From: Sphaerodactylus townsendi
Lineage: Eukaryota
Assembly: GCF_021028975.2 (NCBI RefSeq)
Contig: NC_059428.1
Span: 152,892,001 to 152,956,000, forward strand
Direction: 5' to 3'
Length of the DNA stretch: 64,000 nucleotides
Within the stretch, counting starts at the first letter, position 1; each line of letters begins with the position of its first letter. The notes beneath the pieces are model-generated. The model made no database searches. It had not been told where the DNA came from and worked only from the letters and a program-made list of their open reading frames with translations. The translations under genes and the position numbers were made by a program. Shown one piece after another: positions 1 to 64,000 of this stretch.

Positions 1-1309
1 GAAGGCGGTCTTCCCAATGGCACTAACCACTGTGTTCTCTGTCCTCGCCAGAGGTGTACTGCCTCCGTTTGTGGAGGCTCGGCCTCTTGGATTTCTTCCC
101 AGAGCCACTTTCAGCCTCGAGTCCCCATCCGCCAGGTGCGCGCCTTCTGTTTTGCCTGTCGATTGCAAAGAGAGCCCATCCCTACAATGCGTGGGAGTCC
201 TTTTGAGAGATCTGGGCTTGCCTGAGCCCTCGGAGGTATGGTCAGGCTCTCTCCTGGTGGATGGGAAGCGTTTGGGTGTTCTCTCATCCCGAAAGAATGC
301 CCCTGGCTCTGTGGCCGGGGTCTGTCTCTCTCTCTCTCCCTCTCTTTTTTGGAAGGCTCTTCACTGTTTCCCCCCCCCCCCTCCCCCTTTGATCTCCTCC
401 TAGTGTTTGTCCAGTTGATCAACCCAGACAGGGTTAGAGTCTGAGGTCAGTAGCTGTTCCATTCCAAACTCCCAGACGGCATCGGTGAGAGGGGAAGGGA
501 TTCAGGTTACAGCCCCCTCCTACTTTTCCCCCTATCTCCCCCCCACATCTCCCCAGCAGCTTTATAACTCTTTGCACTGGCCAGTGATTACAAGTGCCTG
601 CTGATGGTCCCCAACTGCGAAGACAAAAACGGAGGGCTCGATCTCTATCTGTCTATCTGTCTCTGGGCATGTGTTTCCAGTAGGTGGGGGTTGCACGGTT
701 GCTCCTGACCAGGACCAAACCCCCACCCTTATTTGGGGGGCTTTAAGAACTCTCGGCAGGGGGAGAAGCTGCCAAATTCGAGGAGGAGGGGAGCAGGTCC
801 GACAGAGAGCCCCATCTCTCTCGAGGCGCGTGTAAGGCTGGGGCCCCGGTCCAGGCGTGGGATGGCTGCACTGGCTTCCTCCGAGGGCCTTGTGGTTTTG
901 CATGGCTGGCATCCAAGCACGGGAATGGACACCCTGCAATCTGCTGCTGAGGGACAAATCGTGGTGATAAGATGCGCTTGTGCTAGGAGGAGAAACTGAG
1001 ACCAGCGGGGAGAAAAAGAAGAGGAGAGGTTGCTGCTTTTAAAACGCGAGGAGCCTGCCTCCTTCCTTCCTTTCCCCCCCCCCACCCCCCTCGGCTCTTC
1101 TTTGCGAATGTGATTGTTTTGTCTATCACACCAGGCGAAGTGGAAGACTCCCCACCCCTCCTGGCTGGGGTGGGGGAGAAGCGCAGAAGGGCTGCAAAGG
1201 AGCCTACCGCAGCTGGATGCCTTTCTGGACTTTGCTGGGGACGGGATCTAGGAGCGGCGTCTGCGAGAGCCGGCTTGGGGGGCCAGGCCGGGAGCTTCAT
1301 CCGGACCCC

Positions 1310-1487
1310 ATGCTTCCCTCACTCATCCTCTCTCTGCTCTCCGTCCTGGCAGAAGGGGCCAGCCTGCGACCCACCCAGACCGGCCACCTGGGGGTGTGCC
1401 CCAACCAGCTGAACCCCAACCTCTGGGTGGGATCGGCTCCAGAGCACTCTGGGTGAGCGGAGAGTGCTAAGCCAGGACGGACTGCGA
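1310..1487 (+). CDS. WFIKKN1: WFIKKN1 coding exon 1 (signal peptide and start of WAP domain); 3' end frameshifted as assembled
   Basis: ATG 1310 gives MLPSLILSLLSVLAEGASLRPTQTGHLGVCPNQLNPNLWV, matching the WFIKKN N-terminus. The expected DAQSTCEREC is recoverable only after removing several inserted bases; TGA at 1454-1456 as assembled. Exon end is approximate. Confidence 0.8.
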
Positions 1488-1740
1488 GTAAAAGTCTTGG
1501 CCTCGTTCAGCCTGGCCGGCGGGAGGCTCTGCAGGGATCCTGGGATGCAGAAATGACTTTTTATGGGAAAGGAGGCTGAAGGTGGCAGCAAAGGGATGGG
1601 TTGGTAGCTGAGAGGGAGGACTGCTTTGGAAAGGGTCCACATTTGATCCCCAGCACCCAGCATTGCCTGGCTGAATATCCCCATCTGCCTGAGATCCCAG
1701 AAAGCTGCCACCGACCAGAGGGGGCTCCTTTTAAGGCAGC

Positions 1741-1763
1741 GGGGGGGGGGGGGGGGGGGGGGG
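1741..1763 (+). repeat. Poly-G tract in WFIKKN1 intron
   Basis: Run of about 23 G. Confidence 0.9.
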
Positions 1764-2179
1764 GCCCCTGACATATTCAGCTACTTAATTAATTCTCCGC
1801 CCAGCCCATCCTAGAAAAGCCCCTTTCCTGCAGGCACAAAAAATGGTGCAAGACTGGACCGCTCTCATTTCGCACATCTGCCTTTGCAGACGTTGCTGGC
1901 TCTGATCTGGACGTTTTGTTCACGTGCGCCTTTATGGCCTCTGCTTGCCACCGCTTCTGTTGAGCCTCGCCCCACTCCCCCGCCGCTGTTTTCCTTGTAC
2001 TAGTTTCTCAGCAGCCTTCCTGGGAATTGAGATAGTTATTGGGAAGGAATTCTCTTCTCCCCGGCCAGCCGTCTGCTGTACAGAAGATGGTCCTGGGCCG
2101 AGCAAGGTGCGGGACTTTTAGGTGCCCTCCAGGAGGGGAGAAGTTGATCCCATCTGCCCTGCTGGCATGCTGCAGCATA

Positions 2180-2405
2180 CCCTGTTTCCCTGTTAATAAG
2201 ACATCCCCGGAAAATAAGACCTAGTAGAGGTTTTGCTGAAGTGCGAAATATAAGGCATCCCCCAAAAGTAAGACGTAGCAAAGTTTTTGTTTGGAAGCAT
2301 GTCCAATGAACAGAACCCAGAAAAATAAGACATCCCCTGAAAATAAGACATAGCGCATCTTTGGGAGCAAAAATTAATATCTGTCTTATTTTCGGGGAAA
2401 TACGG
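2180..2405. mobile_element. Tc1/mariner-pogo type MITE
   Basis: Imperfect terminal inverted repeats CCCTGTTTCCC / GGGGAAATACGG flanked by TA; internal AAAATAAGAC repeats. Confidence 0.7.
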
Positions 2406-3254
2406 TAGCTCCCGTTCACGTCAGCTGGGCTTGTGAGGAACAACTCCCCAGAGGCAGGTGAATTGGTGAGACTTCCTATTGTTCTTGGGTCATAAAATGC
2501 GGGAGGAGCCCTGAGGTATGACCACATTTCCAAGGGGAGGGGAAAGGAATGGCTATTTCCAGTGAAGGATGCCGAAAAATGCATGACACATTCTTTATTG
2601 ACCTCTCTGTGCCGACATTTGTGGCTAGGGGAATCGCTGCCCAGCTGGGCAGATTTTTGTGCGCAATTGTGCCCGTGTGGTGGAGAACCAGCGAGGGTAG
2701 TGCGGCAGTGCCGTAATTCAACTCCTGAGTGTTCAGAGTGCAGTCCGGGCATTGAGAAAGCCCAGAGGACAGTTCTTCACACAAGTACCTGGGGTGCAGT
2801 GTAGTTTCAAGTCAGGGTCGCTCAGTTTGCTCACTGGGGAACAGTAGAGGTTCCCCGTATCCCCCTCTGACCCCATCAAAACAGATAGTCAGTGTCTCAG
2901 GATTCATATGGGCTGAAATTCCTTCCAGTAACCTTCCACTTCACTTGGAAGGCAGGTGCCAGACCTGGCTTGGAAGGAAAATAGCTGGGAGTGTTGACTG
3001 TCTGGCCTGGGTCTTGCTTTGATCCAGTTTCTTTTTTTAACCCCCCCTCCCCCTCCACACACATATACATGCCACTTTCTGCCATGTATATAAATGAGTC
3101 TGATGACTTTACACTGTCAGCGGCAGAGCGGCTTCTGAGCCTTGAAAAGGTTACGGAGGGAAACAGTGTTAATCTCTCAAGCGCCAAGGGACTCTGTGGT
3201 ATCCTGTTCCCACAAACTAGCAGGGCTAGCTGGCTGGTGCCCTCATCTCGTTGA

Positions 3255-3440
3255 CCCCGGCCAGCCCGATCTGCTTGGATCTTGAAAGCTAAGCAGGGTC
3301 AGCCCTGGTTAGACAGGAGAGCACCGAGAGAGTCCAGGGTGGGCATGTTGAGGCAGGCGATGGCAAACTGCCTCGGAACATGTCTGGCTGTAAAAACTCC
3401 CCGAGGGGTCACCACAGGCTAGCTGTCACTTGACGGCAAA
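3255..3440 (+). mobile_element. 5S rRNA-derived SINE (5S-Sauria/SINE3-like), degraded
   Basis: 5S-like head (gcccgatct...aagctaagcagggtcagccctggttag) followed by a non-5S tail ending in an A-rich run. Confidence 0.65.
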
Positions 3441-3726
3441 AAGAAAGACAAAAGCACTGATACCCACCTGTTGCTGAGCATGAAAACAGCCCTGGTGCTG
3501 TGCGGTAAAAGTTAGGGACTGCAAGCGTTCATGTAGTGAAACAGCTGCCTGAAAGTAATGGTTGAACTTGATGAAGAGGGAGATGTTAAGACTCACATGC
3601 TAGCATCCCTCTCCTAAAGAGATGTTGTGTTTCCACTGAAGAAAAGGTTTAGGGTGGACTATTATATGGGGATCTAGTCAAGCGGAGGCTGCAGCGTTGA
3701 CATGTTCGTTGTCGCATCCCCTACAG

Positions 3727-5220
3727 GACTGCGAAGGCTTCGAGAAATGTTGCACCAACGTCTGTGGCCTGCGGAGCTGTGTGGCCGCCCGTTACGCGGA
3801 TGGAAGCCTCTCCTCACCGGAACTGGCGCGGGAGGCCACGTGCGAGAGCTTTGTCTGCACGCAGCAGGGGTCGGACTGTGACGTCTGGGATGGCCAGCCT
3901 GTCTGCAAGTGCAAAGACCGGTGCGAGAAGGAGCCCAATTTCACCTGCGCCTCAGACGGACTCACCTACTACAATAAGTGCTACATGGATGCCGAGGCCT
4001 GCATCCGAGGCGTCGGCCTGGCCGTGGTCCCTTGCAAGTACATTTTTGCCTGGCCTGATGCCAGCCCAGCCCCCACAGAGACAACGGCTCGCCCGACTCC
4101 TGGAGCAGCTGCGGAGGTGCCCGTCCCTCCGGCGCTCTACAATAACCCTTCCCACCGGTCAGTGTACGTGGGTGGGACCGTCAGCTTCCATTGTGATGTG
4201 AGTGGCCGACCGCGCCCTGACATCACGTGGGAAAAGCAGAGCGACCGCCAGGAAAATTTCATCATGCGCCCCGACCGGATGTACGGCAACGTGGTGGTTA
4301 CCAACATCGGGCAGCTTGTCGTCTACAATGCTCAGCCGGAGGATGCTGGAGTATACACCTGCACCGCCAGGAACGCTGCCGGTCTCCTCAGAGCGGACTT
4401 CCCCCTCTCGGTTGTTGAGAGGGAACGCTCTGGATGGGAATCGAGGGCACCGGGCGTCTCACAACTTCCTCCTGGAGAGTGCCTGAAGGAACCAGACAAA
4501 CGGGACTGTGAGGCCAACCAAATCCGCTGGCATTTTGACTCGAAGAAGGGCTCCTGCATCACGTTCCGCTACGGAGGGTGCGGTGGGAACAGGAACCACT
4601 TCGAAACCTACGAGGAATGCCGCCTGGCCTGTGCCGATCACGTGGTTGACCCATGTTCCCTCCCCGTCGTGCAGGGCCCCTGCAAAGACTGGGAGCCCCG
4701 CTGGGCCTACAACCGCCTCATGAAGCGGTGTCACTCCTTCATCTACGGAGGCTGCGAAGGCAACGAGAACAACTTCGACGCCAAAGAGAGCTGCGAGGAC
4801 GTTTGCCCCTTCCTCAAGGCCTCACGGTGCAAAGCCTGCCGCCTGAAGAGCAAGATGGTGTCGAGCTTGTGCCGCAGCGACTTTGCCATAGTGGGGCGGC
4901 TGATGGAGGTGGTGGAAGACCAGGACTCTGGCATTGCCCGCTTTGCTCTGGACGACATCTTGAAGGACGAGAAGATGGGCCTCAGGTTCTTTGACATCAA
5001 GTACTTAGAAGTGACCTTGTCCAATATGGACTGGAACTGCCCCTGTCCCAACGTGACCGCCGAGGACGGGCCTCTCGTCATCATGGGGGAGGTGCATGAC
5101 GGCATGGCGGTCCTCGACTCGGACAGCTACGTGCGGGCGGCCAACGACAAGCGGATCAAGAAGATCCACGAGCTTCTGGAGAAGAAGACCTGTGAGCTTC
5201 TCGACCGGTTCAGGGACTAG
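3727..5220 (+). CDS. WFIKKN1: WFIKKN1 exon 2 (rest of WAP, follistatin/Kazal, Ig, two Kunitz, NTR domains)
   Basis: Acceptor ctacag|GAC (phase 0), open frame DCEGFEKCCTNVCG...TCELLDRFRD*, AATAAA 5675-5680. WFIKKN1 rather than WFIKKN2 by synteny with METTL26/MCRIP2. Confidence 0.93.
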   Translation, partial: DCEGFEKCCTNVCGLRSCVAARYADGSLSSPELAREATCESFVCTQQGSDCDVWDGQPVCKCKDRCEKEPNFTCASDGLTYYNKCYMDAEACIRGVGLAVVPCKYIFAWPDASPAPTETTARPTPGAAAEVPVPPALYNNPSHRSVYVGGTVSFHCDVSGRPRPDITWEKQSDRQENFIMRPDRMYGNVVVTNIGQLVVYNAQPEDAGVYTCTARNAAGLLRADFPLSVVERERSGWESRAPGVSQLPPGECLKEPDKRDCEANQIRWHFDSKKGSCITFRYGGCGGNRNHFETYEECRLACADHVVDPCSLPVVQGPCKDWEPRWAYNRLMKRCHSFIYGGCEGNENNFDAKESCEDVCPFLKASRCKACRLKSKMVSSLCRSDFAIVGRLMEVVEDQDSGIARFALDDILKDEKMGLRFFDIKYLEVTLSNMDWNCPCPNVTAEDGPLVIMGEVHDGMAVLDSDSYVRAANDKRIKKIHELLEKKTCELLDRFRD

Positions 5221-6085
5221 CGTCGCCGGCTCTCTGCCATGGGCAAGGGAGGACTCCCTAAAACGGTCCATCTGTGACCACCCTTGCATTTATGTCAAGT
5301 CGACTCGGCCTTCCCCTCTTAGAAACCCCACATGTCTCTGAAGAGATGCACAGAAATGTATCCTCGTGCCTTCGTCGTGGGCTGTGGCCCAGCCTCTCAT
5401 TTTTGAACATTCTGCATTTATTTTCAGTCTCCTGTTATGACTCCCCCACACTCGTGGCGGAGCCATTCTATTCGTCTGTTTTCGTGTGTGCTGTAATTTA
5501 TCTCTTTGTGCCTATACCACTCTCCCCTGGCTTCTGTACGATTAAAAGGACTTCTGTGGTTTTTTTCCCCCCAGGCATGACTGTCTGCCTCCATCTGTGT
5601 CCTCGTCCTTTTTTGGATCTGCTGTTAGGGTTGCAGGGCAAGGTCCATGACAGGGATTTGGATGATTGTTTTTAAATAAAGATTTGATTACTTAAGAACC
5701 CTTTGGGGGGAGTCTGCACTTTATCTGTACACACTAGTTAAATTTGAGTCCCCAGCAGGAAACACCTCTCTCTTTCTCTCTATGTGTATATATCATGTCC
5801 CCTGTTTTAGAACAAACCTGCTCTCTGATAAGGGAAGCCATTTCATCACATACTTCCCCAACCTCTACACTGTACCTGCTACATTTATGAGAGCCCAGTA
5901 GTTTCTGTCTAGCCACAAAGAGTGTAGGGAAGAGTCAGCACAGAGGAGCTACACAAAAACTTTGTTTTCTACATATCCTTTTGACAAACACATTCCTAAT
6001 GCAACTTTTGAGAATGAGCCCTGTAAAGTTAAATGAGAAGGAGGGTGTTGGGTTGGAGCTAGGAAAAGGACATAAACATAGATTT

Positions 6086-6164
6086 CTATCTATCTATGTG
6101 CAGCAGTTACAGCTACATCCTCTCCCTATCTATCTGTCTATGTGCAGCAGTTACAGCTAGGTCA

Positions 6165-6209
<45 letters not shown>

Positions 6210-6223
6210 GTGCAGCAGTTACA
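6086..6223. repeat. TCTA/TCTG microsatellite with repeated tatgtgcagcagttaca unit
   Basis: Directly visible; abuts the gap. Confidence 0.9.
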
Positions 6224-6421
6224 NNNNNNNNNNNNNNNNNNNNNNNNNNNNNNNNNNNNNNNNNNNNNNNNNNNNNNNNNNNNNNNNNNNNNNNNNNNNN
6301 NNNNNNNNNNNNNNNNNNNNNNNNNNNNNNNNNNNNNNNNNNNNNNNNNNNNNNNNNNNNNNNNNNNNNNNNNNNNNNNNNNNNNNNNNNNNNNNNNNNN
6401 NNNNNNNNNNNNNNNNNNNNN
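6224..6421. other. Assembly gap (N run)
   Basis: 198 N. Confidence 1.
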
Positions 6422-6422
6422 T

Positions 6423-6733
6423 ATTTGAAGAGATGTCATGTTAGTGAGGGAGCAAGCTTGTTTTCTGAAGGTCCAGCGACTAGGACCAGGAGTCATGGGT
6501 TCAAGGTGAAGGGAAAGCAATTCCATTTAAACATCAGGAAAAACTTTGTGACAGTAAGGGCTGTTCAAAAGTGGAATTCACTACCTCAGAGTGTGGTGGA
6601 GTCTCCTTCTTTGAAGGTTTTTTAACAGAGGCTGGATGGCCATCTGTCAGGAGTGCTTTGATTGTGCGTTCCTGCATTGCAGGGGGTTGGACATGATGGC
6701 CCTTGGGGTCTCTTCCAATTCTGATTCTATTAT
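6423..6733 (+). mobile_element. CR1 LINE 3' end
   Basis: RTRSHGFK...FHLNIRKNFVTVRAVQKWNSLP CR1 ORF2 C-terminus, plus 3' UTR ending attctatt. Confidence 0.85.
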
Positions 6734-7040
6734 TGTGATCAAGTCTGAAAAGGGCATTAATTTTTCCTGGGATTCAGGCTGCCATACCAAAAAGTTCCAC
6801 AGGATGGCGGTAGAAGACCACAAATGCATTTTCACTGATTTGTAAATGGGCTCCACTTGGGGCCAGTTGTGGCAAGATTTCTGCTTGTGTTGCACCCGTT
6901 GAAGCATTAGCTGGGCCTTCTTGTGTGTTGTTGTCTTCAGGGTGACCCCTAGGTTCGCCCCAAAGATTGTAGCCATTTTCAGGATGGCCGTAGTTCCGCT
7001 TTCCTGCACCCTAAACGTGGCCTGTCTACGTGACAAGTGA
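6734..7040. repeat. Local low-copy repeat module, copy 1 (also 9434-9780 and inverted 28918-29065)
   Basis: Shared caagtctgaaaagggcattaatttttcctggg...gtagaagaccacaaat...gaagcattagctgggccttcttgtgtgttgttgtcttcagggtg. Confidence 0.85.
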
Positions 7041-9433
7041 CATGGCAGAACATTTTGAAACCTGGGCAGTGGCTGCGATCGTCTCCTGGTCAGGTTCATT
7101 AGTTGGATCAATGGGAGGGTCTTTGGGGGCAGTTCCATTACATGGTTCTGAAAGGGGGAGGGGGTGGGCTTTGTGATTTGTTCAGTGTCATCCTGAAACC
7201 AAGTACCAGCGATGGGATCTTGTAAGAGACTGTCTGGTTGTGTTGCCAGCACTCCCCAAAAGCACATAGAGTGGCATCCAGAAGGGGTGTGAATGTGGGA
7301 AGCTTCAGGTCTTGTAAGTCATTCAAAGTGGGAGCTTTTACTCCCAGGAAACTGTATCTGGGATTGTAGCCTTAGTGGGTGACATCGCCATAGCATGAAT
7401 CCACTTGTCCAAAGAATAGTGGTTGCACATGGCTGAAGAGGAAGCCAACAGTGTGAACCAGTGCTTTCTTTTGGGGCTACTGTGTGAAGGGTTTCCTGAA
7501 TGTGTGAGTGTGCCTTTATGTCACATCCATGGCTTTACTGTCATCCCCCTGGACTGTTTCATAACAAGACTCTGTGTTCAGGTGATGTCTTTTTTACGAA
7601 ACAGCATCAGGAATAAGAATGTAGACCTCCATTGCCAGACCAAAAGCATAAGGAGCAAAGCGCCCTCCATTATAACCCACCCAATGTCACACAAAACCAC
7701 CCCTGACTACCAGTTCCCAAGGAGGGATGGCACCCCATCAGTCCCACGGTGCAGAGACAGTGCAGCCTGGCCTAAACATCCTCTCTACGTGGCTTCTAGG
7801 TTCTCCCTACCTGACTTCTAGGGGGGCTGCAGTGTCCCCCAAGCATCCTCTCTACGTGGTTTCTAGGTTCCTTTTCTGCTGTCACAGAGTGGGAGAGTCG
7901 AACCTGGGTCTGCCAGAGGCAGGTCTGTGTAACCACAAACATTGTGTTGAACAGATCAGCCAAGTTACCCAGGAGGACTCAGAAACACAGTCTCCTCCGC
8001 TAGTCGGGGAATCATGAGTTGGGTGCCCTGTGTCTGTCCAGGGTTTGTTCAGTTGTGATGAACAGAGGCCTGTGAATGTCATCTGTGCGTGTGTGCACCT
8101 GTGCAGCCGGTGCCTCTGAACATAGCAGTGTGATCCCTCCAAGAGGGAAGGGATAGGTCCTTTTGTGGGCAGTTAATGCAGTGGTGGACAATGTCATGGG
8201 GGGCTTCAGCGTGTGGATACTGTGGGCAAGGGAGAGATGGAAATGTGTGCCACGTGTGCATCCGATGGGCATTTTGGAGAAACTCCAGAAGACCCCTTTT
8301 ATCAGGTAATGCTAGGCAGAGGTGTCTACTTGAGTGTCAGGGAAGTGAATGGGCTTCAATGTGGGTGAGAGGTGACTGGAGCCACCTGGCTAGTCAGGTG
8401 TGCTCTCAATAGCGTCAAAGTGAACTTTTAATAGGTGAACTGTTAACCTCATAGGTGGACTTTTAACCTCATGTGCTGCAGCCCCAGAGTAATGTTGGTT
8501 GCGCTTGTGTGTAGTGTGAGGCGTTGTGATCTCATGTGTGGAATGTGGCAGTGGGAAAAGCATGCAATCTCCCGAACGAGGGCATCACACAGCAGGGTGT
8601 GACAATGTTGTCTTGTGAACATGGCATTCCTCCTGGCAGAAGTGGTGGTCCTTTCTGTACCCCGCATTGAGGAGAAGTGTGCATTTTGAGGAAAAGCTTT
8701 TTCATTGTTTGGGGTTGCGCTGATGAGGGGCATGAAGCAGGCAGGGAGCCCTCCATTATACCCCACGTCACACCACACCACCCCTGACTAAAAAAAGGAA
8801 AGCTGGGGTTTCTTGTGCGTTTTTGTGGCTGGATGGCCATCTTTCAGGAGTACTTTGATTGTGTGTTCCTTCATTGCAGGGGGTCCGGCTTGATAGTCAT
8901 TGGGGTCTCTTCCAACTCCGATTCTATGATTCTATGGTGATATCTTCACTGGTGATTAATCCTGGGATTGTCACCCGAAATATCCAGGTTCCCTCAAGAT
9001 CTCCTCACAGCCGAACCACGGAACACAGACCAGTCCCGTTTCTGGTGCTCCCCCCCCCCCCCCCCCATCACGGGATTTTCCTGGACATGCTTGTACAGTA
9101 TATGCACCTTTTTGAAAAAAACACTCCAATGGGAGCTAATAGGAGATGGGGGCTACACATTTGAGGGTCCACAACATTCGCCCCCATGAACCAAACTTCA
9201 CCAAACCTGGGTGGTATCATCAGATGGTATCTCCCAAAGATACTCTGAAATTTTGGTGCTGCTAGCTTAACAATTGCACCCCTGACAGCAGGCACCCCCC
9301 CCCCAAGGGGCAGGCCTAGATGTCTTCACTAGAAACATACTACAGTAAGGATGTTGGAACCTGGATGAAAAGGTGCTGATTCTTTTGAAACTTGGTTGTA
9401 TCTAGATTAAATTTTCAGTGGGAATTCGGCCTA

Positions 9434-9915
9434 TGATTGTGAGCAAGTCAGAAAAAAGCATTAATTTTTCCTGGGCTGCCATACAGAAAACATCCACACG
9501 ATGGCAGTAGAAGACCACAAATGAATTTTCACTGATTTTGTTTCTCTCTACCTGGCTTCTGGGTTGCTGATTTGTAAATGAGCTGCATTTGGAGCCAAGG
9601 GTGGCAAGATTGTGTTTGTGTTGCACCTGTGAAGCATTAGCTGGGCCTTCTTGTGTGTTGTTGTCTTCAGGGTGGCTCCTAAAATTCGCCCCAAAGTTTG
9701 TAGCTATTCTCAGAATGGCCATAGTCCTGCCTTTCTGCTCCCTAAATGTGACCTGTGTATGTGATGACTGACTGGGTAACACTAGGTGTCCTTTGCCAGA
9801 ACTGAAGTATAAGGAGCAAAGCGCCCTCCATTATACCCCCACATCACGCCCCAACATCACAACACATCACCCCTGACTAAAAACAAAAAGCTGGGCTTTC
9901 TTGTGCATTTTTGTG
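9434..9915. repeat. Local low-copy repeat, copy 2, joined to a second module (also at 7645-7710 and 8745-8830)
   Basis: Aligns by eye to 6734-7040, then to aaggagcaaagcgccctccattata...cacccctgact. Confidence 0.8.
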
Positions 9916-10508
9916 TTATGTTTTGGCAGAAGAAAAAGCCAGCAGGGGAAGAGAAGAGAGTCAGGGTCCCATGTCCTGGCCAGGCGTCATGGGACAATCA
10001 AACCAGAAATGGGCTGATGGTGACATGCACATTTTCAAACAGAGGAGTAACAGACCTCTGGTCTTCTTTGGGGCCATCCATCTCAAAAGTGAAGAATCCT
10101 GTCAGCATTGTCGTTGACATGTAGCTTGGCTTGTTTGCAGGAGCTTACAGCGCCGTTTTATGTGTGACATGTAGCCTGGCCAACTATAACATACACAACC
10201 AGCTTAGTTTTTTACTTCCAGAGAGCGCTTAAGGGACTTTATTTCAAAGAAAGACCCCTGGATTGGGGCAGTCCATGATGCCATCTACTTGCGAGGCCCC
10301 GGGCTCAGCCTGCTTATGTGCATTAGGCTGAATTAGTCACATACTCTCAGCCTACCTTACAAGGTTGTTTTGAGGAGAACGATGCTTTGCAGGGGAGTGG
10401 GATATAAATAAAATAAATGACTACATTTATGTGGAAGGGAGGGGACCAGAGTTATTTCTATGTGGGGTGCAGTTTGCAAAGCCTTTCCCCCTGGTTCTGG
10501 ACACTCAC

Positions 10509-10630
10509 CAGATGACCTCCCTGCCCCGCACCCCCAAGAAGCAACAGAGCCACGCCAAGGAGAACGCGGCCAGATCCCCCTGCCTGTGGCTCAGCTGTAC
10601 GGGCAAGACGCACTCCGTGGAGGCCGCCAT
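10509..10630 (-). pseudogene. Orphan first coding exon encoding a signal-peptide-like N-terminus (possibly NAGPA)
   Basis: AATATGGCGG start, MAASTECVLPVQLSHRQGDLAAFSLAWLCCFLGVRGREVI(W), strong donor TG|gtgagt (phase 2). No second exon found downstream. Confidence 0.45.
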
Positions 10631-10649
10631 ATTGAACTGGTCACATGAC
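10623..10649 (-). promoter_or_regulatory. YY1 site over the ATG plus CLEAR/E-box (GTCACATGAC)
   Basis: GCCGCCATATTG 10623-10634 and GTCACATGAC 10640-10649 in a CpG-enriched patch. Confidence 0.55.
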
Positions 10650-13436
10650 AACTCTGTCACTCGCCAGCCCAGCTCTGGCACTCGCGGCGCCCTCTTGTGG
10701 TCAGGGGAGGCGTGGCACGTTTTGGCACCCAGTATCCTTTGCAAAGTTTTTGCATTTTGTAGGATCAGAGGAGCAGGTCCTAAAATGCGGGACAGCATCG
10801 CCCCTGGAAGCCTCTTGGGGGTCGGGGGATCCGGGAGGGCCAGTCGATTTGCATGGGTCAGACATGACTATGCAACAGAAGTTGCACAGGACACACGTGG
10901 CCGGGGTTTCCCACGATCGCGGGAATGGGACGACAGCTGCTGGGAGTTGCAGGAGCGTTGCGGACTAGGCCTTTTCAATGGGGCTACTTCGGAGAAAGCG
11001 CCTGAGCTCTATTTGTTTAGTTGTAGTTGTTAGAGGCAATTTTAGACTATCTCTAGTTGTGTGTCTGACTGCCAGTAAATAAATATTCAATTTAGTTTGA
11101 ATCAGTTGGTCCCTGTTGCTTTTTCTGTTTCAAAGGAATAACACCTGTGTATACATAGGCAAAAGATCCCTTGTTTCTCAGGCTGGAGACTCTGTAACAT
11201 ACTGACCCCCCCTCCCCCTGGGTTCAGTTCAAGTAAAATGGCAGGTAAATAGAAGCAGAGGTGGTTGGAATCCCTTCAGTCCTTCTACATCGATTTTCAT
11301 AAAACGCAAGGAGACTAAAATGACTTCATACAGTATCTAGAAGGGGCACTGAAGTCTCCGTGTGCTGGGGAAGTTAAATAGGTGAGTTTTCTCATGATGA
11401 CAAAAGGCAGGATGTCTACGCTTCCTTTGCCATTCTCCCCACTCCCCAACTTGGTATTTGTTTTCACTAAGGAATCATGTTTGTTGCCTGTGGAGCTGTA
11501 ATTTCCAAGAAGATGTGCAGCTGTCTCACCACAAAACCCTTTTGTTCTCTTGTTTCCTTTGTATGGTTCCTCTTTCCTCTCACAGCCTTTCTTCCGCCTA
11601 CCTTTATCTGATAATAACAGACCTGGGATGAAAAAGGATTGGGTATCTTCTACACTGGAGATAGAGCAGATCACCTCCACTTGTTCCCACCACCAGCATG
11701 TCCCAGCGAAGACCACCCCGCCTATCTCAGTATGGCCGGCCAAGCTCATTGAAGCCGATCCTCATCCTAGGAGTTACCTTGCAGTAGAAGAGCTCTTGCT
11801 CTTTTGAAGTCTTTCAAATAATAGGCAGTTTCCCTGTCATTAACACCTAATACCCCCAAGCCAGTCTTGCTGTCTTTGAATTTTGGACAACAGGAAGGCA
11901 CAGAGACATTTCCCATCCCATAGGGAGCTACAGGGATGAGGCTAACTCTTTTTTAATGAAGAGCAAGAGAGATTCTAAGGACAGGGCCAAAGCAAGATCC
12001 CGCCAGGAGCTCCGCCAGTCTTCACTGCTGCCAGATGATCAGCTAAAACTAATAAACAAGGTATTCTCTCCCCCCTCCCTTTTCAGTCCCTCCTGTAACA
12101 AAGTTGATGTCACATCTGAAGGAAGACCTACGGGCACACTTTTCAGCCGTTCCCAGCTGCTTTTGGCTGCCTGGCTAGCAAGTTGTTGAATCTGGATTCA
12201 TTACCCAGAGGGAAGCACAGCCAGTTATTCTCTGTTTGTCTGAGCGATTTTGCCAAAATTGGTAAGTGTCTGCCACTGCTTGAGCCAGCTATGAATAGCT
12301 GAAGCAAGTAAATAAGAAGTCCTTAGTGAATCCCACTGTGGAGGTTTCACAGCAAGTTTGGGAAACAACTGAATAAGAGTCCTCAGCTGACAAGACATAG
12401 GAATGCAGCAGCCTGGACCCTTGTTTTGTGTGGGGCTGTCCAATTAGTCATTGTTAGAACTGTAAAGGGCACCGCGTATCATCATCCATTCCTGCACAGC
12501 AATAGGAAACCTACTGAAGCAGTTTGGTTTTCAACATTGTTTTCTAGTAAGTACAAGTCATGAAAGAGACTTTCTCTCTAACAGTGGACAGGGCCTGTCC
12601 TCCCCTAGGATGCAGGGCGAAACCAAGAGGCCGTGGCTCCCACATCTCACAGCAATAAGTGTGAATCACAAGTTCAGGGGGAGGACAGAGAGTCCCGTGG
12701 CACCTCAAAGACTGACAAATGTCCCAACGGGCCCTGGATCACAAAAAAATGTGTTCGACCATGGTTATTTTGGTTGCAGGAGAGTAGCGTAGCTACCCCC
12801 TCTGAACTACCCATATGCTTCAGTTGCTCAACCAACCAGGACTATTGTGGTGGGGCTTCATGTGTTTAATTTCTTCACTAGTTACATAACTATACAGTAG
12901 CAGCAAAAAACAAAAAAAGAGTTACATAATTTCAGCAAAAAATAAGGGACCCAAAGCAATGTTAAAAACTCAGATACTACCTGAAATATAATAAAAATGT
13001 GCTCTGGGTCCGGGCATAGTGGGAGTTGGTCTTGTTTGTTTTCACTTAAAATGTGCATATTTTTTTAAAAGGGAAGCATAGAAATGCTTTTGTATAGAGG
13101 GGAAGTGCTTAAGATCTGAAGAACATGACCCAAAAGAAAGACAAGTACCCTTGTAGGTACAATGAGCCAATGCAGAGAACGGGCTCCCCATTTTGGCACT
13201 GCACTGCTAGGCACCCCAAGGGTTGGCAGAATGGGTATAGGCATCGCTGTCTTAAAACAGAGCTCCACCCAATCACTATGGGTTGGTCAGGCAACCCCCC
13301 CTCCGCCCTCAGCCTGATGATGACTGACATCTCTACAAGGAAGGGGATGTTGACAGCAGTTCAACATTGCTTAAGGAGGCAAGGAGGGTAAAAATGGATG
13401 GGGTTTATAGCATTCTGGAAGGTGAGACTTGGGTCA

Positions 13437-13731
13437 AGAAGAAGAGTTTGGATTTATATCCCCTCTTTCTCTCCTGTAGGAGACTCAAAGGGGTTTATAA
13501 TCTCCTTGCCCTTCCCCCCTCACAACAAACACCCTGTGAAGTGGGTGGGGCTGAGAGAGCTCCAAAAAGCTGTGACTAGCCCAAGGTCACCCAGCTGGCA
13601 TGTGTGGGAGTGCACAGGCTAATCTGGATTCCCCAGAGAAGCCTCCACAGCTCAGGCTGCAGAGCAGGGAATCAAACCGGGTTCCTCCAGATTAGATACA
13701 CGAGCTCTTAACCTCCTACGCCACTGCTGCT
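13437..13731 (-). mobile_element. Squam3-type tRNA-derived SINE
   Basis: tRNA-like head, conserved body (ctagcccaaggtcacccagctggc) and CTT-repeat tail on the minus strand. Confidence 0.8.
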
Positions 13732-14499
13732 GATTATTTACTTCCTCCCCTAGAATTCCTCTTGCCCCTGCACCATTGGTACATTTCTGAGTTCTAAAAT
13801 ACAAGATCACTGTGAAAGAAAAAAATAATTATAACTAATTCTAAGTATAGATTAGATTTGGTCAAGGAGTCAAAGCAGGTGTTTTTCAAAGTAGCCAAGC
13901 ATTATCCCATGATTACGGAAGTGAGATGTCTGATCACCTGATCCTGAAGTCTTTTAGAGGCAACAATTACTAAATGCTCTTGGGCATCTTGCCCTCTCAA
14001 CCAAGTCAAAAAATCCCTGATTCCTGCCTTCCGTTGGTTCTTTGGCTGACTTATCTTTTTGTAAAAAAAATATTTATTTGTTTATTTACTTGGTTGATTT
14101 TCACCCTGCTTTCCTCCACCATAGTGGACTCACTTCCAACTGCTACTTCCAACAGGCAATAAGTTTTACAACATTTATAATAAAATGCATGTCTTGTCTT
14201 CTGAGGGGAGAGTTCATTCCAGATACAGAATGAACATGACTGGCCCCAGGCCAAGAAGTTCGCCACCACTGCCCTCTCCCTATGGCCTGTCATTAAAAAA
14301 GCAGCACCAGGGCCAGCTCAGGACATGGCAAGGCTGCCCCCCCCTCAAGACCCCACTTCTCCCTCCGTGCGCATCCCCTTGCCAACCTCCAGGTCCCCTC
14401 CACCCTCCCCTTCCAACGACCAGGAACTCCCCCCCCCCCCTCACCGCCAACCCCGCAAAGCGGGTGCCAACGCGCAGAAACGACTCCAGCCTTATGCAA

Positions 14500-14832
14500 G
14501 GACGAATTGCCGGAAGTTAAGATTGCACGGCACTCTGCTTGTTTTCCTACCCCTTGGGTGAAGATGCCCGGTGCACCCCCATAAACGGCCCCTGCGGAAA
14601 CTCCCGCCACCCCCTCGGGTGTTCCGCTCAGCACGGCTGCTCCGCTCATCGCTTTGCTGGGGGCTAAATCCGGAAAATAGGCAGCTAACACAGGCCGAGC
14701 CGTATTTCTGAATGAAATCTGGAGCTCTGCGAACTCTCTTTGTTTCCGCTTTGGAAGGAGCGGAAGTGTCCCCACCCGGACAATATAGTGGACGGACCGC
14801 CCTTACTCAAAGCGCAGGCGCAAGTCAAGGAG
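14500..14832 (+). promoter_or_regulatory. MRPS34: CpG-rich promoter and probable non-coding exon 1 of MRPS34
   Basis: ETS/GABP CGGAAGT motifs at ~14510 and ~14761, NRF1 GCGCAGGCGCA 14812-14822, donor AG|gtgaga at 14832/14833. Confidence 0.6.
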
Positions 14833-14989
14833 GTGAGAAAGCGCGATTAAAGAGGGGATGGGGGCAGAGCGGTTGCTTGGTCTAAGATCCGGCATACCAT
14901 TGTGTGCAAGGATAAATTTTGGCAAGGATTGCTGACTGCTAGGATCAGGGTCTCAAAAGCTGCTCCTATTAAATGCAGATTTAGACCTG

Positions 14990-15350
14990 ACTTGGATGGC
15001 CCGAGGTAGCCGGGACTCGCTGGATTGGGAAGCTAAGCAGACTCCCATTTGGTGCTGAATGAGAGACCACCAAGGAATACTATGCAGAAGAAGGGAATAG
15101 CAGACCACCTCTTTTAGTCTCTTGCCTTGAGACCCCTTGAGGGGTTCACCAGCAGTCAGCTGTGACTTGGCTGGCCCCAGGTAGCTGGAACTTGTTAGAT
15201 TGGGAAGCTAAGCAGACCCTATTTAGTTGAGGATGAGAGACCACCTAGGAATACTATGCAGAGAAAGGGAATAGCGGACCACCTCTGGTAGTCTTTTGCC
15301 TTGAAAATCCCATAAGGGGTTCACTATCAGTCAGCTGTGACACTTGACAG
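14990..15350 (+). mobile_element. Two tandem degraded 5S-derived SINE copies
   Basis: Two ~175-nt copies of gattgggaagctaagcagac...gagagaccac...ggaatactatgcaga...cagtcagctgtgac. Confidence 0.65.
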
Positions 15351-15843
15351 ACACACACACACCCCAATTTAAGCCCTTCTGTGCCCAGTGAGATCCGTGG
15401 ACTTTGAAAGGTTCAGTTCTGTTTGGGAGTGCCCTGTTAGCCTCTGTTTCCAGTGGTCACTCTTTGCTTGGGAAGCAAAAGGAAATTGAAAAATAAACGT
15501 ATATGGAAGTTTGCTGGGGTAACCTTGGGACAGTCACACACTGCTTAGCCTACCTCACAGGGCTGGCCTTGCATTGTTGTCCTCTTTCGTATTTGAAGCC
15601 CTTTGTCTGTTGGATGTCTTGTACTGTGCGATTACATGTTTCCTCTTTCTATAGTCCGTAATCTGTCTTGCGCTTCAGTAAGGTGAGCTATAAATGAATA
15701 AAAGTACAGGAGACTCATGTAAGCTACTCTGTGCCACTTTTTATGAGAATCAGGGTGTATAAATGAGGCTAAATAAGAGGGCCACAGAGACTGTATTTCC
15801 CAGCATCAGTATTACTTTTCCTGTTGTTGTTTCATAGACAGCC

Positions 15844-16161
15844 ATGGCTCGCAAGAAACTTTACCGCCCCATCGCAGCCATGGCCAAGAAGATCCGAGAG
15901 TACAGGGCTTTGAAAAACCAACCCCGAGACTCACAGCGCTTTGCCCTGGACTACGAGACCATGACCCGTCCCTTTACAGGCAAGCGTCTGCCTGCACTGG
16001 CTTGGGAGGATGTGAGGAACGAAAATCGGCTCTTCACCCTGCTGTGCCGGCTGCATCATTTTGGCATCAGGCGCATGGTGACGCGCAAATCTTGGGTGTG
16101 GGAATTTGATGAGCCGTGCTACTGGGTCATCACCAGCATAAAAGTGGATTATACCGCTGAG
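15844..16161 (+). CDS. MRPS34: MRPS34 coding exon 1 (mitochondrial ribosomal protein mS34)
   Basis: MARKKLYRPIAAMAKKIREYRALK...EPCYWVITSIKVDYTAE|gtgagt, preceded by acceptor ttcatag at 15831-15837. Confidence 0.95.
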
Positions 16162-16869
16162 GTGAGTGCTATTGGCCAGCAGGAAATGGAGAAAGGTGGA
16201 AATAAAAGGTCCTTTTCTTCTGTTTGCTCCACCGTCTCTTCTACATTTGGGGAGAGTGCCTGGACTTTTAGAATGGTGGGGGCCTCTTCAAGATGTGCAT
16301 TTAATCCTTAGCATCTCCAGTAACAGCTTCCATTGGAGACTGCCCCCCCAACCCCCCGGGCAGAAATGTTTGCAATCAAGAGTGAATATTACTAACACTG
16401 ACAGACTGCTGCTTTGACATGTGAGAAAGCAACGTCACATACTTTCCACGATTCAAGAGAGGATTTGAACCGTGGTATCTCCATCCACATCTGACTGCTG
16501 CAGAACTAGCCCTCTGCATTAGCCCTGGAAAGAAAATACACAACTGTTTCTTTTACTTATTTATTGGCACAGCTGATAGCCTGCCTTTCCGGCTGAGGCT
16601 CCAGGTGGATAACCCAGGGTCATTACAAACCGTAAGAACAGACATCCAGTAAGCAATGTAATAGGGTTGGGATTGCAAAAATCTAAGACCAAGCCAAAAC
16701 AAAACATGACATAACATCACATGTTGAACAATGCAGAAATTACATAGTAGGATAATACATGCATCAATCAACAGACAATAGATGCTATATAAAGTTGTAC
16801 AGTCTAGACTTCCTGTCCTTTTAGCAAAGCGTCCTTCTGAACCATTTCATTACAGTACAGTGTGAAAAA

Positions 16870-17515
16870 CCACTGCAGAATAATTCAGTTTTGCCTACTT
16901 TGATGAAAACCAGGAGAGCAGGAGCTTTCCTGACTTCCTTAAGCACGCCATTCGGTAGGATAGAGGGCCATAGTGGAGAATGCCACTGAACGGGCAGTTG
17001 TTGATTTTGCCTATTTGTGGGATGGCACTGTCAGGAGGCCATGCTCAGGTGAGTACAGCATAGGAGGCCAGGTGGTCTAACAGTTTTGAGGGGCCACGCC
17101 CATGAAGGGCTTTGTATGTGGAAGCCAGTATGTTGAACTGAACCTGGTCACTGATAAAACAGCCATCGGCCTGGCTGCGGAATGGGAGTAATATGCATGC
17201 TCCTCCTGGCTTCTGGTAAAAGCTAAGCTGCGGCATTCTGCATCAGCTGGAATTTCCAAGTTGACTTTGAGTAGCGACTGACCTAGTAGCCTCATCTTGA
17301 TGTCTCCGTAGCATGGATCCAGATGAGCCAATTCGGGAGAGGGGCTGGAAGTTGGAAGGACGCGTTTTCTGAAGCTGCGTTAACTTGTTTTTCCAGCTGT
17401 CATGATGAATCCAGTATGTCCCCTAGTTTCTTAACCAAGCCCGCAGCGTCCAGCTGAACCCTGTCAGAGTCGGGAGGCGCGGTGTCATTTGAGATCTCTA
17501 CCTTCCTAACCAGCA
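16870..17515 (-). mobile_element. L2 LINE fragment
   Basis: Minus-strand QVQFNILASTYKALHGRGP..LLDHL, typical of L2 ORF2 C-terminus; boundaries approximate. Confidence 0.65.
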
Positions 17516-17537
17516 TTACTTCTGTGCTCTGTTACAG

Positions 17538-17580
17538 AATATGGATCACGGAAAAGCATGGGGCTATCTAACATTCAGAG
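17538..17580 (+). CDS. MRPS34: MRPS34 coding exon 2
   Basis: gttacag|AAT ATG GAT CAC...TTC AGA G|gtaagg = NMDHGKAWGYLTFR(G), 43 nt. Confidence 0.93.
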
Positions 17581-17964
17581 GTAAGGAAAACACAAACAAC
17601 CCTCCTATGGTCACGGAGAAAATTCCATGAAGAAACTTAAGCTAGAGGACCATCATTTTCCAGTCAGTGGGATTCTCCTTGATCTGAAAAGCTGGAGAAT
17701 TTTGCATTTTTGTCTAGCATTGCCCACATATTTCCAAGTGCATTAGAAGGGCTAGAAACGTGTTTTTAACTATACAAAACTGCATTTTGTGCCAAGTACG
17801 AAACTTTGCACGCGTGTGTGTAGTATACATGTCCTTTGGTTTTTTTACTCAAGTTGAATTACAGCACCTTTCAGCTAGCACAGGAATGTGCATAGTAATC
17901 AGTAGAAATCACCTCTCAGCCATGTTAGTTGTGGGAGCTGATCTTGCTGGGATGTTGTTGTTGT

Positions 17965-19790
17965 TTTTAGCAAGCCTTTATTGGCATAGACAACAGTACA
18001 ACAATAATAAAAAACGGATTAAAAAGCATATACAATACAGGAAATAAATGTTAGGCCGAAGGAAATCTGCTGGCGTTTAGTAATTTCCAGGAGAAAGTCT
18101 GCCACTATCATACAGAGAGAAGGATCAGGATTGTCCAACAAGTAGTGTAATCTAATTAAATCGGAGATCGGGTAAATGTAAAGGAGTAAGATTCACATAA
18201 TTGGATCTGATTTCCTTGAATCTGAGACAGTGTAGTAATTGGTGGGCCAGAGATTCAACTGAGCCATCATTACATGGGCACAATCTTTTAGCCTTTTCTT
18301 GCTTATTAAATCTGCCATATAACAAGGCAGAAGGCATAACATTAAACCTGGCGAGCATTATGGCTCTCCTTTGAGCAGGGTTTATTAAGCAATACAGGTA
18401 GTGTGCCAAGTGGCCCTGTTCAAATGGGAGAGAAAAATACAGGGGGGAACACGTTTTCTTGGCTGCGGTGATTAGGGTAGAGAACTCTCTATCCAACAGT
18501 TGACCTTTTAATTTTCTATAAGCTTCTGAATAGGACAAGGGACAAAGTGAATCCACTGACAGTCCAACAGAGGCCATTTTTTCTTCAATTATGGAAAACC
18601 AGGGGTTGGAATGGGTGTCAGAGAGCAGACAGTGGACCAGGGAATTACAGTCCGAGAGAAAATGAATTTGCAGCCAGAATCTAAAAGCCCTCAGCCAAGC
18701 GGCTGATTCCAAGGAGTTTTGACCTAACTCCAGACAAAGGGCTGCATAGGGCACGCAATTTGGGAGTCCAGTTATCTTATGAAAAAAATTGGATTGAAGA
18801 GAATTCAAGGAGTGGTTAATAGCTTGAATCCAAATTGGGACTCCATAAAGCAATCTCAAGGTGACTTTGGCATTGAAAAACTTGAGGGCAGGAGGGATAA
18901 AGGAGTGGCCAGTGCTGTAAAAGAAATGTAGTAATGCTGACATACTGTTAGATGTAGCTAGGAGAGCGGCCTTCCTCTGGGTTGCCCATGAAAGATTAAA
19001 GGAGAATGAGAGGCCAAGGTATGTATAGCACTTAACCTGTTCAATTTGGGTGCTTTTCATTGCCCATGTGATCTTCTTAAAAGCGCCTAGAGAAGACCAA
19101 TACCTTGGTTTTTTCATAATTAATTGTCAGTCTATTGGATTCACAGTAATCCACACAGCGCTTCATTAAGCGTCTGAGGCCAACTCTGGATCGAGAGAGG
19201 ACAGCGTCATCTGCATAGAGCAGAATTGATACATGGGATGTACCCAGTTTTGGGGCATGGCTGTTCACTGCTGAGAGAGCAGAGGGGAGGTCACTTAAGA
19301 AAAGATTGAAAAGAGTGGGGGCCAGGACGCAGCCCTGTTTGACCCCTTTGGAAATTGGAATACTGTCTGTCAAAAGGCCTTCGTGGGAACACTTGATCCG
19401 GCAACTGGTATTTGTGTGCAGTTGCCTAATTAAGAACAAGAGTCTGGCATCAATGTTGAGGGCAGCCAGTTTTGCCCAGAGAAGTTCTCTTGGCACAGAG
19501 TTAAAGGCAGCCCTTAAAATCTATAATTTGTTTGTTATCTGCATTGATTGAGTATTTACTGGCTAGGTGTAATAGCACCAGGGCGTGGTCCAGAGGAGAT
19601 TTCCCCTTGCGAAAGCCTATTTGTTCAGCCCCCACTGCACCAGAGTGGGAAAGCCACAGCTGAAGTTTCTTCAGTAACAATTTAGCATAAATCTTCCCTA
19701 TCACTGAGAGGAGGCTGATGGGGTGGAAGTTGGTGGGTTCTGAATGACTTCCTTTTTTATGGATGGGAAACACAGTCGCAGACAGCCACG
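17965..19790 (-). mobile_element. Non-LTR retrotransposon, RTE-X-like, 5'-truncated and frameshifted RT ORF
   Basis: ORFs 19501-19851, 19077-19496 and 18152-19117 carry RT motifs (PISLLS, GVKQGCVLAPTLFNLF, LLYADD, YTYLG) and a C-terminal Cys/His motif; AATAAA plus CAA-repeat tail on minus strand. Confidence 0.85.
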
Positions 19791-19833
19791 TCATATAGTT
19801 TGTAACATTCTTATTTGGTCTGCTTGTTTTTAG

Positions 19834-20123
19834 GCCAGACGGACAACACACTGCAAGAAATTCCGAAGGTCATGTATCATGATTGGCGCATGGTTCCTAA
19901 GCATGAGGAGGAGACTTTTAAGAAATGCACGCCTTTGCAAGAAGAAAGTGTACGTTATGTTCCCTACCCTCCGTTGCTGCGGGCCATGATTCTTGCTCAG
20001 AGACAGAAGGAAGGGGATCTAGACGCACTGGAGCCTATTCTCGACCTGGAGGGTTTTGATGCCCTCAAGGAGAAGCGTTTGAAATTTTCCCGAAAGAAGC
20101 AAGAGGAGGGGACGCCAGTCTGA
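19834..20123 (+). CDS. MRPS34: MRPS34 last coding exon
   Basis: ttttag|GC CAG ACG...VMYHDWRMVPKHEEE...YVPYPPLLRAMI...EGTPV*; AATAAA 20507-20512. Confidence 0.95.
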
Positions 20124-20585
20124 GGATCTCGGGGATCTTTTCTCCAATCTTTCTATTTCAGTTTGTTTTCTAGAAAATTACCCATAATGGAAAGGACATC
20201 TTGCCAAATTTCAGTTTTGCTTAGTGTGTAGAATGCTGTCATGAATCCATGTGGATCGGTGTGAATCCATCTGGATATGCTGGACTGCCCGTACAGGCCA
20301 AATGCATTTGAGACCCAAATCCTAAATGTGTTCATTGTTTGGAAAAGACCCACTGATTTGAGTGAAACTGGTTTCCTGACCAGCTGTGTTCAGCAGTGCA
20401 TTGATAAGAACTTTATCTCACAGTAGCTAAAACAGTTTTGGCAACTGCTAAGAAATTCCATCTGTTTTTAATTGGTTTAGGAGGGTTAATTATAACCTTA
20501 AAATATAATAAAATACTTCCATAACTTATAGCTTTGTTTTGCTTGGATCTTGTTTGATAACTATTACATTACCTAGGTGCCTGGG

Positions 20586-21403
20586 CAGGGGCGTAAGGAG
20601 GCAAACTGGAGCCCTGGGCAAAACATGAGTTGGATGCCCTTCCCATGGGAGGCCACCCCACCACAACCAAGAAATTTTTTTTTCCCATCAGGTCATTAGT
20701 GCCTTTAGCCCCCCCCCCCTCCCGGCTCCCCCAGGACCGCCCGTCCTGATCGGGTGCCGCAGCTGAGGAGAATCTGCCCCTCTGGAGAGCCCCCCCGTCC
20801 CTCCCCTGAATCACACCACGCTGACCGCTGCCTTCGCACGAAACCGCACATGGATGTTAGGGGGGGATTCCGCCATTTTCCCAAGCCTCTTTGAGCTTGG
20901 CAGCCCGTTTGGACAATGGAGCCAAGAGCCCCTAGGGCGCCACCTTCGCACGAGGCCCCACGTTGAGGTTGTGGTGTGGCGTGTCGGAGCCTCTTTGGGC
21001 AGGGGAGCCGCTGGGGGTGCTGCTGCTGCCCTCCAGTGGCCAAAGGTGTGAATTACAAGCGCAACCCCCTCCCACACACACACACGCTGCATTTCTCAGG
21101 TTATAGTTGCTATCATGTGGCGTGTTGGGGCCTCTTTGGGAAGGGGAGCCGCTGCGGAGGGCACCCCAAGAGCGTGCTAAGGCTGCCAGAGAGCGTTGTA
21201 ACACTGCCCGAAAGATCGTGGTAACGCTGTGGAGGGGCTCCCGGAGAGCATGCTAAGGCTGCCAGAGAGCGTTGTAACACTGCCCGAGATCGCGCTAACA
21301 CTGCCCGAAAAAGATCGTGGTAACGCTGCGGAGGGCTCCCAAGAGCGTGCTAACGTTTTCTGGCAGCATTAGTCCTACTGCAGCAGCACATGTACGTCCA
21401 GTG
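20586..21403. mobile_element. Non-autonomous DNA transposon with internal tandem repeats
   Basis: Ends CAGGGGCGTA / TACGTCCAGTG; repeated gctaaggctgccagagagcgttgtaacactgcccga units at 21170-21350. Confidence 0.55.
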
Positions 21404-22199
21404 GCGGATCCAGCAGCTGGAAGACGAGGTGAAGAGAGTCCAGAACAACAACACCCTGCGAAAGTAAATTTGGGTTTTGTTTTCCTTGAAAGCTGGTTTG
21501 TGGGGGTCCTCCCAGCCTCCCCTGTCCTCAGGTGGGCTCCCCTCAAAGACCTTGTTATAGAACTTAGAACATTCAGATAAATATAACCCTAACCCATACC
21601 CTCAGCGGCTGATCTCTCCAAAGGCCCGGTGGTATCTTTCAAAGGGGGGGAACCCTTTCCCTTTCCATCACCTCCCTCTTTCCTGTGGATTCAGAATAAC
21701 TTACTCATGGTGTGGGTATTACACCATTCCACCCTCTGACAGATTAATTTGTTTTGCAAACCTTACTTTTTAATTTTTAAAAAATGGTGCACATGACAAC
21801 ACGTACCGGGATCTAACTTCAATGCAAAAGAGAGCTGTATATAGCGATCCCTTGACACAATTAGAAATAAGTAATAGTGAGACAGAGTTCAACATTAAAA
21901 TATTGAAAAACTTTAATAGGCATTTCTCCCTTACACCTTGCGGGTCCTTTTTCTGAGAATGTTATTTAAGTCATGAAGATTCTGCTGCCTAATGGTTTAG
22001 CGGCCTCTACACAGCACTCCAAAGAAAAGATGGCTCTTTCACATTACCAGTATTTAATGACATCTTCATTGGGAACAATTATTTATTACCTGTTGGTAAA
22101 TAAACGCCCCACTTCCTCATTTTACAAAATGGGTTATATGTAGTCTCAGTCTAAATATAATTATTTTTCTCAACTACAAGATACACCTACAAACCTCCA

Positions 22200-22750
22200 G
22201 GACATTCAACTGTAATAATTCATGCAAAAAAGCATGGGAAGCATGCGGATTATATTGACCTCTGAAAAAAGCCACGAATACTAACCCAAAAGATACTAAG
22301 AGATGAATTTCCTATGTTACCAGAGTCTTATTTGCTGGGTATATTCCAAGACAACATTCCACCCAAAAACATTAACCTGTTTTTATATCTTTCCACCACT
22401 GCAAGAATTCAAATAGCAAAAAAGTGGAAAAGCAAAGTGAAACCGAGTTGCAAGGACTGGATCAGTTTATTGGAAGACTAGAACCACGGACAGAATATCG
22501 ACATATCAGAAGGATCTGCCAAAAAAGAAGATTTGAAATGATGTGGGAACCATTTAATCAATACTGTAAAAAAATTTGAAACAAAGATATAATTAAAAAC
22601 AGTAAAGTGTAAAGGAAATACTGAAATCAAAATTTACCGTTTTGGTTCAAATCTCCACTAATTAAATTAATTAAATTAATTATAATTTAAACATGCTGGA
22701 ATAACAAATATAGTTGAATATATGTATTAATTTTGCGATGTGACTATGTT
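22200..22750 (+). mobile_element. L1/Tx1-like LINE 3' fragment
   Basis: Degraded PESYLLGIF...TTARIQIAKKWKSKVKP...W ORF2 C-terminal signature followed by an AT-rich tail. Confidence 0.6.
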
Positions 22751-22764
22751 AAACTAAAGTTCCA

Positions 22765-23575
22765 AACTGCGTCCCTTATGCAGCCCTGTGTTTAGAACTG
22801 GGGCAAAACACCCTGGAACATAGAGCCTGGCTTAGAGCCTTTAGATTTTGGCTCCGCCTTCACTACCTGCCATCTGAACGCTCCCTTGTCTCATTGACAT
22901 TACAGGACACGCAGGCTAACCCCTGGTTTTCTCTAATCGAGAGAAAGATTATTTCCATCGGCCTGCCTATTGAAACACTCTACCTAATGTCCTATTCAGA
23001 AGCGTACAATAGGCTCAGAGATCGGCTTTTAGATCTAGAATTTGCAAATTTGCATCTAGCAGCCAAACGAACCTGCTCCCCAACACAACTCCTAATTCCA
23101 TTTGAGCAGAGACGTGTGGCCTATTATCTCCATACCTTAACGAACCCACGGGCAAGGAGAGCCCTTACCATTGCATGTTTTAACGCTATGCCCTCTGCCC
23201 TGTTAAAGGGTAGGTGCAGCAATTTAGATAAATCCAGAAGGTCATGCAGTTGCAAACTTAATGTGGTTGAAACCCTGACTCACCAACTCTTGCACTGCAC
23301 CAGATTTGATAACATCAGATCTAAATATACCAACTTACATTTTTTCTTCCAATCTGGGCTGCCTGATCTGATTAGGTTATCTCTGTTGTTAAACAACTCG
23401 GACCCCAGTCTTTGTGAAGAGATCGCCAATTTCATTGCGGAGATAGTTGAGAGTTCCCAGTAGAACGTATTTGTTGTGCTCCCCGTGGGGCCTTTATCTA
23501 TCATGTATCCATGCAATTGTTCCTGAATTATGTAACTTTTTCTGTTTATGCCAATAAAAGCTTATGTATGTAAAA
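22765..23575 (+). mobile_element. RTE-X-like LINE 3' fragment (same family as 17965-19790)
   Basis: PNCVPYAALCLELGQN...FNAMPSALL..R...ETLTHQLLHC; ends gccaataaaagcttatgtatgt. Confidence 0.8.
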
Positions 23576-23959
23576 AAACCTAAAGATTAATAATACATAT
23601 ATGAAGTAAACTTATTGTATGAAAATAGAAGCTCAACAAATATAACTCTTAGAGGCAATTTATAGTTAAATTTTGCACCCCCACCAACATATCCTTCTCC
23701 AGTTCCTCTTACACAACATCCCCCGTTTGCTTTCACCCCAAGGACCATATCACAACCCAGAGCCTTCTAACTTGAGCACATGCAACTGCCGAGTCATATC
23801 TCTACACATCCCACAATCACTGCCACAAGATGTTCCCCCTCACCCACACCTGAGCAAGAGGCACACCTTCATTCACCTTGTCAGACACGCTCAGATGTCA
23901 GATCTCAGATGTCAGACACGCTCAGTCAGCAGCCGACTGACTAAGGAGGCCTTCTAGAG

Positions 23960-24180
23960 CAGAGGTCTGCAACCCGCAGCTCTGGAGCCGCATGCGGCTT
24001 TCACCCTATACTCAGTGGTCTCCCGTGGCCTGGAGGTCGGAGGGGCCAAACTGGGTGTCTCCTCCAGGAAAGGTGAGGGAGGGGCAAACTGGAGGAAGCC
24101 GCCTCCCGCCTCGGTAGATCTTCGGGCTGTGGAAAACGGGTCCAAATGGCTCTTTGGGTGGTAAAGGTTGCTGACCCCTG
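23960..24180. mobile_element. hAT-type MITE
   Basis: CAGAGGTCTGCAACC / GGTTGCTGACCCCTG ends, 8-bp TSD ttctagag/ttccagag. Confidence 0.75.
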
Positions 24181-25060
24181 TTCCAGAGGAACATCCGGGA
24201 TTCTCCCACCATTGAGGAACCAGCCCTCCTGCGGAATAAACAAAGGAGCAGAGAAGATTAGTTTCATTCTTGGCCTTCCTCCACTCAGGACTCATCCTCT
24301 GCACCATCCCAAGAGATTGACCAGACCCCAGGCAGGCGTCCCACACCCCACTCCACCCACCCACCCACCTCGCCAGGTTAGGGTATACGTGCGAACACTG
24401 CAGCCTTCCAGATGCTATGGATCATAGTTATCATCCCCTGCCAGCATGATGCTGGCAGGGGGTGATGGGAACTGTAGTCCATAACATCTGGAGGGCCGGG
24501 AGCTCGAGACCTGTGGGTTAGGGCTACTACAGGACTAGCACATTAATCACTCTCCACATCCGCGCCTGTGCGCGCGAACACAAAAGCGCGTGCACATAGG
24601 ATCCTGCCACCGAGAGCGAGGACCAAAAGTTTGGTTCTGGGTCGCGGGAACCGCCCCCCATGCGCACGCGCTGATGGTGGCAAATGTGCCAGGGCCGAAT
24701 GGAAGGAAGGCAGGGCCAAAGGGGCCCGAGCCACGCAAGGGAAAGGGGAAGCCGCACCATAGATGGGAAGGGGGAAAACGGACCCGCATTCACGGGTTGC
24801 AATTTTGATTTATATCCCCGCAGGAGGCGGGCAACCAGTTAAACACTGAAGACACACAACACTGAAGACACACAACACAGCATGGAAGGCAACGTTATGC
24901 ACTGCAAGTCAGCAAGCCTCAAATGTTCAACTACAATACAGCCTGTCTAGCGAATGCATCAGCCTTACACACACACCCCCCGCCCGCCCCAAAGCAAAAT
25001 CCGGTCCGACGACCGCACACCCCACGCACACACACGCAGCCACACGCCCGCCCGGCTCAC

Positions 25061-25560
25061 CGGCCTCTCCCGCAGCACAGCCACCAGGCGCCGCCCGTCG
25101 ACTCAGGCCCCGCTCCTTGCCGCCGCCGCTCCCCTGCCTCGGCCCGGACGACTCGCCGCAGGAACCGGCTGCCTGCACAGAGAGAGAGAGAGAGACCGAG
25201 TGAGACGGCAGTCCCCCGCCCAGCTCCCGCCCTCCTGGCACCAGCCCTAGGCCGCCTGTCGGAGACGACTGAGAGAGCCTCGGCCCAATGCCGCCCCCCC
25301 GGAAGGCCGGGCGGCCAGAGTCCCCGCCGCGACGACGCCCTATCCGGCCAGCCAGCCCAACAGAAGCTCCGCCGCCACTCATAGGCTACACGCTGAGCAC
25401 TTCCGCCTTTACGCCCCCCCATAACCCCGCCCCTCCGCCGCAGCCAATCAAGAGCGGCGGCCCGACACCCCGACCAATCGACGCGCTCGTCAGCCGCGGC
25501 CATTGGCTGGGCCGCCTCACCCGGAAGACGGCGGGGGGCGTGCAGTTACACGTGCGGCTG
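25061..25560 (-). promoter_or_regulatory. Orphan CpG-island promoter with candidate non-coding first exon (~25380-25061)
   Basis: Dense CpG, CCAAT boxes at ~25444, ~25474 and ~25502 (reverse), GC box ~25425, ETS-like CTTCCG ~25400; minus-strand donor CG|gtgagc at 25061/25060. Confidence 0.55.
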
Positions 25561-26744
25561 GGCGGCGGAGGGGAGCGGTGACCTTCTGACCCCGGGACCC
25601 CACCGGCGAGAAGCGGATTCACCTGGGCCGCCCCCGAGACAACTGCGGGCCCGGCCGCTTATTGCACACGACCCTCAAGTGACATCTGCAGGATCCCCAA
25701 CAGCTGCGGGAGTCACCAGACCGCCTCCTCTCCCTGATTCGACACTGCGGGGTCAACAACAGGTCAGCCCTCCTGGGCCCACCTGATCCCATTCCCCTCC
25801 CTGGCACGAGGGCATCCAGCAGGGCATCATCCCCCAAACCACCTCCCTCCTCACATTTGACAGGGCCACAAACCACCCTCCACAAGGGCGGGCACCTCAC
25901 GGGGGAAATTGGCTCCTCCAGCGCACCTTCAGATTTACATTGCTTATATTACGTTGTACCACCGTCTCCTTGTTGGTTTATTGCACGCTGCCCCTGAGCC
26001 TTTCGGGGGTCGGGTGGTCTATTACATTTAATAAATAATAATAATAATGCCCACTGGCCATTCTTTCAGTACGCCACACTGCGACTGCAACATCAGAGGA
26101 ATAGCAGAATTTGGATTTACGCCCCCTCCCCTTCTTACCATTTCTTCAGCGCTCAGGAGGGTAAACACCACCCCCACCTCCTTCACAGGTGCCCTCAGCA
26201 CGAAGTCTGGAGACAACTGCTCCCCTTTCCACCACCCACCCCGGCGGAGGAATAACACCCCTGAACACGGCCTGCACACTGTCAGCTTTAATCAGAGGCT
26301 GAGTGGTCTCTGTGTCATACAGGTTAACACAAGAGACACAGCGGTTACATGCATGCAAGGTACAACTTCCACAGTCAAGACAACTCGTGAGAGATTGCTT
26401 TCACTGGACACTTCACTGAGCAGCGACAGTGTGGACAGCTCAGTGTCAACGCCCTGGAGACATGTTCACAAAGGTCACACAGGTCTCCTTGGTCTCTCAC
26501 GCCTTCAAGATTCCTTCCCTCCACCCCAATGGCACGCATCCTCCGTGGCTGATGGCAGTCCAATACCCTGGCCGGCAAGAGTCCCATGTTTCTTCCCAGA
26601 CGGGACAGGGCTTGGTCGTCCACTTCACCAAAAGGGCACCCAGACGCTTCACTCTGAAACCCTGGCCCTTTTCCGGAGAAATGCCAGCTTCGACTGGCCT
26701 GAAGGCAGATCCTTTGCCCGGCAGGTCTTTCGGGAACCCGGCAC

Positions 26745-27091
26745 CTACGTCCTCCGGCATCGCTTGTGCCGGCACACCTCAGCTTCTGAACCGCACGAGC
26801 TCTCTGACTCGCTACTCGGCCAGGGGGAGGAAGAGGGAGACGCCAAGCCACAGTTCATGTTCAGCACCCAACCCAGTTTGTTCTGCAGGACTTGCTTCAG
26901 TCCCGGAGGGAGAGGCTAGGCCTCGAGTGTGTCTGTGGAATCTGGGAGCAGCTGGCGGAGGCGGTGGCAGCACAGGTACTGCAAGGAGGTGTGGCTGGCA
27001 CAGGACCGGATCACTTTCATGCTGCTCTTGGCAGCCGTAGAACACACCATGGGGTAGAATCCCTTGTCCTGTAGCTTTGTGGCAGCAACTC
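26745..27091 (-). pseudogene. SPSB3: SPSB3 terminal exon with in-frame TAG in the SOCS box
   Basis: tgcag|GA GTT GCT = (G)[75 protein letters not shown]...CRHKRCRRT*; premature stop 26918-26916; ATTAAA 26292-26287. Confidence 0.85.
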
Positions 27092-28483
27092 CTGCATGGA
27101 AGCCAAGGAGCAGGATTAAGTGGGTCCCACAAACACACCGGACAGACCCATGCCGCCTTCTCCACTGTCAATTATTGCAGATCTGCCACACTTATCCCCT
27201 TGAGAGCTCCTTTTTGGGCCTTCACACAACATTCACTTCATGAGAACCTTTCTGGCTACACTATTCTTGACTCTACAGGAGGCTCAGCAACGAAAGCCTC
27301 CTTCTCCCATCCTTTCCTAACAACTTTCTCTGTACCTAACCTCATGGGGTCACTGGCCCCATTCTCTCCCACCACCCAATTTCACTCAACAATGCAACCA
27401 GACAGGGCCCTACCATTCTCAGGGGTGGGGGGTTTCACAGACTCTCTGTTCCACCAAGTTTACTAAGCTGGCTGTCGCTGACACCCTTCATGAGGATTCT
27501 GTCCCCCTCCAATTGTCTGGGAAGGACAACGGCCTTCCCATTCCTCAACATTTGCCGCTTTCTTGGCAAAGGATCGAAAGCAGGAAAAGTACACCTTCCC
27601 ACAGTTCCCTCACCATTCCCCAAGAAAGCCATCTCCCCCATGCACACTGTCCCCAAACAACCACAGGAAACATCTGCGAGGGGCCCACTCATTACTTTCA
27701 GCCTTCTCACTTCCACCCTCTACACAACTCTCAACATATCTCTGCTCCTTCATCACAGGCATGTACTTGGGTGGGTGAACAATGCCCAGCAGACATCAGA
27801 CAGATACACCACCACCAACACATTTAGCAGAAGAAGAGTTTGGATTTGTAGCCCCCTTTTCCCTCCTGTAAGGAGACTCAAATGGCTTACAAATTCCTCT
27901 TCCCTCCCTCTCCCCACAACAGACACTTTGTGAGGCAGGTGGGGCTGAGAGAGTTCTGACAGCACTGTGGCTAGCCCAAGCAGGCTTCATGTGCAGGAGC
28001 AGGGAAACAAATCCCATTCACCAGCTCAGGTGACGGAGTGAGAAGTTAAACCCAGTTTGCCAGAATACACTCCACCTGCTCTTAATTATTGCACCATGCT
28101 GGGACCCCCAAAACCAAGCATACAAGCACACCTTTCTCCACAAATCTCTGCACTTCACCCCACAACATTGATGCTTCAGGACTGCCCACCTTAGCCAAGG
28201 GTATTCCATTCCCAAAGGCGTACGCACAAATCCAACCCCTCTTCCCCAATCAACCACATGTTCCCAGAGAAAGCTACCATTACACACGATTCCTCGCTGT
28301 CCTGGCAGGATACACATAGTACTATCCTTCAAAAAGCTCCTGGAACATGTCCAGTCAGAATCCTTGGCTCATGCACACTTCCCCAAGGCAGGAAAACCTC
28401 CCACCGGTACGCAACTTTGGATTGGTGGCAATAATCACATCCGCCCAGCTCCCCTCCTCATCCTCCCACCGTCAACAGCTTAC

Positions 28484-28609
28484 CAATGCACTTCCTGTTT
28501 TTGAAGAAAGTCAGAGTCCCGTGCCAGGTATCCAGATGCACCCCGATAATGGAGCCTTGTCCAAACCGCGTGGAGAAATTGACTCTGTCACCTTTGTGGT
28601 GGAGGAGCC
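28484..28609 (-). pseudogene. SPSB3: SPSB3 penultimate exon (SPRY domain C-terminal part); upstream exons absent
   Basis: cctgcag|GG CTC CTC CAC CAC AAA...AAG TGC ATT G|gtaagc = (G)[41 protein letters not shown](G), 126 nt. Confidence 0.85.
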
Positions 28610-28659
28610 CTGCAGGACAACAAACAGCCACACATCAAAACGAGGCAGATGCAACCCAC

Positions 28660-28915
28660 CCATGTTTTCTGCTGCCTCGCAGACTGGGACACGGAGTCAT
28701 GGGTTCAAGGTGCAGGAAAAGAGATGCCACCTAAACATTAGCAAGAACTTCCTGACTGTCAGGGCTGTTTGATGGTGGGATTCACTGCCTCGGAGAGTGG
28801 TGGAGTCTCCTTCTTTGGAGGTTTCTAAACGGGCTGGATGAACATTTGTCCAGAGTGCTTTGATTGTGTGTTCCTCCATGGCAGGGGGTTGGACTGGATG
28901 GCCCTTGGGGTCTCT
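28660..28915 (+). mobile_element. CR1 LINE 3' fragment
   Basis: TRSHGFKVQEKR.HLNISKNFLTVRAV plus CR1 3' UTR. Confidence 0.8.
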
Positions 28916-29065
28916 CTGCCCACTTGGGTTCAGGTTTGCTACCTTGAGAAACAAAATTAGTGAAATTGGATTTGTGGTCTACTACTGCCATCGTGTGGAC
29001 ATTTTCAGTATGGAAGCTTGAATCCCAGGAAAAATTAATGCCCTTTCCAGATTTGCTCACAATCA

Positions 29066-29280
29066 TAGAATCACAGAATCATAGAGATGGGAAATATCCC
29101 AAGGGGCATCAAGTCCACCCTCCTGCAGTGCAGGAACACACAATCAAAGCACTCCTGACAGATGGTCATCCAGCCTCTGTTAAAAAACCTCCAAAGGAGG
29201 AGATTCCACCCCACTCCAAGGTAGTGCATCCCACTTTTGAACAGCCCTTACTGTCAGGAGGTTTCTCCTGATGTTTAGGT
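29066..29280 (-). mobile_element. CR1 LINE 3' end
   Basis: Reverse-complement CR1 3' UTR with atcatagaatcacagaatcataga tail. Confidence 0.8.
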
Positions 29281-29897
29281 GAAACACTGCTCAGTTTCTC
29301 CACTAATTGCTTCATTTTTTTTTGGTGGGACTAAGTTGAGCAGACTGCAAGATCTCTGAGAATGCAACTGCCCATTTACCACATAAGAAACTCTCCATTG
29401 GAGGGAACAACAGCTAATTCTGTCAGAGAGCCGAAGGCTCTTCCAAAGAATCAGTCCACCGGCAGAAAACGGTATCTATGTTCATCTGCCAATGGGGAGG
29501 AAAAGAAACGCGCTAGGCTTCCCCGAGAAATATTCCTGCGGTTCTTCGGAAGGACTGTTTGTTCTCTCTGTGTTTGTAACACGTGTAACATGTGTTTCTC
29601 AACTTGTTTCACCACTATTAAAAATTAATATTAACAGCAGGCACAAGCTTTTTGCAGACGGGGAAAATTGGACGGATGGTGACTAGCTGATCAGCTTCAT
29701 GCACAGCCAGCTTCTTACAGCAATCTTGTAGAACTGTCCCCCCACCTCCAGAGCTCAACAACTGATGACTGCATTGTCTGCATGAACCACGTCACAAACA
29801 ACACTCCCTACCCCTCCTGTTTGTTTGTTTTCCCATCTGGTCCTCCTGTTCTTCTTCTATAAGAGGGCTGGAAAAGGGGACAACAACAGGTACTTAC

Positions 29898-30046
29898 CCC
29901 ACATGCATAAACATGTAGGTGAGAAACCGCCAGGCATGGGCTCTTTGCCGTGGGTGATAGACCAGGGGGCTCTTCATATACTCCGGATGGTACATCTGCA
30001 ATGCCCATTTGTTCAGGCGAGCGCCGTAGCAGAGGAAAACGATTAT
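29898..30046 (-). pseudogene. RHBDL1: Isolated RHBDL1 internal exon
   Basis: ccttag|ATA ATC GTT...CAT GTG GG|gtaagt = [49 protein letters not shown](G), 149 nt; no other rhomboid exons found. Confidence 0.82.
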
Positions 30047-30185
30047 CTAAGGCAAGGAGAACCGGGGGGGTGGGGTGGGGGGGCGGACACAGGCAGGCAA
30101 AGCCGGCAGACATCTTAAGCTCCCAAAGCACAACTGGATCTTTTCACCAAGGAATAGAACGTGCTCAAACCCCTTCCCCAAAGTG

Positions 30186-31265
30186 CTGGGCCACCTCACC
30201 TGAAAGGCGACGGGGGGGGGGGGGCTACAGTCACACGTGCGGATGGGGGCAGTGAACGTCTGACCCTGGGACCCCACTGGCACCAGCAAGAAGTAGACCC
30301 ACCTGGGCCACCCCCGAGACACCTGCAGGCCCGGCCGCTTATTGCACACCACCCTCAACTAATATCTTCAGGATCCCCCATGGCTGTGGGAGTCACAAGA
30401 CGGGCTCCTCTCCATAATGCGGCCCTGGGGGCAACAGGTCAGTCCTCTTGGCCCAACCTATCCCATTCCCCGTCCTCCAAGGATGCTGCCCTGGCACCAG
30501 GGCATACAGGGCGTCCCCTGTATTTGAAGGGCCTCAAACCACCCTCCACAAGGCTGGGCACCTCCCAGGGGAAACCATCTCTTCCCATGCCCACTCGCCA
30601 TTCTTTCAATACCCACCGCTGTGACTGCAACACCAGAGTAGGGAAGCCCCCAGAAGACACCCCAGTCCCAGGGGAGGCCTCCTACCATCCGCTGGGGGTT
30701 TCACAGTCTCTCTATTCCAATAGGTTTACAACGCTGGCTGTCGCTGACATCCTTCATGAGGATTCTGTCCCCCTCCAATTGTCTGGGAAGGAAAGTTCCC
30801 ATTCCTCAACATTTGTGGCTTTCTTGGCAAAGGATCTAAAGCAGGAAAAGTACACCTTCGCACAATTCCCTCGGCATTCCCCAAGAAAGCCATCTTCCCA
30901 ATGCACACTGTCCCCAAACAACCACAGGAAACACTTGCGAGGGGCCCACTCATTACTTTCAACCTTCTCATTTCCACCCTCTACACAACTCTCAATATAT
31001 CTCTGCTCCTTCACTACAGACATGTGCTGGGTGGGTGACCAATGCCCAGCAAACATACACCACACATACACCAATAACACATTTAGGAGAAGAGTTTGGA
31101 TTTACAGCCCCCCTTTCTCTCCTGTAAGGAGACTCACACAGCTAACACATTCGTCTTCCCTTCCTCTCCCCACAACAGACACTTTGTGAGGCAGGTGGGG
31201 CTGAGGGAGTTCTGACAGAACTGTGACTAGCCCAAGGTCACCCAACAGGTTTCATGTGGAGGAGT
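30186..31265. repeat. Second, internally deleted copy of the 25508-28010 segment (SPSB3 3' flank plus last intron)
   Basis: 30186-30570 matches 25508-25900, 30587-30638 matches 26047-26098, 30694-31265 matches 27428-28010 including the same SINE. Confidence 0.85.
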
Positions 31266-31769
31266 GGAGAATGAAACCCAGTTTTCCAGATTAGAGCCCT
31301 GTGCTGTAGAGCCCACTACACCATGCTGGAGAGGCTGGGAATCGAACCCGGCACTGCCTGCAAGCCAGGCACATTCTCTACTGCAGAGCCACAGCTCCTC
31401 AGGTTTGCCCTACCTGTGGGCAATGCGTACCTGTTGGAGAAATCCCACCGCTTGTTAGATTTAATTACAACCTCTTTACCACCTTAGCAGAATCTTCCCC
31501 AGGGCCTTTTCTCATCCCAGTGCCCAGGTCTTCTTAGCGCCTCTTCAAACTCAAAGGAGTGAATTAGGCCTCATTTCAACAAGAATGTGGATGGGATGGA
31601 GTAGGTACGGAGTGTATTACAAGGAGGGTCAGGGACCAAACCCTAGGAGGAAAGGCCCAGGGACTGGGGAATGCTCACGCTGGAGATTGAGGGGGCATGT
31701 TAAGATCTGCCACTTACAGGAGGGCAGTATGTGCTAGAATGGCTTCAAATTATGGGAAGAAGGGCTATT

Positions 31770-31950
31770 AGGAATTTTTTTCCCCAATAAGAATTGTTTG
31801 GCAGTGGAACTGGCTGGCTGGTGAATGGGGTGAGCTTCCTCTGACTGGCTGCCTTCAAGCAGCGGCTGCGTGAACACTTGTCATGGATGCGGGCTGATCG
31901 TGCATTGAGCAGGGGGTTGGATTCGATGGTCTGTATGGCCCCCTTCCACC
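31770..31950 (+). mobile_element. CR1 LINE 3' fragment (different subfamily)
   Basis: cagtggaac...gcattgagcagggggttggattcgatggtctgtatggccccttcca. Confidence 0.7.
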
Positions 31951-32346
31951 TCTCTGGCTTTAATAGCCCAGTGGTGAGACAGTGGTGCAAAGATGGAACC
32001 AATCTTTGCCTAAGCAAAGATGCACTGCTAAATAGACTCTACGCAGCCTAAACTGAATATTAACTTAACCAAGTCAATTGGACAAATGTAATCCAAGGAA
32101 GTGGCCAATTCCAAAAAGGCATGCAGCCTGAAAACTAAAATATACACTAAATTCTTCACCTAAATTCCCAAGAAGCCGCTCAGCCGCAAGCTGTTGTAAT
32201 GCAAAGCAAAACACTCCACAAGTGTCCAGGGGTCAGCGAATTCAGCCCTCTCGTTCAGACCTCCAGCTTCTCAAAAATGGGGTGGGGGAAACATTTTGAA
32301 TGGTGAAATAAAAAAAGGGGGGGAAGACACAGAGGAACGACATTAC

Positions 32347-32529
32347 AGAGCAAAATTACAGGGCTGGATTTAAACAAACACCAGAACCAACTCTTAAGAT
32401 GCACCCCCTGCCCCGCGCCTGCACCAAAAAGGAGGGAGGAGCTAAACACAGAGGAAATGACGGGGGTGGGGGTGCATCAGAGTTGGTCCTGGTGTTTGTT
32501 TAAGCCCACTCCCTGTAATTTTGCTCTGG
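32347..32529. repeat. Long inverted repeat (~60-bp arms)
   Basis: cagagcaaaattacaggg...gatgcacccc and ggggtgcatc...ccctgtaattttgctctg. Confidence 0.8.
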
Positions 32530-33266
32530 CCTTTACCAGTTCATAACAAGAGAAGGGGAGAATTGGGCATCTTCAAAAACATTTTAGGCACAAACTTCCA
32601 GGCTTCCTGCTCCCTTAGCTGAAGAAAAAACACTTTGGGGTGAAATTGGAGGGAAATGAAGGGACATCCTTCCCCCCGCCACGCCCCACCCCACCCAGCC
32701 CAGGTGTTCTCCCTTTCTCACTTTAGAGGCTCAATTAATTACAGATAATTCATTGATGACACTTTTGTTCATAAATGTGAACTCATATCTTCCTTTGAAA
32801 TTTGCTGGGAAAAGGTCTATGTTGTTTTCTTGTGGGATACGCAAGGGGGCGTTGGGAAGAGGAGGAAGAGAGTCTTGGACTTAGAGGCTCAGGGGTTATA
32901 CACAAGGGAGCAGAGAATTGGACTTAAGTATTGACAGTATAGTAGACACTAGAGAGGTTTGGAAGAGAGATTTGGAATTACCTTCCCAAGGTATCTACCA
33001 CAGGTTTGCATACATATTCACAACCGATAAATCACACAAGGCAAACAATCCTTTTTATTCATTAAAAAAAACATAAGATACAGAGAGATTCCCAAGGTAC
33101 CATTACAAGATACCGTCTCAATACTATGACGCTACAAAAAAAATCCCACAAATATAAAGCACGGTACTCATTCCTTCACACCAGAAGAGCTTCTTCTAAG
33201 CGTAGAGTTCAGCTTTGCATGGAAGGGAACTTCAGCCCGGGAGCACGATGGTCTCTGCAGGCCACC

Positions 33267-33314
33267 TCACTGCTTTCGGAACACGAGGCACTTGTTATTG
33301 GCTGGCATGTCAAC
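33267..33314 (-). CDS. METTL26: METTL26 exon 6 (coding part)
   Basis: cccag|VDMPANNKCLVFRKQ*; AATAAA 33059-33054. Confidence 0.93.
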   Translation of the reverse strand, partial: VDMPANNKCLVFRKQ

Positions 33315-33612
33315 CTGGGGGGTGAATCCCAAAATCAACTGGGATTTTATGCCGTGCTCATGCTGAGCCCCTGCCACACAGGCAACATTCCGAATATACA
33401 GTCACACCCCACAAGTACGTAACAACATCCAACACAAGCCATCCAACTCCTCAGAAGCACACACTTCAGTGAATCAGGTCGGAAGGCTCTGCTTGAGAAT
33501 GTCTCCAATTCCACGTGCCCCACAACCGACCCAGGTTCCATCCCTGACAACATTCACCATGAGTACAGATGCAATTCCTTCTCCCTGTACGACTCAAGAT
33601 TGTGCCAATATT

Positions 33613-34198
33613 GATCATTTCTAAGTAGATAGTTGTTTTCCAGGACTCGATATTACTCTGTAAAGTTGTACTACGAAAGTAGTAAGATCAGAGGTATGCA
33701 CAGTGATAAGATTATGTAGTTATTCCTCGGGGGTAAGAATCAAGACATATTAAAGTCAATTACCACAGTGGAAGTATTAATCACAATGGGGTGTTGTGGG
33801 GTTCCTGGGCTGCATGGTCGTGTTCCAGTAGCATTTTCTCCTGACGTTTCACCTGCATTTGTGATTGGCATCTTCTGAAGATCCTCTGAAGATGCCAGCC
33901 ACAGATGCAGGCAAAATGTCAGGAGAAAATGCTACTGGAACACAGCCATACAGCCCAGAAACCCTACAATACCCCAGTGATTTTGCCTGTGAAAGCCTTC
34001 GACAACACATTAATCACAATAATGGGTAGGAAGCAATAGAAGGTGCAGACCTTCCCCACACCAAATTAAGTGTACCAGATACTAGTTATATAACTTCACA
34101 ATCTGATGTGGTGATTTTGAGATGTTGCTTTGTATAAATTATTGATTGTATTTTCAAATTTTAACAAAATAAAATTTATTTTAAAAAATTTCTAAAAA
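33613..34198 (+). mobile_element. 5'-truncated LINE-type insertion with A-rich tail
   Basis: Flanked by 17-bp direct repeat aagattgtgccaatatt (33596-33612, 34199-34215); A-rich 3' end. Confidence 0.6.
33788..34008. mobile_element. Penelope-like element remnant (inverted pLTR pair) nested in the LINE insert
   Basis: ~90-bp inverted arms, gaagatgccagccacagatgcagg...gtgaaagccttcgacaa end, 12-bp TSD attaatcacaat. Confidence 0.75.
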
Positions 34199-34231
34199 AA
34201 GATTGTGCCAATATTTCACAAGGAGGACTTA

Positions 34232-34412
34232 GAGGCTGAGTTTGCATCCCCCCTAAACGTCCCCAAGTCAAAAAAAAATTCAAGGGGACATACATCACAA
34301 AAACATACTCCATGGGATTTTCACTGAAGGGAAACAACAATTGCAACAGACACACCACTAACAGAAAGCACTATCATGTACTAACTACCACGTGAAGTGC
34401 CTGAATTGATAG
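34232..34412. repeat. Duplicated ~180-nt intronic element, copy B (METTL26 intron 5)
   Basis: Closely matches 34967-35147. Confidence 0.9.
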
Positions 34413-34621
34413 TTTCGCACGCTAGGGGTTCAAAAAGCTGAGTGGCAGGTGGAATATCATTGCTGTTTGTTTTTAAACACTAGGGAATACATTATTATTT
34501 TATTATCATTATTTATTAAATTTAGTATACCGCCCTATCCCCGAAGGGCTCAGCGCAACATACAAATAGGAGCGCAACATACAATACAGCGCATTGGAGC
34601 GGCGGTCCCATGTCTACCTAC

Positions 34622-34700
34622 CATCCTCTCCAGTTGCATCCCATTCTCCTCAGCAAGTTCCTGCAGTAAAGACATGTCCCGAAGACCCCACACTGGGTTT
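34622..34700 (-). CDS. METTL26: METTL26 exon 5
   Basis: ggcag|A AAC CCA GTG TGG...AGG ATG|gtaggt = (R)NPVWGLRDMSLLQELAEENGMQLERM, 79 nt. Confidence 0.93.
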
Positions 34701-34966
34701 CTGCCACAAGAAAACAAAAGTCACATATTCAATGCTCCACAATTCTACCTCTCAAACGTGTGCTCCCTTCAAAAAACTAGCCCCTCTGGAAGCACCACAC
34801 TGGTACTCCACTCAAAGGCATGACAGTAAACACCAGGCTGAATCTCTGGCTCCCCACACATAACATGGCAACAAGGGAGAGCAACAGTCATCTCCAAGTC
34901 CATGTTCATGTCTAGGAACTGGCTCTAGATCCATGAATGCCACCAGGATAACATAGAACCCCTTTG

Positions 34967-35147
34967 AGGCTACACTTACATCCCCCCTAAACGTACCCAA
35001 GTCAAAAAACAATATCAAGGGGACATAGATCACAAAAACAGGCTCCATCGGATTGCTACTGAAGGGAAACAACAACTACAACAGACACACCACTAACAGA
35101 AAGTTCTACCATGTACTAACTACCACGCGAAGTGCCTGAATTGATAG
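34967..35147. repeat. Duplicated ~180-nt intronic element, copy A (METTL26 intron 4)
   Basis: Closely matches 34232-34412. Confidence 0.9.
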
Positions 35148-35440
35148 CTTACTGCCTGTTGATATCATAAATCCAGAGTAGCTTTCCACTCCTTTCAGAG
35201 TGGTCCTATGAAACTTTCCAAAAAAGACCGTTTTTGTTAAGCAATTTGAAAAAGGTTACTGAGAAGATACAGTGCTTCTAACTCTGTTTCTTCCATTACA
35301 CATCCTCTCTTTTTACATTTAGATGAAATTTAGATCAAATAACATGTCACTTTCACAGTGGAACACACAAATGTTTGAAACAACAGTCTTTATTTACACT
35401 GAAGGAATATTTGAAAGCAGTGAAGGAATATTTGAAAGCA

Positions 35441-35760
35441 GGGAGCAGCAGTGGCGTAGTGGCTAAGAGCAGTGGCTAAGAGCAGGTGCACTCTGATCTG
35501 GAGGAACCGGGTTTGATTCCCAGCTCTGCCACTTGAGTTGTGGAGGCTTATCTGAGGAATTCAGATTAGCCTGTACACTCCCACACATGCCAGCTGGGTG
35601 ACCTTGAGCTAGTCACAGTTCTTCTGAGCTCTCTCAGCCCCGCCCACCTCACAGGGTGTTTGTTGTGAGGGAGGAAGGGCAATGAGATTGTAAGCCCCTT
35701 TGAGTCTCCTACAGGAGAGAAAGGGGGGATATAAATCCAAACTTCTTCTTCTTCTTCTTC
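35441..35760 (+). mobile_element. Squam3-type SINE, full length
   Basis: A-box tggcgtagtgg, B-box ggtttgattcc, CTT-repeat tail, tgaaagc flanking repeat. Confidence 0.85.
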
Positions 35761-36434
35761 TGAAAGCTTCATAAGTCCCTATCACCTTGAGGAAGAATTA
35801 AATCCTTGAAATATGCTGTTGCTCATTTGGTCTTTGAACGCTACGTAAGAACCTTTCCTCAGGAACTCCATGCAAAGGGAAAGAATAGGAAAACTGACCC
35901 TTGCAATGGTAGATGTGGGAGTGTATAGTGATATGTGGCTTTTTGTGTTGCAAAACTGAAAATTCATTACACCAACAACAACAAAAGGTCACTTGGCTGG
36001 AACAAAGATTTCAGACACTGGTCACTTCTCTTGCTACACTTTGCTCACACTGTCAATTACAGTAGAAACTTGGTCAGAAAGAAGCAGCTATGCCTTAGAG
36101 TTGGCCAAACCTCCATTCCATTTAATTAAACATATCCAGAGGACTTCAGCCCAAGATTCTATATAAAAAGGACAGAGTAAAAGGACAAGGGAGACATACC
36201 CTATCTATCCTGGTTTGCAAGGACAATATCTACTCAGATACCTTCCATTTCAGAACATCCCAGATGGCAAAATGTTACACCTAAGAAGCATGACAGCTCT
36301 AGGTTACTGCGAAACTGTTCGACTGGAGATGTACGATGGTCAGGAGCTGGTGACATCCCTATCAAAAATGCAGAATGAGTCTTCATGGCTGCCCCAATTA
36401 TATGTTGTTAATACCCTTTACCAAACATACCCTT

Positions 36435-36640
36435 CACTAAACACCAGGAAATACTTCCTGACAGTCAGGGCTGTTTGACAGTGGAATGTGCTACCTAGGA
36501 TTGTGGTGGAGTCTCCTTCTTTGGAGGTTTTTAAACAGAGGCTAGATGGCCATCTGTCAGGAGTGCTATGATTGTGTGTTCCTGCATTGCAGGGGGTTGG
36601 ACTTGATGGGGTCTCTTCCAACTTATTATTCTATCATTCC
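36435..36640 (+). mobile_element. CR1 LINE 3' end
   Basis: Same CR1 3' sequence as 6423-6733. Confidence 0.8.
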
Positions 36641-37052
36641 TTTTCTACATTCAACAGAAAAGGTCCCTAGTCAAATTTTTATATAACTATTCAGAAACAA
36701 ACACAGCCTTGCATGCAAAGGAATGTCCCCAGAGCCAACTATCTTGGATTTTTAATGTCACACAGGCGAAACAACGATTTCAGGCAAAATACCTCATAGT
36801 ACATGATAGCTTCACATCTTCACATCTTTAAGTGGTCCTTCACTTAAAATCCCACAGAATTACATTTATCCCACCACTAAAAGGGCGTCCAACAAAACCT
36901 TCCCCATGCTAATGACCTTTTAGAACAACTTCACTTCTGCAAAGTTTGTTTCCAAAGCCTAAATCCACTACTTCAAGGCTGGATGTGTGTGTCTATGGTG
37001 CACTGGCATAAATCAAGGCCCTCAGTAACCCAACTCAGACACACGCTCTTAC

Positions 37053-37120
37053 CTCATCCGCAAGCTGTAATCGAAGTCCACGTTACTCTGGGGGGTGATG
37101 CATCCGTTGATAGCGTAAGG
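37053..37120 (-). CDS. METTL26: METTL26 exon 4
   Basis: cacag|PYAINGCITPQSNVDFDYSLRM(R)|gtaaga, 68 nt. Confidence 0.93.
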
Positions 37121-37505
37121 CTGTGGACCACAGATGGAAAAGAAGCTATGGATGAAAGGACATCCCAAACACATGGAGAATATCTTTTCGCCACACACAC
37201 AAACACAATCACGCCTGTGTCAGGAAAGCATGTTGTTCAAGAGGACAGGGTTGGGTTTTCCAGGCCACAAAACTACAGCTTTCCAATCGACTGTTGGCGA
37301 CACAGGCTTGCCGAGAATACAGATAGGGACTGTGAAATTCACAATCAAGGCATTGTTCATTACATGCACTGAACAATTCTGCACCTCTGTTTTTTCAGCT
37401 GATCAGCTCAACACCCCCATCCACATGCTGGGACCTTCCTTCAATGATGATGCTTACGAGGCCACCACCCAGTCATCATTCGCACGTCCTTCCCCAACCA
37501 CCTAC

Positions 37506-37565
37506 CCCGTACGTGATCATCACGGCTCTCGGTTTCAGCAGCTTCCCAGCTCCTTTGAACAAACC
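37506..37565 (-). CDS. METTL26: METTL26 exon 3
   Basis: ttgcag|GLFKGAGKLLKPRAVMITYG|gtaggt, 60 nt. Confidence 0.93.
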
Positions 37566-38413
37566 CTGCAAAGAGAGAGAACAACAAATTCAACATTATT
37601 TCAAGGGCAGAAACCATTTCCAAGCTATTTTGGAAAACTGACTATTGTCCAATCCCCCTGCCAGAAGCCCAGCTGTGCCAGTTCCCCAGGAGAAGCAGAG
37701 ACTTAGCAGACAAGGGTCGGCTTCAGACAGGGATGATCCCGGGTTCAAGTCCCCACACAGTGGCCTGGTCCTACCATGGGCCAGGCACTCGAGCTCACAG
37801 TAAACATAACATGCGAGAAAGCATGGTTCAGCATTCCATCCCACCCATCTATATGCCTCTTCCCTGCCTGTGTGTCCTGCCCATGCTCACACCTAGCTTA
37901 CCCTCCACTTCTCTGGTGGAAGATGGGCCCAGGGATCATGAACGCACTGGCACCTCCTAGGAACCCTGGAAGCTGCCCCACCTTAAGATATGCTGGGGCC
38001 ACTCCTTACGGGGAGGGCGGGGTATAAATATGAAAATGAAATGAAAACATAAAACCCCGGGAAACCCCTTTCTACCACCTGGCTGATAAGCAAAACCATC
38101 AGATTGAGAGGAGGGTTTTTTCCACGCAAAGGCGGGGGGAAAATAAGATGTTAATAATAGTGAGTAGAGCTCCACAGAATTGCCTGATTCTTTCCGTTCC
38201 CTCACCATTTAACCTCCCCAACTACCCTATGGCACAGTGGCCATGCTGGCAGGGACTGACGGGAATTGTAGTCCATGAACATCTGCAGAGCCATAGGTTG
38301 GCCACCCCTGGACTCTAAGGGTAATGACTGGCCTTGAATGTCCCACAAAACCCCTCTATGAGTCAGGCTCCAAATCCCTCAGTGGGGCCAGGGGGAGAAA
38401 AGGACAATCTCAC

Positions 38414-38573
38414 CTCAGTACAGCTCACATCTGAGATGTGGATCATGTTGATGTTGACAATGAGATCCAGAGAGCCTGGCCTTGGCCCCCAGGTCTCCCA
38501 GCTCCGGGACGAATCCAGAAAGATGGGCGGTTTGACGTTCGGAAGGCACAGCACCTGGGTGTAGGCAGAGATG
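38414..38573 (-). CDS. METTL26: METTL26 exon 2
   Basis: ttgcag|(S)ISAYTQVLCLPNVKPPIFLD...INMIHISDVSCTE|gtgaga, 160 nt. Confidence 0.93.
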
Positions 38574-38995
38574 CTGCAAGACACAGAAGAGAGGAGAGAA
38601 CTCAGAAATGGTCAGACCCGTTCGCAAAAGGCAGAATGTCTACTGCTTTGGGGAGCTATCCCATTGCCCTTCTGCACAGCAAACCACAAGGATCGTACCC
38701 AACCAGGCCAAATGTGGTTCTGGACTTGATCCAGCACTCCCAGTCCCACACCCACCTGGGATTTGCTTACACCCAACTGGCACTGGCAGGAGCAGATGGG
38801 CACCAATAGCCCGCAAACATCTGGAGGGGCAGGGTTGGACATCCTGGCTTAGCGAAGGAAGAATTCCTCTGGCTTTTGGGGGAACTGCCCAATTCCGGCC
38901 AACTTGCCCTGGAGGGATCTTTGGCCAGGAAGGGGAAGCCCAGCAAACCCTTTTCTGCACCTTCCTTTTTGCAAACCACCCCACCCCACCCTTTA

Positions 38996-39457
<462 letters not shown>

Positions 39458-39511
39458 CTAAGTTGCCTTTAGGAGCGCGAAGGAGTCTTTGCATGCAAGG
39501 CGAGTGACTTT

Positions 39512-39652
39512 GGCCCGTTCCACACATGCAGAATAACGCACTTTCAATCCTCCTTCACAATTGTTTGCAAGGGGAGTTTGCTATTCTGCACATCTGCAAA
39601 GTGCACCGGAAGTGGATTGCAAGTGCGTTATTCTGCTCGTGCGGAAGGGGCC
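39512..39652. mobile_element. Palindromic MITE (PIF/Harbinger-like); further copies ~42303-42445, ~46303-46442, ~57028-57173
   Basis: ggccc.ttcc.cacatgcagaataa ... ttattctgc..gtgcggaaggggcc terminal inverted repeats. Confidence 0.7.
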
Positions 39653-40162
39653 TTTGAAGTAAGAGACTTTGGGGGCTTGCTCCCTAGTAAAGGCTGTTTA
39701 GGGTTGGCACCGTCTCGTTTCCTATAGCTTCGTCTGGCAGTAAAGGAATGGCAAATACTCTAAAATAAACACTAGTTAATAAAGGGTTCGTGCATTCTTC
39801 CTACTCGACGGCCCCGATTCTGGAAGAGCGAGCCCCGTGCCAGCATAACGCAATTGCAAGCTGGACAGCATGAAGATGTTTATAATTTTTGTTTAGTTTT
39901 AATACTATTTTATATTATTGTAGTGTTTCTATATGTTTTACACGTAAGCCGCCTCAAGTCCCTCGGGAGGTCGGCGGGGTAAAAAAGTAATATATAAATA
40001 AATAAAAATAAGATGCAGCCCTGCTGTTGTTCAAGAGCAAGAGGCGAAAATAAGAAAAATCCGTTCCGTTTCCTTGCAAAAACAAGTCAGCTCCACGGCT
40101 AGACAAAAACTAGGCATTGGAGCTGTAAAAGGTGCAAATTTGGGCAAGGAGTTGAGAAGAAG

Positions 40163-40168
40163 AAAAAA
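40163..40168 (-). terminator. Pol III terminator (T6) of tRNA-Gly
   Basis: TTTTTT 3 nt after the discriminator base on the minus strand. Confidence 0.8.
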
Positions 40169-40171
40169 TTC

Positions 40172-40242
40172 TGCGCCGCCCGGGAATCGAACCCGGGTCG
40201 CAAGAATGGGAATCTTGCATGATACCACTACACCAGCGGCGC
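40172..40242 (-). tRNA. tRNA-Gly (anticodon CCC)
   Basis: GCGCCGCTGGTGTAGTGGTATCATGCAAGATTCCCATTCTTGCGACCCGGGTTCGATTCCCGGGCGGCGCA, 71 nt, complete cloverleaf with A and B boxes. Confidence 0.97.
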
Positions 40243-40677
40243 GGTTACACAATTTTGCCTCTAGAGGTTCTCATAAAGCTACAGAGAGCCTCCTAGAGGA
40301 GCACAACTATAGTACAATTTGTTGTTTTCTGGCCAGGTGGTGGAAATACCCTGGCTATCCAAAACTTACAACTCAAATTACAGATGCATAATTTTGCCCT
40401 AGCAAGTCTGGGCAAATTGCTAATGGTCAAAGCAAACAGTCCATTATTTATCATAGACGTACACACATACAAATTAATTTGGAAGGGGGCAGAAAGTCCG
40501 TGCTGGCAGGCCTGGCTGCAAACTTGACAGACTTCCCCTCCCCAGTTCTATCTCACATGTAAGAATCTCGTGCATCAGGGCAGAAAAAAAATATTTCTGT
40601 TCCATTTCTGAAAGGATATAAGCAGACCAAATTACAGGAACAGCCAGCCCCCAATACACTGAACCTTTATCCCCATC

Positions 40678-41475
40678 ATAAGAACATAAGAACAAGCCAG
40701 CTGGATCAGACCAAAGTCCATCTAGTCCAGCTCTCTGCTACTCGCAGTGGCCCACCAGGTGCCTTTGGGAGCGCACATGTAGGATGTGAACGCAATGGCC
40801 TTCTGCGGCTGTTGCTCCCGATCACCTGGTCTGTTAAGGCATTTGCAACCTCAGATCAAAGAGGATCAAGATTGGTAACCATAAATCAACTTCTCCTCCA
40901 TAAATCTGTCCAAGCCCCTTTTAAAGCTATCCAGGTTAGTGGCCATCACCACCTCCTGTGGCAGCATATTCCAAACACCAATCACACGTTGCGTGAAGAA
41001 GTGTTTCCTTTTATTAGTCCTCATTCTTCCCCCCAGCATTTTCAATGAATGCCCCCTGGTTCTAGTATTGTGAGAAAGAGAGAAAAATTTCTCTCTGTCA
41101 ACATTTTCTACCCCATGCATAATTTTGTAGACTTCAATCATATCCCCCCTCAGCCGCCTCCTCTCCAAACTAAAGAGTCCCAAACGCTGCAGCCTCTCCT
41201 CATAGGGAAGGTGCTCCAGTCCCTCAATCACCCTTGTTGCCCTTCTCTGCACTTTTTCTATCTCCTCAATATCCTTTTTGAGATGCGGCGACCAGAACTG
41301 GACACAGTACTCCAAGTGCGGTCGCACCACTGCTTTATATAAGGGCATGACAATCTTTGCAGTTTTATTATCAATTCCTTTTCTAATGATCCCCAGCATA
41401 GAGTTTGCCTTTTTCACAGCTGCCATGCATTGAGTTGACATTCCCATGGAACTATCAACTAAGACGCCTAAATCC
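40678..41475 (-). mobile_element. CR1 LINE, 5'-truncated, with open ORF2 C-terminus (young copy)
   Basis: ORF 40866-41447 (KKANSMLG...RPHLEYCVQFWSP...LFSLERRRLRGD), 3' UTR and TTCTTATG-type tail. Confidence 0.92.
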
Positions 41476-43731
41476 CCACTTTACCATGTGCTCCCCTTGC
41501 CTCTCTTGTTTTTTCTAATTGAATCCAGCCTGATGAAGAATTCTGCTGAGTTCAGAAGCTTACACCATGTTTTGTGTAAATTCAGATGGTCTAAAAAATA
41601 AACAGACACAATGTGAATTTATGAAACATGCAGATTCCGAGGGTTGTTTACTTCATTTTCTTCCTTAATGGAAACTCAAAACCACCTATACAATTTCCCC
41701 CTGCTCCATTGTATCTGCAGATCCCACAACAACAGGAGGGAAATATTCAGAGTAAAATTATATCTTGGCGTCCTCTGCAGTTCTTGTGTTAGATCGTCTG
41801 CAGGGCAGGGGACACCAATTGATTGGGCAGCGTTTATACTGTCAAAGAGGCCTTAGAAGCAACATGTCTGTTCAGACTGCAGAGCCAAATCCTATACATG
41901 CCAGGCATGTTTAGGATAGATGCTCTACAAGAAGATAGCTCTCAAACTCATGCTCTGGATGCAATGCGCAATATAATTTTCACCTGGCTACAGACACGGA
42001 GGTACGGCTCTGCTGCAAATTGAGGGGTATTTCTGCAACAAGATAAGCTGGAACGAACTTTGGACACGGTCGTCTCCCAAACGTTTTCTGAATAAAATTA
42101 GAAGTCTCATCTCCCACTCTTTAATTTTTAGGGCTCATGCAGGCTGGTCAGCCTCCAGTGGGGTCAAGAGATCTCCCAGTATTATAGCCGAAAGACAGAG
42201 ATCAGTTCCCCTGGAGAAAAAAAGCCACTTTGGCAAGGGAACTCTATAGTATTACACTTGCTGATGTCCACATTTCCCTGGTTCCTCCCCTAAAACTCTC
42301 TAGGGCTCATTCCGCACATGCAGAATAATGCACTTTCAAACTGCTTTCAATGCTCCTTGAAGCTGTGCGGAATGGCAAAATCCACTTGCAAACAGTTGTG
42401 AAAGTGGTTTGAAAACGCATTATTTTACATGTGCGGAAGGGGCCTAGGTATTTTCCAACCCAGAGCTGGCAGCTGTAGGCTCGTGTGGGTGCTGACTATT
42501 CTCAGGTGCCCGTTCTTTTTTGCTGCAAAACTCACAGTTCAGTGCCTTCCCTTAAACTGGACCTCAGTAAAGCTGCAACCCAGCTTAAGTCAGCCAGTCT
42601 TAGAAAAACACCTCACCAAATTTCATAGGACTCGCTCCCTGGAATGTATGCAAATAATTGCCAATCCTTATTTAGTTGTTTTATACCTCGCCTTTCCCCC
42701 CAAATGGGGATCCAGATTGGGTTAAAGCCTCCTCTTCTCCTCCACCCTGTCCTCACAACAACCCTGTGAGGTGGGTTAGACTAAGAGTGCATGTGACTGG
42801 GCCAAGGTCAGCCTGCAAAAGCTTCTATGACAGAGTATGGATTTTGCCCTGGGTTTTGTGTGAACCACTCTAGCAAGACAGACGTTGAAAAGCAGTATGT
42901 TTAGATCAATAAATGTACTTGTTCTCAATAGGGTACCTCCTAGCTAGGGGCAGGCGACCTAGCGTCTCCTTCCTCTAAGCTTAGATTGTACAAATGTGTC
43001 CTTGTTGCTTAAGAAAATCTCAAGGTACACTGTCGCTACCTCTGTCCCCAATTCTGGAGCCATTCATCAGTGTCAACAAGCCCACGCTGCAGGAAGAGAT
43101 GGACCTTGGAACTTTGCTAAATATCAGTGCAAATAAGATTCACAGCAGGCCAGATTTCATGCCATTGCTGCGCCCCACAAAGCGTTCTTTCCTCAAGAGG
43201 TGGGGGGCAGAGGAATCAAACGTTCTTCACACCGTTCAGGAAAAAAGAACTACATTACAGCTGTCTTTGGACTGAAATATCAGTTATGACGATACCCAGC
43301 TGTACTCTTTTTATCAGGAAGGGGTAAAGGATTCTTTGTTGGCCATTTCTAGCTTTGGCATAGAACCACACTGACTGTGGATTCCTTGGTGATGGGCTTT
43401 TCCTGGCCAGAGCAGGGATCCGCAAGGTCACCTCTGAAATGGGCTGTCCTGCAGAGCCCAACAAAGCTGGCATTTTAATCCAGCAAATTGCTCTCTTTTT
43501 CTCTGGAAAGACACGTCTTCCAAGGAGTTCCTTGCTGGGTTTCAGATTGGAACGCGTCTTCCCATTAACAACTATGTAAATAGGAAACTCACTTGGGGGA
43601 GGGCAGCTTCCACCCCACCCCCCACAATACTGGCTACATTGTTTGCAGGGGGACATGGCAAAATCAGGAATCCAAGGGCTTTTCTGCCCATTGCCACCCC
43701 TTTGTCACACTGACAGTGCAATGCTATAGTT

Positions 43732-44122
43732 TAGTGGTGGCGAACCTATGGCATGGGTGCCAGAGGTGGCACTCAGAGCCTTCTCTGTGGGCACGGGTGC
43801 CCAGAGTTCATCATGTGGGCGGGGCGGAAAATCACCCCCCCACACACACACACACACATCTAGGCTGGCCTGGGCACAATTCTTTACCTGGGAGTAAGTT
43901 CGGTTGCTGGCAATGGGGCTTGCTTCTGAGTAAACTCTCCTAGGGTCGTGATTCACCCATTCGAAGCTTATTCCTGAGTAACGCGCACCTCGGAGCCAAC
44001 CGTTTTTTCTAAACGAAAACCTTAGCATTCAGGTTAAATTGCTGTGTTGGCACTTTGCAATAAATAAGTGGGTTTTGGGTTGCAATTTGGGCACTCGGTC
44101 TTGAAAAGGTTCGCCATCACTG
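43732..44122. mobile_element. hAT-type MITE
   Basis: TAGTGGTGGCGAACCT / AGGTTCGCCATCACTG ends, perfect 8-bp TSD ctatagtt. Confidence 0.85.
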
Positions 44123-44922
44123 CTATAGTTATTCCAGTCTACACCCATGAAAAAAGAATGGGTTTAGACTGCACTAACTTTCTTCAGAATCGCACTGTTG
44201 CTCAACTTGTACATTTGCAAACATGCAACATGATTATGAAAAACAGCCCCAGATTTGGCCCTCTCTATTCCTTCATGTTCCTGAAGTGGTCTGGATCATT
44301 CTCAGTTCTCTGCCACCTTGTCCCCTGCTGGCATGTGCGAATGCGGGTAGTTCTCAGTACTCTTGCCATAACTGAAAGGAGACTTGAGACCTCTAGAATG
44401 TGCCTCTTTGTTCCAAACTTATAACATAATTCAGCAGATGACATTTTCCTGTTCTAATTTTGGAGACAATCTTGCCATGACCTTTAAGAAGATGGAGTCA
44501 GGTTTATTGCTGGGGAGGAGGAGTTAATTTTTGTTTATGCCTGTTTGTGTTTTTCAAATTGGAGCATGGAATATTTGCATTATTTAAAATGTTTTTTAAA
44601 GTTCAAATTGGAAGGAAAACAATTGGTTTTCATCAGGCCTTGGAAACTAAGCAGGGTTAGTAGCTGGATGGGAAACCACTGAAGGCGATGGCAAACCACC
44701 TCTGCTTCTCACGTGCCTTGAAAGCCGCTTGCAGGACGTGCAATAAGTCACAAGCACTTGTGTATATAATTAAGGTGCAAGAGATTTTTCCCAAACCTCC
44801 CTCCCTTTTGTACATGCCACAAAAAGAAAAAACAACAACACAGAATTACTCCAAGCAAGATACAAAGGAAACTACGAGAGGTCCCACATTTATGGACCAA
44901 ATTATAATGAAATTATCTGTAA

Positions 44923-45234
44923 ATAGTTGGTTTTGGTGGGTTTTCCAGGCTGTGTGGCTGTGGTCTGGTAAACCTTGTCCCTAATGTTTCGCCTGCAGTA
45001 AGTGTTTGGGTGTAGGTTGGTTCCCCACCCTGGGACATGGGCAACATATACCCCACTAAACTTTCCCTTCTCACTAGACACAGTGTGTAACAGACTTTTC
45101 TCTGTGATACACCTCTGAAGATGCCAGCCACAGATGCAGGCAAAACGTTAGGAACAAGATCTACCAGACAACGGCCACACAGCCCAGAAAACCCATCAAA
45201 ACCAGTTGAATCCGGCCGTGAAAGCCTTCGACAA
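44923..45234. mobile_element. Penelope-like element remnant
   Basis: Inverted partial pLTR plus forward pLTR ending gtgaaagccttcgacaa; 9-bp TSD tatctgtaa. Confidence 0.75.
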
Positions 45235-46469
45235 TATCTGTAATTAATTGAGTCGCTAAGGTCTTTGGACCCATGAATTAAGACAGAGTTTAATATGACC
45301 GGCCAATTGTTCATTCCATTTAAGGCATTGTATTACTACATTTCTATTAGCACAATAGAGACTAGATTTCTAATAAAGATCAGTTAAGAAGAGAATGTAG
45401 ATAGGGCAGCTGGTAGCTCTCCAATCTGTTATAGACATCAAACTGCCACAATCTATAAAGATAGAGAAACTGAAAAATTGTCTAGAACGCCAGCAACAGT
45501 GGTGTCTAAAAAATGTAAGAGCTGTTTGAAAAATCTAATTTAGTGCCATGGAGACTAAAACCTAAATCTGAACGCAGTATTCAGGAGGACAACCAATTTA
45601 TTAGTGCCTTTTCTGATCAGGACCACGGAAAGTACCCTGCCTCTTCAGGAGGTAAACGTTCTTTATTAATAAAGCAGTTAATGGCCCACTCTGCTGTATT
45701 CAATCCAGAAGAAGAGTACTGTGCAACTCATATTGCATACGGTTCCTGTAGGAACCCTAGGTGGTACAAATAATTTTTTTTAATGAGCTAGCACAGAACT
45801 GCAGCCTCTAGTGGAGGATCTAAAAAGCCATGAAGAAATAAATTGTTCCCAGACCTTGTTTGGCCACAAAATCTAGAGGACTGGAAAGCTGATCACCCCA
45901 GGTGTGGGCCTCTGTGGGGTCGCCCCATATTCACGCTACGGCCCATGCTAGGAGAAAGGCTGAGAGAAAAATGCAGAGGAAACGCCTTTTACTGAATCTG
46001 ACCATTGATCTATCCAATTCACTATTGCCCACTCCAGCTGGCAGCTCCCTGGGGCTTCAGGCTAAGGTCTGACACATCACCTGCTGCTGTCTGATTCTTT
46101 TATCAGGATATGCTGAGGATCAAACCTGGGACTTCCTGAATGCTAATTTACACAGCCACAAAACTGAGTGTTTATTATTTTCCCTTAGGAAATCCCCTGA
46201 CTTGAGGAGCACCTTCCACTTCCCAATGATGCTTGGCCCCTATCATAGATACAAGCGGAGCCGTTTTGCATGGTAGGACAACCGGGGAGGGGATTCACAC
46301 AGGCCCCTCCCGCACATGCAGAATAAAGCCCTTTCACAACTGTTTGCAAGCGGATTTTTCTATCCCGCACAGTGAAATCCAGCTGCAAAAGTGCATCGAA
46401 AGTGGATCGAAAGTGCAGTATTCTGCATGTGCGGAAGGAGCCACAGACGAGTCCCAGTCCTGGGTTCGA

Positions 46470-46620
46470 GGCCGGGCCACCGGCGCACGTGTGCGCTGCG
46501 CGCTCTTCCGGTTGAGCAAAGTGGGGGAAAGGGGGCGCGATCCGGATTGGAAGGGCTCCCGGTTGCGTCAGCATCCAGCCCAGGCTGGGACGGCTCCTTT
46601 AAGAGCGGCGGCGGCGGCAG
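46470..46620 (+). promoter_or_regulatory. MCRIP2: MCRIP2 CpG-island promoter
   Basis: NRF1-like gcgcacgtgtgcgc, ETS cttccgg, reverse CCAAT, half-CRE tgcgtca, TATA-like tttaaga. Confidence 0.55.
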
Positions 46621-46850
46621 TGGGGCGCGTGTTGGAGGCCTGGCCGGCTGGCGGGCACCGGGATCTGCCACTGAAAGGAGAAGTTGTCGGAGGCGGTGCC
46701 CCCGGGGGCCGGTTGCGGGAGGCAGGGAAAGGCAAGGCTCGGGGCTCGCTGGCTCCCTGCCCACCCGCCAGGGGGCATGCCAAGTTGGCCACTCTCCGCC
46801 TGGCTAGCGCGCGTGCCATCGGGGGACCTCCTGCCTTGAGTCCCGGAGGG

Positions 46851-46902
46851 ATGTACACCATCACGCGTGGGCCCAGCAAGATCGCCACTCAAAGGAGAAC
46901 AG
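46851..46902 (+). CDS. MCRIP2: MCRIP2 (FAM195A) exon 1
   Basis: MYTITRGPSKIATQRRT(G)|gtaagc. Confidence 0.93.
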
Positions 46903-47152
46903 GTAAGCGGGGCCGGCACCCGCCTCCCCCCCCCTCCCCACCCCCCGGGCGGTGCATGCCCAGCGGGGCAGGGGACTGCTCCCCTTTGGGTGCTCTGCAC
47001 CACCCACCCTGGCACCTTCGATCTCCCCCTTTGGGGACCGCTCTGGGCTCCTGCGCACACGTCAAGCCTGCCCCCTTCTGTCGAGGGGAACCCCCCCCCC
47101 CCGCCACACACACACAGGGGGCCCGGCTGAGCTTGCTCGCCTCTCCCCGCAG

Positions 47153-47240
47153 GTCCCACGCAGCAGGTGGACAGCAAGGCGAGCGCCCTGAAATGCAAGC
47201 GGCGGCCGCAGCAGCAACTCAGCTCCTGTCCCCTGTCAAG
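47153..47240 (+). CDS. MCRIP2: MCRIP2 exon 2
   Basis: cgcag|(G)PTQQVDSKASALKCKRRPQQQLSSCPLS(S)|gtgagt. Confidence 0.9.
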
Positions 47241-49225
47241 GTGAGTGGCGCTTGGACCCTCTCCTGTGGCTGGGGGGGGGGGGGGGATGCGCCCGATCCC
47301 CAATGCGCAGAAGTAGGGCCGCGTGGTGCCCTGCGCCCGGTGACCTTGCGGGCCGCGTGGGCCCCGGCTGGGATAGTGACAGCCCCCGGCGCGGGGGACG
47401 GGACAGCGAAGGGCCCCGATCCCGGCTTGCAAGGGGCTTTCCGGGCACCCGTTGCACGCACCCGCGACTGCAGGAGGCGGGCCAGCGAGGGATGACCTTG
47501 GGCAAAGGTTACCGGGGGTGTCCTTGCCACATGACTCCGGAAAGGAGCAGAGGGGCGGGCAGGAAGCAGCGTGGGGCGGGCTGAGCCAGGGGGCTGGAAG
47601 GCTTTGCAGCTGGGGGGTGGGGGGACGCCCAGCAGATAAGCGGGGGTCCCACGTGCTTCTGACGTTGGGAGGGGGGATTTGCTTGCGTGCTTCTGGAGGG
47701 TGAGTGTGTGTGTGTGGGGGGGCAGTAACGCGACCCACACTGCGCCCCCTCCCCGACTGTCCAACACATCACCTTTGCCCTGGAAAGCTCCAAGGACACG
47801 CCCCCCAGGGAAGGGGGCGGGACAGGGGGCGGGACCCGAAGATCCTAGAACACGCGGTCGCTTTTTGCCTAGTTCTTTCTGTCCTTGGGGAGCAGATAAG
47901 CTGGGGAAGGGTCATTGCCAAGATCCGGGCCCTAGAAGGCCAACACTGTGATGGGGATATTTAGATATTCTTCTGCCCTACACTCCAAAGCATTATCTAT
48001 TGCAACGGAATACCTTGATGGGACAATACAAATAAGCCAAAGGATCAATAGTTTCAGTACAGCAGAGTTTATCCCATTCCAGCCCCCTGGAAGGAGAAGA
48101 TATGCAATTGTGGGGAGGGGTCCTTCTTTGCAAGAATTGCCCCCCCCCCCCACCTCCATTAACTGACTAGAGTCATCACTGCCAAGAGATTGTCTACAGC
48201 GAGTTCCCCAGGCTCTGGTAATAACTAGGTTTGCCTGCCACACACAGAGCGACCCTTGAAGACCAGCTGGAGTCCACTAATCCAGAGCATGGTCAAGGTG
48301 GTTAGCCCTTAGTACCACGCTCCTCTTGTGTCCAAAGACTTTGTCCCATTCCCAGCTTGTTTCGTGATATGCTTCAAGATGCTGCCTTTGGCCGACAGAG
48401 CCCCAAACTGTCTGGGATGGGAGGTCGTAAAGACTTCTGGCTCCCCTATATCCACCTGCTTTTATTTAAATTAGGACTTTGGCCTGCACATGTGGGACAG
48501 AGGCCCAGATAACAATAGCCGCTCGCTAGGTGTGACGTTCCTGGGAAATCACAGCCTACGGGTGGAAGTAACAGGTGACAAAAGAGGAAGTGCGGTTGCA
48601 TGCCTTCTTGAACTAGTGCTCGATCCTACTAACTTTTCCATTGGTACAAGAGGGCCTTGGATCCCCAGGTTCAAATTGCCACTCGGCCACAAAGCTCGCT
48701 AGGTGACCTTCAGCCAATCTTGCTCTCTCTGCTGACCCTACACCCAGCGTTTGCTTCAACAGTCAACAGTCAAGCAGAGAGGGCAGAGGGAAGCGCCCCA
48801 TTGTGAGAGTGTCGGAGGCAAGTCAGGATTACAAACTGTAGGAAATGAAGCTGTTGTTCTGGGCTTTGCATTCTCCGTCCTCTTCCCACCGTGGGCTGCT
48901 TCCTTGACACTGACCTCAGAGCAGAGAGTGCCAACTGGTGCTTGCTGCATTTCGGAGTGAGCCTGGATCGGGTATAGAGTTCGGCAGGAAAGAGCTAGAT
49001 GCGTGTGAACGGACTTAGTCTTACAGATACCACCAAACTCAAAATACACCCCAAAGTGTCCCAGATGGGGCAAATCTCCAATGGGAGAGAAGCCACAGAG
49101 TTATGGGAAACTTACGGGGGGGGGGGGTGAGCAGCAGTCGGCTCTCCTGACAGGGCCCCTGTTTGACTTTGGATTTCTACCAGGGCTGGGTGGGATTTAT
49201 TATTAACTTCGGGTTTCCTCGGTAG

Positions 49226-49353
49226 CTCTGCTCCCAAGCTCGTGTTCAACAGGGTGAATGGCAAGAGACCACCGCTGATGCCACAGCAGATGCCAGCCAC
49301 AGAAGAAAGCTACACGACAGCTCATGAAGAAAATGTCCGGTTCGTGTATGAAA
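49226..49353 (+). CDS. MCRIP2: MCRIP2 exon 3
   Basis: ggtag|(S)SAPKLVFNRVNGKRPP...YTTAHEENVRFVYE(T)|gtaaga, 128 nt. Confidence 0.92.
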
Positions 49354-50562
49354 GTAAGAAAAGCTGGGCTTCTGCCTTTTCCCTCCTCCCCATCTCTCTC
49401 TCTCTCTCTGAAGACAGAATAAGGAGATTGAGCGATGCTGGTCTCTTTAATCAGTGGATAGTTAGTATCTTCAGTCAGTTTCACAGGAGAGGTGGTTTCG
49501 CATCAAGAGGCCCATTTAATTAATTGTTAATTGCAGAGAAGCCAGCGTGATACCGTGGTTACTCTAGGAACTGGCAGTCGTGGACTCATACCCTCACCCT
49601 GCCACCGAAGCTTGCTGGGTGTCCACAGACCCATCACTTGCTTTCAACCTAGCCTACCTGTAAAGATTGTTGCAGATAATAGTGTAGACAGACAACAATG
49701 AATGGGACCCTGAGCTGCTTGGGTTGAAAATGGTATAGATTGTGGAGGGCAGAGTGGAAAGCCCTAGTCATGGCAAATCATGCCTCCCCAGTCAGTAGCT
49801 TTGACAGGAGGTCCAATTCAATGGACTTATAAGGGTGTAACAGTGCTTAGAATTGCACTGTGATGAACAATAACTAAGGCAGCAGTTGGCAGAAAATAGT
49901 TCTCTTGTAAACGAAGCACGGGAGCAAAGTCGAGATAAATTACATGAGCCGAAATCCCCTCTTCTAAAGAACCTCAGTCTTTTTCATGCGATGGGCCACC
50001 CTTAACAGCAGCCAGGCGAGTGCAGAATTCTATACTTTCCCCACCTCTTTCCATGCAGCCCCGTCAGTGAGGAAAGCTGCCATCGGTTGCCAGTTCCACT
50101 ACGGAGACAGGCTCCTCTTCAATAAACAGGAAGTCAATAAAAAGTCACTTTTTCTGCAGAGCAGCTGCCACCACAGAGGGAACCATTTTAACAGAGATGC
50201 AGAATCCCTTCTGGGCAAAGTTGCTGCCAGCTCTTTCTAGGGAAAGCCTTCTGTGCTTTCAAAGAAAGAGCCTTCCTGCAGTTGGCAACAGAGGGACAAG
50301 AAACAGATATCTGAGGTCTACCGGTAATTCTTGCCAAGGCCCTGAACCCACGTTTGGGCAAGTGCTATTATCAGACTGGGATATAACTTCCATATATTCA
50401 CTCATAGATCTGTGATATCCTTCAGTTTCACACATACCTCGAAGATGTGGAAGCCTCTCTTGTGAACAGAGTTGGTGGCCAAAGGAAATGGGACCTTTGT
50501 GGGCGCTTGCTTCCTCTGGAGTCTTTCCTGCCTCACGTCTATCTCTCTTTTTTCCTCTTCAG

Positions 50563-50664
50563 CCTGGCAACAGGTAGAACAGCAGTTGTTCAACAGCCAC
50601 CCTGGAGAAAACGGATCCGGCCCCATGCAGTACACAGACAAGGTGCCCAGCCCGGAACTAAAAG
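50563..50664 (+). CDS. MCRIP2: MCRIP2 exon 4
   Basis: ttcag|WQQVEQQL...GPMQYTDKVPSPELK(D)|gttagt. Confidence 0.92.
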
Positions 50665-50676
50665 GTTAGTCTAAAT

Positions 50677-50824
50677 CAGAGGTAGGGAACCTGCGGCTCT
50701 CCAGATGTTCAGGAACTACAATTCCCATCAGCCCCTACCAGCATGGCCAATTGGCCATGCTGACAGAGGCTGATGGGAATTGTAGTTCCTGAACATCTGG
50801 AGAGCCGCAGGTTCCCTACCCCTG
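50677..50824. mobile_element. Palindromic hAT MITE (degraded relatives ~24390-24515, ~38220-38310)
   Basis: 148-bp near-perfect palindrome, 8-bp TSD gtctaaat. Confidence 0.88.
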
Positions 50825-52875
50825 GTCTAAATGTATGAAGCGGCTGGGTATTGAGTCAGACCCATTCATCCATTTATCTCGGTATAGTCTACTCTGACTG
50901 GCTGTCCAGATGCTCAGGCAGAGAAAGGTCTTCCCTGTCACCTGTCCGGGAATGGATGATGGGAAACAACCCTTATTATTTAGCTGAGGGAACTGGGGAG
51001 AAGAACTTGGGAGTGGCCCTCCCATTTGTGGTCAAGAATGGTGATTGCAGCAAGCCGATAGCTGAACAGCTGGTGGAACAAACAGAACGGCTTTCAAGGG
51101 CTCCCTCCCCCCCCCCCCCAGCTCAAAGCTGCAAGGCATCCACCTGGTGCACACGAAATAGCACAAGTTGGCAGCTTCCTATTTCAATGATGAATAACTA
51201 GTAATTAACACATAATACGTAAAATGACACAGCCCTGCTCCAGCCCCAAATGCTGGCAGGGGAAAAAAAAGAGGGCCTCTACGCTGTTTCCAAATAATCA
51301 CACTGCTGAGTTTGCGCAGGATTTAGTTGGGAGTCTGGGCCCACTGCTGAGAAGCTGTAACCAAAAAGGCCCCCACAAGAGCCCAGTTCATGGAAGCCAC
51401 TGAAAGGCATGAACTAGAAGCCCCGATAGAGCTTCACAAAGGGTATTTTCTTGGGATGGAGAAGTCCCAGGTAGTGATGTCAAGCTCCAGGTAGTGGGTG
51501 GGGATCTCTTGGGGTTACAGGTGATCTCCAGGCGGTAAAGGTCAGTTCAACTGGGGAAAACGGCCACTTTGGATGGTGAACTTTATGAGATTATACCCCA
51601 ATGAAGTTCTGACCCAACCCCACCCTTTTAAGCCTCCAGCACAAACATCTCCTGGCTTTTCCCATCCTGGAGCTAGTAGCCATCGTCCCAGGGTCAAATG
51701 GAAGGTGATGGGTTCCTGTCCTTTCTTCCACCTTTATGTACCTCTCCTAGAGGTTGCGTGAACAAAACCAGATTTGCAAAACACATATTTCACTATCAAA
51801 ACGACCTGATATTCTGTAACCGTAGTAGAGCCAGAAACGACGCTACAAACTATCCTTAAACCTTATCGCCTTCCTAAAATACTCGGTGCAGCATAGAGTT
51901 TTATAACATGAAGTTAAAAGTTAAATAATTCAAAGAGGTCAACCAGGTCGCTTGAACCATTAAACATTTATGTTTAATACCTGATTGAGAATATTTCTTA
52001 ACTTCCTGGTTAAGCTCTAACTTGAAAAAATGGACAAAGAACTGGTTTGTTTCGTTAGTTAGAAATAATGTTTACTCCTGTTTACTCCAGGTTAGCGTGT
52101 AAAAAAAATTAGCCACCTTCAACCAGGTTAACAAAACATCACACAGTTTCCTTTCAATGTATAACTCTAAAATGGAACGAAAAAGGAGTTTGGTTATTAT
52201 TTTACGAGTCACTTTGTAACTTTGCCTGAGGCCTCTCTGTCTGGACCTCGCTTCCCCCCCTACACTACATTAAAAGACTTCCCCCCTCTGCAGTTGCTAC
52301 CTATAAGTTGGTAACCTCCAAGAATTACAGCCGGCCTTGAGGACAGAGGTCATTTACTCGGGGGCAAATGGCTGCTTGGGAGGGCGGACTTGATGGGATT
52401 ATATTTTTCTGAAATCCCTTCCTTTCCCAAATCCTGCTTACCCAACGGTTCACCACCAAACCTCCATGAATTCCCAGACCTGGAGTTGGCCACTGGACTC
52501 CTTGGAAAGAGTCATCATTATTGCACTTTGCTTGCATGATGTTTTTTTCATTTAAATTGGCTGCAGTTTTTCCAGCGCATAATTCACTTATTGAAGCACA
52601 TGCAAAACAGCACAGCTCGTTTTCTTCATGGGGCCTTTGTTTTTATTAACGTTGCTTGCGCTGCGTACGGTATTAAAAACAACGATTCTGCATCGTGACT
52701 CTCCACAACTAAACAAGCAAGATATCTTATTTCAGGAGGAAAGTTTCTTTAAACACAAGCCAAGGAATGAAAATGATGCTTTAGGCCTAGCCTTGGCCAA
52801 AATAACAAAATGGTTGTTTTATTTTATTAAGTACCTTTAAATAGCTAAGCAACATTTTACCCCACGGTTCAAACC

Positions 52876-53010
52876 AGTGGTGGGATTCAAATAATCTAAC
52901 AACCGGTTCCGGTGGCGAGATTAAAATAATTTAACAACCGGTTGTTTACAAGCACTATTTTAACAACCGGTTCTGCCGAAGTGGTGCGAACCAGCTGAAT
53001 CCCACCGCTG
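52876..53010. mobile_element. MITE
   Basis: CAGTGGTGGGATTCA / TGAATCCCACCGCTG ends, internal taacaaccggtt repeats. Confidence 0.7.
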
Positions 53011-53279
53011 GTTGAAACTCAGCTCCCTTTATTTATTTGCTTCATTTATCCTCACCTTTCTCTTTAAAGTGGATCCTTCTCCTCTCCTGCACTTTACCCT
53101 CACAACTTTGTGAGGTAAGTTACACCAAAAGTGTATAACTGGCCCAAGAGAGTGGGGTATTGGAACTTGGTTTCCGGGATACTAGGTCTAGGCCAACACT
53201 CTTAACCACTGCCTTTCCTCCTAGTATTGAACCACACGTTTTGAAGTGATGACTACTGTCTTGAATTTAAGAGTTTGAT

Positions 53280-53658
53280 CAGTGGCGAAGCCACCAGGGG
53301 GCCGGGGGTGCGTAGTGCACCGGGCGCACCGAGTCTGGTCACGTGGGGGCGGAAAAATCCCCCACAGCCCCTTTGGCCCGGCTCCCCCATGGTACCCCAC
53401 TTACTTTTAGGAATGCAACATCCCAGAGAAGAAGCCTGCCTGCATTGCCTGGGCCTGGTGGGAACTACATTTCCCAGGGGCTCCTGGGAAATGTAGTTCC
53501 CACAAGGCCCAGGCAATGCAGGCAGGCTTCTTCGGCCTGCTCCTTTCCTAAAAGTAAGTGGGGTGGGGTGGGGTGCTTCAGGGGTCCGTGGGGGGCCACG
53601 AGGGGGGCGAAAAAGCCAGAGGGTGCACCGGGCGCACTCTGGCCTAGCTACGCCTCTG
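53280..53658. mobile_element. MITE with internal palindrome
   Basis: CAGTGGCGAAGC / GCTACGCCTCTG ends; inverted core around 53430-53530. Confidence 0.7.
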
Positions 53659-54306
53659 GGTTTGATGGATTTTTAGCTCTGGTTCACCGGAAAACCTTTC
53701 TCAACCAGTCTTTGCATTTTGCCTTGGTTCTACTGCACACAATTGCACTTTCCATTGCAACCCTGTGGCATCAACGCAGAGGCAGAAATCGCAAATAAGG
53801 TCTCATATTCAATGAGAATTGTTAGCAGAGCTCACTGACAGTGGGTTTGCCCCCTGCCCCTCTGGCCTGCAACCCTCCATATTCCCTGGAACATCTTCCC
53901 TCATGCTGAAATGGGAAAGGGGAATTAGTAGAAATTATGCCTCCCTCCTCTGCCAGCAGACAACAGGGCTTTTTTTGTGCCATGGACGCTTTTGGTAGTC
54001 TGGTGAAGCCTATGTGTAAAACACATACGATTACAAAGACAGCCAATTATTTTGCCATGCAGTTGTACTAAATTTCATTTAGAGATTAGTAAAAGATGTA
54101 ACTTTCTTCCAGCCAGGTTTTTGGATCCTCCCCACATCTTTACACAGAACCCTAGAGGGCTGAGCATCTGTATTTACAGAATAGAAAAGGGGCTACTGTT
54201 ATATAACACTCTGCCGTCCGATGCCCTTTTCGCCTGCACTAAGATGTCACGGAAAGGATTTTGTTTCCATACCCTCTCACACACATTTCCTCTTTCTCTC
54301 TTTCAG

Positions 54307-54377
54307 ATTTTGTGCCAATAGATCTTGAAGACTGGTGGGCACAGCAGTTCTGGGCCAAAATTAAGAATGGCTCTTAA
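54307..54377 (+). CDS. MCRIP2: MCRIP2 exon 5 (coding part)
   Basis: ttcag|(D)FVPIDLEDWWAQQFWAKIKNGS*; total CDS 441 nt; AATAAA 54725-54730. Confidence 0.93.
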
Positions 54378-57300
54378 TGCAGGATGCAGTAGAACGATTT
54401 TACAACTGAAACACTAAAGTTCGAGGTACCCCCCAAGGCCTGCCCCTGCCCAAGAGGAGAGAGAAGCGTTGGGACCATGGCAGACCTGCTCATTGGCTAT
54501 GTCCACAGCGAGGGGCAGGGAAGAGACCAGACTCTGCCCAGCTGTGCTACTTCGGTGCTGGCTTTTGCACAAGGAATATTCCTGGAGACGGCAAGTTCTG
54601 GATGTGCTGTGGTGATGTGGGAGTGGGCCCGGGGAGGGGCCAGCAGCCCCCACTGTTCTCTCGCTCTGGGCCGGCACGCTACTTATAAGCCTGTGGTGCG
54701 GCCTGCAGCCAGGACTGTTTTCAGAATAAAAGTGCTGATGACATCAGCGGAACGAATGACGCTGTCTGCGAGGAGTTATTGTGGGGAATAGGCCAAGGAC
54801 GCTGGGAAACAAGACTGCGTGACTGGCAAACCAAGAACAAACCAACTAGGAGACTTTGGGTCTAGGCAGAAACAGCCTCTTTGATCTGTGTGACATTGGG
54901 GGAGCAATAATAATCATGGTATCAACATTTACAAGTCCCTAGGTAGCTTTTCCCTCCTTTTGATTCATGCTTTAGCCTAGAAATGAAGTAACATTTTGCA
55001 TTCAGTTGGAAACATTCTGTTCTTCAGGTACAAGCCAAGGTTGACATTCGGGGCTCTAATCACCTTCACAGATTCCTACAGCTTCAAAGCACAGAGCTGG
55101 CCTACCTATCTAGCATGGCTTTTTCTACACTGTACCATTTCAGACAGCAGAAAGGAGAATCTCACGTTTGCATGCGCTCCCATGGAGGGAAGGGAACAGC
55201 CCTTGCACATTTTAAAAAGTACGCTAAGGTACATCCTTGACTCCGACATCCTCTCTTGCTAGATTTCTGTGTGCAAGACATGGAAGCAGCGTTCCAGTGC
55301 AAGTCTCTCTTGCTTGCCATTTAAAACAGCACATGCCAGGGAAGTGGTCCCCATGCATCCATGCAGCAGAGCATTCACAGGCGTAGATGTTCTTCTCCGC
55401 TCCCCTGAGTGTCCATGAAATGCCTCCACGACCAAGCAATGTTCCCAGCCTTGTGATCTTTGCTGTGCCTTGGTTATTTAGTGGTTATTTAATCCAACAT
55501 CTTGGGTTGTCCTGTTGAGCTACAGGCCAACTCTTTTGAGAACTGACACACAGACCATAAAAAGGCATACACGTCACCCTTCTGAAAATCTGGTTTTATT
55601 TTGGAGATGAGAGGGTGGGGGAATGTCATCGCTACAGCCAACTGCAGTACGTAAGAGCCATCAAAGAGCAGATACACACACCACACACACACACACACTT
55701 TTCCGAGACACAGACAAGCCCTGCACTCCTCCCTTTGAATATGACCTCTATCTTTCCAATCTTTTAAAAATATAATTTTCAGATGCAGAGATGCATACAC
55801 ACACAGGCAAAAAACCAACAAAAATGTGAATCACGAGGGAGAAAATCACAGACAGGGTATATATGTCAGAGGACCTTGTACCTATACTCTGTCTCAGATA
55901 AAGATGTCAGTACGGTCAGTTGAGGTGTAGTGGTTAAGAACATTGTATGCAATATATCATCTTTTTGTGAGACAGAGCATAGTTGGGTTCCGTGGCTTCT
56001 TTCATAGATGGCTAATTGTCTGCCAGATGTCACATGGACGGAAATGATCAATGGTGCTTCTCAGTTTCTGACTCCCTCCTCGGCCATTCTTGCGGTAAGT
56101 ACTGGGGCTGAAGCAACAATGGACATCCCAAAATCACAACCCAGATTCGTAAACACACTGTGCAAAACTGCAGAAACTTGTGCAAGGGGAAGATGTCTGC
56201 AGCATAAGCCAGTGCAGAAAACAAAATTAAAAGGGACTTACTCTTCCGGACCTAGGATATCTAGAGGAGTTGGTTTGCCAGTGAAACCAGGCTGCAGGGA
56301 GCCTTTCTTCCTACTGCAAACTGCTTGCTGCAGAGGCAGAGCTACTCACAAAATTGCTGCCACAAAATCCCTGCCACAGGAAACAGAACCAGCCACAAAA
56401 TGGCAGCTGTGGCTTACCTGAAGTCACACAGTGAAGATCCTCGTGCTGCGATAATGGCTGCTGCCAAAATCACTTTTTTCCCCTGAAAAATCTGCACACC
56501 CAATCAAATCTCCAATCAGAAGTCATCCTGTTCTACCCGCTTTTTAAAAAGTGTCAACAGGTCCCATCTGGGGGACTCCTTCTCCAAGAGCCAGAGAAAA
56601 TATCCTCGTGAGTGCATCCAGATAGGGCAGGTTCCTTACTTTCTGATCCCACTTTTAACAGCAGAAATTAAGCAGGTCAGGCAAACCCTGATACTCACAG
56701 GGACGTGTCCCTTTGAGTGTTCAGGAACAGGACACACATCTGTCTGCCATGTTTAACAAATCAGAGAAAGGAAACACCATTGGGAACTCAAATTGGTTTT
56801 GAGATGGGACAACCATCGCCCCCACCCCTGCAAATCTGCTTGAAGCAGTTGAAGTACTCTATTCTCTGGTTATAGACAAATGTACTGGGGAACATGCTAA
56901 ATTGTGACATCAATACTACACAACCTGTAAACGAGTCACTGCCTTCTGTATAAGGGAAAGCAACGGAAACAAAAGAAAGGACTTGCAAATATCTGCACTT
57001 TTCCTCGCATGCCAATATTTTCATTCTGACCCCTTCCGCACGTGCAGAATAACGCACTTTCAATCCACTTCCAATGCACTTTGCAGCTGGATTTCAGTGT
57101 GGAATAGCAAAATCCACTGGCAAATTGTGAAGGTGAACTGAAAGTGCATTATTCTGCACGTACGGAAGGAGCCTCTGTGACGTCTTTGCGTGGCAGAGCT
57201 GAGGCCTCTGCCAATCAAAATGGGGGTGGGTGGATGTTGCCTGTTCCCTGAAGCCAGACGCTCTCTCAGTGATTCTGCGGCCTTGGGGAAAAGTCCAGCA

Positions 57301-59938
57301 AGGGATCCAGAATCACAGCCGCTCTGTCTGAGGTAGGTGGGAGCCAGTGGTACCAGTATTCTGTTCGTCCCTTTTCTGGGGTGCCTGGCCGTAAGTGACT
57401 GAAGCCCTCCCAAGTGCAGGGCCCAAGGCAGCTGCTGCTTGCTGCCCACTGGCTAAGATTGCCCCTCCATGAAACCAACATCTTCTTGCAAAATGTACTC
57501 CCTTCTCACTTATAATCAGGGGAATTGTTGAACGGGTGCAAAAACTCTCCTTTTCAGAGGGCAGGAAGCATAGCCCTCATCCTGTCAAATCTAGGCAGCA
57601 CGGCAGCACTGGTAGGTTGGATCATGCAACATCCATTTCTTATGTCACAAAAGCAACCTGGGGCAGCAAACAGGAGCTAAACATCTCACTACAGAAAATG
57701 CTCGCTCACAAACATTCAACTCGGCCCTTCCAATAATGGAGCTGGCAAACCCAGAGGCGAGCTTATCACGAGGCCAGGCAAGATTGCCACGTTCAGCCGC
57801 AGATTTCAGCAGCAGCGGATTTTGTGGACAAGGCTCACGCAGAATGCCAGGATCAGCTGTGCCACATGTCCATTAATGGGAACGGGTACCAGCCAGACTA
57901 TTTGCATCAAGGTACTGAAGCGTTCTAAGCTCTCCCTGGCCAAACCGGACGGAATGTGAACACCGACATGGTAAATAAGAAGGATAACAAACGCTAATGC
58001 ATTTATATATTTAAAAAGACAAAGGACCCACACTTGATATTCCTTCTTTGAGTTTCCACCTTGGTTGCCTGGCATTGTAAACAGAAGCCGGAGGTGGAGG
58101 AGGGGATATCAGCTCGGGCGGCTGGCTGCTTTAGCATGGACTACTGCAACATCGGGGCCTTCTCTTGTAAATCAGAGCTGACGAACCATGCACAACATAC
58201 ACACACATACACGCTGAACAGGCCTTGGATGGTTTGAGATAGCCTTGGGGAAACCACGGGCTGTCCCTTGGAACATGCAGAGTTATTTCTAGGTCAATTG
58301 GGAAAAATTCAGATTTCCTAAGCATCCCCACACATTTTGGGTGGCACTCTCTTTTACATCACACATCAGAGAGAATCAAAGCATATCTGGGATCTTATTG
58401 GGGCAGCCTGATCGTCGGTTGCACATCACGGATAATGCCACGGGCCTGTGCAATGCCATTAAAACCTAGAAACTAGAACGGAATGAGAAGCAGAAGACAA
58501 TCACGGATTCCTTCTTCACCCTTCCTCCTCCAGAATTCAGATCGCAAATCATTTAAAGATGAGGAATCCAATGTCTATAACATCAGAGACTGGATTTTCC
58601 TCTGTCTCCAGAATCTACTCAGACCACTCTCAGATGTGGTGGCTGAAATCCAGTAGAGGCGAGCCCACAACCGTCTGAGCAGAGCAGAGAGTTGAAAGAA
58701 AACTTCCTAGATACCCAGTTCCACTCACATACAGTGTTACTACAGACACGGCTATCACACGCCACCCAACATGTGGATTATTGGACAATCTCTCAGGCAA
58801 CTAACTGCCTCAGTGGCCAGGAATCGGACTCCTTGCTGGCTGGAGTGCATGAAAATCAAATTCCATAGTACTGGGACAGACTCCTCTGAAGAGGAAAAGA
58901 TGGTAAACTCTAAGAAACATTATTGTAATTCTGAGACCGGCCGGTTCTTGGTTTTCCACATGCACATCAGAAAAGGGTGCAGTTGCTAACACCAGATTGG
59001 GGAGGGGGGGCATGCATTTCTTAATTCTTGCTCAAGGTATAGACAGTGCCCCACTCATCTGTTTGGGCTGGCCCCTAACAAGTAGTTGTGTAAACTCACA
59101 GCTGCCACTGTATGGGGGAAGGCTTTGGGGTTGCTGTTGTTTGTTTTTTGTTTTTTGCTGTGTTCCCATTTGCTTGGGCTCTAATGCGGATATATATATT
59201 TGGTGATCTAGCTAGCAGCATTCTCAGGGCTCAGTGCAGAGCAGGCACCAATCAAGTCTGACACGTGCCTGGGGTGGGGTGTGGGGGACCCGCACTGACC
59301 TCAGGACTGGGGGGGGAGGGGGAGGACATTTGAGACTCTTGTCCCAAAACATGCCTGGATCTACCAAAGCAAGTTACCGGATTTCCCTTTTCAGATAGAG
59401 GTCAAAGCTCAGGCCCTTCCCTTCCACATGGCAATCTTTTTTTTCTGTCAAAGAACCCAAACACTATCTCTGAACATGTTCACCATCATTTTGAAATAAT
59501 ATGCCACCTTTGCCACAAAAAATCCCCTCCCCCCCTCCGGATCTCTTATGTTTTTAAAATACACCTCCATGTTGCAAAAGAAAACCACCATGGGGGAAGA
59601 AACGAACAAACTTCCCCCCCTTGGGTTGTACCTCCACACAACTGTATGGCTACCCTTGGGTTGAGGGGAGGATGCACAGGTCTGGATGAACAACCTTGTG
59701 GTGAGACTTCCCTGTCAAAGGCGAACTCACTGCTACGCAGTCGCTTGGAGGCACAGGGGCTGCTTCCCAGGATCAAGCCACCTCCTGCTGCAAAGGCAAC
59801 AGCACTGTGAAAGAGCCTGGTGTGGCTCAGCTGACGTGGGAGTGACTTGAAGCTGGCAGGGGACACTTCCATGCTCACCAGTGGTCTTTCTGTGGCACGA
59901 TTCAAGTCCGGCCTTTGAACAAGCTTGGTTCGCGCGGT

Positions 59939-60205
59939 AGAAGAAGAGTTTGGATTTATACCCCACCTGTAAGGAGACTCAAGGTGGCTTACAAGCTCCT
60001 CTCCCCACAACAGACACCTGGTGAGATCAGTGAGGCTGAGAGAGCTCCAAAGAACTGTGACTAGCCCAAGGTCACCCAGCAGGAATGTAGGAGTGCGAAA
60101 ACACATTTGGTTCACCAGATAAGCCTCAGGTGGAGGAGTGGGGAATGAAACCTGGTTCTCCAGATTACAACCCACCTGCTCTTAACCACTGCACCACACT
60201 GGCTC
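59939..60205 (-). mobile_element. Squam3-type SINE
   Basis: Same body and tail as 13437-13731. Confidence 0.8.
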
Positions 60206-61370
60206 TCTGGCAGTGTGATCTACAACTCTTTTCTAGAGATTTCAGAGGGAAGAACAGGGAAGGGGTGGGGGATGGTTCCCTTTTGAAGCAGTTAACAGTC
60301 TATTGCACAACAAAGGGCCGACCTAACTCCAGAATGCTTCCCAACATTCAAGCCACATGATACCCTGTGATCTGTTAATGAGATTCTGAAACCATGTCTT
60401 ACTTATCCACTCAAGGCGGCATCGGCTGAGCACAAGCATCAGACGGAATTACGTAGCCTGACCAAGCCGTGCTTTTAACCACCGAGGAATATCCTCTGCT
60501 GATGAATGCTTTCGAAAGCTGATACCGCCAAACAACATCTCTTTAAACAATGACAACCCCCCCCCCCCTTGGAATAACAGTTGTGCTTGTGCGCAAGTAA
60601 GCTTCCAAGTACAAATCAGAGAAGAGGGACTGGACCAGATATGGGCAACCCTCCCCAGGAGAGGCGCTCGTTGGAAATCCTACAAGGATGAGCACCAACG
60701 CTAAACGGGGCCTCACGTTTTTCTGAAAAATAATAACACTTCACACACACCCTCCCCATCTGTTAAATGGATCCAATCCATTAGATCCAATTCAGACTCG
60801 TGGTGGGAAACCCGCTCAATTGAATATATTCTTCTTTCTTCCGTTTTCACGGCCCCAGATAACGTGACTGCTGCAGGAGGAAGCTTGGACGGATGTTGAC
60901 GCAGACAGAGATGTTTTCTTGAATGTACAGACACAGCCAGGTGCGTGTGAGTTGCCAGCACCCCGTAGAAAGGTCATGATAATGGGCACGGATCCAGCGG
61001 GGATTCCAAAGTGCCTGAGAGTATGACGTGCTGAGTAGCGAGTCACCGAAGGCCCAGGAGCCAATCCTGGGCTTCGAAGCAATGGAAGAGCTTGTGAAAT
61101 TCACAGGTTGCTGGTTGCTTCCCGTGCATTTCACACACAGGCATACACCCGAGCACACAAACGCATTCACCCCATGCACGCTCTCCTTCTTGATCCCAGA
61201 AATGTGACAGGCAGGGGTCCTGCCACGCGGTGAGAACGTCCGCCCCTTTTTTCTGCATTGTTGAAGTCATGGTTGATAATATAAATTACTGTCTCTATGT
61301 ATACTATATATACAGGCAGCAGGTCAGTCCCAGGAAACTGAGGGGGGCCTCCCCCCCCTTTAGCCCCGCC

Positions 61371-61502
61371 TCATTTCCCTCGATCTTCTGTGTAGTGCTG
61401 GAAACGGGTGAAGCTCATGAAGACTTGCTCCAAGGAGATTTGGCTGACAGAATAATCCTCCACATGGTACTTCTCTTTGGCTTTCTCCAGCGCCCCAAAC
61501 AC
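61371..61502 (-). CDS. ABCA3: ABCA3 last coding exon
   Basis: cccag|VFGALEKAKEKYHVEDYSVSQISLEQVFMSFTRFQHYTEDRGK*. Confidence 0.92.
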   Translation of the reverse strand: MFGALEKAKEKYHVEDYSVSQISLEQVFMSFTRFQHYTEDRGK

Positions 61503-61983
61503 CTGGGAGTCATGCCACAAACACAAAAAAGACACCCGCCGCTCGATGAGAAGAGGAAAGAAATGCCAGTGTGAAAGACGACGATGAGAAGAGGAAACAC
61601 AGCTCTTTCTCCCTGGGCGACATTTTTTTAAAGTAAGAAAACTAAATACTCCAAGCTTTCCCGCTCTTCCCCACAGCTCAGCTCCCATTCATGTGGCTAT
61701 TATCTCCTCGGGTTATTATAAAATGTGTATGTAAAGGCTCAATGTTATTTATTTACTTATTTTAATATTAGGAAAATTTAATTATCCTGTTGTTTTAATT
61801 AGTAATTCTCCAGAGCCTGATTTAGCACAAGGCAGTTTGACCTGTCTAAGAGGCATTTCCTCGCTGGCTGGGGCCAAACCATCCGCTCCCCTGTGACATT
61901 CTACCCAAGCACAAGCCAGCAGGGGAGATACAAGGAACATACAACTGCGAGAACCTTGTTCCAGCCCGCCACCAAGCCCTTAC

Positions 61984-62057
61984 CTGTGCCCAGCTGAGGT
62001 TTTTATTGGTCAAGTGATAATGAACCATGCCTTGGTGTTCGTGCTTCAGGACGCTCC
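61984..62057 (-). CDS. ABCA3: ABCA3 penultimate exon
   Basis: ctag|(G)SVLKHEHQGMVHYHLTNKNLSWAQ|gtaagg, 74 nt. Confidence 0.92.
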
Positions 62058-62523
62058 CTAGAACAGGACGAAAAACAGACACGCTCAGTGTGCATCGGTA
62101 GCAAAGAGAAGTGAAGAAGCCATCCAAAGTTGATGCTCTATTGTAGGAATAGGTCTATGATCTGCAGCTCTGGAGCCAAATGTGGCTCAGGGCAGAAGGC
62201 AAAATGAGCTGCTTTCAATAGGAAATGCTTTTTTGTGGAGAAGGGTGCAACGGGGAGGTTCATGGCAGGCTTAGTAGGGCAGTGGGCGGCAATCCATCAA
62301 TGCCTCAGCAGGCTGGTTTGTTGTTTGGGGCAGGGGAAGCCTCCTGGGTCAGGGGGACGTAGGCAAGGATGGGATGGAACGTCATCCACTTTGTGAGTCG
62401 TGCGTGCCCATTGGCTGGGGGGTTCGTCATTGGACATTCCACCCCTTAGGCAATTATGTGTAAGGATGGTAAATTGTTTCGAGAAAATGATGCCGAGTCC
62501 AGACTTTCACAGAGGCTCACTAC

Positions 62524-62711
62524 CTGGGAAAGTTTTCTCCACAAACGTCTTGAAGGCCAGCAGGTTCTCCTCTTCATCACTTTGGGTTTTGGCCAGTAGG
62601 GTGTACCCGCTGCCAAACTTGCTCTTCAGGTGCTGAGGGCTGCCCAAACATTTGAACTGTCCATTCACCATGATGGCCAGCCGGGTGCACAAGGCCTCAC
62701 ATTCCTCCATG
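62524..62711 (-). CDS. ABCA3: ABCA3 exon (NBD2 C-terminal / regulatory region)
   Basis: cacag|(S)[36 protein letters not shown]...FVEKTFP(G)|gtagtg. Confidence 0.92.
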
Positions 62712-62779
62712 CTGTGGGGGAGAGAGAGCACGAAGGTCACAGAACGGTCACAGTCTGTTCAAAGTGCTACACAAATGCT

Positions 62780-63080
62780 AAGAAGAAGATGAAGAAGAGT
62801 TTGAATTTATGTCCCCCCTTTCTCTCCTGCTAGGAGACTCAAAGGGGCTTACAATCTCCTTTCCCTTCCCCCCACCCCAACAGCAAATACCCTGTGAGGT
62901 GGGTGGGGCTGAGAGAGCTCCAAAGAACTGTGACTAGCCCAAGGTCACCCAGCTGGCATGTGTCGGAGTGCACAAGCTAATCTGGTTCACCAGAGAAGCC
63001 TCCACAGCAAAAGTGCAGAGTAGGGAATCAAACCCGGTTCTCCAGATTAGAGTGCACCTGCTCTTAACCACTACACCACA
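62780..63080 (-). mobile_element. Squam3-type SINE
   Basis: Full-length reverse copy with GAA-repeat tail on the plus strand. Confidence 0.82.
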
Positions 63081-63815
63081 ATGGCTATACGTGTGTTAGA
63101 GGTAGCTGTGATACTTTCCACTTGTAAACACTGATATTGTTTCGTTTGGTTTTCTTTGGAAGGACAAAACGTTAGAGAGTTTTTTGCAATAGACAGCGAA
63201 GGGACAGAAATTGTGGGATGTCACAACAGCACCGAGGGTGTATGGATCTGAACTACGGATGCTTGAGGAATCCCTTCTACTGGCAACTCTGGTCTCTCTA
63301 CCTGCAGATCTACTCATGGAGGAACCACTAGTTTTCTAGGAGGTATTCTGTAAAATTGGCACGAGGCAGGAAAGCTCCTCGCCTCTGCTAATGCAGCACT
63401 TTCCATTTGCAACCCTCTGTTCATTCACAACAACCCTGAAAAGTGGATTAGTCCTAATTTACAGAAAAGGGACTGAAGTTGAGAGGCAGAAGAAGGGAGG
63501 GAGGGAGGGAGGGACAAATCTGTAAGCAGCACCTGATGAAATTGACCGCCTTTCTGGCTTGATTGAAATATTCCAAGGAAATCAGAGTGTTGTTGTGTCA
63601 GTAGCAGTTTACTTATTACATTTAGTTAGGGTGTCATTTATTCACCAAGGCCCTGGTTGTCGCTGGAGCTTCTGGGCACCGCAATCAGCACACCAGAGCT
63701 CCTCCTATTGGGCACCTGGTCTGAATTACAGGTGAATCTAAATGGGCTCACTGGTCTCACAGTCTCCCTCCTTCCGTTGCCCTCGCTTGTCCAAGGACAG
63801 GCAAGAGGTCCCCAC

Positions 63816-63986
63816 CTGTGGGACGTGATGATGATGGACTTCCCGCACTCCCGCGTCCTGGTGACTGCATCCCACAGCAGGCGCCTGGCCACGGGGTCCA
63901 TGCCTGTGGAGGGCTCGTCCAGAAAGATGACAGGTGGGCCGCCGATCAGGGCGATTCCAGTACTCAGTTTCCGCTTGTTACCGCCA
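63816..63986 (-). CDS. ABCA3: ABCA3 exon (NBD2 signature and Walker B); gene continues beyond the window
   Basis: cacag|(S)[41 protein letters not shown]...IIITSH(S)|gtgggg, 171 nt. Confidence 0.93.
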
Positions 63987-64000
63987 CTGTGGAGGGAGAA

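Follow-up and report, generated by a model that had tools for sequence, protein, structure and literature searches.

The interval of approximately 27 kb that separates WFIKKN1 from METTL26 in the gecko Sphaerodactylus townsendi contains pieces of five other genes (NAGPA, MRPS34, SMG1, SPSB3 and RHBDL1). Judged from its sequence, it is likely an interspersed, intrachromosomal segmental-duplication block that arose in several steps, and these probably included the re-copying of a unit formed by NAGPA exon 1 and MRPS34 from beside NAGPA. The five donor genes are represented within 20 kb of the window (the whole 64,000-nucleotide stretch that was analysed), in individual blocks of 0.1–10 kb, most of which are separated by repeats. 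The original prediction had proposed either a duplication hub or a rearrangement breakpoint, and all the elements that it listed were found at, or close to, the positions assigned to them. The notion of a hub is supported by the presence on the same chromosome of NAGPA and two further MRPS34 loci, by decay-like differences, and by an older pair of copies inside the interval. The notion of a breakpoint finds little support, since the originals of both genes for which parents were found (NAGPA and MRPS34) are intact, and the corresponding pieces are therefore copies rather than fragments of a gene split in two.

The genes on both sides of the block are recognisable. On the left, WFIKKN1 (1310–5680, plus strand) has an open exon 2 (3727–5220) and an exon 1 that is frameshifted near 1430–1490; on the right, METTL26 (33059–39193, minus strand) is intact, with six exons that encode 203 amino acids. 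The expected Pfam domains are present in both flanks (in WFIKKN1 exon 2 and in METTL26, each of them open), and the two genes are arranged tail to tail, as they presumably are in human. A gap of 198 N (6224–6421), overlooked in the original prediction, lies directly to the left of the interval and separates WFIKKN1 from the block; this gap and the frameshifted exon 1 indicate that assembly quality nearby is imperfect. No further gap occurs from 6422 to 64000. The left edge of the block consists of repeats: a 3' end that we take to be CR1-like, with a flank of ~110 bp (6459–6841, plus strand), the junction of which recurs in inverted orientation at 28954–29277 (85% over 324 bp), and a degenerate, partly duplicated repeat (6727–9950), in which 6727–7041 resembles 9431–9772 (75%).

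The first gene piece, previously described as an orphan first exon at 10509–10630, is real and can now be identified as a copy of NAGPA exon 1 (10508–10630, minus strand), with an ATG start, a GTGAG splice donor and a CpG-rich upstream region. It matches a Sphaerodactylus townsendi protein at 37 of 41 amino acids, and no other NAGPA exon is found in the window. A full-length, intact NAGPA is annotated on the same 158,922,255-base S. townsendi sequence (a chromosome of ~158.9 Mb), and 4 of 40 codons of the copy have changed relative to this parent (~4%).

The MRPS34 gene of the interval was predicted to be intact, and indeed it possesses an open coding sequence of 216 amino acids in three exons (15844–16161, 17538–17580 and 19834–20123), without internal stops and with AG/GT junctions. 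The gene (15838–20520, plus strand) has a polyA signal at 20507, and its last intron harbours a LINE fragment with a reverse-transcriptase domain (17950–19830, minus strand, ends approximate). Upstream there is a CpG promoter with a non-coding first exon that ends at 14832 (14400–14832, plus strand); it contains matches to ETS and NRF1-like motifs, as we take these to be defined, and it is common to a third MRPS34 copy. The protein is identical (216/216) to the S. townsendi ‘MRPS34-like’ record (XP_048349430-432), which makes the window's gene a paralog, and the extra copy is already annotated under that name. It is one of three MRPS34 loci on the 158,922,255-base sequence, and it differs from the canonical copy by five amino acids, including G76R, a change that removes a near-invariant glycine.

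The third MRPS34 copy (XP_048350099) is numbered beside NAGPA (XP_048350096), an adjacency read from accession numbers and not from coordinates. Its models, which are protein models only, match the window from 14767 (5' exon) through intron sequence to 19919 (last exon), that is, over more than 5 kb. At residue 26 the window and third copies both have Q, in place of the R found in the canonical copy, in Euleptes and in 102 of 120 homologs; Q occurs in 14 of the 120 as well. Between window and third copy, 5–6 of 62–63 translated codons differ in the non-coding stretches (~4%), against 2 of 149 in the coding sequence, a significantly smaller share (Fisher p 0.009–0.024); expressed as identities obtained from translated proxies, these values are ~96% and ~99%, respectively. 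The divergence of ~4% shared by NAGPA exon 1 and the non-coding MRPS34 sequence is what would be expected from a single copying event. The slower change of the coding exons compared with their non-coding neighbours suggests that they have been subject to selection or conversion. There is no sign of positive selection, the coding changes lying below neutral and not above it. Among the matches listed, other geckos have one MRPS34 match each, an indirect indication that the duplication may be lineage-specific.

It had also been claimed that the pieces keep their introns and splice sites and were thus copied as DNA and not retroposed. The first part holds for MRPS34, SPSB3, RHBDL1 and NAGPA, which show AG/GT at their ends and non-coding sequence alongside, and is overstated for SMG1. 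The second part stands for the same four: MRPS34 retains three introns and SPSB3 one, so that a processed retrocopy is rejected. To count as a segmental duplication, a segment must be 1 kb long or more and occur at two or more sites (PMC2566985, in the available part), and the match of more than 5 kb to the third MRPS34 copy exceeds this length. MRPS34, SPSB3, RHBDL1 and NAGPA bear the marks of copying as DNA, and intact parents of MRPS34 and NAGPA exist elsewhere. A further criterion is DNA identity above 90% between copies, for which the values given here come from translated proxies and from the internal pair of copies described below.

The exon-like piece reported at 21405–21463 is real but larger (21372–21464, plus strand), and it can now be assigned to SMG1: its 31 codons match residues 1969–1999 of human SMG1 at 29 of 31 positions (E 3.6e-11), with a stop codon immediately after. 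The piece measures 93 bp, AG and GT adjoin it, and no recognisable intron came with it. One or more LINE-like insertions follow (21600–23600, plus strand, ends approximate), with 75% identity over 92 bp to the LINE of the MRPS34 intron. The repeats between most blocks, and the small size of the SMG1 piece, which is not far from the median of 224 bp given for Pack-TIR captures in animals (of these, 59.8% are intrachromosomal; PMC8277862, in the part available), would agree with the pieces having been carried by transposons, whether by Pack-TIR gap filling, Helitron capture or LINE transduction. As a general explanation this is very improbable, the least probable of those considered here. Among the 25 longest of 29 inverted repeat pairs none encloses a gene piece, and a search directed at the surroundings of the SMG1 piece yielded just two 12-mer matches with at most three mismatches. 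Moreover, the MRPS34 block exceeds 5 kb and includes promoter and introns, and the pieces lie on both strands. Capture could nevertheless account for the SMG1 piece alone.

The orphan CpG promoter of the original prediction is borne out by base composition, motif matches and donor. It lies at 25000–25600 (minus strand; GC 0.73, CpG o/e 0.93), its CpGs are kept, and it has matches to three ETS, four CCAAT and two GC-box motifs, a first exon that lacks an ATG and has its end at 25061, and a minus-strand donor at 25060. It is not matched by the N-terminal extensions seen in the models of the canonical MRPS34 and of the third copy. The predicted last two exons of SPSB3 are present on the same strand. 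The penultimate exon (28484–28609) is open, with AG/GT ends, and matches Heteronotia SPSB3 at 42 of 42 residues. The last exon, which runs from 27091 downwards with the 3' UTR (26270–27091, copy A), carries an ATTAAA at 26292 and a premature in-frame TAG at 26916–26918, in place of the Leu present in 119 of 119 homologs. In this copy, changes are seen at 5 of 128 gecko-invariant sites. A full-length S. townsendi SPSB3 was found neither among the 120 of 378 matches listed nor in the clusters opened, three of them in part. Euleptes may have a partial SPSB3 duplicate of its own. An ancient duplicate common to both geckos was rejected, given that the Euleptes fragment matches its own SPSB3 at 153 of 153 residues and that of the window at 134 of 153.

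A second, deleted copy of the SPSB3 region had been predicted as well, and copy B (30185–31264) corresponds to 25506–25908 + 26047–26098 + 27428–27999, with 26099–27427 missing; it thus comprises promoter-side and SPSB3-intron sequence, and lacks the promoter core and the last exon of SPSB3. Copies A and B are 91% identical in the intron (K2P 0.093) and 85% identical on the promoter side, with 25 CpGs in A versus 11 in B and 11 CpG decays in B versus one in A. Both have the same promoter-side/SPSB3-intron arrangement at 9% divergence, which implies that this juxtaposition is old.

Between SPSB3 and copy B there is a single RHBDL1 exon, as anticipated, at 29898–30046 (minus strand), with an open frame and AG/GT ends. 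It is 86–90% identical to the best 20 of 87 matches, and six of the seven matches looked up are named rhomboid-related protein 1. Five of its 50 residues have changed at near-invariant columns (19–20 of 20 homologs agree), in a comparison set that includes no confirmed gecko. The annotation contains a spurious-looking 113-aa RHBDL1-SPSB3 fusion, which the duplication block would explain, just as it would explain the three annotated loci of MRPS34, a normally single-copy mitoribosomal gene.

The SPSB3/RHBDL1 junction itself (28682–29284) is occupied by two opposed CR1-like 3' ends and a common flank. The 324-bp composite of repeat plus flank, present here and, inverted, at the left edge, brackets 22 kb of the interval, as might be left by staggered breaks in one or several inversions; in that case the pieces would be leftovers at reused breakpoints and not independent insertions. 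Such a scar would also fit the opposite strands of MRPS34 and SPSB3 in the window (in human we take them to share a strand), the position of ABCA3, which comes after MCRIP2 here and presumably does not in human, and the lack of an intact S. townsendi SPSB3 or RHBDL1 among the matches listed. It is nonetheless quite improbable: NAGPA and the canonical MRPS34 are unbroken at other sites, WFIKKN1 and METTL26 are both still in place, five donors would require many coincident breaks, and the composite may reflect two insertions into the same micro-homologous target.

Another possibility is that the diverged pieces are real but were wrongly joined or placed by way of near-identical copies of the MRPS34 region. 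According to the accessible part of its description, the public assembly of this species, from which the window presumably comes, was made with SuperNova, ARCS, gap filling by nanopore reads and Hi-C (10.1101/2021.08.13.456260). A chimera of linked reads and long-read gap filling would agree with the three similar MRPS34 copies on one chromosome, with the frameshift in WFIKKN1 exon 1 and with the gap of 198 N on the left of the block. Yet the sequence from 6422 to 64000 is gap-free, there are no frameshifts in the MRPS34, NAGPA, SPSB3 or RHBDL1 exons of the interval, the juxtaposition common to copies A and B is old, and the flanks keep the tail-to-tail order that we assume for human. Differences like those in SPSB3, in RHBDL1 and between copies A and B would not result from a misjoin of true alleles. 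Besides, a chimera would relocate the mosaic, but the duplicated pieces would remain. This explanation is unlikely, although somewhat less so than inversion or capture.

A duplication block of this kind would probably have arisen by several rounds of DNA-level copy-and-paste within the same chromosome, likely by repeat-assisted template switching in break repair, a pathway borrowed from proposals for primate duplication blocks. An older step would have brought copy B into the interval, possibly together with the RHBDL1 exon, and SPSB3 copy A with its promoter would have arrived later. MRPS34 would have been copied first to a site beside NAGPA, and the unit of NAGPA exon 1 and MRPS34 then re-copied into the interval. 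The underlying age estimates involve 2–5 changes each, with overlapping intervals. The MRPS34 copy may have been kept under partial purifying selection, or by conversion, and may now be relaxing.

Structures of this type are known. The donor genes are presumably orthologs of human 16p genes, and the interval is a mosaic of donor segments with genes or gene parts, from five donor genes. The available parts of one study describe primate duplication blocks with partial genes, intron retention, intrachromosomal bias and concatenated mosaics (PMC7419210). Like those of primate 16p (with the LCR16a/NPIP core duplicon), the gecko block includes complete as well as partial genes that keep introns, has intrachromosomal donors, seems to have been copied serially and has junctions rich in GC and in repeats (PMC7419210). 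Human 16p11.2 duplicons also contain SMG1 pieces (SMG1P, BOLA2-SMG1), as given in the accessible part of 10.1101/693952. As far as those sources go, the gecko case differs in scale (blocks of 0.1–10 kb in a 27-kb interval versus tens to hundreds of kb), in that no NPIP-like core across many blocks has been shown, in its junction repeats, which are CR1/SINE-like and not Alu, in the lack of signs of positive selection, and in its independent origin. The SPSB3, RHBDL1, NAGPA and SMG1 pieces resemble unprocessed (duplicated) pseudogene fragments, that is, decaying DNA copies, and the complete MRPS34 resembles a recent intact paralog; unlike ordinary unprocessed pseudogenes, five donors share one interval, the SPSB3 region was copied in two rounds and CpG-island promoters are retained. 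With animal Pack-TIRs, as portrayed in the part available, the block shares intrachromosomal bias, exon fragments and a proposed template-switch origin, but no enclosing TIR element was found and most gecko blocks are far above the 224-bp median (PMC8277862). The low-copy segmental duplications of tuatara establish the phenomenon as such in lepidosaurs, although the accessible portion of that work gives genome-wide fractions only, without a gene-fragment mosaic (PMC7116210).

Primates are the best-known case of interspersed gene-rich duplication mosaics, for which an Alu burst has been proposed as the cause (PMC7419210, in its available part). An Alu-free gecko block made from 16p orthologs would help to separate regional instability (GC-rich, gene-dense sequence with housekeeping promoters) from the effect of primate repeats. 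A bolder and rather doubtful proposal is that sphaerodactylid geckos have a core duplicon of their own in the MRPS34-SPSB3 locus, from which mosaics of gene fragments would arise time and again along the chromosome segment that is orthologous to human 16p. If so, these geckos would have acquired an equivalent of primate LCR16 by convergence, one that recruits some of the same donors (SMG1), recurs in Euleptes and retains additional functional copies of MRPS34 as well as mobile CpG promoters able to drive new chimeric transcripts. The three MRPS34 loci, the two SPSB3-region copies in the interval and the apparent partial SPSB3 duplicate in Euleptes are hints of such a core segment only. With one locus alone and junctions read from the assembly, the case is of moderate interest. 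The structure is of a known kind, and no description of this locus or of gecko duplication mosaics was found in the literature searched by title and start of abstract, most subscription papers lying outside that search. The available parts of PMC3427181 and PMC13005343 contain nothing on the gene order of the interval.

Some minor observations complete the description. Among open reading frames of at least 45 aa (stop-to-stop; 294 of 317, omitting 23 inside two LINE stretches and adding three LINE frames and the SMG1 piece), Pfam matched solely MRP-S34, SPRY and RVT_1. Frames of 25–44 aa from selected stretches (135 of 147, omitting nine in a SINE and three truncated duplicates) gave a single weak match, WWE (E 0.007), and none to the EME2, NME3 or NUBP2 families. 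A tRNA was the sole Rfam match in 22000–64000. Three exon-like segments (11206–12262, within 11100–12300, plus strand) offer weak, conflicting leads, namely this WWE match and an integrase zinc-binding domain (0.88), and searches of PDB and Atlas with them returned nothing firm. Sex linkage of these genes is unsupported: the reported sex chromosomes, as far as the accessible accounts go, correspond by synteny to chicken 18/30/33 and 3, and we take the interval's genes to lie on chicken chromosome 14. No RNA data set was listed among those containing words sampled from 20100–30099, which speaks neither for nor against expression. Finally, these words (n=1050) had shares of 0.00 in two data-set rows and 39–62% in rows from three studies (8 of 13 rows), or 40–48% in two studies when a possible source study is omitted, shares to which parent loci or repeats could contribute.

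The block, an interval of approximately 27 kb that holds pieces of other genes, lies between WFIKKN1 (+ strand, ending near 5680), whose exon 2 is open, and METTL26 (- strand, ending near 33059), all six exons of which are open; both genes contain their expected domains. These two genes are presumably immediate neighbours in human, and a literature search found no paper showing such an order in reptiles. The sole gap of the window, 198 N at 6224-6421, separates WFIKKN1 from the block. We take all the donor genes of the block to map to human 16p.

The expectation of an intact MRPS34 within the block was borne out: the gene has a CpG promoter, a non-coding first exon, three coding exons and a polyA signal, and its spliced product is identical (216/216) to S. 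townsendi XP_048349430-432. That the locus has three RefSeq accessions is a hint of transcript support. Three MRPS34 loci (the window copy, the canonical copy and a third copy, the latter two outside the window) are annotated, together with a full-length NAGPA, on one sequence of 158,922,255 bases, so that the block's pieces of these two genes are duplicates and not the originals. Other geckos have one match each among the matches listed (120 of 122), a figure in which identical copies collapse and which is hence not a copy number. Window and canonical copies differ at 5 of 216 residues, and four of the five canonical residues are those that homologs most often have. One change in the window copy, G76R, affects a glycine kept in 119/120 homologs, and it points to recent relaxation. 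Over residues 1-149 the window and third copies differ at only two positions, whereas a neutral divergence of 4% would predict approximately 13 changes and one of 2% would predict 6.6. The neutral yardstick is one third-locus model that reads through non-coding sequence, in which 6 of 63 codons differ between the two loci (5/62 without a frameshift codon); the contrast between coding and non-coding change gives a Fisher p of 0.009 or 0.024 according to the treatment of that codon. Purifying selection and exon-limited gene conversion both fit the low coding change. Upstream of MRPS34, a second splice donor on the opposite strand (14438-14520, -) suggests a head-to-head first exon using the same promoter, and intron 1 carries a 175-bp tandem duplication (84%, 14988-15341).

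The orphan first exon of the original prediction is present and can now be named: it is NAGPA exon 1 (10508-10630, - strand), with 37/41 identity to the S. townsendi NAGPA protein, the sole match among 15 candidates, while the remaining NAGPA sequence has no match anywhere in the window. The accession of the third MRPS34 model, XP_048350099, comes shortly after that of NAGPA, XP_048350096, a hint that the two adjoin. The third and window copies have in common a 5' exon and Q26, a residue also found in 14/120 homologs, and their match ends at residue 149. Between NAGPA exon 1 and its parent, 4 of 40 codons differ, and simulation places both this divergence and that of the MRPS34 non-coding sequence near 4%, which fits one copying of a joint unit. 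MRPS34 would first have landed beside NAGPA, and the unit of NAGPA exon 1 plus MRPS34 would then have been copied once into the block. Separately, in 10758-12300 what may be an LTR-like stretch precedes degenerate sequence of coding-like character, for which an integrase zinc-binding domain is a weak lead; this could be an old retroelement instead of host exons.

An exon-like piece predicted at 21405-21463 does exist, with different limits: 31 codons of SMG1 (21372-21464, + strand; 29/31 versus human), with a stop codon directly after. An orphan CpG promoter was likewise found where expected, as a CpG island at 25000-25600 (- strand) with an ATG-less minus-strand exon and matches to ETS, CCAAT and GC-box motifs in the forms that we assume for them. 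The predicted last two exons of SPSB3 are there with their intervening intron, and this copy (copy A) carries a TAG where 119/119 homologs have Leu; no full-length S. townsendi SPSB3 was seen among the matches listed. The single predicted RHBDL1 exon has an open frame, and 5 of its 50 residues depart from columns on which 19-20 of 20 homologs agree. A 113-aa database model named SPSB3, which would be an RHBDL1-SPSB3 fusion, is predicted for the window (29898-29937, 28484-28609 and 26916-27091) and reads the RHBDL1 exon out of frame. The second, deleted SPSB3-region copy also holds: in copy B (30185-31264) the promoter side and the SPSB3 intron known from copy A are found again but the promoter core and last exon are missing, and this copy starts just beyond the promoter's final CCAAT match. 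Copy B is considered older because the two differ by a K2P of 0.093 in the intron. CpG decays number 11 in copy B versus 1 in copy A, a contrast that would follow from loss of the promoter core and methylation in B, if A is of later origin or remains protected. Estimated divergences per branch of 4.4% for RHBDL1 (1.4-10.4), 1.7% for SPSB3 copy A (0.6-4.1) and 2.9% for SMG1 (0.3-10.4) suggest two layers, though the ranges overlap. No further gene pieces were identified with confidence when 294 long and 135 short ORFs were scanned against Pfam.

Introns and splice sites rule out retroposition for four genes, and to that extent the proposed copying at the DNA level stands. At the SPSB3/RHBDL1 boundary lie two CR1-like ends in opposite orientation plus a flank, and the join between this flank and CR1 occurs again, inverted, at the block's left edge (85% over 324 bp). 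The flank is present a third time, without CR1 but with micro-homology to the CR1 tail. This arrangement fits repeat-assisted template switching, which may have operated there, and also two insertions into one target. The block as a whole was probably built by serial duplicative transposition via break repair. That an assembly chimera instead joined diverged pieces or placed them wrongly is improbable. Errors do exist nearby, since WFIKKN1 exon 1 (1430-1490, +) loses its frame and reaches a stop through what look like several small insertions, probably an assembly error; the pieces, however, have diverged from their parents or homologs, their exons are without frameshifts, and copies A and B have an old arrangement in common. 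There is also a 24-G run at 1741. Eight of 13 listed sequencing runs (3 studies, 4 organism labels) contain 39-62% of 1050 words sampled from 20100-30099, and with a possible source study left out two studies contain 40-48%; these are word shares and not junction-spanning reads. The public assembly of the species, presumably the source of the window, is described as drawing on linked reads, on Hi-C and on nanopore sequence to fill gaps (10.1101/2021.08.13.456260).

The block likely belongs to the segmental duplications, as an interspersed duplication mosaic. It resembles the primate 16p mosaics, as outlined in PMC7419210, in its intron-bearing partial genes, same-chromosome donors and serial layering, and human 16p11.2 duplicons are also reported to contain SMG1 pieces (10.1101/693952). 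Core-duplicon blocks are defined by a shared core, and it is doubtful that the MRPS34-SPSB3 locus is such a core, seeding mosaics along the chromosome segment. The Pack-TIR features outlined in PMC8277862 were not found at the block among the 25 longest of 29 inverted repeats listed or in a targeted search beside the SMG1 piece. Segmental duplication is reported in tuatara (PMC7116210), and literature searches found no published description of the window locus. In Euleptes europaea, an annotated SPSB3-like protein comprises the 3' exons and matches its own SPSB3 at 153/153 residues and the window piece at 134/153; this protein reflects either an independent and very recent duplication of that gene end or a duplicate made by the assembly. 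Anolis sagrei has a full-length SPSB3-like protein on an 84.7 Mb sequence and SPSB3 on one of 110.5 Mb, either a further squamate duplicate or an assembly duplicate.

Beyond METTL26 lies a tRNA-Gly(CCC) (40172-40242, -), followed by a gene that we take to be MCRIP2; the tRNA presumably sits between the same two genes in human. ABCA3 3' exons (61377-64000, -) come directly after MCRIP2, whereas we assume WDR90 to follow it in human. The METTL26 introns on either side of exon 5 hold a 188-bp direct duplication (88%; 34228-34415 and 34962-35150), and near-perfect palindromic elements at 33784-33979, 50672-50829 and 53428-53533 are probably non-autonomous DNA transposons.
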